Source: a virus (taxonomy: Duplodnaviria; Caudoviricetes). Taken from it: 35,276 nt of DNA. Numbering within the stretch: the stretch's first letter is position 1; every line of letters begins with the position of its first letter. The stretch is taken from positions 1-35,276 of IMG/VR virus record IMGVR_UViG_3300011334_000418, one strand, 5' to 3'. Below are positions 1 to 35,276 of this stretch, piece after piece. Below the pieces are notes generated by a model. The model saw only the letters and a list, made by a program, of their open reading frames with translations. It was not told the DNA's origin and did no database searches. Made by a program: the position numbers and the translations under genes.

Positions 1-49
1 GGCAATTACACGCAAAGTGAATTGCCAAAGGGGGGGTGTTAACCCTTTG
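1..49. other. Candidate cos/packaging-proximal region with inverted repeats
   Basis: GGCAATT (1-7) / AATTGCC (20-26) and CAAAGGG / CCCTTTG inverted repeats. Lies between the HNH gene at the window end and terS, the usual cos position in HK97-like phages. Confidence 0.45.
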
Positions 50-171
50 TGTGGGTTTCAAACCCTTTTTGCGTGGGGAATTCCCGTTTGCGTAAGGGTT
101 AGCCTTTACGCCGAATACGGTTTGGGGTTAACATTCGTTCATTAACAGAAAAAAACACGAAGGCATTAACA

Positions 172-636
172 ATGAACAAACTTCCGGGCGAATTGCATTT
201 AATCAACGGTTCCAAAGGGATGAACCAAGGCGGGCTTTTGCCCGAATCGGTGCGTGGGCGTATTCCAATTGCGGAATGGATGAACAATCCGGAAGCATGG
301 GATAAAGATGCGTTTGTTACCGAAACCGCCGAATTTATGTTTGCGGTTTATGGCATTGGTTCCGAACAAGACAGGCACACCCTTGCCATGCTTGCGGATC
401 ACATTGATACATACATTGAGTGCAACAAATATATTGCGGCGCAAGGTTTGGTGGTGGAATTTAACGAAGGCAAAACACTAGGTGCAAACCCTTATGTAAC
501 CATCCGCAAACAAACCCTTTCGTTAATCTTACAGTTGATGAACGAAATGGGATTGACCGCACGAAGCCGATTTGCCAAAACCAAAGTGGAAGAAGATTCG
601 CCCGCCGCGAAATTTTTGCGTGGCGTAAAAGGTTAA
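172..636 (+). CDS. terS: Terminase small subunit (P27 family-like)
   Basis: Motifs 'ANPYVTIRKQ' and 'MNEMGLTARSR' are typical of P27-type TerS; first gene of the packaging module. Confidence 0.85.
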   Translation: MNKLPGELHLINGSKGMNQGGLLPESVRGRIPIAEWMNNPEAWDKDAFVTETAEFMFAVYGIGSEQDRHTLAMLADHIDTYIECNKYIAAQGLVVEFNEGKTLGANPYVTIRKQTLSLILQLMNEMGLTARSRFAKTKVEEDSPAAKFLRGVKG

Positions 637-639
637 CAA

Positions 640-819
640 ATGTACGGTTGTTATAACCGCGCTGAATTTAAGCGCGAAGTAATTGTGCAAGAAGGTTCAA
701 CCGATGGCAAATGGAAACAAATAACAATTCCGTTTGTTATGTCTGAAACCTGCCAATACACACTTTCCAATTTGGGCAAGGTTGATCCCAAATGCAACGG
801 TTGCAGGTGGAAACAATGA
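640..819 (+). CDS. Small Cys-containing hypothetical protein (59 aa, not in ORF track)
   Basis: Read by hand: MYGCYNRAEFKREVIVQEG...PKCNGCRWKQ*. Starts 3 nt after the terS stop and has an ATGA overlap with the next ORF. Confidence 0.65.
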   Translation: MYGCYNRAEFKREVIVQEGSTDGKWKQITIPFVMSETCQYTLSNLGKVDPKCNGCRWKQ

Positions 820-1019
820 CACAAGATAAAATTATTGAAATGGCTAGACAAGTTGCAAGACAACCTAACAGGATTTATGCGCCTGATGAAAAAGAATTTT
901 TGTATTACTTTGCCAAAATGGTAGAAAAACAAAAATTAAATGAAGTTGCCGCCGCTTGTGAACGCTTGCCGTTTGGCGATACCGCACAATCATTTGCCGT
1001 TTGGATTCGTCAACAATGA
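816..1019 (+). CDS. Hypothetical protein
   Basis: ATG at 816 (MTQDKIIEMARQ); ATGA overlaps at both ends. Confidence 0.65.
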   Translation: MTQDKIIEMARQVARQPNRIYAPDEKEFLYYFAKMVEKQKLNEVAAACERLPFGDTAQSFAVWIRQQ

Positions 1020-2683
1020 ATTGGCAAGATGGCATTGCGTATGCCCATTCGGTTGCCAAGGGCGAAATCAATGTTTGCCGCGATGTTCGGTTGGCTTGCC
1101 AACGGTTCATTAACCAATACGAAAACAAAGAATGGGAATATGTTTTTGATCCCGATTACCCGCAACACATATTGGAATTTGCCGGTGCACTAAAACATAC
1201 CAAGGGTGTATTTGCCGGGCAATCGGTGGTACTTGAACCGTTCCAAATCTTTTTCCTTTGTGCGGTTTACGGGTTTCGATTTAAGAAAGATCACAACCGC
1301 CGCATGGTTACGGATGTGATTTTGTTTATTCCCCGCAAGGCAGGTAAATCCACCCTTACGGCGGTGATCGGTTTGTACGAATTAATTTGTGGCGAACCGG
1401 GCGCGGAAGTATTTACCCTTGCAACAAACCGGGAACAAGCAACCATTGTGTTTGATGCATCCAAAGGTTTTGTGGAATCCATGCCCGGTGATGTGGGTGG
1501 GTTGTTCAATGTATCCAAATACGAAATTAAAAAGGTTGGCGATTCCCAATCCATGTTTAAGGCGTTAAGCCGGGACACCAAGAAAACGGGCGATGGAAAA
1601 AACCCTTCGTGCGTAATCATTGATGAAGCCGCGCAAATCGTGGATCGCAATTCCATTGAAGTTTTACATTCGGGTATGGTGGCGCGGGCGAACCCTTTGC
1701 GTATATACATCACAACCGCATCGTTTACAAAAGAAACCAAGTTTTACGAAGATATGGATTTGTACCGTTCCATGTTGAACGGCGAAGCAAGCGATAATCC
1801 AAGGTGGTTTGGTTTGTTGTACGGGCTTGATCCCCAAGATGATTGGAAAAACCCGGACACATGGCAAAAAGCCAATCCGATGCATGGCATAAGTGTTTTT
1901 ACCGAAGCCATTGCGGAACGGGCAATACAAGCCGAAAGCAAACCCGCAACCCTAAACGAATTTCTTTGCAAAACCTTAAATGTGTTTGTTTCCGCAAATT
2001 CGGCATGGATTGACCGCGCCCATTGGGATGATCCCGTTTGTTTAATTAAAGAACCGCGCCAACCGGAAGCGGTATTTGTTGGCTTTGACCTTGCGGCAAC
2101 GCGAGATTTGAACGCCGCTTGTTTTTTGAAAAGATTTGCTGATGACGATTACGAAACAGAATGGAAGTTCTTTTTGCCGGAAGAAGGTTTTAACCTTATT
2201 CCTAAACACTACCAAGATATATTTCGGGTTGCCGTTGATTCGGGAATCTTAAAATTAACGCCGGGCAATGTGATGGATGATCGGGAAATTTCCGATTACA
2301 TCATTACCCGGTGCGGTGAATTCCAAAATGTAAAAGAAATTGGATACGATGCGTATAACGCCGCATCCCTTGTTGCCCGCTTGCATGAAGCCGGATTGCC
2401 TGTTAAAAAGGTGGGGCAGGGTATGGCGGTTCTTAACAATCCATCCAAACAAGTTGAACGGTTAATACTTCAAAAACAAATCAAGCACGATGGCAACCCG
2501 TTTGTTGGGTGGCAATTGGGCAATTGTGAAGTTTACGAAGATGTAAACGGAAACATCAAGATTCGTAAAAATGAAGCAGATAAATCCGCAAAAGTTGATG
2601 GAATCATTGCAATGATTATTGCCATGCATTGCGCGTTGGACAATCCATCGCTTTCAAATAGTTGGGGATTTCGTGCGTTTTAA
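1016..2683 (+). CDS. terL: Terminase large subunit
   Basis: Walker A 'IPRKAGKST', Walker B 'VIIDE', nuclease motifs 'GFDLA', 'IGYDAYNA' and 'KVDGIIA'. Probable start is ATG 1016. Confidence 0.96.
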   Translation: MNWQDGIAYAHSVAKGEINVCRDVRLACQRFINQYENKEWEYVFDPDYPQHILEFAGALKHTKGVFAGQSVVLEPFQIFFLCAVYGFRFKKDHNRRMVTDVILFIPRKAGKSTLTAVIGLYELICGEPGAEVFTLATNREQATIVFDASKGFVESMPGDVGGLFNVSKYEIKKVGDSQSMFKALSRDTKKTGDGKNPSCVIIDEAAQIVDRNSIEVLHSGMVARANPLRIYITTASFTKETKFYEDMDLYRSMLNGEASDNPRWFGLLYGLDPQDDWKNPDTWQKANPMHGISVFTEAIAERAIQAESKPATLNEFLCKTLNVFVSANSAWIDRAHWDDPVCLIKEPRQPEAVFVGFDLAATRDLNAACFLKRFADDDYETEWKFFLPEEGFNLIPKHYQDIFRVAVDSGILKLTPGNVMDDREISDYIITRCGEFQNVKEIGYDAYNAASLVARLHEAGLPVKKVGQGMAVLNNPSKQVERLILQKQIKHDGNPFVGWQLGNCEVYEDVNGNIKIRKNEADKSAKVDGIIAMIIAMHCALDNPSLSNSWGFRAF

Positions 2684-2714
2684 GTTATTATTGCAATAAC
2701 TTCGGGGGTAAAAC

Positions 2715-4112
2715 ATGGGAATTTTGGACATTTTCAAGGGTAAAAAGCCGGTAACAACGGAATCAAACACCGTTCTTGGGCAAACCCAACTTGGTAACCA
2801 AGTTATTTATGGACTATCCCAACAAGGTAAAACATCCCAACAATTACTTTATGTAACCACTTCAAGCCAAACAACGGCGGGGCGGCAAGTTGATTTATCA
2901 ATGCTTACCCGTAATTCAACCATTATGGCTTGCGTGGGCGCAAAGGCAAGAACACTTGCACAATTGCCAAAAGCGGTAATGCTAAAAATGGATGATGGCA
3001 CTTTTGTTGATGCCCTTAAATCTGATTTGACAAGTGCGCGAGATAAAGCAAAAGCCAAACAAGTTTTGAATTTGCTTTATGCGCCAAACAATTTCCAAAA
3101 CGCATACGAATTTTGGTATCAATGGAGTATGTGGCAAGATTTGACCGGGGAAACATTTACCCTTTGGTGGCGCAAAGATCAAAAAGATCAAATGCAAACC
3201 CCAACGGAAATGTATAACTTGGATTCCACCCTTATTACGGTTGGTATTTCCGAAACCCGTTACCCTTATTACCGCCTTTCAACGCCTTGTTATGGTTTAA
3301 CCAAAGAACAACCGCTTGAATATTGGATGGTGATGCATACTAAAGAAGCGGCGTGGCAAGGTTCATCCGGCTTTAACAAAGGTATTCTTGCGGCTGAATT
3401 GGTGGGCTTGGATCAAGATATTGATTTGTACGCCAATTACATTATGCAAAACGGCGCAAAACCTTCCGGTATGTTTACAACCGATCAAGTGATTCCGGAT
3501 GCCAAATATAAAGAAATTGCTTCCCGCTTAAAAGAAGCATGGACAAATATGCTTGGTTCGCGTAATCAAGATTTAAGCAAGCCCGGACAAGGGATGTTGT
3601 TAGATCAAGGCATGAAATACACCGCAATTGATATGTTAACGCTTCAAGATGCCGAAGCCGCCGCATTGAAGATGCAAACCATGAAGCGTATTTGCGGTTT
3701 GTTTGGTGTTCCACCCGCAATGTTGGGTATTGGCGATTCCAAATATAACAACACCCAAACGCAATTGGATGAATTCTATAAAACAACTATGTACCCAATG
3801 GTAATCAATGTTGAACAAAAATTGAATCAACATTTGTTGCGTGGGTATCCAAACTTGGTTATTCGGTTTGATACCAAGGAATTTTTAAAAGGCGCGGTGT
3901 TGGATCAAGTTAACTTTGTTAATACTGCCGTAAACGGCGGCATAATGACACCAAACGAAGCCCGCGAATATCTGAACATGGCAAAAATGAATGACGCGGA
4001 TGAATTAAAGCAAGAACCCGCAAAAGGTGATTCCTTGCCGGGACAAAGCCCGCAGGATACCGGCGGTGGTGGTGGCAATCAGAAATTAAAAGCCAACATT
4101 GGTAAAACATGA
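2715..4112 (+). CDS. HK97-family portal protein
   Basis: 'QNGAKPSG', 'RICGLFGVPPAMLG', 'GIMTPNEARE'; follows terL. Confidence 0.95.
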   Translation: MGILDIFKGKKPVTTESNTVLGQTQLGNQVIYGLSQQGKTSQQLLYVTTSSQTTAGRQVDLSMLTRNSTIMACVGAKARTLAQLPKAVMLKMDDGTFVDALKSDLTSARDKAKAKQVLNLLYAPNNFQNAYEFWYQWSMWQDLTGETFTLWWRKDQKDQMQTPTEMYNLDSTLITVGISETRYPYYRLSTPCYGLTKEQPLEYWMVMHTKEAAWQGSSGFNKGILAAELVGLDQDIDLYANYIMQNGAKPSGMFTTDQVIPDAKYKEIASRLKEAWTNMLGSRNQDLSKPGQGMLLDQGMKYTAIDMLTLQDAEAAALKMQTMKRICGLFGVPPAMLGIGDSKYNNTQTQLDEFYKTTMYPMVINVEQKLNQHLLRGYPNLVIRFDTKEFLKGAVLDQVNFVNTAVNGGIMTPNEAREYLNMAKMNDADELKQEPAKGDSLPGQSPQDTGGGGGNQKLKANIGKT

Positions 4113-4291
4113 AAATCTTTAATAGAATAATGGCAACATTTGCTTCCCAATTAAAGAAATCAAATGTTAAACTACCAAGTAAAAGCGAAAAGCCCCACAA
4201 GATACAAGACGATAACCAATCAATTCACAATGGGGTGATACATGAAAAATTTGAACCTAGTTTGCGAAGCAAAGTTAAGCGTACCAAGTAA
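4109..4291 (+). CDS. Possible small basic hypothetical protein
   Basis: ATGA overlap with the portal stop, but overlaps the protease gene by 50 nt. Confidence 0.3.
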   Translation: MKIFNRIMATFASQLKKSNVKLPSKSEKPHKIQDDNQSIHNGVIHEKFEPSLRSKVKRTK

Positions 4292-5039
4292 CGCAAACGA
4301 AAGTGCCGCCAATCCTTCCGGGCTTATGGAAGCCCGCGTAACCACATGGGGTGCGCGTGAAGGTGCAGATGGTCGCAAGTTCAATTACCAACCCGAAGGT
4401 TTCATGGAATGGGCAACCGAATTCATGGAATCCGGCAAACCGCTTCCAATGTTTTTAAACCATAACGATATGGGTATGCCGGTTGGCGAATGGAACGAAT
4501 TTGTATTTGACAAAGAAGGCATGACCGCCAAGGGCAAATTGTTCTTGAATACAAGCGCGGGCAATGACCTTTACACCGTATTAAAAGAAAGCCCCGATTT
4601 GTTTGGCGGCGTTTCCGTTGGCGCGTATGCCGAAGAAGCGTGTTGGGTTGATACCGATGGCAACCCAATTGTTTCCGGTGATGATGATGCCGAATCATAT
4701 TTTCAAATCACCAAAGGTGGTTTGCGCGAAGTTAGCGTGGTAATGTACCCAAACAATCCCAATGCGGAAATTCACAAGTTGGAAGCCTTTGATACCGAAG
4801 GCAATGCCAATCCGCGAGTAATCGAAAAACTACTGCGTGAAGCAGGGGTTTCCCGAAAAGATGCAACCACCGCATCTTCAATCTTGAAAAAACTTTTGGC
4901 TTTGCGTGATGTGAAGCCCGAAGCAAAGCAAGAAGCCCCAATTGCGCGTGATGCGGATGCGGTGGATCAAGAAGCCGCCCAACTACTTCGTGCGTTTGAA
5001 TTGCGCGAATTAGAAAAGGCACTATCAAAACGCATTTAA
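4242..5039 (+). CDS. HK97-family prohead protease
   Basis: 'PMFLNHN...PVGEW', 'GVSVG', 'LREVSVVMYPNNPNA'; lies between portal and capsid genes. Confidence 0.93.
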   Translation: MKNLNLVCEAKLSVPSNANESAANPSGLMEARVTTWGAREGADGRKFNYQPEGFMEWATEFMESGKPLPMFLNHNDMGMPVGEWNEFVFDKEGMTAKGKLFLNTSAGNDLYTVLKESPDLFGGVSVGAYAEEACWVDTDGNPIVSGDDDAESYFQITKGGLREVSVVMYPNNPNAEIHKLEAFDTEGNANPRVIEKLLREAGVSRKDATTASSILKKLLALRDVKPEAKQEAPIARDADAVDQEAAQLLRAFELRELEKALSKRI

Positions 5040-5054
5040 AAAAGGAAATGCAAA

Positions 5055-6377
5055 ATGTCTATCGAAAAAATCATTGAAAAGGTTGATGCAATTGAAGTGG
5101 CAAACCAAGCCAAGATTGTTGAAGCCGTTGAAGCCGTAAAAGCAGAATTTGAAGAAAAGATTTCTACCCTTGAAGCCAAGGTTGCGGAAGTTAAAGCCCC
5201 TCAAATCATCCAATCACCTGCAAAAAGTGTTAAACAAGATGTGAACCGCATGGTTCGTGAACAAATCCGCGATTTCACCAAATCTTCAAAAGGTTTGGAA
5301 AAAGAAATTAAGATTTGGGAATCTGTGGATCAATACGATGCATACCTAAAAGAAGCAAGCGCATTGACCGGTTCCGGCGCGGGCGTTGGTGGTCGTGTTG
5401 CTTACGATCCCGTATTCCATGTGATGCGTTTGGCTAACCCAATGCGCGGTTTGTCGCGCAATGTGTCAACCGATGGCGCACAATACACTTTCCGCGCCAA
5501 AACAGGCAACGCGGGTGCGGCATGGGGTTATGCAATCAATAACAACGGTTCCGGCACTACTGAAAGCACAAACATTTGGCAATTGAATTTGCAAGATATT
5601 AATGTGCAATTCCCAATCCGTACCGCCGCTTTGGATGATATTGATGGTTTGGAAGCCAATGTGGTTGACGATATGCTTGTGGAATTCTCGCAAGTTGAAG
5701 GTCAATCAATGATTCAAAACAACGATCAATCCGGCACAACCACCACTTCAACAGGTGGAACAAACGGCTTGCGTGGTTTGAATTACTATCCCGGCGCAAA
5801 CAGTTCATATACAGGTGGTACAACTTCCGCTTATGCTTTTGGCACAAGTGGTACAGGTGCAACCGCCGGTTTGAATAGCATTGCAACTTACGATCAAATC
5901 ACAACAAACGGTTTTGCAAGCGCAAACAATGTTAAGTATGCGGATTTGATTAACTTCTTGCACGCTTTGCCACAACAATATTGGTCAAATGGCAACAAGT
6001 GGATGATTTCACCTTTGATGCTTGCCGGTATTCGCGGTTTGGTTGATGACAACGGCACACCTGTGTTTGAAAGAATGTCCCCATTGGTTTACGATGGCAT
6101 CGTTGGCAAGTTGCTTGGTTACGATGTTGTTGTTAACAACTATGTTGATGCGCCTACCGCTTCCGGTGGTTCCGCAGGTACTACAAGCAAGTACCCAATG
6201 TATTTTGGTGATTTCACACGCGGACACACAATCGTTGATCGTTTGAATATGGTATTGCGCCGTTACGATCAAACCGCACCGGGCTTTATCACTTTCTACG
6301 GTGAAAAACGCCTTTGTGCATCGAATGTCGATCCTGCCGCAATCATCCGTTACCGTTCAACCGCAACGGGCGCGTAA
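5055..6377 (+). CDS. Major capsid protein, HK97 fold, with N-terminal coiled-coil delta domain
   Basis: About 100 aa charged helical N-terminus; 'GKLLGYDVVVN', 'MYFGDF', 'ITFYGEKR'; strong RBS AAAGGAAA. Confidence 0.93.
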   Translation: MSIEKIIEKVDAIEVANQAKIVEAVEAVKAEFEEKISTLEAKVAEVKAPQIIQSPAKSVKQDVNRMVREQIRDFTKSSKGLEKEIKIWESVDQYDAYLKEASALTGSGAGVGGRVAYDPVFHVMRLANPMRGLSRNVSTDGAQYTFRAKTGNAGAAWGYAINNNGSGTTESTNIWQLNLQDINVQFPIRTAALDDIDGLEANVVDDMLVEFSQVEGQSMIQNNDQSGTTTTSTGGTNGLRGLNYYPGANSSYTGGTTSAYAFGTSGTGATAGLNSIATYDQITTNGFASANNVKYADLINFLHALPQQYWSNGNKWMISPLMLAGIRGLVDDNGTPVFERMSPLVYDGIVGKLLGYDVVVNNYVDAPTASGGSAGTTSKYPMYFGDFTRGHTIVDRLNMVLRRYDQTAPGFITFYGEKRLCASNVDPAAIIRYRSTATGA

Positions 6378-6392
6378 TAGCAACAAAGGAAT

Positions 6393-6415
6393 GGGGGGCT
6401 TACGCCCCCCTTCTT
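6393..6415 (+). terminator. GC hairpin / weak intrinsic terminator between the two capsid genes
   Basis: GGGGGGC-TTAC-GCCCCCC followed by TTCTT. Confidence 0.6.
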
Positions 6416-6449
6416 GAATGAATATTGAAGGCATAAAGGAAAAAAGCAA

Positions 6450-7691
6450 ATGAAAAATACCGCCATTCTTAACGGCATCAAGGAAGCACTAACCAACGGG
6501 GAAGCAACCGTTAACCTGCGCGAAGCAAGTTCCCTTACGGGTTCGGGGCTTGATGCGGGTGGTCGCGTAATTTACGATGATGCGTTTGCTTCTTTGCGTT
6601 ATGCCAACCCAATTCGTATGGGGGCGCGACAAATTGCAACCGATGGTTCGGCACAAGCGTTTGTTGCAAAAACAGGTAATGCAACATTGGTTCAAGATAT
6701 TGCCGTTGTAACCGGCGCAATTTCAACAACCACACTTACAGTTTCCGCAGTAACTTCCGGCACATTGCGTGTTGGTCAATACATTACCGGTACAGGTGTA
6801 ACCGCCGGTACAACAATTACCGCACTTGGTACAGGTACGGGCGGTACAGGCACTTACACCGTAAGCGCAAGCCAAACCGCTTCTTCCACTACCATTACCG
6901 CGCAATCAAACCCTTGGGGTTATGCCATCAACAACAATGGCGGTTCACCCGATATTGCAACAACTTTTTGGCAATTGCCGGTGCGCGATATTAACGCAAG
7001 CCTTCCAATTCGTACCGCAGTTCTTTCCGATATTGATTCATTGGAAGAAGCGGTTGCGGGCGATTTGCTTTTGGAATTGTCGCAACAAGAAGGTTTGTCG
7101 ATGGTTCTTAACAATGACCAATCCGCAAGCACAACTTACGCTTATGGCGCAACAAGTGGTTTGCGTGGTTTAAATTCATACCCCGGTTCCACAAGCGCGG
7201 CGGCATTTGGTTCAAACGGTTCCGCAATCACCAACGGGCGGCATACTGTGTTGCAAGTTGAATTGGCAACCGCAACCGCCGTTGTATATGATGATTTGGC
7301 AAACTTGCAAGCGGCTTTACCGGCGCAATATCTTTACAAGCCAACAACCGCATGGATGATGCATCCAACGACAATCCAAGCGTTGCGTAAATTGAAGGCA
7401 TCCACAAGCGCAAACAACTTCTTGGAAGTTGGTGATGATGATGGCGGCGCGGTGGTTTACATTTTTGGGCATCGCGTAATTCCAAACCCATATATGCAAG
7501 TTGCGGCATCGGGCGCGTTCCCGGTTTACCTTGCAGAATGGGAACGCTTCGTAACCATTGCGGATTACGGCGTAATTGACATTAAGCGATTCGATCAAAG
7601 CGCACCGGGCTTCGTAACCCTGTTTGCTGAAAAGCGCGTTTGCAGTTCCATCCTTGATGTTTTTGCGGGTGTTCGTTTAGTCGGCGCATAA
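6450..7691 (+). CDS. Second HK97-fold capsid protein paralog with inserted Thr/Gly-rich domain
   Basis: Collinear with 5055-6377 (EASx[39 protein letters not shown]); short N-terminus; insertion at 6684-6914. Confidence 0.9.
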
Positions 7692-7702
7692 GGGGCTAAA
7701 TT

Positions 7703-8380
7703 ATGGCGGTTGAAAATATGACACTTGCCCCGTACTATTCGGGGACAAGAAATCCGTTCAATTATGAAAAGGTTGAACAAATTAACCGCGATATTTCAAC
7801 CGGTTGGTTAACGCTTGATGAAATAACGCAACAACTTAACTTGTTCCAAGACGAATCGCAAGATGCGTATTTGGAAAGCCTTGAATTGGCAACCCGCATG
7901 GCAATCGAAGATTTCCTTGGGTTCGCCATCTTTTCAACGCAATACCGTTGTTACTATGGCGATCCGGGTTTAAACGGTTCATCAATTTATTTGGATTTGC
8001 CGGAAGTTGCAACCACATACCAAGGGCAAACCCCGGCGGTAACCATCAATTCGGTGGAATATTGGACAGGCACAACCGGCGCAACCAAAAACCTTTTGGC
8101 GGTTGGCAACTACTATTACGATCCAACGGGTAACCGCGTGGTTGTACCAAGTGGATTACCAAGCCCATTGGCACAAAACATTGCCAACCCGGTGCAAGTT
8201 ACTTACACCATCAACCAATCTTTTGCGGCGCAATATCCCGTTGTAAAACAAGCGGGCTTGATGTTGCTTACCCATTTGTATAACAGTCGTTCAACGGTTG
8301 GTGATTCGGTGCAAATGAAAGCCGAAATACCGTTTGGCGTAACCATGTTGTTGCGCCCTTACAAACCTTTGGTGATGTAA
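7703..8380 (+). CDS. Head-tail connector (HK97 gp6-like)
   Basis: 'VKQAGLMLLTHLYNSR', 'IPFGVTMLLRPYK'; position after the capsid genes. Confidence 0.85.
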   Translation: MAVENMTLAPYYSGTRNPFNYEKVEQINRDISTGWLTLDEITQQLNLFQDESQDAYLESLELATRMAIEDFLGFAIFSTQYRCYYGDPGLNGSSIYLDLPEVATTYQGQTPAVTINSVEYWTGTTGATKNLLAVGNYYYDPTGNRVVVPSGLPSPLAQNIANPVQVTYTINQSFAAQYPVVKQAGLMLLTHLYNSRSTVGDSVQMKAEIPFGVTMLLRPYKPLVM

Positions 8381-8724
8381 TGACAATTAAGCGTTACGAA
8401 AATGTGGTGGTTAAAACCGTTACAAACGGCGTGGATAGCCTTGGCGAATACACAACCACCATTACAACTTGGTTTGAAACACGCGCTTTGGTAAGCGATG
8501 TGGCAAATTCCTTGCGTATTTCGGAACGATACCGCGTATATTCGGATTTAACGAATTTCACAATGAATTACACGCCAAACACAAAAACAATTGTGGATAA
8601 CCAAGACAATTATTCGTTTTTTTGGCGTGGCAAAGATTGGCGTATTACCGATTGTCGGGAAACCAATGATCGGCAGTTTGTTACCTTTCTTTGTTATCGT
8701 AACGATCCATCAACACCGGTATAA
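8380..8724 (+). CDS. Head closure / head-tail adaptor
   Basis: Size, position and 'FFWRGKDWRI' beta-strand pattern. Confidence 0.7.
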   Translation: MTIKRYENVVVKTVTNGVDSLGEYTTTITTWFETRALVSDVANSLRISERYRVYSDLTNFTMNYTPNTKTIVDNQDNYSFFWRGKDWRITDCRETNDRQFVTFLCYRNDPSTPV

Positions 8725-8727
8725 GAA

Positions 8728-9144
8728 ATGGCGAACCAAAACAATCCCGTTGATTACGCCGAAGCCATCCAATATGAATTGGTGGATACGGTTTCGCCCG
8801 TACCGGTTTATGCAAGTTTCAACCGGAATTATTCAAAAGAACCAAAATTTTTAACTTGGATGTTGCGTAATATTCATCAACCGGTTTACACCGGGCAAAC
8901 GCAATCCAACAAAGGCATTGATCGCCCGATATTTCAAGTGCATATTTATGCACAATCAATGTCGGATGCTTTCAATTTAAGCAACACCATATTACAATCG
9001 TTACATGGTTATTCGGGTCAATTTGGCGGCATTGGTGGCTTTTTTGTTGCCAAGGTTGATATAAGTTGGCTTTACAATACATACGACAATGAATTGGGGT
9101 TAAACCAAATTGTTTTGGATTGCACCTTGGACATTCCAACATGA
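8728..9144 (+). CDS. Tail terminator / tail completion protein
   Basis: 'FQVHIYAQS...ILQSLHGYSG'; immediately upstream of the tail tube gene. Confidence 0.7.
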   Translation: MANQNNPVDYAEAIQYELVDTVSPVPVYASFNRNYSKEPKFLTWMLRNIHQPVYTGQTQSNKGIDRPIFQVHIYAQSMSDAFNLSNTILQSLHGYSGQFGGIGGFFVAKVDISWLYNTYDNELGLNQIVLDCTLDIPT

Positions 9145-9182
9145 CAAGATTTTTTTTAACACTTTCAAAAAGGAAATGAAAA

Positions 9183-9701
9183 ATGGCACTTATTAACAAA
9201 GTCTTGCCGGGTTATGTTGCAACCCTTTGGTGTCAAGATGACCCAACCCCCACCCCATTGACAGATACGCAATTGGGTACATGGGCGCAAACAGAAACCA
9301 TTATTGGCACAAGTGCAGGTGGTACAGGTACGGCAGGTATTCAAGTTCCGGTTGAAGCCATCCCCGCATTTGGTTCCGATGATGCAAGCGCGGCTTATTC
9401 TGCCGCCGGTTTGCGTACCGGTTACAAAATCACAACCCAAAACCAAGTAACTTCACTTACGATTACTTCGGCTTGGAATCCTGCCGATCCCGCGCAATTG
9501 CTTATTCGTGATGATGGCGATTCCGGTTCAATCATTCGCACTTATGTGATTGCGGTTTACGATGGTACTAATACCGTTGCTTACGCTTTCAATGGTCGCG
9601 TTGGTGGTATGCAATGGGATATGTCACCAAGTGCCGAAGGTAAATTTACTTTCACAATCCACCCGGTAGGCGGCAATTCTTACGGTTGGTCAAACAGTTA
9701 A
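9183..9701 (+). CDS. Major tail (tube) protein
   Basis: Position, strong RBS, 172 aa beta-rich Thr/Gly protein, 'YAFNGRV'. Confidence 0.75.
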   Translation: MALINKVLPGYVATLWCQDDPTPTPLTDTQLGTWAQTETIIGTSAGGTGTAGIQVPVEAIPAFGSDDASAAYSAAGLRTGYKITTQNQVTSLTITSAWNPADPAQLLIRDDGDSGSIIRTYVIAVYDGTNTVAYAFNGRVGGMQWDMSPSAEGKFTFTIHPVGGNSYGWSNS

Positions 9702-9722
9702 CAAAACCGAAAACAACAAAAC

Positions 9723-9959
9723 ATGACAACACTAGATAACACAAAAAACAATTCGGAAGCGTTACTTAACTTCTTGATTACCCAAGCCAATTCCGGTTCA
9801 AAGAATTGGTTTGGGTTTCACGAACAACGCATTGCCGGAATTCATACCGCATACAAGATTGCGGAAAATCATGCCGACAAATTAACCCCCGATGAAGTTG
9901 CGGATTACGCTTTGCGCCTTAATAACGCAATCTTCCGTAAATTGGTAAAAGGGGAATAA
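9723..9959 (+). CDS. Hypothetical protein
   Basis: ORF tightly packed between the tail tube and chaperone genes. Confidence 0.65.
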   Translation: MTTLDNTKNNSEALLNFLITQANSGSKNWFGFHEQRIAGIHTAYKIAENHADKLTPDEVADYALRLNNAIFRKLVKGE

Positions 9960-9960
9960 C

Positions 9961-10479
9961 ATGGCATTAGCGAACAAACTTGGCAAGTCGTACACAAAGG
10001 TACAAGCCGAAACAAAACTTAAAACAATCCACATTGATTTGGAAGAAGTTAAGTTTGATTTAAAAGTGCGGGTTCCATTGAAAAAAGAAATGGAAACAAT
10101 TACCGCAACAATTCTTTCGCCGGATGAAGCGCGAGTAAATAAAATTTTTAAACGCCTTGCCGAACCAATGATTAAAGCGTTGGAAGATGGCGGCGAAGAT
10201 TTTGTTAAAGCCCTTAACGAAAAAAAACAAACCATCACCAAAACCGATGATGATTTAATTGTGGATGGCACTTCGGTACGACAAGTTGCAAATTTTTCCG
10301 CAATTGAAGAAAATAAAGTTGAACAATATTTTCATTTGTTGGTATCGGAAACAGGCGAACCCATTACAGAAACTTACGAACAAATTGTTGAAGAATTCCC
10401 GGAATTTGTAATTCGGGAAATTGTTGCGGAAATTGATAAGGCAATCAAACCCGATTACAAAACAGTAAAAAAAAATTAA
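9961..10479 (+). CDS. Tail assembly chaperone (lambda gpG-like)
   Basis: Position; ends in an A9 slippery run. Confidence 0.75.
   Translation: MALANKLGKSYTKVQAETKLKTIHIDLEEVKFDLKVRVPLKKEMETITATILSPDEARVNKIFKRLAEPMIKALEDGGEDFVKALNEKKQTITKTDDDLIVDGTSVRQVANFSAIEENKVEQYFHLLVSETGEPITETYEQIVEEFPEFVIREIVAEIDKAIKPDYKTVKKN
10467..10476 (+). other. Programmed -1 frameshift site
   Basis: GTA AAA AAA AAT TAA; the -1 frame is open (KKKLRRSLRRQVVAAM) into the ORF at 10512. Confidence 0.8.
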
Positions 10480-10838
10480 GGCGTAGCCTTCGCCGCCAAG
10501 TTGTTGCCGCAATGGTGTTCAACGGGCATACAGAACAATACATTGATTCAATTGATGAAGAATTATTTGGGGATATTCAAGTTATGTATGCCGAAGGGAT
10601 GCTTGGAAACAAAGCCATATTCGATGCATTAGCACCGATCACAACCGCCGTTTTCAATTATTTACGCCCCGAAGGTGCGCCCGCCAATAAAGTTGATTCA
10701 ATATTTAAATGGATTAACGAATATTTCAAAAATCCCGACAACGAACCCGCCGAAGCCGATATGGTTAATTCGGCATTGTTAACTTATGTATCCCGCGCAA
10801 AAGGGTACAAAAAGGACAAATTTAAAAATGTCGGTTAA
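10476..10838 (+). CDS. Tail assembly chaperone frameshift extension (gpT-like)
   Basis: -1 frame continuation; first ATG at 10512 has no clear RBS. Confidence 0.72.
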   Translation, partial: LRRSLRRQVVAAMVFNGHTEQYIDSIDEELFGDIQVMYAEGMLGNKAIFDALAPITTAVFNYLRPEGAPANKVDSIFKWINEYFKNPDNEPAEADMVNSALLTYVSRAKGYKKDKFKNVG

Positions 10839-11334
10839 CTTTGAAATCCAAGGTTTTGAAAAATTGTTTGCAAGTATGCAAGCATTGGAAGATGATATTG
10901 GTAAAGGCAAAACGGATAAGATTTGGCGCAACGCAATGCAATATGCAATGGAACCTGTTTTACAGGATGCAAAATCTTATGCGCCCAAAGATACCGGACA
11001 AACTGCCGAACGCATTTATTTGCGCGTACACCGCCCCCAAGGGCGCGATAAAAGTTCAAACCGATATGCGGGTGAAAACTTTATTGCCCGCGTAACGGCA
11101 AGTACCTTGCGCGATGATTCGGTGCAAAACTTTGTTGTTAACAAACGGGGGAGATTACAAGCGGTATGGTCAAATAAAAGCCGCGCCCCTGTTTCGCAAG
11201 AATTTGGAAATGCAAGAACGCCGCCGCATCCGTTTATGCTTCCCGCGCTTAACAACAATGAAGATAAAATTAAATCAAGATTGGGTTCGGCTTTATGGGA
11301 AGCCATCCAAAAAGTCGCAAGGGGTGAAAAATAA
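10828..11334 (+). CDS. HK97 gp10-like tail component
   Basis: 'AKSYAPKDTG', 'QEFGNARTPPHPFMLPAL'; probable start ATG 10828. Confidence 0.85.
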   Translation: MSVNFEIQGFEKLFASMQALEDDIGKGKTDKIWRNAMQYAMEPVLQDAKSYAPKDTGQTAERIYLRVHRPQGRDKSSNRYAGENFIARVTASTLRDDSVQNFVVNKRGRLQAVWSNKSRAPVSQEFGNARTPPHPFMLPALNNNEDKIKSRLGSALWEAIQKVARGEK

Positions 11335-13874
11335 TGGCAACCATTGGTTCGTTAACGGTAAAGTTGGGCTTGGTAACGGTTGAATGGGATAAAGCAACCG
11401 CAAAAGCAAAACAAGATGCCAAAGATTTAAAAAGCGCATTTAATGATTTGGGTATTGATGTATCCAAGTTAAGGAATTTGTTTAATGCGCTTGGTGGTGC
11501 GGCAGGGCTTTCCCTTGCGGGAGTTGCCGCGCTTGCACATGGTGCAATGAATCTTGCGGATGAAGTAAGTGATTTATCCAAAGGTTTTGGTATTTCCATT
11601 GCAAAAACCCTTCAATTTAAAGATGCCCTTACGCAAGCGGGTGGTAATGGCGAACAAGCCGCAAAAGTATTGGGAACCCTGTTTTCAAAAATTGAAGAAG
11701 CGCAAGGCGGCAATGAACAAGCCATTGCAACTTTTGAACAAATTGGGCTTTCCTTTGAAGAATTACGGAACATGAATCCGGAAGAAGCCATTAACAAAGT
11801 TGTTAACGGTTTGAAAGATGTTACAAGTCAATATGAACGGGTAAAACTAATTAAAGAATTGCTTGGTAAAGGTGGTTTGGGCATAAGCCTTGATGATCTT
11901 GCGGAACGCATGAACATGACCACCAACGAATTTAAACAAGCCGAAAAAGCCATGCAATCGCTTGGTGATTTGTCGGATTCACTTAAAGCAAATCTTGAAA
12001 ATTTAAAAATTGCATTTGCCGAAATGGTTGCGCCGTTTGTTGGTGATGGCAAATTCATAATTAATGTAAACGAATTTAAAGCCGCAATGGTTGCGGTAAC
12101 TGCCGCCGGTGTTGTAAGCGGTATGTTTAAATTGGTTGAAGCATTTGTTCTTTTGAACAAAGTAATGAAAACAACGGCATCACTTGGCGTGGCAATAACT
12201 GCCGCCGGTGGTGTAAAAGGCATTGCAATGTCGGGGGCGGCACTTGCCGCGTATTTTGGGGCAAAAGCCGCTTTTGATGCAGGGGATGAAGCCGCCGCCG
12301 CCGCACCACCTGCCGCATCCGAATCACCACAAAACACATCCGGACAATCGCCAACCGCATCAAGTCAACCAACCGGGCGAAACCCCGAACCCGCAAGGCG
12401 TGGATCGGATGCCGCCGTTGCGCGTGTGGCACTTGCCAAACAATTGCTTGAAATTGAAAAACAACGCGGTGATTTAAAAGTTAAAGCACTTTCACAAGAT
12501 CAACTTTCAACTGATCTTGCCGAAGTTGAATTAAAACGCAAAGAAGAAATTGCCCGCGCACAAGCCGAATTAAATACAAGTTTGGCAAAAGAAAATTTAA
12601 GTGGTCGTGAAAAAAGCGCAATTGCCGGGCAATACAAAACCGCAGTTGAATCGGCAAATCAAAAATCCAAAGAACAAATTAATTATTTACTTGCGGCGCG
12701 TGAAAAAGAATTACGCATTTTGCAAGAAAAAACCGCGTATGAAGTTGAAAAATACAAGTTAGATGCGGCGGGAATCATTATTGATGCACAACGCATTGGA
12801 ATGACCGAAAAAACTTTTGCGTATGTGCAAGAAATTCTTAATTGGGAACGCCGCCGCCTAGATATAAACCAACAATTGATTGATGCAAAAAATCAATATG
12901 GGGAAGGCAAGCGGTACGAAGCCGAAGCGGAACGCATTAATCAGGTTTTGCAATCAGAAACCAAGTTGCACGAATTGCGAACGCAATATTTGCTTGTTAA
13001 TCGTGAAAAAGAATTGCGGATTTTTAAAGAAAAAACCGCGTATGAAATGGAACGGTACAAGTTTGATATGGCAAGCGTTGGGCTTGATGTTCAACGCATT
13101 GGCATGACCGAAAAACAATATGCATACGCACAATTGTTATTTGATTGGGAACGCCGCCGTTTTGAATTGAATCAACAATTGATTGATGCCAAAAACGAAT
13201 ACGGCGAAGGTGAACGGTACGACATGGAAGCGGAACGCATCAACAAAGTTATTGATGCCGAACGCCAATTGCATGATTTGCGTATGCAATCTATTCAAGA
13301 CAAGGAAAACCAAGTACGCGCCAATCAAATTTTGACCGATAGCGAAAAAGCCGGTTTTGATACGATGGTTGGTAACTTGCAATCACTTGGGCAACATTCC
13401 AAAGCGGCGTTTGCGGCTTGGAAAGCAATGGCAATTGCCCAAACCATTATTGATACATATTCAAGCGCGGTGGCTTCTTACAAATCACTTGCGGGTATTC
13501 CCTATGTCGGACCCGCTTTAGGATTTACTGCGGCGGCAATTGCAGTTGCGGCAGGTATGGCGCGGGTTGCGGCAATTCGTTCAACCCAATATCAAGGCAG
13601 GGCAAAAGGCGGTGTTATGACCGCCAATCAACCATACCTTGTTGGTGAAGAAGGTGCGGAAATGGTTATTCCAAATCAATCATCAATGGTTGTACCTGCC
13701 GGGCGCACCGCCGGAATGATGGGCAACACACCATCCGTTGTTTACAATGGAACGGTAATTCAAAATATGCAAGCAATTGATACGCAATCGGCGGCGCAAT
13801 TTTTAGCGCGTAACAAAGATTCGGTTTACGCGGCGAATATGTCGGCGGCGCGTGGACTACCACAAAGCAGGTGA
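11334..13874 (+). CDS. Tape measure protein
   Basis: 'MATIGSLTVKLGL' N-terminus, long helical Ala-rich body, C-terminal 'AKGG...YLVGEEGAEMVIP'. Confidence 0.92.
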   Translation: MATIGSLTVKLGLVTVEWDKATAKAKQDAKDLKSAFNDLGIDVSKLRNLFNALGGAAGLSLAGVAALAHGAMNLADEVSDLSKGFGISIAKTLQFKDALTQAGGNGEQAAKVLGTLFSKIEEAQGGNEQAIATFEQIGLSFEELRNMNPEEAINKVVNGLKDVTSQYERVKLIKELLGKGGLGISLDDLAERMNMTTNEFKQAEKAMQSLGDLSDSLKANLENLKIAFAEMVAPFVGDGKFIINVNEFKAAMVAVTAAGVVSGMFKLVEAFVLLNKVMKTTASLGVAITAAGGVKGIAMSGAALAAYFGAKAAFDAGDEAAAAAPPAASESPQNTSGQSPTASSQPTGRNPEPARRGSDAAVARVALAKQLLEIEKQRGDLKVKALSQDQLSTDLAEVELKRKEEIARAQAELNTSLAKENLSGREKSAIAGQYKTAVESANQKSKEQINYLLAAREKELRILQEKTAYEVEKYKLDAAGIIIDAQRIGMTEKTFAYVQEILNWERRRLDINQQLIDAKNQYGEGKRYEAEAERINQVLQSETKLHELRTQYLLVNREKELRIFKEKTAYEMERYKFDMASVGLDVQRIGMTEKQYAYAQLLFDWERRRFELNQQLIDAKNEYGEGERYDMEAERINKVIDAERQLHDLRMQSIQDKENQVRANQILTDSEKAGFDTMVGNLQSLGQHSKAAFAAWKAMAIAQTIIDTYSSAVASYKSLAGIPYVGPALGFTAAAIAVAAGMARVAAIRSTQYQGRAKGGVMTANQPYLVGEEGAEMVIPNQSSMVVPAGRTAGMMGNTPSVVYNGTVIQNMQAIDTQSAAQFLARNKDSVYAANMSAARGLPQSR
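12699..13304 (+). repeat. Tandem 303-bp (101 aa) duplication within the tape measure gene
   Basis: REKELRI..EKTAYE..QRIGMTEK..WERRR..NQQLIDAKN.YGEG.RY..EAERIN starts at 12699 and again at 13002. Confidence 0.9.
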
Positions 13875-13878
13875 TTAA

Positions 13879-14559
13879 ATGAGTTTGAACCAAATACTAG
13901 CAATAAGCGAAAGCGTTGGCATCAAAGATCACCGTTTTATTGGGCAAGTGATTTCGCGTAACCAACGCATGAACACTTCCGAACAAATGACGGTGGTTCC
14001 ATTTGAATTCAAAATGAAGCCAATGAATTATTTGTATTATTCGCAAAACCGCGATTTGCTTGCAACGCTTCGTTATTATGATCGTGCGTTAACGCAATAC
14101 ATTAACTTTGGCGCAACCGGTTGGGTAAATTACATTGCGTACCAAGGCGATATGGCAATTGGTTCAATTGGTTCATGCCAATGGCAAACATCAAGCGCAA
14201 ATACCACATTGGTATTGGGAAGCCTTCCAAGCATTAGTTCAACCGCTTATGTTGTTCGTGCCGGTGATTTTTGCCAAGTAGGGCTTTACACATACATTGC
14301 CACACAAGATGTGCAAAGGGGCGGTGGATCAACCGTTAACATCCCCGTACACCGTAATTTACTTACCCCGGTGGTAAGCCCAATCAATGCGGTAATTGGT
14401 CAATATGGCACAACTGTAAGCATGGGTGGAAGTTCATACACCGGCGTGACATTTCCGGTTGTGTTAACTGATTACCCAACATATACATTAATGCCAATTG
14501 CCAATGATTCATTCGTACAATGGGCGGGCGAATTTACTGCAATGGAAATTGTCGTATGA
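13879..14559 (+). CDS. Distal tail protein (Dit)-like
   Basis: First gene after TMP; 'VRAGDFCQVG' pattern. Confidence 0.6.
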   Translation: MSLNQILAISESVGIKDHRFIGQVISRNQRMNTSEQMTVVPFEFKMKPMNYLYYSQNRDLLATLRYYDRALTQYINFGATGWVNYIAYQGDMAIGSIGSCQWQTSSANTTLVLGSLPSISSTAYVVRAGDFCQVGLYTYIATQDVQRGGGSTVNIPVHRNLLTPVVSPINAVIGQYGTTVSMGGSSYTGVTFPVVLTDYPTYTLMPIANDSFVQWAGEFTAMEIVV

Positions 14560-15308
14560 ACAACATAACCCCCGTACAAAACACAAACCACATAAGATAC
14601 GCGGATTTTGTTCGCGTAACCACACAAGACAAAGTAAACGCCGGGGCTTTTGTTGTTGGAACAACTTACACCATTCTTTATGTTGGAACCACCAACTTTA
14701 CATTAATTGGCGCGGCATCCAATACCGTTGGCATTTCCTTTGTGGCAACCGGCGCGGGAACCGGTACAGGTATTGCAACTAAAATTGTGAAGTATTTGTT
14801 TACAACCGCACCAACATCATTAACAATTTCGGCGGTTGATTCTCAAGCATTTACCGGTGTTGGGCAATTGGTTCAAGTTGGTAACGCAAGCCGCGACATT
14901 AAAAGCACCGCAAACGAAACAACTTTTACTTTGGTCGGCATTGATACCGCCATGCTTGGTTGGGTTCTTGGGCAAGATGTTAAAGGTTCCAAAATTGAAG
15001 CATGGCATGGCTTTTTTAATGAAAGCGGCGCATTGATTACCACCGGCGGTACGGGCGGGCTTTACAAATTTTTTACCGGATTTATAAACAGTTTTTCTAT
15101 TTCCGAACAATGGATGGAAGATGTGCGGATGTTTGTTGGGTTAATTCAAGTTTCGGCATCATCCATTCAATTAATTTTACAAAACCGGGTGGCGGGAAGA
15201 TATACCAACAATAACAGTTGGCAATTTTTTAATCCCGGCGATACAAGTATGAACCGCGTTGCGTTCATTACAAATATTAACTATCAATTTGGAAAACAAA
15301 ATACATGA
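14556..15308 (+). CDS. Tail tip / baseplate hub protein
   Basis: Position; 'FTGVGQLVQVG', 'GRYTNNNSWQ...PGD'. Start at ATGA overlap 14556. Confidence 0.65.
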   Translation: MNNITPVQNTNHIRYADFVRVTTQDKVNAGAFVVGTTYTILYVGTTNFTLIGAASNTVGISFVATGAGTGTGIATKIVKYLFTTAPTSLTISAVDSQAFTGVGQLVQVGNASRDIKSTANETTFTLVGIDTAMLGWVLGQDVKGSKIEAWHGFFNESGALITTGGTGGLYKFFTGFINSFSISEQWMEDVRMFVGLIQVSASSIQLILQNRVAGRYTNNNSWQFFNPGDTSMNRVAFITNINYQFGKQNT

Positions 15309-15739
15309 TAAGACAAGCAACACCATACGACAAAACACAAATAATTGAAATGATGAAAGAATTTCGTGCCGAAGCAGATTTTCCCGAATTGCTTGGAATA
15401 GAAAACGAACCATATTGGAACGCCATGTTGGATTCTATTTTTGCGGGGCAAGGGGTAGTTTTCTTGGAAGAAGGAAAGGGGTTGTTAATGGCAATGGTGT
15501 TACCGACAATTTGGGATAACAAAACTTTTGCCATGCATGAATTGGCTTGGTATGTTCGCCCACAACACCGCGATACAAGTACCGGATTTCGATTATTTGC
15601 AAATTACATTGCGTATGGCAAACAATTAAAACAAAATGGGCGTATTGCTTATTTTACCGTTTCAAAAATGGACACAAGCCCAAATTTGAAATATCAAAAA
15701 TATGGATTTCGCAAAAAAGATGAAAATTGGATTCAATAA
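15305..15739 (+). CDS. GNAT-fold acetyltransferase-like protein
   Basis: 'MIRQAT..D', 'ELAWYVRPQHR', 'YQKYGF' are GNAT motifs. Confidence 0.75.
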   Translation: MIRQATPYDKTQIIEMMKEFRAEADFPELLGIENEPYWNAMLDSIFAGQGVVFLEEGKGLLMAMVLPTIWDNKTFAMHELAWYVRPQHRDTSTGFRLFANYIAYGKQLKQNGRIAYFTVSKMDTSPNLKYQKYGFRKKDENWIQ

Positions 15740-15751
15740 AGGGGTTATGTT

Positions 15752-18700
15752 ATGCCAACTTCGGTAATTATCGCGGCAGTCGCAACCGTTGCAACTTATG
15801 CAACGGCGGGTGTTGTTGCGGCGGTTGTGGTTGGCGTTGTGGCAAGTGCAGTTGTTGCAAAATCATTTATTCAATCAATGCAACCAAATGCCGGGGATGG
15901 TGGTGCGTATGGTTCCGGTTCATCCCCGAACCCCGGAAATCGCCAACAACTTCCACCCGCAACCGATAACAAACTTCCCATTGTTTATGGTTCCGCGTGG
16001 CTTGGCGGCACAATTACCGATTTGTCAATAAGCGAAAACAACCAAGAATTGTATTATGTGATTTCCCTTTGTGAAGTAACTAATAACGGAAACGACACAA
16101 TTTCATTTGGGGATATTTATTGGGGTGGCAAAAAATGTAACTTTGCTTCATCAATAAGTGCCGATGTTGTTTCATTAACTGATACTTCAACCGGTGAAAC
16201 CGACACATCGGTAAATGGCAAATTACAAATTTATTTGTATTCCAATGGATCATATAACCCGGTTCGCGGTTCGGCAAACGCCGTTACCGTAATGCAAACT
16301 TCCGGGCTTGTTTACACTTGGGACAATACAAAGTTAATGAGTAATTGCGCGTTTGCAATTCTTCACATTTCTTACAATCAAGATGCCGGTCTTACCGGTA
16401 TGCAACAAACAAAATTTCAAGTTAACAATTCGCGCCACAAGCCGGGCGATTGTTTTTACGATTATTTAACAAGTGATGTTTATGGCGCGGCAGTTGATCC
16501 AAGCCAAGTTGATACAACAAGCCTTGCAACACTTAATACATATTGCGATCAATCATTTACATATACTGATTACGAAGGCAATACAACAACCCAAACCCGT
16601 TTTCGCTTTGATGGCGTAGTTGATACAAAACGCGCCATCATGGATAACTTGCAAGATATGTCGGGTTGTTGTGATTGCTTGGTTCGTTACAACGAAATTG
16701 AAAGCAAATGGGGTGTTATTACCCAACAACCAACATACACAATTTCAATGGCACTTGATGATTCCAATATGGTTTCATCAATTCAAATTACGCCGCTTGA
16801 TATTGCGGGTACATACAATGTTATTGAATGTAAATTTCCGGATGAATCAAATCAAGATTCGTTTAATTCTGCAACATTTGATTTGGCGCAAATTGATCCC
16901 GGTTTAATGTTTCCCAATGAACCCGTAAACAAACAATCACTTTCATTGGCTTTGGTTAACAATGATGTGCGGGCGCAATACCTTGCAAATCGTATGTTGA
17001 AATCAAGCCGGGAAGATTTGCAAGTGCAGGTGCAAATTAATTATGCGGGTATTCAATTGGAAGCCGGTGATATTGTTACCGTTACAAGTTCCAATTATGG
17101 TTGGGTGGCAAAAGAATTCCGGGTTATGAAAGTAACCGAACAATTTGCCGGTGATGGGTCAATTACCGCAAATCTTTTGTTGATTGAATTTAATGCTTCC
17201 ATTTATGATGATGTAAACATTACCCAATTTCAACCCGCGCCCAATACAGGGATTGCCGATCCATTGGTATTTGGTAATGTACCCGCCCCGGTTGTTGGTG
17301 CAAGTTATCCAACAAATGCCAATCCACTTTTCTTGGTAAACATTACGGCAAGCGTACAAGGCATTATTCAATATGCGGAAGTGTGGTATTCGGCGTTTGC
17401 AACGCCTACCGCAAGCCAATTGATTTTTGCAGGTACAACCGAAATCCAATCAAACGGTACACCTTACGATCCCGGAAGTTTATTGCCCGCCGTAAGCCTT
17501 GCTTCCGTACCCGCCGGTACTTGGTATTTGTTTTCCCGAATGGTTAACAGTTTGGGAACATCGCCATATTCACCGGCAAGTACCGCATTTGTTTGGAAGC
17601 CAACAACATTTCAATATTCCGAAAGGTATTTATCGGTTGCTTATGCTGACAATGCAACCGGAACAAGCAATTTCAGTTTAAGCCCAACAAATCGTTTGTA
17701 TTTTGGTTTGTTAAACACGCCTTCATCTTCCGGGGCGCATGATTATTTTGAATACACTTGGTATCCCGCCGATCCAAGTTTTGGTACAAATATATTTTTA
17801 TGTTATGCCAATCGAACCGGGCGTAAATTTTCTTTTGCAACGGGTTTTGCTGATAACGCGGCAGGTACGGGCGCATTTGTTCCAACGCAAGCAATTATTT
17901 TTGATCCGCGTTTATGGTCGGCTTTGCCGGATGGATTAAACACAATTGATTTGGACATGGGAACCGGGCAAGTTATTTCAACCGGAACCACAACGGTTGG
18001 TACGGGCGAAATTGCAGTTACCAACAATCCGGATGGAAAAGTTATTGCATCACTTAAACCATACCTTGATTTTGGTTCCGGCATTTATTCAAAAACGGCA
18101 AGTGCGGCAACATTAACAATTGATATTTATGGGCGTGTTGTTGGGTTTGAAGAACCCGATACCTTTTACATGACGATTGCCCAATTTACCGCAACAAGTG
18201 GGCAAACTGTATTTTCAGTTACGCGAAGTACGGGTTACATTTCCGGACAATGTTTAGTATTTAAAAATGGCATATTGCTTGATGCAAGCGAATATACCGA
18301 TACAGGTGGAACAACCGGAACCGTAACTTTATCAACCGGCGCAACATTAAATACAAAAATTACCATTATTTCGTTTAAATCCGTAAATTCAACCACCGGT
18401 GTTTATGCATCATTTACAAGAAATACCGCAACATTAACAAACGCTTCTTCATATACGCCTTCCGGATTCACAATTACAAGTGGGTATGAATTAATTTTTA
18501 TAAATGGCGCAATAATGATGGATCAAGATTATGATGTTATTGGGGGTTCCATTGTGAATATGCCATCCGTTGCAAATGGTTTGTTAACGGTAATTCAATG
18601 GACACCAAACAACCTTACAACGCCAAACGGAAACCCTGTTAATGTGGTAACCAATACAGTAATTGGGCAAACCGCTTATTCTTTCAGTTACACAACCGGT

Positions 18701-18847
18701 GCATTTAATTTGTATCAAAACGGGGTTTTACAATTTGCCGGAAGCGATTACACTACCGTAACCGGTGGTTTCACTTTAGCAACAACACCCGCAACAAATA
18801 CGGATTTACTTTTGCAACAAACATTCGCAAGAACAGGGGCAGTCTAA
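15752..18847 (+). CDS. Tail tip attachment / central fibre protein (lambda J-like)
   Basis: 'LPIVYG', 'RFRFDGVVDT', 'QLEAGDIVTVT', 'FRVMKVTE'; C-terminal beta-repeat modules. Confidence 0.85.
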   Translation: MPTSVIIAAVATVATYATAGVVAAVVVGVVASAVVAKSFIQSMQPNAGDGGAYGSGSSPNPGNRQQLPPATDNKLPIVYGSAWLGGTITDLSISENNQELYYVISLCEVTNNGNDTISFGDIYWGGKKCNFASSISADVVSLTDTSTGETDTSVNGKLQIYLYSNGSYNPVRGSANAVTVMQTSGLVYTWDNTKLMSNCAFAILHISYNQDAGLTGMQQTKFQVNNSRHKPGDCFYDYLTSDVYGAAVDPSQVDTTSLATLNTYCDQSFTYTDYEGNTTTQTRFRFDGVVDTKRAIMDNLQDMSGCCDCLVRYNEIESKWGVITQQPTYTISMALDDSNMVSSIQITPLDIAGTYNVIECKFPDESNQDSFNSATFDLAQIDPGLMFPNEPVNKQSLSLALVNNDVRAQYLANRMLKSSREDLQVQVQINYAGIQLEAGDIVTVTSSNYGWVAKEFRVMKVTEQFAGDGSITANLLLIEFNASIYDDVNITQFQPAPNTGIADPLVFGNVPAPVVGASYPTNANPLFLVNITASVQGIIQYAEVWYSAFATPTASQLIFAGTTEIQSNGTPYDPGSLLPAVSLASVPAGTWYLFSRMVNSLGTSPYSPASTAFVWKPTTFQYSERYLSVAYADNATGTSNFSLSPTNRLYFGLLNTPSSSGAHDYFEYTWYPADPSFGTNIFLCYANRTGRKFSFATGFADNAAGTGAFVPTQAIIFDPRLWSALPDGLNTIDLDMGTGQVISTGTTTVGTGEIAVTNNPDGKVIASLKPYLDFGSGIYSKTASAATLTIDIYGRVVGFEEPDTFYMTIAQFTATSGQTVFSVTRSTGYISGQCLVFKNGILLDASEYTDTGGTTGTVTLSTGATLNTKITIISFKSVNSTTGVYASFTRNTATLTNASSYTPSGFTITSGYELIFINGAIMMDQDYDVIGGSIVNMPSVANGLLTVIQWTPNNLTTPNGNPVNVVTNTVIGQTAYSFSYTTGAFNLYQNGVLQFAGSDYTTVTGGFTLATTPATNTDLLLQQTFARTGAV

Positions 18848-19443
18848 TGACACAAGCAAATAATTTGGCACTACTTGCAAACAATTTAAACACATCGGGA
18901 CAAGTTGATGCAACCGATGGGCTTAACGGTTTGCTTGCCAATTCAAACCTTGCATCAAGTGGAACCGCAGATGCAACCACTTACCTTCGCGGTGATAGAA
19001 CATGGGCAACCATTTCGCAACGGTTCAGACAAATTTTACAAGTGCAATCAACCACAACCGTAACAACTTCAAGCCTTAACACTTGGGTTTCTACCAATTT
19101 AAGCCAAGCCATTACGCCTTCAAGCGCAAGCAGTCAAATTATGTGTCTTGTGCATTGCCCAATTCGTTTTGGTTCATCAAATGGTATGCAAGCCGGTATT
19201 CGTATTAAACGCGGATCAACCGTTATCATTACAGATACATATTTAAACAATGTGAACGCAATTGTTGATATTTCTTATGGCATCAATTTATCTTATTTGG
19301 ATGCACCGGCAACAACATCTTCAACAACTTATTCGGTTGAATTTGCTTTAACAGGTTCCGCAAGCCCTTATACATACCCAACAATTTGTTGGAACACAAC
19401 TTCATCACCAATTACATTGATTGTGATGGAAATTGCCCCATAA
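18847..19443 (+). CDS. Short tail fibre / receptor-binding protein, paralog 1
   Basis: 'SGTADATTYLRGD' fibre motif, 'YLDAPATTSSTTY', C-terminal 'MEIA'. Confidence 0.7.
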   Translation: MTQANNLALLANNLNTSGQVDATDGLNGLLANSNLASSGTADATTYLRGDRTWATISQRFRQILQVQSTTTVTTSSLNTWVSTNLSQAITPSSASSQIMCLVHCPIRFGSSNGMQAGIRIKRGSTVIITDTYLNNVNAIVDISYGINLSYLDAPATTSSTTYSVEFALTGSASPYTYPTICWNTTSSPITLIVMEIAP

Positions 19444-19452
19444 GGTCAAAAT

Positions 19453-20052
19453 ATGATCCAAGCCTTTAATTTAGCGCAACTTGCAAATAATTTAAATTCA
19501 TCCGGTCAAATTGATGCAACGGATGGATCTACAGGTTTAACAACAAACGCAAACCTTGCATCAAGTGGAACGGCAGATGCCACAACTTATTTGCGTGGGG
19601 ATCGTATTTGGGATTCAGTATCGCAAAAATTTAGGCAAATTGCACAAGTGCAATCAACCACAAGCATAACAACTTCAGTTCAAGGCACTTGGGTATCAAC
19701 CGGATTAAGTCAATCAATTACACCATTAAGCACTAACAGTAAAATATTATGCATTGTGCATTGTCCAATACGGTATGGAACAAATAACGGTGGTGGCGAT
19801 GCAGGAATACGCATTGATCGAAGCGGAACGGCAATTTTTACAGATACTTATAAAAATAATGTAAGCGTAATTGTTGATATTTCATATACGGTTGATTTGT
19901 TTTATTTGGATTCACCTGCAACCACATCTGCATTAACATACACCATTCAATTTGCTTTAACAAATGCTTCCGGAGTTTATGCAAATCCAACGGTTTGTTG
20001 GAACACATCACAAACACCAATTACTTTTTCACTTATAGAGGTAGCACTATGA
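19453..20052 (+). CDS. Short tail fibre / receptor-binding protein, paralog 2
   Basis: End-to-end paralog of 18847-19443. Confidence 0.7.
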   Translation: MIQAFNLAQLANNLNSSGQIDATDGSTGLTTNANLASSGTADATTYLRGDRIWDSVSQKFRQIAQVQSTTSITTSVQGTWVSTGLSQSITPLSTNSKILCIVHCPIRYGTNNGGGDAGIRIDRSGTAIFTDTYKNNVSVIVDISYTVDLFYLDSPATTSALTYTIQFALTNASGVYANPTVCWNTSQTPITFSLIEVAL

Positions 20053-20417
20053 TTTCAAAAATTGATGCCGTTTTGTCTTTGGTTCCCGGCGCACAAGTTG
20101 TTTGTTATGGCGATGGGGAAGCCGCAACAATTGATTGGATTAATCCAAGCGTTGCCCCTGTTACAAATGAACAAATCAATGCCGAATATGCCCGGCTTGT
20201 TGCGGATCAACCGCTTCAAGAATGTAAAAAACAAGCAAGCCAACTTTTGTACCAAACAGATTGGACAACCATTCCGGATGTTGCCGATCCTACAAACACC
20301 CCTTATTTGACCAACCAAGCGGAATTTATTGCATGGCGTTCGCAAGTACGCGCCCTTGCAGTTAACCCGGTTGCAAATCCTGTATTCCAACCAACACCCG
20401 AAGCAATTTGGGGCTAG
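20049..20417 (+). CDS. Tail fibre assembly chaperone
   Basis: 'LLYQTDWTTIPDV...WRSQVRAL' motif; start at ATGA overlap 20049. Confidence 0.75.
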   Translation: MISKIDAVLSLVPGAQVVCYGDGEAATIDWINPSVAPVTNEQINAEYARLVADQPLQECKKQASQLLYQTDWTTIPDVADPTNTPYLTNQAEFIAWRSQVRALAVNPVANPVFQPTPEAIWG

Positions 20418-20420
20418 TAA

Positions 20421-20446
20421 AATGCCTTTCGGGGCGTTATACTTTT
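20421..20446 (+). terminator. Possible terminator hairpin
   Basis: AATGCCT-TTCG-GGGCGTT followed by ATACTTTT. Confidence 0.4.
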
Positions 20447-20518
20447 GAAAATATAAAACACGACATGATGGCGGGTTTTGCGAGTGCGCGAAACCTATAA
20501 CCGCGAAATGGGGCAATC

Positions 20519-21007
20519 ATGGCAGTATTTAACAAAAACACACTTACGCAAGTGTCGGGTTTTGACAATCCGATTATTGCGGGCGAATTAGTTTACGAAC
20601 AATCAACCTTTTGGAATCTTGCCCTTACTGCGGAAGATAACATTACCCCGGTTGATTTAACGGGCGCAACGATTGATGCCCAAATTGTTCGCCGCACACT
20701 TTCAAATGTTCAAGATACCCGGTATGGGCTTTCTTTTGACATTGGCAATTTCACGCCAACACCAACCCCAATTTCATTAACTATTACCAACCGCAATAAC
20801 GCGGAAGGTTCTTTTACTTTGGTTATTGATGATTCATCTTGGGGTTTAGTTGATTCAGATACCCAAATGGATATTGCATCGGCAAATGGCGCGGGTTTTT
20901 CCGGGCGCATCAAAATAAGTTTTCCTTCTTCCGGATCACAACCCGCCGAAGATAACATTATTTTTTTGCTTTTCTTGGTACGAAGCGATGGCATCGTAAA
21001 AGTTTAA
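20519..21007 (+). CDS. Virion structural protein, BppU-N-like fibre anchor
   Basis: 'PVDLTGATIDAQI' motif; heads the second fibre cluster. Confidence 0.55.
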   Translation: MAVFNKNTLTQVSGFDNPIIAGELVYEQSTFWNLALTAEDNITPVDLTGATIDAQIVRRTLSNVQDTRYGLSFDIGNFTPTPTPISLTITNRNNAEGSFTLVIDDSSWGLVDSDTQMDIASANGAGFSGRIKISFPSSGSQPAEDNIIFLLFLVRSDGIVKV

Positions 21008-21019
21008 AGGGGCGCGTTA

Positions 21020-21313
21020 ATGGCAAAAATGACAGTAAACGCCGTTCCAAGCAATACGAACATTACCGTACAAGATAGCAATAACATTGTTGCCAACATT
21101 ACAGGTGGCAACGAAGTTAATGTGCAGGTTACCCCAACGCCCCGGCAAACCATACAAATCAATCGTGGTGTTAAAGGTGCGGATGGTGGGGACAAGATAG
21201 GCGGTTACCCGGTAGTAATCACCGCCGTACAACCACAAGATGTAATCATGTTTGGAACAAATGAGTGGGTTAACACCCCGCAAACCGAAATCGCCGATGG
21301 CGGCAACTTTTAA
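21020..21313 (+). CDS. Small fibre adaptor-like protein
   Basis: Short collagen-like 'RGVKGADG'; ends 'IADGGNF'. Confidence 0.6.
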   Translation: MAKMTVNAVPSNTNITVQDSNNIVANITGGNEVNVQVTPTPRQTIQINRGVKGADGGDKIGGYPVVITAVQPQDVIMFGTNEWVNTPQTEIADGGNF

Positions 21314-21326
21314 AAGGAAATAAAAA

Positions 21327-22529
21327 ATGTCAAATACTATACGCATTAAACGCCGCGCCGCTTCCGGTGGTGCAGGTGCGCCAAGTACGCTTGCAAACGC
21401 GGAATTGGCTTTTAACGAAGCAACGAATATCCTGTATTACGGTACAGGTACAGGCGGTTCCGGTGGTTCCGCAACTTCAATTATTGCAATTGCCGGTAAT
21501 GGCGCATTTGTTGATCTTTCAACAAATCAAACCATTGCGGGTACAAAAACATTTTCAAGCACCATTTCGGGTTCAATTAACGGCAATGCCGCAACCGCAA
21601 CGGCTTGGGCAACGGCGCGTAATCTATCCCTTACCGGTGATGGTACGGCAACCCTTGCAAGCGTTGATGGTACGGCGGCAGTAAGTGCGGCATTTACCCT
21701 TGCAACCGTTAACAGTAATGTTGGAACATTCCTAAAAACTACTGTAAACGCAAAAGGTTTGGTAACTGCGGCAACAACTGCAAACATTAATGATCTAACG
21801 GTTCCAACTGCGGATTATGCGTTTGGTGGTTACAAAATCACCGGGCTTGCCGATCCAACAAGCGATCAAGATGCGGCAACCAAATATTATGTTGATACGG
21901 TTGCACAAGGTTTAGATGTTAAGGCATCCGTTAAAGCCGCAACAACTGCCAACATTACATTGTCGGGCGCACAAACAATTGATGGTGTATCAATTGTTGC
22001 CGGTGATCGTGTGTTGGTTAAAAATCAAACATCAACACCAACAAACGGTATTTATGTTGCCGCAAGTGGTGCATGGGCGCGTTCCGCAGATGCAAACACT
22101 TGGGATGAATTGGTTTCCGCTTATACCTTTGTTGAAGAAGGCGCAACATACGCGGATACCGGTTGGGTTTGTACCATCAATGCAGGTGGTACGCTTGGAA
22201 CAACCCCTATTACTTGGTCACAATTTAGCGGCGCAGGTACTTACCTTGCAGGTACAGGGCTTACCCTTTCCGGCAATACTTTCAGTATTACCAATACCGC
22301 CGTTACTGCCGGTTCATACGGTTCCGCAAGCGAAACCCTTACCGCAACGGTTAATGCCCAAGGTCAACTTACCGCCCTTGCAGATACGCCAATTGCAATC
22401 ACGCTTTCTCAAGTTACTGATGCCGGTACGATGGCAAGTCAAAACGCAAACAATGTGGCAATTACAGGCGGTTCGATTACAAACCTTACAACCTTTGATG
22501 GCATCACAATTGATGGCGGTACATTCTAA
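21327..22529 (+). CDS. Fibre protein with Mtd_N-like N-terminus
   Basis: 'NTIRIKR...AELAFNE', 'DAATKYYVD', 'GDRVLVKNQT...NGIY'; ends 'IDGGTF'. Confidence 0.75.
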   Translation: MSNTIRIKRRAASGGAGAPSTLANAELAFNEATNILYYGTGTGGSGGSATSIIAIAGNGAFVDLSTNQTIAGTKTFSSTISGSINGNAATATAWATARNLSLTGDGTATLASVDGTAAVSAAFTLATVNSNVGTFLKTTVNAKGLVTAATTANINDLTVPTADYAFGGYKITGLADPTSDQDAATKYYVDTVAQGLDVKASVKAATTANITLSGAQTIDGVSIVAGDRVLVKNQTSTPTNGIYVAASGAWARSADANTWDELVSAYTFVEEGATYADTGWVCTINAGGTLGTTPITWSQFSGAGTYLAGTGLTLSGNTFSITNTAVTAGSYGSASETLTATVNAQGQLTALADTPIAITLSQVTDAGTMASQNANNVAITGGSITNLTTFDGITIDGGTF

Positions 22530-22541
22530 TTAACTAAAATT

Positions 22542-22569
22542 AACCCGCTTATATAAGCGCGAAAGGGTT
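22542..22569 (+). promoter_or_regulatory. Palindromic hairpin overlapping the RBS of the next fibre gene
   Basis: Perfect palindrome CGCTTATATAAGCG (22546-22559), flanked by AACC(C) and GGGTT. Confidence 0.55.
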
Positions 22570-22574
22570 GCCAA

Positions 22575-24734
22575 ATGGCGAACACAATTAAGGTAAAAAG
22601 ATCATCCGTTGCGGGCAAAGTGCCAACAACGGGCGATTTGGAATTGGGCGAAATTGCCGTAAATACATACGATGGCAAGATGTATATGGAAAAGAACAAC
22701 GGTACGGCTTCCGTTGTTCAAATCGGCGATGTAGTCGGGGCGGCTTCGGCAACGGATAACGCCCTTGTTCGTTTTGATGGTGCAACCGGTAAGTTGGTTC
22801 AAAATGGAACCGTTACCCAAGATGATAATGGCAACCTTGCCAATGTAAATTCCATTGGGTTTGATACAACCCCGGCGGGAACCTTGCCAACTGCGGCGGG
22901 TTCAATGTATTGGGATGCCGCCGATGGAAACCAAACATTAAACCTTGTGATGGCGGGCGGTAATGTAACGCAACAAATTGGCGAAGAACAGTATTACCGA
23001 ATCAAAGCATCATCCGCAATTACCAACGGGCAAGCCGTTATGTTTACCGGTACGGTTGGTGGAAGTGGCGCGTTAACCGGCGCACCTGCAAACGGTCTTA
23101 CCGATGCAACATCCACTTATTTCATGGGTGTTGCAACCGAAGATATTGCATTAAACGGTTGGGGTTATGTAACAAATTTTGGCTTGGTGCGCGGCATCAA
23201 TACCACCGGCGGCGCGGAATCGTGGGTTGATGGTCAAATACTGTATTACAACCCTTCGGTTGCGGGTGGTTTAACCAAAACAGTACCTTCCGCACCTGCG
23301 GCAAAAATTCAAGTTGCCGTTGTTGTAAACGCGGCAAGCGGTGGTTCCGGTTCATTGTTTGTGCGCCCAACAATTAATGTTTCATTGGAAGATTTAAACG
23401 ATGTGGAAACCGCATCGGCAAGCGCAAATGATTTGTTGCAATATGATGGTTCCAAGTGGTTGCACAAAGCACCTTCAACCGTTACCGGTCTTGGTGGGCT
23501 TGCCAATGCATTAACCATTGGTACAGGTCTTGGCGGCACTTCTTACAACGGAACAAGTGCGGTAACAATTACCAACACCGGTGTAACTTCAATTACAGGT
23601 ACGGCAAGCCAAATCACCGCATCCGCTTCAACGGGCGGCGTAACGCTTTCATTGCCTTCCACAATCAATGTAAACACTTCCGGAAATGCGGGAAGCGCAA
23701 CAAATATTGCGGGCGGTGCGGCAAACAAAATTCCGTACCAAACAGGTTTGGGCGCAACTTCTTTCATTGATGCGCCAACAACTACAAATCAAGTTTTATC
23801 GTACAACGGTTCGGCATTAGTGTGGGCGGTTGGCGCAGGTTCGGGAACCGTAACTTCGGTTGCTATGACAGTACCAACCGGGCTTTCCATTTCCGGTTCA
23901 CCAATCACAACAAGCGGCACTTTGGCTTTGACCTTTGCCGCCGGGTATTCAATTCCAACCACCGCAAGCCAAACCAATTGGGATACCGCATATACGGATC
24001 GCCTTAAATGGGATGGTGGATCAACCGGTTTGGTTGCCGCAACCGGGCGCACAAGCCTTGGTGGTACAACCATTGGACAAAACTTTTTTACGCTTACCAA
24101 TCCGGGCGCAATTACATTCCCGCGCATGAACGCGGATAACACCGTAAGCGCATTAGATGCCGCAACTTTCCGTACCGCCATTGGCGCGGGTACGGGTTCC
24201 GGTACAGTTACTTCGATTGGCATTACTGCGGGTACAGGTATTGCCGTAAGCGGTTCGCCTGTTACTTCTTCGGGCAACATTACCGTATCGTTGGCAAGTA
24301 TTGCCGGTTCGTACTATTACGACACATTTACCGCAACTGCCGGGCAAACTTCTTTTACAACATCGCAAACATACACAAGCGGCAAAATTTCCGTATTTAA
24401 AAACGGCGTAAAAATGCGTAATGGTACGGATGTAACTGTTACAAGTGGAAGTGCGGTTGTTTTTGCATCCGGATGCGTTGTTGGGGATATTGTTGATGTT
24501 GATTACCCGGCAACCGCAATTGCGGGTGTAAATATATACGATACTTTTACCGCAACGGCAAGCCAAACAACATTTACAACAAGCGCAACTTATACCGCAA
24601 ATAAAATTGATGTTTATATGAATGGTTCAAAAATGCGAAATGGAACCGATGTAACTGTTACAAGTGGAACAACCGTTGTTTTTGCAACTGGTCTTACTGC
24701 CGGATCAATTGTTGATGTTAATTACCCAACTTAA
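22575..24734 (+). CDS. Long fibre protein with Mtd_N-like N-terminus and repeated modules
   Basis: 'NTIKVKRS...GEIAVNTYDGKMY', 'TDNALVRFDG', 'GTVTSV' repeats, two C-terminal 73 aa repeats. Confidence 0.8.
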   Translation: MANTIKVKRSSVAGKVPTTGDLELGEIAVNTYDGKMYMEKNNGTASVVQIGDVVGAASATDNALVRFDGATGKLVQNGTVTQDDNGNLANVNSIGFDTTPAGTLPTAAGSMYWDAADGNQTLNLVMAGGNVTQQIGEEQYYRIKASSAITNGQAVMFTGTVGGSGALTGAPANGLTDATSTYFMGVATEDIALNGWGYVTNFGLVRGINTTGGAESWVDGQILYYNPSVAGGLTKTVPSAPAAKIQVAVVVNAASGGSGSLFVRPTINVSLEDLNDVETASASANDLLQYDGSKWLHKAPSTVTGLGGLANALTIGTGLGGTSYNGTSAVTITNTGVTSITGTASQITASASTGGVTLSLPSTINVNTSGNAGSATNIAGGAANKIPYQTGLGATSFIDAPTTTNQVLSYNGSALVWAVGAGSGTVTSVAMTVPTGLSISGSPITTSGTLALTFAAGYSIPTTASQTNWDTAYTDRLKWDGGSTGLVAATGRTSLGGTTIGQNFFTLTNPGAITFPRMNADNTVSALDAATFRTAIGAGTGSGTVTSIGITAGTGIAVSGSPVTSSGNITVSLASIAGSYYYDTFTATAGQTSFTTSQTYTSGKISVFKNGVKMRNGTDVTVTSGSAVVFASGCVVGDIVDVDYPATAIAGVNIYDTFTATASQTTFTTSATYTANKIDVYMNGSKMRNGTDVTVTSGTTVVFATGLTAGSIVDVNYPT
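24318..24731 (+). repeat. Two 219-bp-period repeats at the fibre C-terminus
   Basis: YDTFTATA.QT.FTTS..YT..KI.V..NG.KMRNGTDVTVTSG..VVFA.G...G.IVDV.YP at 24318 and 24537. Confidence 0.9.
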
Positions 24735-24747
24735 AAGGAAATAAAAA

Positions 24748-25056
24748 ATGTCCGGGGATGTTGAAGTTCATTTGGCGCGTTCCGACAATGCCCATATTGA
24801 TCGCCGCTTTGATGAAATTATGGATGCATTACGCCAAATTAACGGGGCGTTTGCAACCAACCCCGATGGTTCAACCGATTTTGCCGGGCATCGCAATTAT
24901 CACGAAGCCATGATTAAAGCGGCAACCGCCCAAGAACAATTTTGGAAAGAATTGAAATTGGAAGTTGCAAAAAAAGGTATTTGGTCTTTGTTGGTAATCA
25001 TTTGCGGCTTGGTAGTTGTTGGGGTTTCCGCAAAGTTTGGTATTGGCGCAAAGTAA
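24748..25056 (+). CDS. Membrane protein of the lysis cassette (holin/antiholin-like)
   Basis: Single C-terminal hydrophobic segment; position. Confidence 0.55.
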   Translation: MSGDVEVHLARSDNAHIDRRFDEIMDALRQINGAFATNPDGSTDFAGHRNYHEAMIKAATAQEQFWKELKLEVAKKGIWSLLVIICGLVVVGVSAKFGIGAK

Positions 25057-25068
25057 CAAATTGCCAAA

Positions 25069-25596
25069 ATGCTTGATCCGATTACCGCTTTTGCCGCCGC
25101 CCAAGCCGCCGTTGCAGGGGTAAAAGCCGCCGTTAATTTATACAAGGATGCTAAAGGTGTTGGCAAAGATGTTGGGGCGATAGCGCAAGAAATTTCAAGC
25201 GGGCTTGGTAAGTTTTTTGAAGCGCAAGAAGCAGTTTGCAAAGCAGGGCAAGACATTGAAGGCAAGGTAATAAAAACAAAATCGGTTAATGCCCAAGCAT
25301 TTGAAAATGTAATGCGAGTGCGACAACTTCAACAATACGAACAAGAATTAAAAGAATTGTTGATTTATCACACGCCAATGGCGGGGTTATGGGAAGATTT
25401 CCAAGCGGAACGAAACAAGATAAGAGAAGAAAAAGCGGAACAAGAAAGAATGGAACGAAAAAGAATTGCACAAATTGCCAAACTAAAAAAAGAATTTTGG
25501 GATGATGTAATGTTTTACGGAATCATTGGCGGTATTGTTGTGTTCTTTGTTAGTGGTCTTACTTGGTTCTTTTCATGGTTGGTTGATAACAAATAA
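25069..25596 (+). CDS. Coiled-coil membrane protein of the lysis cassette
   Basis: Amphipathic N-terminus, charged coiled coil, C-terminal TM segment. Confidence 0.6.
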   Translation: MLDPITAFAAAQAAVAGVKAAVNLYKDAKGVGKDVGAIAQEISSGLGKFFEAQEAVCKAGQDIEGKVIKTKSVNAQAFENVMRVRQLQQYEQELKELLIYHTPMAGLWEDFQAERNKIREEKAEQERMERKRIAQIAKLKKEFWDDVMFYGIIGGIVVFFVSGLTWFFSWLVDNK

Positions 25597-25604
25597 GGTA
25601 AACA

Positions 25605-26018
25605 ATGTTTCCATTAACGGCATTATTTGATGTTGGCATGAAAGTGTTGGATAAATTTATTCCCGATCCGGAAGCCAAAGCCAAAGCCCAACAAGAATTG
25701 TTAAAGATGCAACAAGAAGGGCGGCTTGCAGAATTGAACGCGGATAACATTGAAGCGCAAGAATTGACCAAACGCCAAGAAGCGGATATGGCAAGCGATT
25801 CATGGCTTTCCAAAAACATTCGCCCAATGACATTAATTTTTATTTTGATTGCGTACACCATGTTTGCCATGATGTCGGCATTTGGCATTGATACCAATCA
25901 AAAATATGTTGAATTGCTTGGGCAATGGGGTATGTTGATTATGTCGTTTTACTTTGGTGGTCGGACACTTGAAAAGATTATGGACATGAAAGCAAAACGC
26001 GATGAAATTAACAAATAA
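25605..26018 (+). CDS. Holin (3TM / GTA-type family)
   Basis: 'LDKFIPDPEAKAKAQ', 'SWLSKNIRP', 'FYFGGRTLEK'. Confidence 0.8.
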   Translation: MFPLTALFDVGMKVLDKFIPDPEAKAKAQQELLKMQQEGRLAELNADNIEAQELTKRQEADMASDSWLSKNIRPMTLIFILIAYTMFAMMSAFGIDTNQKYVELLGQWGMLIMSFYFGGRTLEKIMDMKAKRDEINK

Positions 26019-26475
26019 TTTTACGCTTGAAGAATTAACCAAAAGCGAAACGGCATTGCGCCAAAACATTGATAACACCCCGCCGGATGATATTGTTGCC
26101 AACCTTCGCACCCTTGCCGAAAAGGTACTTCAACCGGTGCGTGAACATTATGGTAAAGGCGTAAAAGTCAATTCCGGTTACCGTTCAATGGCAGTTAATG
26201 CGGCAGTTGGTGGCGTACAAGGCGCAAAACCATCCGATCACACACGCGGCATGGCGGCAGATATTGAAATTCCCGGATTGCCAAACGCGGAATTGGCGCA
26301 ATGGATTGAAGCCAATCTTGAATACACGCAAGTAATTTTGGAATTCTATACACAAGGCATCCCCGATTCGGGTTGGGTTCATGTGTCGTATGATCCAAAT
26401 TCGTTACGAAAACAATCGTTAACGGCGGTAAAGGAAAACGGCAAAACCGTTTACTTGCCGGGTTTACAAGCGTAA
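26002..26475 (+). CDS. Endolysin, peptidase M15 family
   Basis: 'NFTLEELTKS', 'VNSGYRS', 'SDHTRGMAADI', 'WVHVS' with Zn ligands H, D, H. Confidence 0.92.
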   Translation: MKLTNNFTLEELTKSETALRQNIDNTPPDDIVANLRTLAEKVLQPVREHYGKGVKVNSGYRSMAVNAAVGGVQGAKPSDHTRGMAADIEIPGLPNAELAQWIEANLEYTQVILEFYTQGIPDSGWVHVSYDPNSLRKQSLTAVKENGKTVYLPGLQA

Positions 26476-26511
26476 AATACAAAAGCAGTTGCCAACCTTC
26501 ACAAGTGGCTT

Positions 26512-26548
26512 AAACACCCGGCGTAAAAAACCGGGTGTTTTTTTATTT
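26512..26548. terminator. Intrinsic terminator between the convergent late and early blocks
   Basis: AAACACCCGG-CGTAAAAAA-CCGGGTGTTT followed by a T-run. Confidence 0.85.
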
Positions 26549-26710
26549 GTCAAAAAAACGGTATTTAACGAAAAATATTGGAAATGCGATCAAACCAATA
26601 ACCAAAGCAAAAGCCAAATAAAGCAAGACAAGCATAAGTTGCAAAGCGGCGATTAGCAATCCGATTCCATACGCCAACGCGCTTGTAAAAAATTGGGCGA
26701 TTGATACCAT
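26543..26710 (-). CDS. Small hydrophobic membrane protein (55 aa, not in ORF track)
   Basis: MVSIAQFFTSALAYGIGLLIAALQLMLVLLYLAFALVIGLIAFPIFFVKYRFFDK*; RBS AAAGGAAC. Confidence 0.65.
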   Translation of the reverse strand: MVSIAQFFTSALAYGIGLLIAALQLMLVLLYLAFALVIGLIAFPIFFVKYRFFDK

Positions 26711-26734
26711 TTTGTTGTTCCTTTTTAAATTTAA

Positions 26735-26947
26735 TCATTCCATATATCCTTTTGTGGTTACGGTTACTTTTTCAACATCCACTTTGCCACACCAATACGA
26801 ATCGGCTTGCGCCCAATCCAATGCGGCTTTACGGCTTTTGAAAAGCATGGTTCGGTATGGTGAATATTGCAAAACACCGGGCGGCAACTTTACATACGCC
26901 CCCCGGCGGCTTTTAATAACCAAAGCCCAACAATCAAGCCTTGCCAT
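26735..26947 (-). CDS. Hypothetical protein
   Basis: Probable start MARLDCW at 26947; packed within the operon. Confidence 0.55.
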   Translation of the reverse strand: MARLDCWALVIKSRRGAYVKLPPGVLQYSPYRTMLFKSRKAALDWAQADSYWCGKVDVEKVTVTTKGYME

Positions 26948-27152
26948 TACCAAACCATTTTTCAAACAAACCCGGCTTGGTTCCCTGTAATGCCCGGCTT
27001 GTTTCTTCGCGGATAACTTCACATTCCAACAATATTTGCGTGGCAAGGGCGTGGACTTCTTCGGCTTTTGTACCATCCGCACTTATGCGTTGCAACTTAT
27101 TGTTAAGGTTGTTAACGGCAACCAATGATGATGCCAAGTTGATTTCACCCAT
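26934..27152 (-). CDS. Hypothetical protein
   Basis: Probable start MGEINL at 27152, after RBS AAGGGG. Confidence 0.6.
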   Translation of the reverse strand: MGEINLASSLVAVNNLNNKLQRISADGTKAEEVHALATQILLECEVIREETSRALQGTKPGLFEKWFGNGKA

Positions 27153-27168
27153 AATTAAAATTACCCCT

Positions 27169-27585
27169 TTAAAACGGAATATCATCATCAAGCCCTTCCA
27201 TTGCCGAAGGTGCTGGCGCGGGTGAACGGCGTTGGAATTGTTCATGCGGTGCGGCTTCGCGTTGTTCTTTGCGTTCGCCAATCAATTGCACATTGTCAAT
27301 GCGGGCGCGTAAATCAAAGCCGGGTGAACCATCCTTTTTGGCAAATGTTTCAATGTGTAAATCTGCAAGTTGCACAAAGATTTGTGCGCCTTTGTGAAGA
27401 TACGGTTGCAGTTTTTCGCCGCGTTCACCCCACAAACTTGCCTTTACCCATTGGGTCGGCATATTGCCATCTTGCCCTTTGCGCCCGTATGAATAAGCCA
27501 AGGACAAATCCAACACCGCTTTACCATCTTGGGTGTACCGAACAACCGCTTCGTTTCCTATTCGTGCAATTCCAACTGTTAACAT
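27169..27585 (-). CDS. ssb: Single-stranded DNA-binding protein
   Basis: OB-fold pattern 'VRYTQDGKAV', 'TQWVKASLWGERGEKL'; acidic tail 'DDDIPF'. Confidence 0.93.
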   Translation of the reverse strand: MLTVGIARIGNEAVVRYTQDGKAVLDLSLAYSYGRKGQDGNMPTQWVKASLWGERGEKLQPYLHKGAQIFVQLADLHIETFAKKDGSPGFDLRARIDNVQLIGERKEQREAAPHEQFQRRSPAPAPSAMEGLDDDIPF

Positions 27586-27586
27586 A

Positions 27587-28246
27587 TTATTCCCCTGTGG
27601 TTAAGATTTCAAACATTGCATCAATTTCTTGCAAGAAGCCAATTGCGGCGGCTTCAACATCCGCAAGGTAAACCGGATCGGGTACATACTTGCGAATCAA
27701 CAATTTGTTTTTGTCCGGCAAACGCGGATCGTAAGCACAAAAATAAACAGGGCAACCACCCAAACACGCGCTTTGCAATGCCATTTGCGGCAAGTAATCT
27801 TCGGGCAACCAATTAGGATCGCGGGCGGCAATTAACCATGAAAGCATGGTTGATGTTGATGGGCATTTAATTTCAAGAAGGGCAACTTCCGATTCAAGAA
27901 TTCCATCCGGGGATGCCCCGCAATTTTCAATACTTGGATGTTCAACAAAGCCAACATCGGTTACTTGCATACCGGTGGCAAGCGTAAACGCTTCTTTTGC
28001 CATTGGTTCTTGGTCAATACCCCATTGCATTTCTTGGGTTACATACTTGGGAACAATGTTCCCTGTAAGGCGTTCCGCAAGGATTTCGATTTTTAATTTG
28101 CGGCGTTCGGATGATTCTTTTGGTAATTCATCCTTCTTTGCCTTTAAAAATGACATTGCCGCCGCCATGCGTGATGCGGTCAATTTACCGGTGCGGGCAT
28201 TAAACCAAGCCCCGGTTCCCTGTAATGCGTTTGCTTCGCGTGTCAT
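27587..28246 (-). CDS. YqaJ-like / lambda-type exonuclease
   Basis: 'WFNARTGKLTAS', 'MQWGIDQEP', 'GASPDG', 'LEIKCP', 'YDPR'. Confidence 0.92.
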   Translation of the reverse strand: MTREANALQGTGAWFNARTGKLTASRMAAAMSFLKAKKDELPKESSERRKLKIEILAERLTGNIVPKYVTQEMQWGIDQEPMAKEAFTLATGMQVTDVGFVEHPSIENCGASPDGILESEVALLEIKCPSTSTMLSWLIAARDPNWLPEDYLPQMALQSACLGGCPVYFCAYDPRLPDKNKLLIRKYVPDPVYLADVEAAAIGFLQEIDAMFEILTTGE

Positions 28247-28443
28247 ATATTTTTTCCTTCCACAATATCGGATGCATTGCCTTTTTTGGCGTTTATGTTG
28301 CCGTAAATAATTACGGTTTCGCGTATGGTTTTGGCTTCGTTATGCCGGGTTTTCCAATAAATTCGTTCATCACCTTCCGTATCCCGGTATTTTGCGGTTA
28401 ACCAATCAATACGATCATCAATGGCTTTTAATATTTCAATCAT
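28243..28443 (-). CDS. Hypothetical protein
   Basis: Probable start MIEILK; ATGA overlap with the exonuclease gene. Confidence 0.55.
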   Translation of the reverse strand: MIEILKAIDDRIDWLTAKYRDTEGDERIYWKTRHNEAKTIRETVIIYGNINAKKGNASDIVEGKNI

Positions 28444-28465
28444 GGTTATTTCTTTGTTAATAAGG

Positions 28466-29137
28466 TTATGGATTTGGCGTTTTCTCACTTGGCGTACCCT
28501 TTTGTTCGGCAAGCAATACGGCTTTCACTTCATCTTTTGCGGCGGTGGCGGCTTTTTGTTCTTCTTTGGTCAAACCGCCCCATTCCACTTGCAGGTTTAC
28601 AAGTGATTTACAGGCGCGAAGGATTTTTTCCACTTCGGCGATGCGTTCGGGTGAAGGCGTAACCGTAACTTCCCCGGCAGGGGGTGAAATCGTGGCGGTA
28701 ACGCTTCCATCTTTGGCAGTTGATACGCTTACCCTAGCGGAACGCGATTGCGCGTTTACGGGCGTTCTTTGCGCGGCATTGGCATCATCATCTTCCGGGG
28801 CAATACCGCAAGCCGCCATTAACGAATAACGGCGGGCGTAAGTTAACGCGGAACCGTACCCCTGCGGATCATGTTTGGCGGCGGGAACATGAAGGATGCC
28901 CCCGGTGATGGTTTCCCCGGATTCGTGAACAAACAGGGTTTCCACCGCAACGCCGTTATCCGAATCGTGGGTTCGTTGGATCATGGCAATGCCATTGGCG
29001 TTAAGGGCATCAATCACCGCTTCAACACAAGCGGCAAGGTCGGCATAACGCGAACGGAAATGTGGGTTTGTTGATGTTTTCAACGCGGGCGCAAAATCGC
29101 GTTGGGCTTTCACAAGTGCGGTTGCAATTTGTTGCAT
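28466..29137 (-). CDS. erf: ERF-family single-strand annealing protein
   Basis: 'NPHFRSRYADL', 'HESGE', 'QGYGSALTYARRYSL', 'EDDDAN'. Start ATG 29137. Confidence 0.93.
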   Translation of the reverse strand: MQQIATALVKAQRDFAPALKTSTNPHFRSRYADLAACVEAVIDALNANGIAMIQRTHDSDNGVAVETLFVHESGETITGGILHVPAAKHDPQGYGSALTYARRYSLMAACGIAPEDDDANAAQRTPVNAQSRSARVSVSTAKDGSVTATISPPAGEVTVTPSPERIAEVEKILRACKSLVNLQVEWGGLTKEEQKAATAAKDEVKAVLLAEQKGTPSEKTPNP

Positions 29138-29141
29138 GGTT

Positions 29142-29357
29142 TTATTCCTTTCCGGCAATGTGTTCGTGTGTGAACAAAAGCGAATTAATTTGGTTTTGGA
29201 TTTCAGTTGCGGCGCGTTGCAAAATAAACAAAACATCCGGCGCAAACAGTTGTTCCGTTTGGGCTTCGTGCATCAATGCCCGGAATTTGTTGTTCCATGC
29301 ATCAATTGGTTGTTCAATCGGGGGTTCAATTGTTTCAATGGTGGTTTGGTCGTTCAT
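29142..29357 (-). CDS. Hypothetical protein
   Basis: Start MNDQTT with RBS AAAGGT. Confidence 0.6.
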   Translation of the reverse strand: MNDQTTIETIEPPIEQPIDAWNNKFRALMHEAQTEQLFAPDVLFILQRAATEIQNQINSLLFTHEHIAGKE

Positions 29358-29368
29358 GGTTTTACCTT

Positions 29369-29542
29369 TCAAAGAAAACAAAGAAGAAACAAGCAAGCAA
29401 CAAACAATGCGCTTACAAGGATTTTTTCGCCAAGTGTTTCTTCTTGGATGATCGGGGTACGCGCCGATACTTCGCGGATCATTCTTTGTTTTTCTTCGTG
29501 CGCGTAATCGCGTTGCACAAGGTTTTGATATTGGTTTTTCAT
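29369..29542 (-). CDS. Small protein with C-terminal TM segment (57 aa, not in ORF track)
   Basis: MKNQYQNLVQ...ILVSALFVACLFLLCFL*; RBS AAGGAA; ATGA overlap. Confidence 0.6.
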   Translation of the reverse strand: MKNQYQNLVQRDYAHEEKQRMIREVSARTPIIQEETLGEKILVSALFVACLFLLCFL

Positions 29543-29775
29543 TTTGTGATTTCCTTTATTGTGATTTCGTATAAACGCCCGTTAATGTCGGACACATTGA
29601 TAAACTTGGCGGTGGATGCAAACGCGCCTTTGGTGTCGGTGTCGTAACGCACCCCGCCGCAACCGGCAATCAATGATTCATGCCGCCCAACATCTTTGTT
29701 AATGGCTTGCTTAATAACTTCCGCGATGTAATCGCAATACACCAATGGCACATGGATCGTTTTAAGCGGTAACAT
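29539..29775 (-). CDS. Hypothetical protein
   Basis: Probable start MLPLKT. Confidence 0.55.
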   Translation of the reverse strand: MLPLKTIHVPLVYCDYIAEVIKQAINKDVGRHESLIAGCGGVRYDTDTKGAFASTAKFINVSDINGRLYEITIKEITK

Positions 29776-29944
29776 TTTTTTCGATCCTTTCCAACTTAAC
29801 AACGGCGTAACCTTTGCGTTCAAATTCCAACGCGGCGTGGCAAGCCTGTTTAATTGTTAATGGAAGGGTGCGGATTGGTTCACTTTCCGCATCGTATTGG
29901 CGTACAACGGTGTATTCCTTTTTGCCTTGCCCAATTCGTTTCAT
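29762..29944 (-). CDS. Hypothetical protein
   Basis: RBS AAGGAAA upstream. Confidence 0.6.
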   Translation of the reverse strand: MKRIGQGKKEYTVVRQYDAESEPIRTLPLTIKQACHAALEFERKGYAVVKLERIEKNVTA

Positions 29945-30023
29945 ATATTGTTTCCTTATGTTTTATCGTATGTGTTAACAGTATCACCGGGTGATCCACC
30001 AAGGGGCTTGCGCCCCCCGGCGT

Positions 30024-30557
30024 TTACTTGCGAAGCCTTGTTGGGAATTGGTTAAACACTTTGCCATGTACGGAACGGTTAACAATGCATTTAGTGTTCC
30101 ACACTTCTTTGGCATCACCCTTTGTTACAACCAAATCAGAATCAAACCATACGCCGCCGTTAAAGCCCATTTTGGCGGCATCACATTCGCCCACTTTTTT
30201 AATCAACTTGCAAACATACGCTTCGTATTGAAATGCGGCATCATCTGCGGCGTTTTTGATAGCGCGGGCAACGCCTTCTTCGCACCAAGTAACCAACAAA
30301 GGTTCACTTGGGCGGCGTGAACATTTAACAGGGGATACAAGTGAACGGGCGTAATCATGGGCGGCTTTTAACGCCATGTATGTTGCGCGTGATGCATTGA
30401 TGCCGGGGCGGGGAAATGCAACATTCAAATCCCAATCTGCGGCTTCCAATTTGGCTTTGATGTTTGCAACAACTTCGTGTGTTGCTTCAACTGCGGCATC
30501 AATGCTTGCTTGCTTGATGGGTTGAACGGCGATTGCGATGGCGTTTTGTTGTGTCAT
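30024..30557 (-). CDS. Hypothetical early protein (first gene of the leftward operon)
   Basis: Start MTQQNA with RBS AAAGGAAA; followed by a GGGGC-GCAA-GCCCC hairpin. Confidence 0.75.
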   Translation of the reverse strand: MTQQNAIAIAVQPIKQASIDAAVEATHEVVANIKAKLEAADWDLNVAFPRPGINASRATYMALKAAHDYARSLVSPVKCSRRPSEPLLVTWCEEGVARAIKNAADDAAFQYEAYVCKLIKKVGECDAAKMGFNGGVWFDSDLVVTKGDAKEVWNTKCIVNRSVHGKVFNQFPTRLRK

Positions 30558-30607
30558 GTTAAGTTTCCTTTTTTTCATCCGGTCATGGAATGTTTGACCG
30601 TGAAAGA

Positions 30608-30660
30608 ATCATAACATAGTTTGTTAACGGTGGGTCAACACTTTTTTTAAGTTTTTTTGC
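30608..30660 (-). promoter_or_regulatory. Leftward sigma70-like promoter
   Basis: TTGACC-19-TATGAT with extended TG and upstream A-tracts; 5' hairpin CGGTCA/TGACCG at 30580-30600. Confidence 0.55.
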
Positions 30661-30709
30661 CTGTTTTTCTAGGTGGTTTCCCTATGTTTTGGGCTTTTTT
30701 GCATTTTTG

Positions 30710-30739
30710 TTGACACCCAAGCGGTTTTTCGGGCAGAAT
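30710..30739 (+). promoter_or_regulatory. Rightward sigma70-like promoter
   Basis: TTGACA-18-CAGAAT. Confidence 0.5.
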
Positions 30740-30744
30740 CGGAA

Positions 30745-31190
30745 TTGTCAACGGTGTGGCAATCGTTGGAAATGCTTAATTCATGGCAACCCCCGATGTT
30801 TTTGGTGGGCTTGTGTGGTTTTGGAATGGGTAGATTTATCCATGTGTTAAGCGTACTGATTCCAAAATTGCCCAACGCCAAGGGTCAAGCCCACCAAAGC
30901 CATTGGGGGTTTTTCTTTTTGGGTTGCCACATTCGTTACCGTACTTCGCACGATAGCAAGCACCGAACCCGGTGGCGCGAAAGAAAAGGGTACAGGTATG
31001 GGCGTATGGCGTAACGCACCCGGTGCAAATCCGTAAATTCCTGCGGCGGGCATGAATCCACAAGCCGGGGGGAAAAGGTAACCAATCCTTTCCATGCGTG
31101 GGTCGTAATTTATTACGGGTGAAGCCATCCTTGTTTTCGTACCCCTTGGGGGTAGGGGGGCATTTGGGTGAAACTTATGAATATCTATAC
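30745..31190 (+). ncRNA. Putative large structured non-coding RNA / replication origin
   Basis: Nested long stems (30788-30911), several hairpins and G-tracts; no credible CDS. Confidence 0.5.
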
Positions 31191-31235
31191 ATGAAGGTAT
31201 GGATGTGTTCACAAACCGGGGAAATCTATACATGA
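31183..31235 (+). repeat. 12-bp direct repeat ATCTATACATGA
   Basis: Copies at 31183-31194 and 31224-31235. Confidence 0.8.
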
Positions 31236-31244
31236 CAAAACAAA

Positions 31245-31469
31245 ATGATTGAAATAAACGATGTAATCCAATTAAATCCGGAAACTTGCAGAAATCAAAT
31301 GTTTGCCGGTTGTTTCATTGTTGTAATTGAAATTGCATCATGGGGTGTTGTTGGTTATGTGCAAGCACTTGGGCAAGATGGCAAACCCGGTGGTCAAGCG
31401 TATTACCGGGCAAGATGGGAAGAATTGGGAACATCAATTGGAACCGCCGAATGGGTGGTTGCGGAATAA
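31245..31469 (+). CDS. Hypothetical protein (SH3-like beta pattern)
   Basis: 'INDVIQLNP...FAGCFIVV...WGVVGYVQ'. Confidence 0.65.
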   Translation: MIEINDVIQLNPETCRNQMFAGCFIVVIEIASWGVVGYVQALGQDGKPGGQAYYRARWEELGTSIGTAEWVVAE

Positions 31470-31521
31470 GTTAACAATGTGTTATTGTTAAACCGTAAAC
31501 AAACTTGAAAGGGGTTTGGTT

Positions 31522-31701
31522 ATGGAAAACAAAGATCAAGCGTATTTATCGGAAACATTTGTAAATTGTTTTGCAATGCCAAATTGTTCTAAATGCAAAC
31601 ACTTTGAATTGTTAACCGTATTTGAATATTGCAACTTACACGACAAGATAACGGAAGGAAACATTTGCAATGGGTTCCGTATTAAAGATGCAGATGCATA
31701 A
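31522..31701 (+). CDS. Small Cys-rich protein
   Basis: CSKCKH...C...C; RBS AAAGGGG. Confidence 0.55.
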   Translation: MENKDQAYLSETFVNCFAMPNCSKCKHFELLTVFEYCNLHDKITEGNICNGFRIKDADA

Positions 31702-32098
31702 CCCGCATTACCGTAATGAAGAATTGATACGAAGCAGTTTCAACATTCTTACCGGGATAAAGTTTGGCAACATTCGCCCAATGGATGTTGATGGTTTCAT
31801 TGAAATCCATAACAAACTTTTTATCTTCATTGAAACCAAGCATGGCATAAGCCCATTGCAAGGCGCACAAAAAATGGCGTTGGAAAGGTTAAGTGATGCG
31901 GTACACAATCCACCCGATAAACATTCATACCTTCTTGTTGCAAGCCATGAAGCCCAAGGCGATATTGATGTTGCAACTTCGTTGATTACTGAATACAGGC
32001 ACAACGGAAAATGGCATTGGGTTGCGGAATTGGAATACACCGCTTATGATTTTGTTTACAATCTAATTGAAATCCACATTGGGCATAACAAAATATGA
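31688..32098 (+). CDS. PD-(D/E)XK nuclease-like protein
   Basis: 'PMDVDGFIE...FIFIETK...Q' catalytic pattern. Confidence 0.6.
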   Translation: MQMHNPHYRNEELIRSSFNILTGIKFGNIRPMDVDGFIEIHNKLFIFIETKHGISPLQGAQKMALERLSDAVHNPPDKHSYLLVASHEAQGDIDVATSLITEYRHNGKWHWVAELEYTAYDFVYNLIEIHIGHNKI

Positions 32099-32190
32099 AT
32101 CCGATCAAATCACCTTTTTGGTATTTGTTGCAAAAAGAAATTCAAGCCCGTAAGGATTCTAAACCGATCAACAAAACACGATAAAACAAT

Positions 32191-32619
32191 ATGACAGACG
32201 AACAAGAATTTGATGCCTTTTACAAGGCATACCCCCGCAAGGTTGCCAAAGGCGATGCCCGCAAAGCATGGCAATCCACCAAGAAGATTCGCCCACCATT
32301 GGCAAACATCCTTGCCGCAATCCAAGCCCAATGCAATACCGAACAATGGTTAAAAGAAAACCATGCATACATTCCGTACCCGGCAACTTGGTTACGCGCC
32401 GAACGATGGGATGATGAAATTGAAGTTACCGTTGCGGGCAAAGTGATCGGCAAGGATTGGCACGAAACATGGACAGGCATAACCATGAAGGGCAACGAAT
32501 TGGGCATCTTTGAAAAAGATTTTGACCACCCAATAAAGTTTCGTTCGGCAGTTTACGAAGCCGCCCGCGCACAAGAAGCCGCCGCCGGTAACAATGTTTA
32601 CCAACTTAAATCCGCATGA
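32191..32619 (+). CDS. Stand-alone C-terminal domain of a phage replication initiator
   Basis: 'FDAFYKAYPRKVAKGDARKAW...YIPYPATWLRAERWDDE' begins at residue 7. Confidence 0.75.
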   Translation: MTDEQEFDAFYKAYPRKVAKGDARKAWQSTKKIRPPLANILAAIQAQCNTEQWLKENHAYIPYPATWLRAERWDDEIEVTVAGKVIGKDWHETWTGITMKGNELGIFEKDFDHPIKFRSAVYEAARAQEAAAGNNVYQLKSA

Positions 32620-32915
32620 TTTGCCCCGCCTGTGAAAAAGCAAAACAAGCCCCGATTTGCGGAACCTATCAATTCACTTGTGCGGTTTGTCGTACCCGCT
32701 TCATCCAAGCCGAACCCTGCAAGTATTACCGCAAAGTATTGGTGGAACATTTTTCAAAGAAATACGGCGAATTTCCTGCGTGGCAAGAAGGCAAGAATTG
32801 CGGTTGTGAACGAATATGCAAACGCAAAGCGGCAGTTGATGCAGGTAAACCAATGGAACGAATATATGAACAACCAATTAACAGTAAGCGAACGAAAGCA
32901 CCTCGCCGCCGTTAA
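32616..32915 (+). CDS. Cys-rich hypothetical protein
   Basis: CPAC, CAVC and CGC motifs; ATGA overlap. Confidence 0.6.
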   Translation: MICPACEKAKQAPICGTYQFTCAVCRTRFIQAEPCKYYRKVLVEHFSKKYGEFPAWQEGKNCGCERICKRKAAVDAGKPMERIYEQPINSKRTKAPRRR

Positions 32916-33126
32916 ACAATTGCCATGCGGCGTGTGCGGTTCCCAAGAAGGATCGGAAGCCCATCACATAGAACAACACCTTCAATACACTTGCATTCCA
33001 CTTTGCGCGGATTGCCATCGTGGTTCACATAACGGTTTACATGGACAAAAACGGATATGGAAAGTAACAAAGAAAACGGAATTAACGGTATTGAACGAAA
33101 CAATAAAGCGTTTGATGAACCGTTAA
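32866..33126 (+). CDS. Small HNH-like Zn nuclease (Ref/DUF968-like)
   Basis: 'LPCGVCG...EAHHI...IPLCADCH'. Confidence 0.7.
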   Translation: MNNQLTVSERKHLAAVKQLPCGVCGSQEGSEAHHIEQHLQYTCIPLCADCHRGSHNGLHGQKRIWKVTKKTELTVLNETIKRLMNR

Positions 33127-33245
33127 CAAAAAAGGATGTTCAAACAATCCTTGGGTTAATTCCACAAGGGTTGGATGCCGATGAATTCATTATTCGTTTG
33201 TGCAATGAAGCGGTGCATTACGCCCGTTGGATTGGCAAAGCGTGA
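33057..33245 (+). CDS. Hypothetical protein (start uncertain)
   Basis: Fills the gap; GTGA overlap with the next gene. Confidence 0.35.
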   Translation: MESNKENGINGIERNNKAFDEPLTKKDVQTILGLIPQGLDADEFIIRLCNEAVHYARWIGKA

Positions 33246-33589
33246 TTATTAACTTGCCTTGGTATCCAAGGGAATGTTCCCCCAATGCGCGGGTTCATTG
33301 GTCAAACCTTGCCGAAATGAAACAGCGTTACCGCGAAGCCTGTTTTTTGTTAACGCGGGAATCGGTTGGCAATGTGTCATTACCTGATACCGGGGACATT
33401 CATGTAACCATTGAATTCTTCCCACCTGCAAAGCGGGCATACGATTTGGATAACCTTTTGGCATCCATTAAATCCGGGTTGGATGGCGTTGCCCAAGCGT
33501 TAAAGGTTGATGATTCGCGGTTTACATTAACAATTTGCAAAAAGACCGATATACGGGGTATGATACGGTTAACAATCACGCATCAATGA
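33242..33589 (+). CDS. rusA: RusA-like Holliday junction resolvase
   Basis: 'FFPPAKRAYDLDNLLASIKSGLDGVA...DDSRF'; probable GTG start at 33242. Confidence 0.8.
   Translation: MIINLPWYPRECSPNARVHWSNLAEMKQRYREACFLLTRESVGNVSLPDTGDIHVTIEFFPPAKRAYDLDNLLASIKSGLDGVAQALKVDDSRFTLTICKKTDIRGMIRLTITHQ
33535..33564 (+). promoter_or_regulatory. Putative sigma70-like promoter within the rusA 3' end
   Basis: TTGCAA-18-TATGAT, followed by a 10-bp inverted repeat. Confidence 0.4.
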
Positions 33590-33619
33590 TTGTTAAGAAC
33601 ATTACACGAAAGGAAAATT

Positions 33620-33820
33620 ATGTTCAAAATCCAAGTTGAAGTTAACGGTACAAGCATTGCAGTTGAAGCCGCAACAACATTGAACATGGGCGGCTTGAAC
33701 GCTTTTATTGATTCAATGGGAAATAAACAAGAAGCACCCAAGGTTGCAACCAAAGCCCCGGTAAAGAAAACAACACGCGGGCGCGGCAGACCGGCAGGGG
33801 CAAAGAACAAACGCAAGTAA
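33620..33820 (+). CDS. Small basic protein with AT-hook-like motif
   Basis: 'TRGRGRPAGAKNKRK'; RBS AAAGGAAA. Confidence 0.65.
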   Translation: MFKIQVEVNGTSIAVEAATTLNMGGLNAFIDSMGNKQEAPKVATKAPVKKTTRGRGRPAGAKNKRK

Positions 33821-33843
33821 AGTGATTGCGTTTAAATCATTAA

Positions 33844-33920
33844 CGCGGGGCTTACGGTTAAGGATTACGCCTTTCATTTGGGCGTTTAGATCGTGGGTTC
33901 AATTCCCGCCCCCGCAACCA
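33844..33920 (+). tRNA. Atypical initiator tRNA-fMet(CAT)-like gene
   Basis: Acceptor CGCGGGG / CCCCGCA-A-CCA with C1:A72 mismatch; T-arm GTGGG-TTCAATT-CCCGC; anticodon arm CGCCT-TTCATTT-GGGCG; aberrant D-arm. Confidence 0.7.
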
Positions 33921-33944
33921 ACACAACAACAAAGGAAACAAAAC

Positions 33945-34163
33945 ATGACATTGAAACAACAAATCCTTGATTTACTAACCGCCCAACCCGGATTGGATAG
34001 CAACCAAATAACGGAAGCGTTAAACGCCAAGGTTACAAGCGTTAAGGTTACTTTATGCAAATTGGCAGGTGCGGAAAAGATTACCCGTATTAAAGAATTA
34101 AAGAACAATCCCGATAAAGCCGGGCGCAAAAATACTTATCGTTACAAAGTTAAAACGGATTAA
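33945..34163 (+). CDS. Winged helix-turn-helix protein
   Basis: 'QILDLL...GLDSNQITEAL...SVKVTLCKL...KITR...YRY'; RBS AAAGGAAA. Confidence 0.7.
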   Translation: MTLKQQILDLLTAQPGLDSNQITEALNAKVTSVKVTLCKLAGAEKITRIKELKNNPDKAGRKNTYRYKVKTD

Positions 34164-34196
34164 ACTGTTAACACCGGGAACAATGAAGGGATTAAT

Positions 34197-34556
34197 ATGA
34201 ATCACGATGCAATGAAAAACTTTTTGGGCGCGTTAATGTGTGGGCAAATTTGTTTACGCTTAATCCATTGGAACACCAAGGTTTACGCCGAACATAAAGC
34301 CATTGGCAAACTGTACGATCAATTGGCAGATTTGACCGATACCCTTGCCGAAACATACATGGGCATTTACGGAAGGTTTGGCAACATCCCCTGTACGCAT
34401 GGCGATCTTTCCGATGGCATTACTTATTGTGCGGAATTGGCTGATTACATTCAATCCATCCGTACCGAATTACCAAACGATACCCAATTGCAAAACATTG
34501 TTGATGAAATCGCCGCAACCGTTGATCGCACCAATTATTTGTTAACACTTGAATAA
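34197..34556 (+). CDS. Ferritin/Dps-like four-helix protein (DUF5856-like)
   Basis: 'IHWNT..YAEHKAIGKLYD...DTLAE.YMG.YGR', 'LQNIVDEI...YLLTL'. Confidence 0.7.
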   Translation: MNHDAMKNFLGALMCGQICLRLIHWNTKVYAEHKAIGKLYDQLADLTDTLAETYMGIYGRFGNIPCTHGDLSDGITYCAELADYIQSIRTELPNDTQLQNIVDEIAATVDRTNYLLTLE

Positions 34557-34557
34557 G

Positions 34558-34788
34558 ATGGATTGCAAACATTGTTGGCACGAAACCGGGTTTGTGCTAA
34601 CGAGTAACCCCCCGCAATATCCGGAAGTGTGTTGCCATTGCGGGGAACAACGGGTTATATACGGATCACCCGCACAAGAACAAGAAGGGCATGGTAAGTA
34701 CCTGCCGATACAAAGGGTGGTAAGCCTTCCCCTTTACGATTACGACACACTACCCCGATCCAATGCCAACCGTACCGAAACAGACTAA
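34558..34788 (+). CDS. Small Zn-finger-like protein
   Basis: 'CKHCW...TSNPPQY...CCHCG'. Confidence 0.6.
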   Translation: MDCKHCWHETGFVLTSNPPQYPEVCCHCGEQRVIYGSPAQEQEGHGKYLPIQRVVSLPLYDYDTLPRSNANRTETD

Positions 34789-35218
34789 GTGCGCGTACCT
34801 TGGGTGTGGTAACGAACGATCCCACCTTAATACATATTGCATGGAACATGGGGGTAAAGGGTTTAACGATAGTGCCAAGCGTAAACAATCAAACGCCATG
34901 TATCAAACGGCACTATGGGGTCGCACCCGTTTACGCCAATTAAGCACACAACCGTTATGCCAAGCGTGTGCGGGCATGAATAAGGTAACCGCCGCATCCG
35001 AAGTGGATCACCTGTTTGCATGGCAACACATAGGGGTTGAAGCCTTTTACCAAAATGTATTTCAATCCCTTTGCAAGAATTGCCACACCAACAAGGGCGC
35101 ATTGGAACGCCAAGGGATATACCGGCATTACGCCCACACGCCCATTGATTACGGAATAAAAGATTACGCAAGGGTATGCCATGCCCATGCAATCGCATCG
35201 CCTTCAATCGCGTTTTAA
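34763..35218 (+). CDS. Terminase-associated HNH endonuclease (HK97 gp74-like)
   Basis: 'QPLCQAC...EVDH...FQSLCKNCHTNK'; upstream of terS on circularisation. Confidence 0.88.
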   Translation: MPTVPKQTKCAYLGCGNERSHLNTYCMEHGGKGFNDSAKRKQSNAMYQTALWGRTRLRQLSTQPLCQACAGMNKVTAASEVDHLFAWQHIGVEAFYQNVFQSLCKNCHTNKGALERQGIYRHYAHTPIDYGIKDYARVCHAHAIASPSIAF

Positions 35219-35276
35219 TTCGCGCAAAACGGAAAATTTTTTTAGAAACTTAAACATTTACCCCTTTTACGGAAAG

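Follow-up and report, generated by a model that had tools for sequence, protein, structure and literature searches.

Near-complete purge of the triplet GAG/CTC in a freshwater siphophage genome and its recurrence in related and unrelated phages

Site avoidance in described systems

Restriction-site avoidance in phages is well known for palindromes of four to six bases. The window analysed here, a whole stretch of 35,276 nucleotides of phage DNA, shows avoidance of this kind and, in addition, the loss of a much shorter word. The available part of Rusinov et al. 2018 (PMC6286503) describes type II site avoidance in virulent phages, which resembles the hard zeros of the window (GGCC, AGCT, ACGT, 48 hexamer palindromes and gapped palindromes), found there without a methyltransferase. 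Unlike avoidance of the type described in that part, the window purges an asymmetric three-base word in all contexts, and GAG, GAGC, CCAG, CAGC, GACG and CACGG are absent from the site list as far as it is available.

Avoidance on one strand is, in the available part of bioRxiv 10.64898/2026.09.23.753747, the published signature of type III systems (T7 against EcoP15I) and of MANTIS sites. GAG/CTC resembles such sites as described there in being asymmetric with a central adenine, in the genome-strand polarity seen in some relatives and in the accompanying avoidance of CAACAG, a MANTIS site; it differs in length, since the sites given for those systems have 5-6 bases and GAG has three. According to the same portion of the preprint, a correction was made for each phage's trinucleotide frequencies, so that a triplet purge would be normalised away. 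VchI, a winged helix-HNH protein that binds G6mAG (bioRxiv 10.1101/2025.05.22.655678), has a motif identical to the purged word, in double-stranded DNA; however, VchI reads methylated GAG, and its paper shows no cleavage or anti-phage role and draws no link to phage genome composition. DarTG, in the available part of PMC5179494, has a short motif centred on an A:T pair, like GAG, but this motif, TNTC, is not purged in the window except as TCTC. We found no report of a GAG purge in the open-access literature.

The GAG/CTC purge in the window

The window is a near-complete (94%) genome of a freshwater HK97-type siphophage related to P19250A, as given by the synteny of its terminase, portal, protease, capsid and tail genes. 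Its gene layout is as follows.

172..26475, + strand: packaging, head, tail, fibre and lysis genes
1016-2683, + strand: terminase large subunit, 71% identical to its counterpart in Methylophilaceae phage P19250A
15305..15739, + strand: GNAT-fold gene of the tail module
26700..30600, - strand: opposite-strand block with SSB, YqaJ-type exonuclease and ERF; one residual site inside
31694..32098, + strand: small predicted PD-(D/E)XK / VRR-NUC-like nuclease
34763..35218, + strand: HNH endonuclease adjoining the terminase, carried by relatives whether purged or not

Contigs of runs X1 and X8 (either may be the source) match bases 1-12,000 of the window letter for letter, relatives diverged by about 5% are present in X13 and X17, and the same purge occurs in independent IMG/VR relatives; together these observations rule out an assembly artefact. 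No tRNA genes were found in the window, and PADLOC gave no match for the 17 small ORFs.

Exact counting gave 17 GAG and 6 CTC on the + strand, a sum of 23 against about 955 expected from base composition (observed/expected, O/E, 0.024; 0.084 under a dinucleotide Markov model). About 98% of the expected copies are gone, on both strands. A preliminary description, made by eye, had put the total at some two dozen; its positions 418, 2103, 3125, 4816 and 5200 were exact, whereas its 32904 corresponds to the CTC at 32902.

1..35276, both strands: genome-wide GAG/CTC purge (23 sites left) and type II-like site avoidance
418..34604, + strand: 17 residual GAG, at 418, 2103, 3040, 3125, 4816, 10133, 11151, 11521, 13881, 16339, 19973, 20038, 20482, 21263, 25316, 25424 and 34602
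5200..32904, - strand: 6 residual GAG (CTC on the + strand), at 5200, 5687, 14842, 22408, 28484 and 32902

The same description had held that the effect exceeds codon bias, reaching both strands and non-coding DNA, and this was borne out. Glu is encoded 560 times by GAA and 4 times by GAG, and in a codon-shuffle test on 56 ORFs, some of which have approximate starts, sense GAG out of frame numbered 8 and 5 against 56 and 43 in the shuffles, and sense CTC 4 and 1 against 44 and 109. The 2,168 bases of non-coding DNA hold one GAG/CTC site against 55. Upstream of genes, AAGGAA and AAGGGG are present and AGGAG occurs 0 times, in line with the ribosome binding sites first proposed. Nor is the purge typical of host chromosomes: GAG O/E was 0.57-0.63 in all four 20-kb chromosome stretches counted from the candidate host family, which may not be that of the true host.

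GAG positions align mostly to GAA and AAG in relatives, and AA/TT has an O/E of 1.46, which could suggest codon bias, a mutation bias through cytosine deamination, or avoidance of Shine-Dalgarno sequences or of CRISPR PAMs. Such an origin is scarcely credible. The 8 out-of-frame sites seen against 56 are of the form xGA/Gxx (the slash marking the codon boundary), in which both G's are non-synonymous, so that C-to-T change is insufficient, and sense CTC is depleted as much as sense GAG. AAG, ATG and TTC are common PAMs, and their O/E of 1.15-1.23 argues against PAM avoidance.

Many other words are missing from the window. AGCT, GGCC, GAGC/GCTC and, on the + strand, CCAG all number 0, as reading by eye had indicated, and CTGG (2) and CAGC (1) are indeed very rare; GCTG occurs 8 times. 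CASTG and GGCGGA are also at 0, CTNAG and CACGG occur once each, and CAACAG is found once against 15.5 expected, CAACAC being present 37 times. The earlier reading had passed over CASTG, GGCGGA, CTNAG and CACGG, as well as three further depletions: ACGT is at 0, GGNCC occurs once against 120, and 48 of the 64 palindromic hexamers are at zero. Of three words earlier called abundant, CCGG is enriched (O/E 2.75), whereas GATC (0.70) and GTAC (0.86) are simply present. GANTC avoidance was not seen (GAATC O/E 0.99), and the pattern GAGN6CTC was found in none of five records. The hard zeros (GGCC, AGCT, ACGT, GGNCC and the hexamer palindromes) reflect ordinary avoidance of type II sites, palindromic catalogued sites being near zero beyond what their subwords predict. 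As the preliminary description had stated, no phage methyltransferase was detected, either by PHROGs (0 of 57 ORFs) or by motif scan; the phage is a generalist restriction-site avoider without a recognisable methyltransferase.

GAG itself matched none of 6,672 REBASE rows in the available part of the 2018 list, in which positive controls were found. Mere overlap of many unrelated sites (MnlI-type GAGG, GAGCTC, CTCGAG, CTNAG, half-sites of type I enzymes), without any mechanism centred on GAG, could be invoked: dozens of catalogued sites are avoided in this genome, GAGG is given as a site in 22 of the available rows, and depletion in the clade is uneven across flanks (GAGC about 0, GAGNC 0.01, and GAGT 0.33-0.45 in G001 and G003). 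We consider it unlikely, as each of the 16 NGAGN contexts is at 0-5 sites in the window. When 70 other avoided motifs were forbidden in the null, 684 GAG/CTC were still expected against 19 seen in 34 genes; the GAG purge is thus a signal separate from the other avoided motifs and from ordinary type II site avoidance.

Recurrence and strand polarity in other phages

The GAG purge is found again in several branches of the P19250A-like family and in cultured phages unrelated to it. A quick tree of 75 terminase rows (19 purged) required at least 4 label changes, and in 8 of 8 purged groups no flanking class from -3 to +3 was exempt from the purge. GAG O/E was 0.01-0.06 in 5 of the 6 PA73-type genomes counted (PA73 0.02, RcTitan 0.01, Kharn 0.02, Guyu 0.02, Pfeifenkraut 0.06). 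These phages, of an unrelated family with unrelated hosts, share the GAG purge and similar hexamer zeros with the window but show partial GATC loss, and the five keep GGCC, AGCT, ACGT and GAC. In the PA73 family, bipartite type I-like pairs are purged and their half-sites kept while GAG is fully purged, which also argues against overlap of unrelated sites. Leftover GAG sites turn over fast: a relative that is 10.8% diverged has only 40% of them in common, and for 8 other triplets the shared fraction is 47-79%.

Carriage of a methyltransferase in place of purging was rejected, as purged G004 and L147 each have a predicted candidate; a motif scan predicted candidates in 11 of 72 sequences, with no clear trend against purging. 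Three genes of the window were likewise dismissed. The GNAT gene as a Mom-like modifier is also found in unpurged P19250A, and the HNH gene also occurs in unpurged relatives. The small nuclease, about 80% conserved in the clade, might suggest that the phage itself encodes an enzyme that cleaves GAG in host DNA and spares a phage genome lacking the site. This reading is very improbable: homologues sit in loci with GAG O/E of 0.91-1.05, purged G004, PA73 and RcTitan yielded no homologue, and unpurged relatives carry the HNH and GNAT genes too.

A new observation is that, in some partly purged relatives, leftover GAGs lie on one genome strand whatever the gene direction. In 12 sequences with O/E<0.3, the CTC/GAG polarity index was -1.96 log2, the next of 32 pairs being at -0.46. 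Genes of the opposite-strand block (26700..30600 in the window) were used to separate genome strand from gene direction. In homology-verified opposite-strand genes, top-strand GAG/CTC was 52/44 in 17 purged sequences against 169/279 in 21 less purged ones (Fisher p=0.004, kinship ignored). Across the block, the GAA/TTC and AAG/CTT ratios stayed under 1 in all 7 genomes, whereas GAG/CTC exceeded 1 in 4 of them (G001 10/5, G003 9/5, G410 14/4, G411 21/6); polarity was not seen in the block of G002 (3/4) or G004 (1/3), and that of the window (0/1) holds too few sites to show it. The PA73 family is without polarity, and phiAxp-1 follows gene direction (168/312 and 65/31). The clade also purges several 4-5-mers on one strand only (GCCAG, ACAGG, AGCCT, GAACT, GGAC and CACAG, the last a type III site in the available part of the 2018 REBASE list). 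Speaking against type III/MANTIS-like restriction, 19 partly purged sequences showed no deficit of inverted pairs at spacings of up to 1 kb, nor were GAG contexts exclusive to one strand found beyond controls. Leftovers confined to one genome strand are expected of hemimethylating, orientation-sensitive restriction of the type III/MANTIS kind.

The graded loss on both strands and the polarity would also fit a toxin of the DarT kind that has a new specificity, C-T-C, and acts on single-stranded DNA at the phage's fork, the longer-exposed strand being purged first. The central A:T pair is the same, and DarT modifies thymidine in single-stranded DNA according to the available part of PMC5179494. 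Nevertheless, we regard this as quite unlikely: for the published motif, TTTC is at O/E 1.20, TATC at 0.55 and TGTC at 0.46, no report of a CTC motif for DarT was found, and the one-strand 5-mers and CAACAG indicate methylation-type systems instead. Selection by a host defence, as first proposed, is supported, having withstood both refutation checks set in the preliminary description; a DarT-type toxin acting through TNTC is not supported.

A putative restriction activity reading a G-A-G core

We infer which system selects against GAG, and put at roughly one in two the probability that host enzymes recognising a G-A-G core imposed the selection behind the purge. Such restriction enzymes would read the core around its single adenine, would protect self DNA by a mark on a single strand (predicted G-m6A-G) and would be most active on sites in facing orientation, like type III and MANTIS systems. 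Under this hemimethylating activity, a phage without a methyltransferase would first give up the sites on the strand where their loss costs less (those read as CTC along the main coding strand) and later almost all the others. The agent may be a single enzyme recognising 3 bases, or a family of specificities, each 4-6 bases long, built on a GAG core. Among the first 30 of 68 GAG matches in a methylome motif table, 24 carry the methylated A within GAG; 14 of these are type III/IIG and one is the 4-base GGAG. Against this reading, a published survey found type I and IIG sites not avoided and type III sites little avoided, one-strand avoidance included.

The host would be a betaproteobacterium. 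CRISPR spacers of 401 Burkholderiaceae genomes gave no true match to bases 1-17,700; weak matches arose in 13 of them, one being a related phage region and the other 12 lying outside arrays. In GTDB, the terminase matched two loci at 72-74% (a Burkholderiaceae MAG and a Rhodoferax MAG), neither in the clade of the window, and SSB homologues gave no host lead.

CAG is commoner than GAG in the methylome table (109 against 68 text matches) yet far less purged in the window (O/E 0.26), so that a plain pool of methylation motifs fails to explain GAG. A type IV 'double jeopardy' would account for GAG rather than CAG: a previous host methylates GAG and a G(m6A)G-specific winged-helix nuclease resembling VchI then binds it, which would make GAG, unlike CAG, costly both unmethylated and methylated. 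VchI requires both G's; winged-helix fusion nucleases, in the available part of the source, cut m6A DNA, some of it hemimethylated. We nevertheless consider this rather unlikely. VchI showed no cleavage in vitro, and the phage carries no methyltransferase through which all its GAGs could become marked. The DpnI winged-helix model (PF17726), used in place of the VchI sequence itself, matched in a single genome out of 301 from Burkholderiaceae, where the protein was an ordinary DpnI, and 103 of 104 winged-helix homologues were DpnI-like, with none annotated as an HNH fusion and none in plasmids.

Restriction reading a G-A-G core could, more speculatively, be a single undescribed, widespread proteobacterial defence with a 3-base (GAG), orientation-sensing specificity that made unrelated phages of alpha-, beta- and gammaproteobacteria rewrite codons, ribosome binding sites and spacers; we hold this with more doubt than confidence. 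The leftover pattern would then also predict uncatalogued CCAG, CAGC, GACG and CACGG specificities. Scans that correct for trinucleotide frequencies lose this signal by design, and new enzyme specificities can be predicted from the words avoided. An asymmetric triplet reduced to 2%, and this again in phages of unrelated families, suggests a putative host defence that is both strong and common, which cultured purged phages growing on harmless hosts (RcTitan, Kharn) make directly findable.

GAG and CTC depletion in the window

GAG and CTC together occur 23 times in the window, whereas about 955 sites are expected, and non-coding DNA contains one site vs 55 expected. A codon-shuffle null showed that out-of-frame and antisense GAG sites are depleted as well, and when 70 other avoided motifs were forbidden in the null, 684 sites were expected in 34 genes and 19 were seen. 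On the chromosomes of a Burkholderiaceae and a Rhodoferax metagenome-assembled genome (MAG), the observed/expected ratio of GAG against base composition (O/E) was 0.57-0.63 in four 20-kb stretches; it was 0.44-0.90 in 12 Burkholderiaceae 3-kb loci. Thus neither frame-0 codon usage nor a composition typical of candidate host-family chromosomes, the two explanations that the preliminary description had singled out, accounts for the depletion.

The loss was seen in every flanking class and is soft, 23 sites being tolerated. Neighbouring triplets were partly depleted (TAG 0.13, GAC 0.22, CAG 0.26), with AAG, GAA and GAT at 0.97-1.23. Residual GAG sites turn over fast: 40% are common to the window and the related phage genome G408 (10.8% divergence) vs 47-79% for eight other triplets. 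Sites in which both G's are non-synonymous are lost too (8 vs 56 expected), and therefore mutation cannot have produced the purge.

Gene content, host and type II site avoidance

The window is the entire IMG/VR record (35,276 bases; completeness 94%). PHROGs applied to its 57 ORFs identified terminase, portal, protease, capsid, tape measure, holin, endolysin, SSB, exonuclease, ERF, RusA and HNH genes; as the preliminary description had it, no methyltransferase was found among them, either by PHROGs or by a catalytic-motif scan. Two further genes were:

34197-34556, + strand: DUF5856 / Dps-like gene, also found in the related phage genomes G001, G004 and G005
31694-32098, + strand: PD-(D/E)XK-like motif protein, 134 aa, matching no Pfam or PHROG family

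The 134-aa protein, from a phage that also encodes RusA, has 775 relatives at E<=0.001, and its nearest Atlas clusters are viral and unnamed, one being VRR-NUC. Two capsid-like genes lie in tandem (5055-6377 and 6450-7691, +), the second with a tail-fibre-like insertion at residues about 79-152. A variable insert at 640-1015, lying between the terminase genes, comprises two small ORFs; its 376 bases are absent from relatives in metagenome runs X13 and X17 and are GAG-free to the same degree as the rest of the window.

The best cultured terminase match was Methylophilaceae phage P19250A (71% identity; runner-up 34%), two GTDB terminase loci at 72-74% lie in the Burkholderiaceae and Rhodoferax MAGs, and window DNA is present in riverine and lake metagenomes, from which we infer a betaproteobacterial host. 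No CRISPR spacer match was found in 401 genomes queried with the left half of the window. A related phage region embedded in a 229-kb Burkholderiaceae MAG contig (L082, G006:C2:13776-35437) suggests that some family members may integrate.

Avoidance in the window has two layers, hard zeros at type II sites and the soft loss of GAG. Words at or near zero were GGCC, AGCT, ACGT, GGNCC, CTNAG, CASTG, GGCGGA and GAATGC, the degenerate or gapped RGCGCY, GGYRCC, RCATGY, GAAN4TTC, CCAN6TGG and GCCN5GGC, and 48 of the 64 palindromic hexamers. The motifs other than CASTG, GGCGGA and GAATGC (GGCC, AGCT, ACGT, GGNCC and CTNAG among them) are enzyme sites as well. These motifs vary by lineage, CCAG being purged in the window's subclade and at 0.86-1.10 in the related genomes G001-G003. 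The hard-zero layer is the type II site avoidance already described in PMC6286503, whose site list includes CASTG, GGCGGA and GAATGC.

GATC, GTAC, CATG, GCGC and CGCG are retained in the window, with every palindromic hexamer built around one of them (four per word) at zero; CCGG is 2.75-fold enriched, and ACCGGT and TCCGGA are retained. Among loci L001-L080 and L085-L237, every branch of the window's phage family has its own zero 4-mers (CGCG+GCGC+GGCC, GATC+CCGG or GTAC, for example), a pattern that might serve as a barcode when hosts are assigned from methylomes.

Recurrence and strand polarity

GAG O/E spans 0.02-0.87 over 80 terminase loci. In a quick tree of 75 rows, the 19 rows below 0.25 require 4 or more changes (mean after shuffling, 17.1), and all 8 rows of the window's clade are purged. 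Purged genomes also occur in the unrelated PA73 family: O/E was 0.02 in PA73 and 0.01 in RcTitan and, in four relatives counted from 60 listed, 0.02 (Kharn), 0.02 (Guyu), 0.06 (Pfeifenkraut) and 0.37 (phiAxp-1). These phages of alpha- and gammaproteobacteria retain GGCC, AGCT, ACGT and GAC; GAG is therefore a target in its own right. In PA73 (L238), GGAGT makes up 18 of 28 residual sites, probably ribosome-binding sites, and many bipartite pairs resembling type I sites are missing altogether (CGAN6TCG, 0 vs 86).

Of 46 sequences left after near-copy removal, the 35 that carry genes on both strands were assessed for polarity. In the 12 with O/E below 0.3, both gene blocks had top-strand CTC at about 0.10 of the expected level, and top-strand GAG at 0.23 and 0.17; the polarity index was -1.96 (next of 32 pairs, -0.46), vs -0.55 in 13 middle and -0.26 in 10 unpurged sequences, these genomes being related and hence non-independent. 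Homology-verified opposite-strand genes gave top-strand GAG/CTC counts of 52/44 (purged) vs 169/279 (less purged). In the opposite-strand block, control words change sign in 7/7 genomes and GAG/CTC keeps its sign in 4/7; in the other three, window included, sites are too few or the bias runs the opposite way. No polarity was found in the PA73 family, and no strand-exclusive context was found. The G002 capsid gene (L242-L243), perhaps a recent import, holds 8 of that genome's 20 top-strand CTC sites.

Independently of this test, several 4-5-mers are purged on one strand only within the clade. In G001, G002 and G003 (L240-L245) one-strand purges affect GCCAG, ACAGG, AGCCT, GAACT, GCCAC and GGAC, which may be recognition sequences of type III systems in the host. 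CAACAG, which is a MANTIS site, is avoided in the window, but CAACAC is not.

Candidate agents of the purge

A DarT-type toxin, proposed in the preliminary description, fails as the agent with its published motif. The distribution of three genes of the phage itself (nuclease, HNH and GNAT) does not follow the purge. A type IV reader would supply GAG specificity, and VchI, a real candidate, binds G6mAG, although it showed no cleavage in vitro (bioRxiv 10.1101/2025.05.22.655678); a search of the candidate host family with a DpnI model turned up no VchI-like genes.

One-strand depletion is the described mark of type III and MANTIS systems, whose methylation falls on a single strand and whose restriction is most effective at inverted pairs (bioRxiv 10.64898/2026.09.23.753747), and G-m6A-G often forms the core of type III/IIG motifs (14 among the first 30 of the 68 GAG matches in the PMC4752239 table, our own count). 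On these grounds the most likely agent, at a probability of roughly one half, would be a host activity that hemimethylates, senses site orientation and has a GAG core; a single 3-base enzyme could provide the specificity. One-strand depletion, as suggested in some relatives, would fit type III and MANTIS systems; inverted GAG pairs showed no deficit at any spacing up to 1 kb. A hemimethylating GAG-core activity also leaves the choice of GAG over CAG unexplained, CAG being commoner in the PMC4752239 table, and the little avoidance of such sites reported in PMC6286503 counts against it. The MANTIS study normalises by trinucleotide frequencies (bioRxiv 10.64898/2026.09.23.753747), which would conceal a triplet purge.

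We found no report of a GAG purge in the open-access literature, and GAG, GAGC, CCAG, CAGC, GACG and CACGG occur in none of the 6,672 rows of the 2018 REBASE list, where control sites were found. The type II layer is already known. We file the GAG purge as a form of restriction-site avoidance, for which the phage family of the window, the recurrent origins, the test for polarity and the VchI connection are new.

Follow-up and report, generated by a model that had tools for sequence, protein, structure and literature searches.

In lambda-type phages, the replication origin sits inside the O gene. RNA-primed origins have their precedent in the ColE1 and MRB types, as set out in the available parts of PMC6380287 and PMC8683028. 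For cluster A mycobacteriophages, the available text of PMC7157519 describes RNA-based prophage origins in which a non-coding RNA is required where RepA is absent; these adjoin parABS and maintain plasmid prophages, so RNA-based phage origins are already known as a kind. At mitochondrial CSB II, an R-loop stabilised by an RNA-DNA G-quadruplex is processed by RNase H (available sections of PMC6317783). A further point of comparison is the Betaproteobacteria-1 RNA, RF02932, of Weinberg 2017 (available parts of PMC5737381).

We analysed a 35,276-nt tailed-phage record (Caudoviricetes; IMGVR_UViG_3300011334_000418; 94% complete), referred to here as the window. Its layout is lambdoid: terminase-to-lysis genes run rightward, SSB/YqaJ/ERF genes leftward, and RusA/HNH genes then rightward again. 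A sequence-only reading had proposed a ColE1 RNA II-like origin in a gene-free stretch of this record, and had seen no primase, polymerase, helicase or iteron-binding initiator. We scanned 31 window ORFs with Pfam and PHROG: both terminase subunits and the short ORF that separates them, the endolysin, and everything from 26.7 to 35.2 kb. No polymerase, primase, helicase, loader, CI repressor or par-family (parABS) match was found among these ORFs, and ORF 33822 gave weak transcription-regulator matches only. Half an initiator is nevertheless encoded (32191-32619). Whole-record searches of the window found no Pol A, DnaB_C or tyrosine integrase. Neither a P/DnaC loader nor iterons were found in the window; beside the AT-rich region there is only an unconserved two-copy 12-mer rather than tandem iterons. 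In the structural region, tandem major-capsid-like genes (5055-6377 and 6450-7691, the second with a long S/T/G-rich insertion) and tandem tail-associated paralogs (18847-19443 and 19453-20052) were also observed.

The locus shares with the mycobacteriophage origins a phage context and a non-coding RNA, a likeness by description, but lies in the early replication region instead and has no par genes among the window ORFs scanned. As at CSB II, the transcribed strand carries a G-rich tract close to where a predicted promoter-driven RNA ends; the polymerase differs and the available text of PMC6317783 describes no multi-pseudoknot core, making this an analogy only. The genome position and the initiator C-terminal domain are those of a lambda-type origin, but no N-terminal initiator half, iterons or loader accompany them in the window. 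With Betaproteobacteria-1 RNA, the element has in common its slot, the kind of hairpin-terminator module before it and the stand-alone C-terminal domain (CTD) gene downstream, although the Betaproteobacteria-1 model did not match the element in the window or in 32 scans of homolog loci.

Architecture and covariation of the element

Several features had been placed correctly by the sequence-only reading: the promoter (Table 1) and the three G/A-rich motifs (30982-30999, 31067-31076 and 31148-31161) are at the claimed positions. The region folds densely, with z of −4.9 against shuffles on the plus strand and −1.8 on the minus strand. It was also right that no credible gene is present: crossing ORFs have no Pfam or PHROG match and homologs carry frame-breaking indels, which rules out a protein-coding reading. 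The promoter is the only promoter-like site in 30400-31600; shuffles average 2.5 such sites, so it is not significant by itself. A −35/−10-like pair recurs at the same place in the seven aligned homologous sequences. A possible leftward promoter (TTGACC-19-TATGAT, 30608-30638, minus strand) stands back to back with it, with no repressor gene between the two; this stretch is conserved in close homologs, and the promoter scan did not call it.

Table 1. Features of the locus (window coordinates, plus strand).
Feature	Position	Strand	Remarks
Sigma70-like promoter, TTGACA-18-CAGAAT	30710-30739	+	Predicted driver of the element and the rightward early genes
5' leader hairpin	30750-30770	+	Predicted fold; its loop matches the long hairpin's small arm by complementarity (predicted kissing pair)
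Long hairpin with side arm (30871-30884) and U-tract	30788-30920	+	Inverted repeat 30788-30813/30886-30911, 88%
Core structured element, ~240 nt, predicted RNA	30934-31173	+	Covariance-model hit, 171.7 bits; covariation
5' double-pseudoknot domain	30940-30991	+	Helices 92-99% paired, with changes on both sides
Helices of the 5' knot			a, 30940-42/30950-52; b, 30945-48/30978-81; c, 30961-64/30971-74; d, 30967-70/30988-91
Multibranch domain P3 (30993-96/31040-43)	30993-31043	+	Variable P4; T-loop-like hairpin P5 (31021-23/31031-33)
P6 (31045-47/31064-66), pseudoknot PK2 (31056-61/31098-103) and P7	31045-31103	+	
G-tract (G5-TA-G6 in the window, 31148-31161) and conserved tail	31148-31173	+	Candidate R-loop or hybrid G-quadruplex site
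AT-richer spacer with unconserved 12-bp direct repeat	31174-31245	+	
O-like initiator C-terminal domain, without N-terminal half	32191-32619	+	PHROG match; putative helicase-loading partner

The region had been taken for one RNA, but it consists of two separable modules, and the types of 5' module vary independently of the core. Across the 19 IMG/VR loci recovered with an internal pattern, a variable 5' module precedes a constant 3' element. The functional unit is the 240-nt element, behind a separate, swappable hairpin-terminator module. This 5' module is made up of a leader hairpin, a long hairpin and a U-tract, and the long-hairpin unit is predicted to be terminator- or attenuator-like. In 50 of 62 homologs, five consecutive Ts occur no more than 40 nt ahead of the element, compared with 7% of random 45-mers; a simple terminator scan did not call the window's module. 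The complementarity between leader loop and side arm shifts in concert in several sequence types when read by eye, and a crude automated count gave a modest excess of own over cross-pairs (5.1 vs 4.3 nt). C4, c4-a1b1 and P4 CI are antisense-attenuation RNAs, and the module resembles them in its two complementary loops and terminator-like end; C4-family Rfam models did not match it at E up to 10. Beyond the element, A+T is 0.56 over 40 nt, against 0.43 inside it (62 homologs). The 12-bp direct repeat noted earlier is present there (31183-31194/31224-31235) but is unconserved in close homologs.

To assess the fold of the core, we reduced 100 insertion-free records to 65 sequences at <93% identity (mean, 61%), leaving out members with long insertions. 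The alignment was built by sequence only, and covariation was scored with our own R-scape-like script against 40 tree-based null alignments. Twelve column pairs exceed the maximum of all 40 nulls, 11 of them canonical and located in 8 helices. The resulting model has 52 pairs in 13 helices with three crossing pairings; its pairs are 94.4% paired, compared with 76.9% when shuffled, and two-sided change occurs at 40 of them. Since the structure was derived from this same 65-homolog alignment, a held-out test weighs more: in 34 sequences <90% identical to the training set, aligned by sequence only, the nine tested helices outside the G-tract are 75-99% paired vs 59-90% for shuffled columns. Covariation is therefore strong and upheld in sequences that the model had not seen. 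The alignment also shows recurrent GNRA/UUCG-type tetraloops, T-loop-like loops and G-U-type one-sided changes, which are RNA hallmarks and argue that the element works as RNA. We predict that it is a non-coding, multi-pseudoknot, covarying RNA structure.

Motif 1 of the sequence-only reading falls in helix d of the 5' knot, a domain also found joined to other 3' halves, and motif 2 lies in the variable hairpin P7 (31071-78/31087-93). A switch in which the pyrimidine strand pairs with the 5' part was considered and rejected: it is strong in the window's own clade, but family-wide no better than shuffles (−19.2 vs −20.0 kcal/mol). In some members (L069, L072, L075 and L157), P4 carries 100- to 150-nt insertions that form long hairpins with a tRNA-like T-arm and are possibly separately processed small RNAs.

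At its 3' end, the element carries a G-tract of the form G4-5TAG5-7. Because most homologs were picked on this tract, part of its invariance stems from that choice. Free of this bias is the close clade of 19 loci found with the internal pattern, which does not use the tract; all 19 have it. In the helix that it forms, the partner strand varies between C and U only, none of six pairs changes on both sides, and pairing in held-out sequences equals that of shuffled ones (0.96 in both). Because change is one-sided only, the G run appears constrained as sequence, beyond base-pairing. As a marker of origins, the word was rejected as non-specific: G5TAG6 occurs in ~590 IMG/VR stretches, only 15 of 111 distinct sampled ones scored as members of the element family, and the remainder were located downstream of HNH genes, within unrelated genes or on the antisense strand of O-like genes. 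A different gene-free element with a similar G-tract end occurs in prophage-like records (L096:2780-3040, minus strand, and L179), without a match to our covariance model R1 or to Rfam.

Distribution and genomic setting

The internal pattern yielded the 19 IMG/VR loci, and the 3'-end pattern matched at least 120 IMG/VR stretches (~300 estimated). In GTDB, 5 of its 39 matches were family members; in metagenomes it matched at least 120 stretches (~540 estimated), and 84 of the 104 with enough upstream DNA belonged to the family. Viral and GTDB loci together supplied 98 distinct elements. A covariance-model search found one copy in each of 19 near-complete phage genomes (19/19). The Rfam search that the earlier reading had suggested returned nothing: no Rfam 15 family matches the window or, in 32 scans, the homolog loci. 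Direct blastn of the region against phages and plasmids gave nothing meaningful, and the plasmid search revealed no copy on small Rep-less plasmids. The element is undescribed in the literature searched. Short motifs and two contig identifiers were absent from four table and text supplements of Fremin et al. 2023 (PMC10690425), although the alignment archives of that paper and the PMC5737381 supplement could list it. We regard the predicted phage RNA motif as real, new and strongly covarying.

Gene neighborhoods were compared at 74 loci with more than 2 kb of DNA. The flanks encode a stand-alone O-CTD at 26 loci, a toprim primase at 15 and a T7-gp4-like primase-helicase at 12; the three modules never co-occur and all lie on the RNA strand. 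None is within the flank at 21 loci, and 27 of the 74 encode their own primase. The gene next downstream is highly variable, which makes the element unlike a gene-specific leader. In some genomes the element follows primase or CTD genes, a long way from the divergence point, and in L062 and L229 the DNA downstream reads as opposite-strand genes. Pol A and tyrosine integrase were each found in 0 of 28 element-bearing genomes. A prophage of Verticiella alkaliphila carries a full element (124 bits) together with cI, Cro and CII, and encodes, ~6.4 kb away, an O-like initiator of full length (270 aa) along with a DnaC loader; the element thus does not strictly replace a protein initiator.

A subfamily that lacks the 5' knot but keeps the T-loop and G-tract end (L235:1279-1527, L263, L267, L283 and L347:8000-8204) occurs in prophages and in a phage record with a Synechococcus host and an integrase. 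Blastn with a subfamily query returned only large Pseudochrobactrum replicons and two Synechococcus-host phage records. One prophage that carries the element also has a phage DGR RNA motif (L212:15610-15740).

The half initiator of the window is a 142-aa protein that matches the C-terminal part of phrog_270, phrog_9474 and phrog_9327 (phrog_270 positions 176-277 of 383). Of 15 more distant loci inspected, 14 have this domain fused to an N-terminal part of 122-158 aa. Among 27 genomes, 14 have a single phrog_270 match and none covers profile positions 1-150, which the search was able to detect. No full-length lambda-type initiator with an N-terminal DNA-binding part was found in the window; the Verticiella prophage is the exception in the family. 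Structure comparison of the CTD with DnaD/DnaT/G39P-like helicase-loading domains produced no clear match: SPP1 G39P scored Z 4.9 (rmsd, 2.5; 60 aligned) and the DnaD C-domain Z 3.3, and Foldseek found no match at E ≤ 0.001.

The element model hits 36 of 73 stand-alone-CTD loci but 0 of 25 fused-initiator loci. One of these hits is a full match and the other 35 score only 29-52 bits; the weak hits inspected share the 5' knot and lack the G-tract. Among the CTD loci listed, the slot after the 5' module always holds a structured-looking non-coding element belonging to one of at least four types, and Betaproteobacteria-1 RNA is one of the occupants (3 of 9 loci). At least three other structured types share the slot upstream of the stand-alone CTD, one being Betaproteobacteria-1 and two without an Rfam match; they were seen at L360:3290-3550, L383:3077-3198, L404:3328-3510 and L363:2199-2334.

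Comparison with ColE1 RNA II

The sequence-only reading had recognized three ColE1 motifs in order. Compared with RNA II (NC_001371), the whole region is no closer than shuffles (z, 0.3), and the core element reaches z 2.2. Motif 1 is identical at 15 of 18 positions, but 14 of 300 shuffles attain its best 18-mer match; it is a covarying pseudoknot strand, and 54 of the 65 homologs differ from ColE1 in at least six bases of this motif. An exact copy of motif 2 is present in 2 of the 65, and one of motif 3 in 9. Two of the three proposed motifs are thus not conserved in the alignment, and the spacing between them is 66/80 nt in ColE1 vs ~85/87 in the window.

At the family level, a colinear alignment to the RNA II 3' half, in a different register from these motifs and with G-tract on G-tract, beats 60/60 shuffles at k = 2, 3 and 4, and the RNA II 3' half is the best of 100 ColE1 windows. 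Against ColE1 the family reaches z 3.9; a CloDF-like origin gives 2.7, a p15A-like one 1.2 and pES213 0.8, while the top pAsa2 window, a post hoc choice, gives 4.0. With another family subset, ColE1 gives z 3.5, a value reached by 2 of 224 decoy windows, and the empirical p is ~0.01-0.02. In contrast to the alignment, covariance-model and nhmmer/HMM searches in both directions found nothing at ColE1-type origins, including R1 run with filters off on nine enterobacterial ColE1-type loci and three divergent plasmids. RNA I (RF00106), the antisense RNA that overlaps the pre-primer at its 5' end and that Rfam finds in ColE1, was not detected in the window, nor was a minus-strand consensus promoter in 30400-31600; by the absence of RNA I, the element is not a ColE1-family member.

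In general plan, the locus resembles ColE1/pMB1: a putatively promoter-driven, structured, gene-free stretch of 400-550 nt ends in a G-tract paired to a pyrimidine strand, and pairwise 3'-half alignments give a similar order of elements. Promoter to element end spans ~430 nt, compared with ~550 nt from promoter to oriV for the ColE1 pre-primer. A G-tract on the RNA-like strand just upstream of the putative switch site, as in ColE1-type origins, is found at 31148-31161, but this trait is not origin-specific. Unlike ColE1/pMB1, the phage element has no RNA I, contains an internal hairpin-terminator module, gives no covariance-model, HMM or blastn match, and resides in tailed phages with half an initiator or their own primase. 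Overall, these comparisons make kinship with ColE1 only suggestive, and true homology to RNA II is possible but doubtful.

Proposed function and competing explanations

We propose that the element may be an R-loop-forming replication pre-primer RNA that defines the origin, a reading to which we assign a probability of roughly one half. Host RNA polymerase would start at the predicted promoter, and the kissing-hairpin/terminator module would gate read-through into the core. The folded core would leave the G-tract hybridised to the template as an R-loop, possibly with a hybrid G-quadruplex as at CSB II. Priming of host Pol I for the leading strand would then come from the end of the RNA or from cleavage by RNase H near 31160-31180, and the stand-alone O CTD, or elsewhere a phage primase or primase-helicase, would load helicase and primase on the displaced strand. 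The element is found in genomes without a polymerase or full initiator, in single copy and co-oriented with replication genes, which supports this proposal. The model would explain the slot, why the initiator lacks its N-terminal half, why the genes downstream vary and why the G run is fixed in sequence. What persists of the RNA-primed origin first suggested is a conserved structured RNA with a G-tract end in the replication region; the specific ColE1 match is weak. The slot occupants without a G-tract and the Verticiella case are not explained by the pre-primer model and would fit it only as alternative or second origins. Strand skews do not settle the origin, since GC and AT skew are confounded with gene direction: at fourfold sites, G-C skew is higher in right-arm than left-arm genes in 24 of 33 loci, T-A skew runs opposite, and the window shows no difference.

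Antitermination and a trans-acting RNA are serious rivals of the pre-primer reading. In the former, the element would be a transcription-control RNA, a put-like antiterminator or attenuator partner, for the early rightward operon of phages mostly without cI/N-type control, and replication genes would adjoin it merely as part of that operon. Its location directly after a promoter and a hairpin with U-tract (50 of 62 homologs), the kissing-type complementarity of the upstream module, the lack of a detected cI or integrase in the window (31 ORFs and the whole-record integrase search), the full initiator in Verticiella and the several unrelated RNAs in the same slot would all suit such a role. Yet the element lies downstream of the terminator that would need suppression, in some genomes comes only after primase or CTD genes, well away from the divergence point, and in L062 and L229 precedes opposite-strand genes; the sequence-invariant G run would also go unexplained. 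We consider this role improbable. In the latter, the leader transcript would release a stable non-coding RNA that acts in trans (a scaffold, a protein or RNA polymerase decoy, or a defence antagonist), comparable to other ornate phage RNAs, and the 5' knot would block 5'-end decay. This would account for the densely packed tertiary structure, with its T-loop-like loops and its three crossing pairings, the tolerance of P4 for 100- to 150-nt insertions and the reuse of the 5' knot on other 3' halves. It is likewise an improbable explanation, given that the element keeps one position and orientation in the replication module with all three gene sets and is tied to initiators without an N-terminal half; moreover, apart from one weak site, the terminator scan recognized no 3' terminator to delimit a free RNA.

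Were the element to work as folded single-stranded DNA, as a single-strand origin or a primosome/helicase loading site, its adjacency to primase, helicase and CTD genes would follow, and initiator genes and CRESS Rep regions do contain the G-tract word at the DNA level, in reading frames that differ. The one-sided changes of G-U type, the GNRA/UUCG-type tetraloops and the T-loop-like loops are RNA hallmarks, however, and the element always follows a promoter-terminator unit, so we regard this as very unlikely. A bolder extension of the pre-primer reading is that a large lambdoid-type group swapped the DNA-binding half of O and its iterons for interchangeable primer RNAs: the present motif, two further types and Betaproteobacteria-1 RNA. 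The RNA would be the R-loop origin, the O CTD would load the host helicase, and the motif would be distantly related to the RNA II 3' half, linking plasmid and phage origins. We think this scenario unlikely as a whole.

These results bear on the way in which the many uncultured lambdoid-like phages without a polymerase or complete initiator start replication. A widespread, covarying predicted RNA in a fixed slot is a short, clonable candidate replicon with a possible evolutionary link to ColE1 RNA II, and the slot that it shares with an orphan Rfam motif suggests a function for Betaproteobacteria-1 RNA that can be put to the test. Should the origin reading fail, the element would still offer structure work a compact new multi-pseudoknot RNA fold.

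Two further sequence features were noted during the searches. At L030, L034, L035, L037 and L038-L041, one shared G/C palindrome-like word of 19 nt is found, either antisense within O-like initiator genes, in differing reading frames, or in CRESS-type Rep regions, which suggests a DNA-level constraint there. Phage non-coding regions in L278, L300 and L304 contain many copies of a 14-nt repeat beside a G-tract, apparently near the packaging start.

Follow-up and report, generated by a model that had tools for sequence, protein, structure and literature searches.

The 77-nt element analysed here is a tRNA-fMet-like RNA gene of a phage, maintained in sequence and synteny and under selection for its structure as a + strand RNA. 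It was studied within a 35,276-nt stretch of viral DNA, hereafter the window. Judging from its letters and those of its relatives, it is a real and conserved, apparently undescribed variant of phage-encoded non-canonical tRNA, and most likely it works like an initiator or imitates one. The explanation that we tentatively favour is that it acts as a methionylated, formylated stand-in initiator that would escape anticodon-arm nucleases.

The record is a whole phage genome on one contig (94% complete) encoding terminase, portal, head, tail, lysis, recombination and replication genes. The closest named relative of its terminase is that of Methylophilaceae phage P19250A (70.8%), a kinship that hints at, but does not prove, a freshwater betaproteobacterial host. 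The head and tail module (window 172-21200) is colinear with P19250A (KX815270.1), which also carries DUF5856 and HNH genes near its end, but without the element. Matches to the major head protein family phrog_10 were found for two consecutive ORFs, at 5055-6377 and 6450-7691; the latter has an additional match to a tail-fibre-like segment. The element lies on the same strand as the surrounding genes, between a 66-aa ORF and a 72-aa winged-helix-like ORF (Table 1), of which no relative was found in INPHARED. The 66-aa ORF of the window ends in an RGRGRP tail, which we take to be AT-hook-like. In relatives L123, L125, L238, L267 and L272, its slot, in the 340 nt that precede the element, is taken by a pair of short ORFs (42-61 aa) that begin with a hydrophobic, signal-peptide-like stretch and end rich in cysteine; L126 and L282 have one of each kind. 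A DUF5856 protein (PHROG 858, annotated 'starvation-inducible') is encoded at 34197-34556; L238 has a different gene version in this slot. A promoter scan returned 6 sites against 10.4 expected by chance, and no clear promoter was seen directly upstream of the element.

Table 1. Positions of the element, its parts and its two neighbours in the window.
Feature	Position	Strand	Remark
Upstream 66-aa ORF	33620-33820	+	Neighbour differs among relatives, element persists
tRNA-fMet-like RNA gene, 77 nt	33844-33920	+	12 distinct orthologues in alignment A1
Acceptor stem, 5' strand	33844-33850	+	Pairs with 33910-33916; pairs 2-7 invariant in 12/12
Replaced D region	33851-33862	+	Predicted 4-bp hairpin directly from nt 8, GG in 4-nt loop
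Extension helix, 5' strand (predicted)	33863-33866	+	Pairs with 33889-33892; three one-sided G.U changes
6-bp anticodon stem and 7-nt loop	33867-33885	+	CAU at 33875-33877
3-nt bulge and extension helix, 3' strand (former variable loop)	33886-33892	+	From predicted folds
T-arm	33893-33909	+	T-loop positions 54-58 invariant
Acceptor 3' strand, A73 and CCA	33910-33920	+	A73, C74, C75 invariant
72-aa winged-helix-like ORF	33945-34163	+	21 or 24 nt 3' of the element in 12/12 orthologous loci

The window copy has an fMet-type acceptor stem with a C1:A72 mismatch, a discriminator A at 33917, an encoded CCA at 33918-33920, a T-arm, and a 7-nt anticodon loop (33873-33879) with CAT in its middle (33875-33877). 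Its D-arm is replaced, nucleotide 8 is C8 rather than U8, the anticodon stem 29-31/39-41 reads CCT/GGG, position 37 is U, and 8 nt separate the 5-bp anticodon stem from the T-stem. An earlier note on this DNA had described the initiator-like ends, the centred CAT and the rebuilt D-arm, anticodon stem, position 37 and variable region, and all of them were found where it had placed them. A loose pattern of the fMet ends (both ends plus CAT) occurred once in the genome and in none of 300 dinucleotide shuffles, and the minimum free energy of the element was -30.2 kcal/mol (z -2.48), with equally stable folds in 1 of 200 shuffles.

ARAGORN with default settings was silent on the element, returning no gene in the window and none in any of the ten orthologous loci given; the element was called only at the relaxed -ps80 setting, among 37 calls in the window of which the rest were apparently spurious. 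The Rfam tRNA model (RF00005) matched the T-arm only, with 12.4 bits against a cut-off of 29. The sole Rfam match in the window was a weak one to tmRNA (RF00023; 18 bits, cut-off 47; 15.7 bits in L282), and YrlA (RF02553) gave no match in the window (E<=1) or at the element in five orthologous loci (E<=0.5). With C8, a pyrimidine at 37, an Rfam score below the cut-off and no ARAGORN call, the element is not a canonical tRNA cloverleaf; a canonical 7/5 acceptor-T branch with the T-loop consensus and a CCA end is present. Standard finders thus overlook conserved phage tRNA-like genes, and phage tRNA inventories are incomplete because of this.

Orthologues were collected by two routes. A search anchored on the downstream protein narrowed 42 candidate stretches to five viral loci, all five with the element at the same place, and screening metagenomes with a 17-mer taken from the 5' portion of the element gave 59 loci, 12 of which carry it (11 whole, 1 cut off); the other 47 were chance matches and were dropped. 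The gap-free alignment A1 comprises 12 distinct sequences, the identical L125, L252, L272, L254 and L273 and the incomplete L277 being left out. For 7 of the 12, the search pattern itself dictated columns 4-20; among the five sequences anchored by the protein, columns 8-23 were nonetheless invariant (16/16), against 19/71 third codon positions next door. Since the discovery of no member relied on an anticodon pattern, the invariance of the anticodon is unbiased. Two viral scans independent of the D region gave no new family contig. A covariance model of A1 (E<=5) matched none of the 78 loci near more distant DUF5856 (36-48% identity) or HNH (46-47% identity) relatives, with flanks of up to 2.5-4 kb, and did not match P19250A with filters off, which suggests that the family is limited to a single clade. 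The window scored 104 bits with this model, against a best score of 48 bits in 100 of 119 background loci. The best non-family scores (47-48 bits) were those of L086 and L098, which, with L005, are viral fMet-type tRNAs with a short D hairpin from nt 8 or 9 (L005:1001-1071(-), L086:301-371(-), L098:301-372). The GTDB species genomes gave one match, a chance one, and no copy of the element. In INPHARED, 45 records matched, none covering 80% of the query, and among the matches listed only the 3' part of the element, its 3' third, resembled known sequences, namely the tRNA-Met genes of known phages.

Conservation in A1 was high and followed the RNA structure. Invariant columns numbered 57/77 in the whole element and 40/60 outside the search pattern, whereas in the adjacent gene only 11/68 third codon positions and 0/9 four-fold sites were invariant. 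All 12 sequences kept acceptor pairs 2-7, A73, C74, C75, U32, U33, the T-loop positions 54-58 including A57, and CAU, which stands 3' of U33 in a 7-nt loop; the terminal A of CCA was encoded in only 7. Pair 1:72 was C.A in 8, C.U in 2, U-A in 1 and U.U in 1, and never G-C or C-G. C29-G41 was present in 11/12 and C30-G40 in 12/12, with no G at 29-31 in any member; positions 37 and 38 vary, the former being U in 10 and C in 2. Double compensatory changes were found in two stem pairs, 31-39 (C-G in 6, U.G in 3, U-A in 3) and 52-62 (G-C in 8, A-U in 2, C-G in 2). On a tree of the adjacent gene, U-A at 31-39 arose at least twice, C-G at 52-62 once (L123 and L267), and A-U there once or twice. The variable pairs held 16 G.U/U.G cells against 2 mismatches (stem cells outside 1:72), an excess that fits a + strand RNA. 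In a shuffle control, the paired cells and covariation score were reached in 0/500 and the number of double-change pairs in 130/500, figures that are not probabilities because the control ignores relatedness. The earlier argument against random decay, drawn from the still-pairing anticodon stem, is thereby strengthened: the homologue search with covariation yielded 12 orthologues with structural conservation and compensatory changes.

These data bear directly on two other readings. A pseudogene or attP relic of a host tRNA-fMet, which the earlier note had tied to unconstrained divergence of the arms, would agree with ARAGORN and the Rfam tRNA model missing the element and with the resemblance of only its 3' third to tRNA-Met genes of known phages. 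However, conservation lies far above that of third codon positions, compensation also occurs in the 3' half, which an att core would fix, no copy exists in the GTDB species genomes, and the 94%-complete genome yielded neither a tyrosine integrase (PF00589) nor a resolvase (PF00239). A relic is very improbable, and with the structure conserved with compensation and no integrase, an attP or pseudogene origin was rejected. Hardly more credible is an N-terminal coding extension of the winged-helix ORF. One frame is open in all 12 and in phase with the downstream ATG, with spacers differing by 3 nt; in the window it runs from 33822 to 34163 through the element into that ORF, and we judged it incidental. 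The variable columns, by contrast, fall 8/6/6 over codon positions 1/2/3, the changes would be radical (W/R/K, F/L/P, P/S/A/L) and keep base pairs, the downstream ATG has a purine-rich ribosome-binding site in front of it, and the family profiles match only from about that ATG.

Single-sequence and consensus folds agreed on a four-way junction of acceptor stem, nt 8-19 hairpin, anticodon arm and T-arm, with a predicted anticodon arm of 4+6 bp with a 3-nt bulge and a predicted 4-bp hairpin. The hairpin had a pair probability of 0.59-0.84 in all 12 members; covariation is silent on it because it never varies, and the D region at 33851-33862 could alternatively form an open D-loop. We infer that nt 20-23 (33863-33866) stand in for the old 22-25 strand of the D-stem and that nt 46-49, from the former variable loop, replace the 10-13 strand. 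The extension helix so formed would give G.U, A-U, U-A and C-G at layers 10:25, 11:24, 12:23 and 13:22, and the 10 predicted stacked pairs (6+4) would equal the count of an ordinary anticodon stem plus 26:44 plus the D-stem. As for R11:Y24, there is no canonical D-stem, and an invariant A-U lies at the equivalent layer of the predicted helix in this presumed register. The helix showed three one-sided G.U changes, no break and no double change, which is wobble-only support; its probability was ~0.3 in 2/12 members (L123, L274), and its letters also end the ordinary variable loop of the canonical viral initiators L053, L079 and L102.

To place the element among other initiators, a viral comparison scan of 15 of 64 collection parts was used, which gave 120 loci with 82 distinct other fMet-type sequences. 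G30-C40 was present in 80/82 and A37 in 81/82 of these (automatic register), and even the most remodelled ones keep G30-C40. All 12 orthologues of the element have lost G30-C40, a purine at 37, C32, U8 and the canonical D-stem; in place of the three G-C pairs 29-31:39-41 by which initiators are recognized, C30-G40 stands in 12/12. In contrast, the elements for MetRS and formyltransferase described for E. coli, G2-C71, C3-G70, G4-C69 and A73 (PMC9976931), are present in 12/12. Because C29-G41 is present, a tRNA-Ile2 (lysidine) identity was considered; it was rejected, as C4-G69 and A37 of the Ile set are absent.

The genome avoids certain words on both strands: CTC/GAG was observed 23 times against 275 expected, the ratio for AG/CT dinucleotides was 0.44, AGCT, GGCC and ACGT do not occur in the window, and CCAG/CTGG occurs twice. 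Relatives likewise avoid CTC, AGCT, GGCC and ACGT, most do not avoid CTGG, and P19250A shares only the avoidance of GGCC and ACGT. The earlier remark that canonical arms are rich in avoided words holds, since the 82 other viral fMet-type tRNAs carry 1-10 of 11 such words (median 6) and the element none, a zero that is also normal for 77-nt stretches of this genome in general (0.09 expected). As the element carries no avoided word, U32 and the new D region are plausibly a result of pressure at the DNA level. Such pressure does not force the inverted anticodon stem, because G30 and A37 are retained in every one of the 6/82 background tRNAs that have U32. Four of the 12 orthologues tolerate CTC in the T-arm.

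In the mechanism that we propose for a stand-in initiator, RNase P and trimming of the 3' end would free the RNA from the polycistronic transcript, which runs rightward, and a CCA-adding enzyme would complete the end in the 5/12 members that do not encode the last A; the freedom of this A fits a substrate of that enzyme. By E. coli identity rules, the host MetRS would charge the RNA via CAU, A73, G2-C71 and C3-G70, and the host enzyme would formylate it via the weak 1:72, A73 and pairs 2-4. It is the joint conservation of CAU and a formylation-type acceptor that argues for a charged, formylated RNA. The variable-loop strand is predicted to pair with the 22-25 strand and to recreate an A11-U24-like pair, and the inverted anticodon stem and changed 37/38 would remove the site of fMet-specific anticodon nucleases. 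The stand-in would act when host defences cut the host tRNA-fMet, and its cost, weak initiation, would be relevant only once the host initiator is depleted. In the work of Walling and Butler (2018), anticodon-stem pairs reportedly matter for VapC cleavage.

Several published results agree with such a role. An initiator mutant without the three G-C pairs initiated efficiently once the host tRNA-fMet was lowered (PMC3017606), a rescue observed, though, with a CUA-anticodon tRNA on a UAG reporter, and in E. coli A37U tRNA-fMet is tolerated and improves growth of the metZWV deletion (PMC10018350). In several bacteria, VapCs cleave tRNA-fMet at its anticodon stem-loop, with specificity for both sequence and structure (PMC8522696). 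Phage tRNAs with changes near nuclease sites are known (PMC10264068), and altered phage tRNAs have been proposed or shown to escape tRNases (PMC10264068), with escape also reported for retron and PARIS (PMC11555353, PMC12409363). A remodelled core alone is no mark of a dead gene, because initiator-type RNAs that lack a predicted D-stem sit in the tRNA arrays of unrelated, large phages.

Other observations count against a stand-in initiator. In E. coli, the mid-CG mutant (C30-G40) is charged and formylated, cannot sustain cells as the sole initiator and, although it reaches the 70S, fails to attain the elongation-competent state. Mutants without G30 are toxic in the metZWV deletion, that is, at low initiator levels (PMC5389676); both the mid-CG failure and this toxicity tell against the role. 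In wild-type cells, mutants of the three pairs do not function in initiation, although they are formylated (PMC6393288). The retention of G30-C40 by 80/82 other viral fMet-type tRNAs is a further point against it. C32 and A37 are minor MetRS determinants of E. coli tRNA-fMet (PMC9976931) and are lost in 12/12, which weighs on the same side, as does the strong growth inhibition of E. coli by A37C (PMC10018350), given C37 in 2/12 members. PMC10264068 reports that, as a rule, Shigella phages leave tRNA-fMet out of their genomes instead of carrying an altered version, which also speaks against a stand-in. Finally, start codons showed no co-adaptation to U37 (A at -1), with 22/45 ATG starts among hand-picked window genes against 24/49 in a phage without the element; this lack of a shift and the lack of a double change in the extension helix both count against the role. 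That the element is a natural tRNA architecture new to bacteria and their viruses, with a D-stem rebuilt from the variable-loop strand and initiating without G30-C40, is possible but on the unlikely side; on this reading it would be one of a wider, finder-hidden class of D-stem-less phage initiators evolved to escape initiator-specific defences.

The same acceptor end could also serve a charged but ribosome-incompetent decoy that would sequester toxins recognizing the aminoacylated acceptor end of tRNA-fMet (AtaT-type GNAT acetyltransferases or others), with the loss of G30-C40 barring the RNA from productive initiation; we consider this possible, if on the unlikely side. The main AtaT determinant, G4-G5-G6:C67-C68-C69 (PMC7595197), is invariant in 12/12, CAU is needed for charging, and G30-C40 is absent in 12/12 but kept in 80/82 other viral initiators, mid-CG failing as an initiator. 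A C1-G72 pair, however, leaves ~65% of AtaT activity (PMC7595197) and never occurs in the 12, yet A72U arose in three lineages, which suits formylation better and tips the balance to the formylation pathway. Moreover, the acceptor stem is simply the ancestral fMet stem. A formylated amino group would be no substrate for acetylation. The earlier note had suggested a decoy for tRNA-targeting defences; a decoy for anticodon-arm nucleases such as VapC was rejected since the stem-loop they cut is the very part that is changed.

A charged, formylated RNA might instead be a dominant-negative modulator that stalls 30S/70S initiation complexes and so damps or retimes host translation. The pile-up of mid-CG initiators in the 70S and the toxicity of G30-less mutants at low host initiator and of A37C would agree with this. 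Against it, the phage relies on the same ribosomes and no start-site feature was found that exempts phage mRNAs, and we regard such a modulator as quite improbable. Somewhat less improbable, though still not likely, is a mascRNA-like processing tag, whose tRNA shape would bring in RNase P and 3'-trimming activity so that the operon is cut and the downstream winged-helix/DUF5856/HNH message acquires its 5' end or its stability. The same ORF lies 21 or 24 nt downstream in 12/12 while the upstream gene varies, and no clear promoter lies directly upstream. RNase P reads the acceptor stem and T-arm, the best conserved regions of the element. A processing tag needs no CAU, U32/U33 or weak 1:72, yet all are conserved while 37/38 vary, and processing is expected under the other readings as well; a pure RNase P tag is inadequate because it leaves the invariant CAU unexplained.

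Whichever of these applies, initiator identity is split in the element: the charging and formylation signals are kept and the ribosome checkpoint signal is dropped. If it initiates, it would show that the G30-C40 rule of bacterial initiation has a natural exception, and it would allow a ready test of phage tRNAs as nuclease-proof spares; if not, it would be a natural charged tRNA decoy, of a sort that searches of the open-licence PMC and bioRxiv literature did not return for phages. Among the papers listed by those searches, none described a phage RNA of its kind. Other phages carry fMet-type RNAs at L017:1001-1071, L093:301-371 and L025:1001-1071, with similar ones at L039:1001-1071, L107 and L117; those of L017, L025 and L039 sit in tRNA arrays. 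ARAGORN was silent on all six, and Rfam on L017, L025 and L039. In L017, L093 and L025, the D region is 10-11 nt long and has no predicted stem, and the anticodon stem spans 8-9 bp. These phage RNAs keep G30-C40 and A37 and are possibly a separate undescribed class. The occurrence of fMet-type RNAs with no predicted D-stem in unrelated phages suggests that remodelled initiator cores recur.

Compared with the bacterial initiator tRNA-fMet (E. coli metZWV/metY; PMC5389676, PMC9976931), the element shares the 2-7 pairs, the weak 1:72, A73, CCA, CAU, U33, the T-arm with A57 and the length of 77 nt, and differs in having no G30-C40 or other G-C at 29-31, a pyrimidine at 37, U32, C8 and no canonical D-stem, with 13 nt from anticodon loop to T-stem against ~10. 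With the tRNA-like domain of tmRNA (RF00023) it has in common the 7-bp acceptor, T-arm, CCA and a stemless D region followed by a longer helix; unlike tmRNA, it has no tag ORF, pseudoknots or G3.U70 (C3-G70 instead), possesses an anticodon loop and scores <47 bits. In mitochondrial tRNA-Ser(AGY), an extended anticodon stem offsets the loss of the D-stem. This D-armless tRNA (PMC9427863) shares D-stem loss with the element, which in contrast belongs to a bacteriophage and has fMet identity, a perfect acceptor and T-arm, and a possible 4-bp hairpin at nt 8-19. Like the element, the 8/4 and 9/3 allo-tRNAs of bacteria and phages (PMC5389517) are non-canonical and phage-carried, but they alter the acceptor/T branch, whereas the element keeps 7/5 and alters the D/anticodon branch; the words 'initiator' and 'fMet' are absent from the main text of that paper. 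The nuclease-escaping phage tRNAs (PMC10264068) are likewise phage-encoded with the anticodon stem-loop changed where nucleases act. They are canonical cloverleaves with point changes, whereas the element is a single gene in a 35-kb genome rather than part of a tRNA array, with its whole core rebuilt and the initiator hallmark given up.
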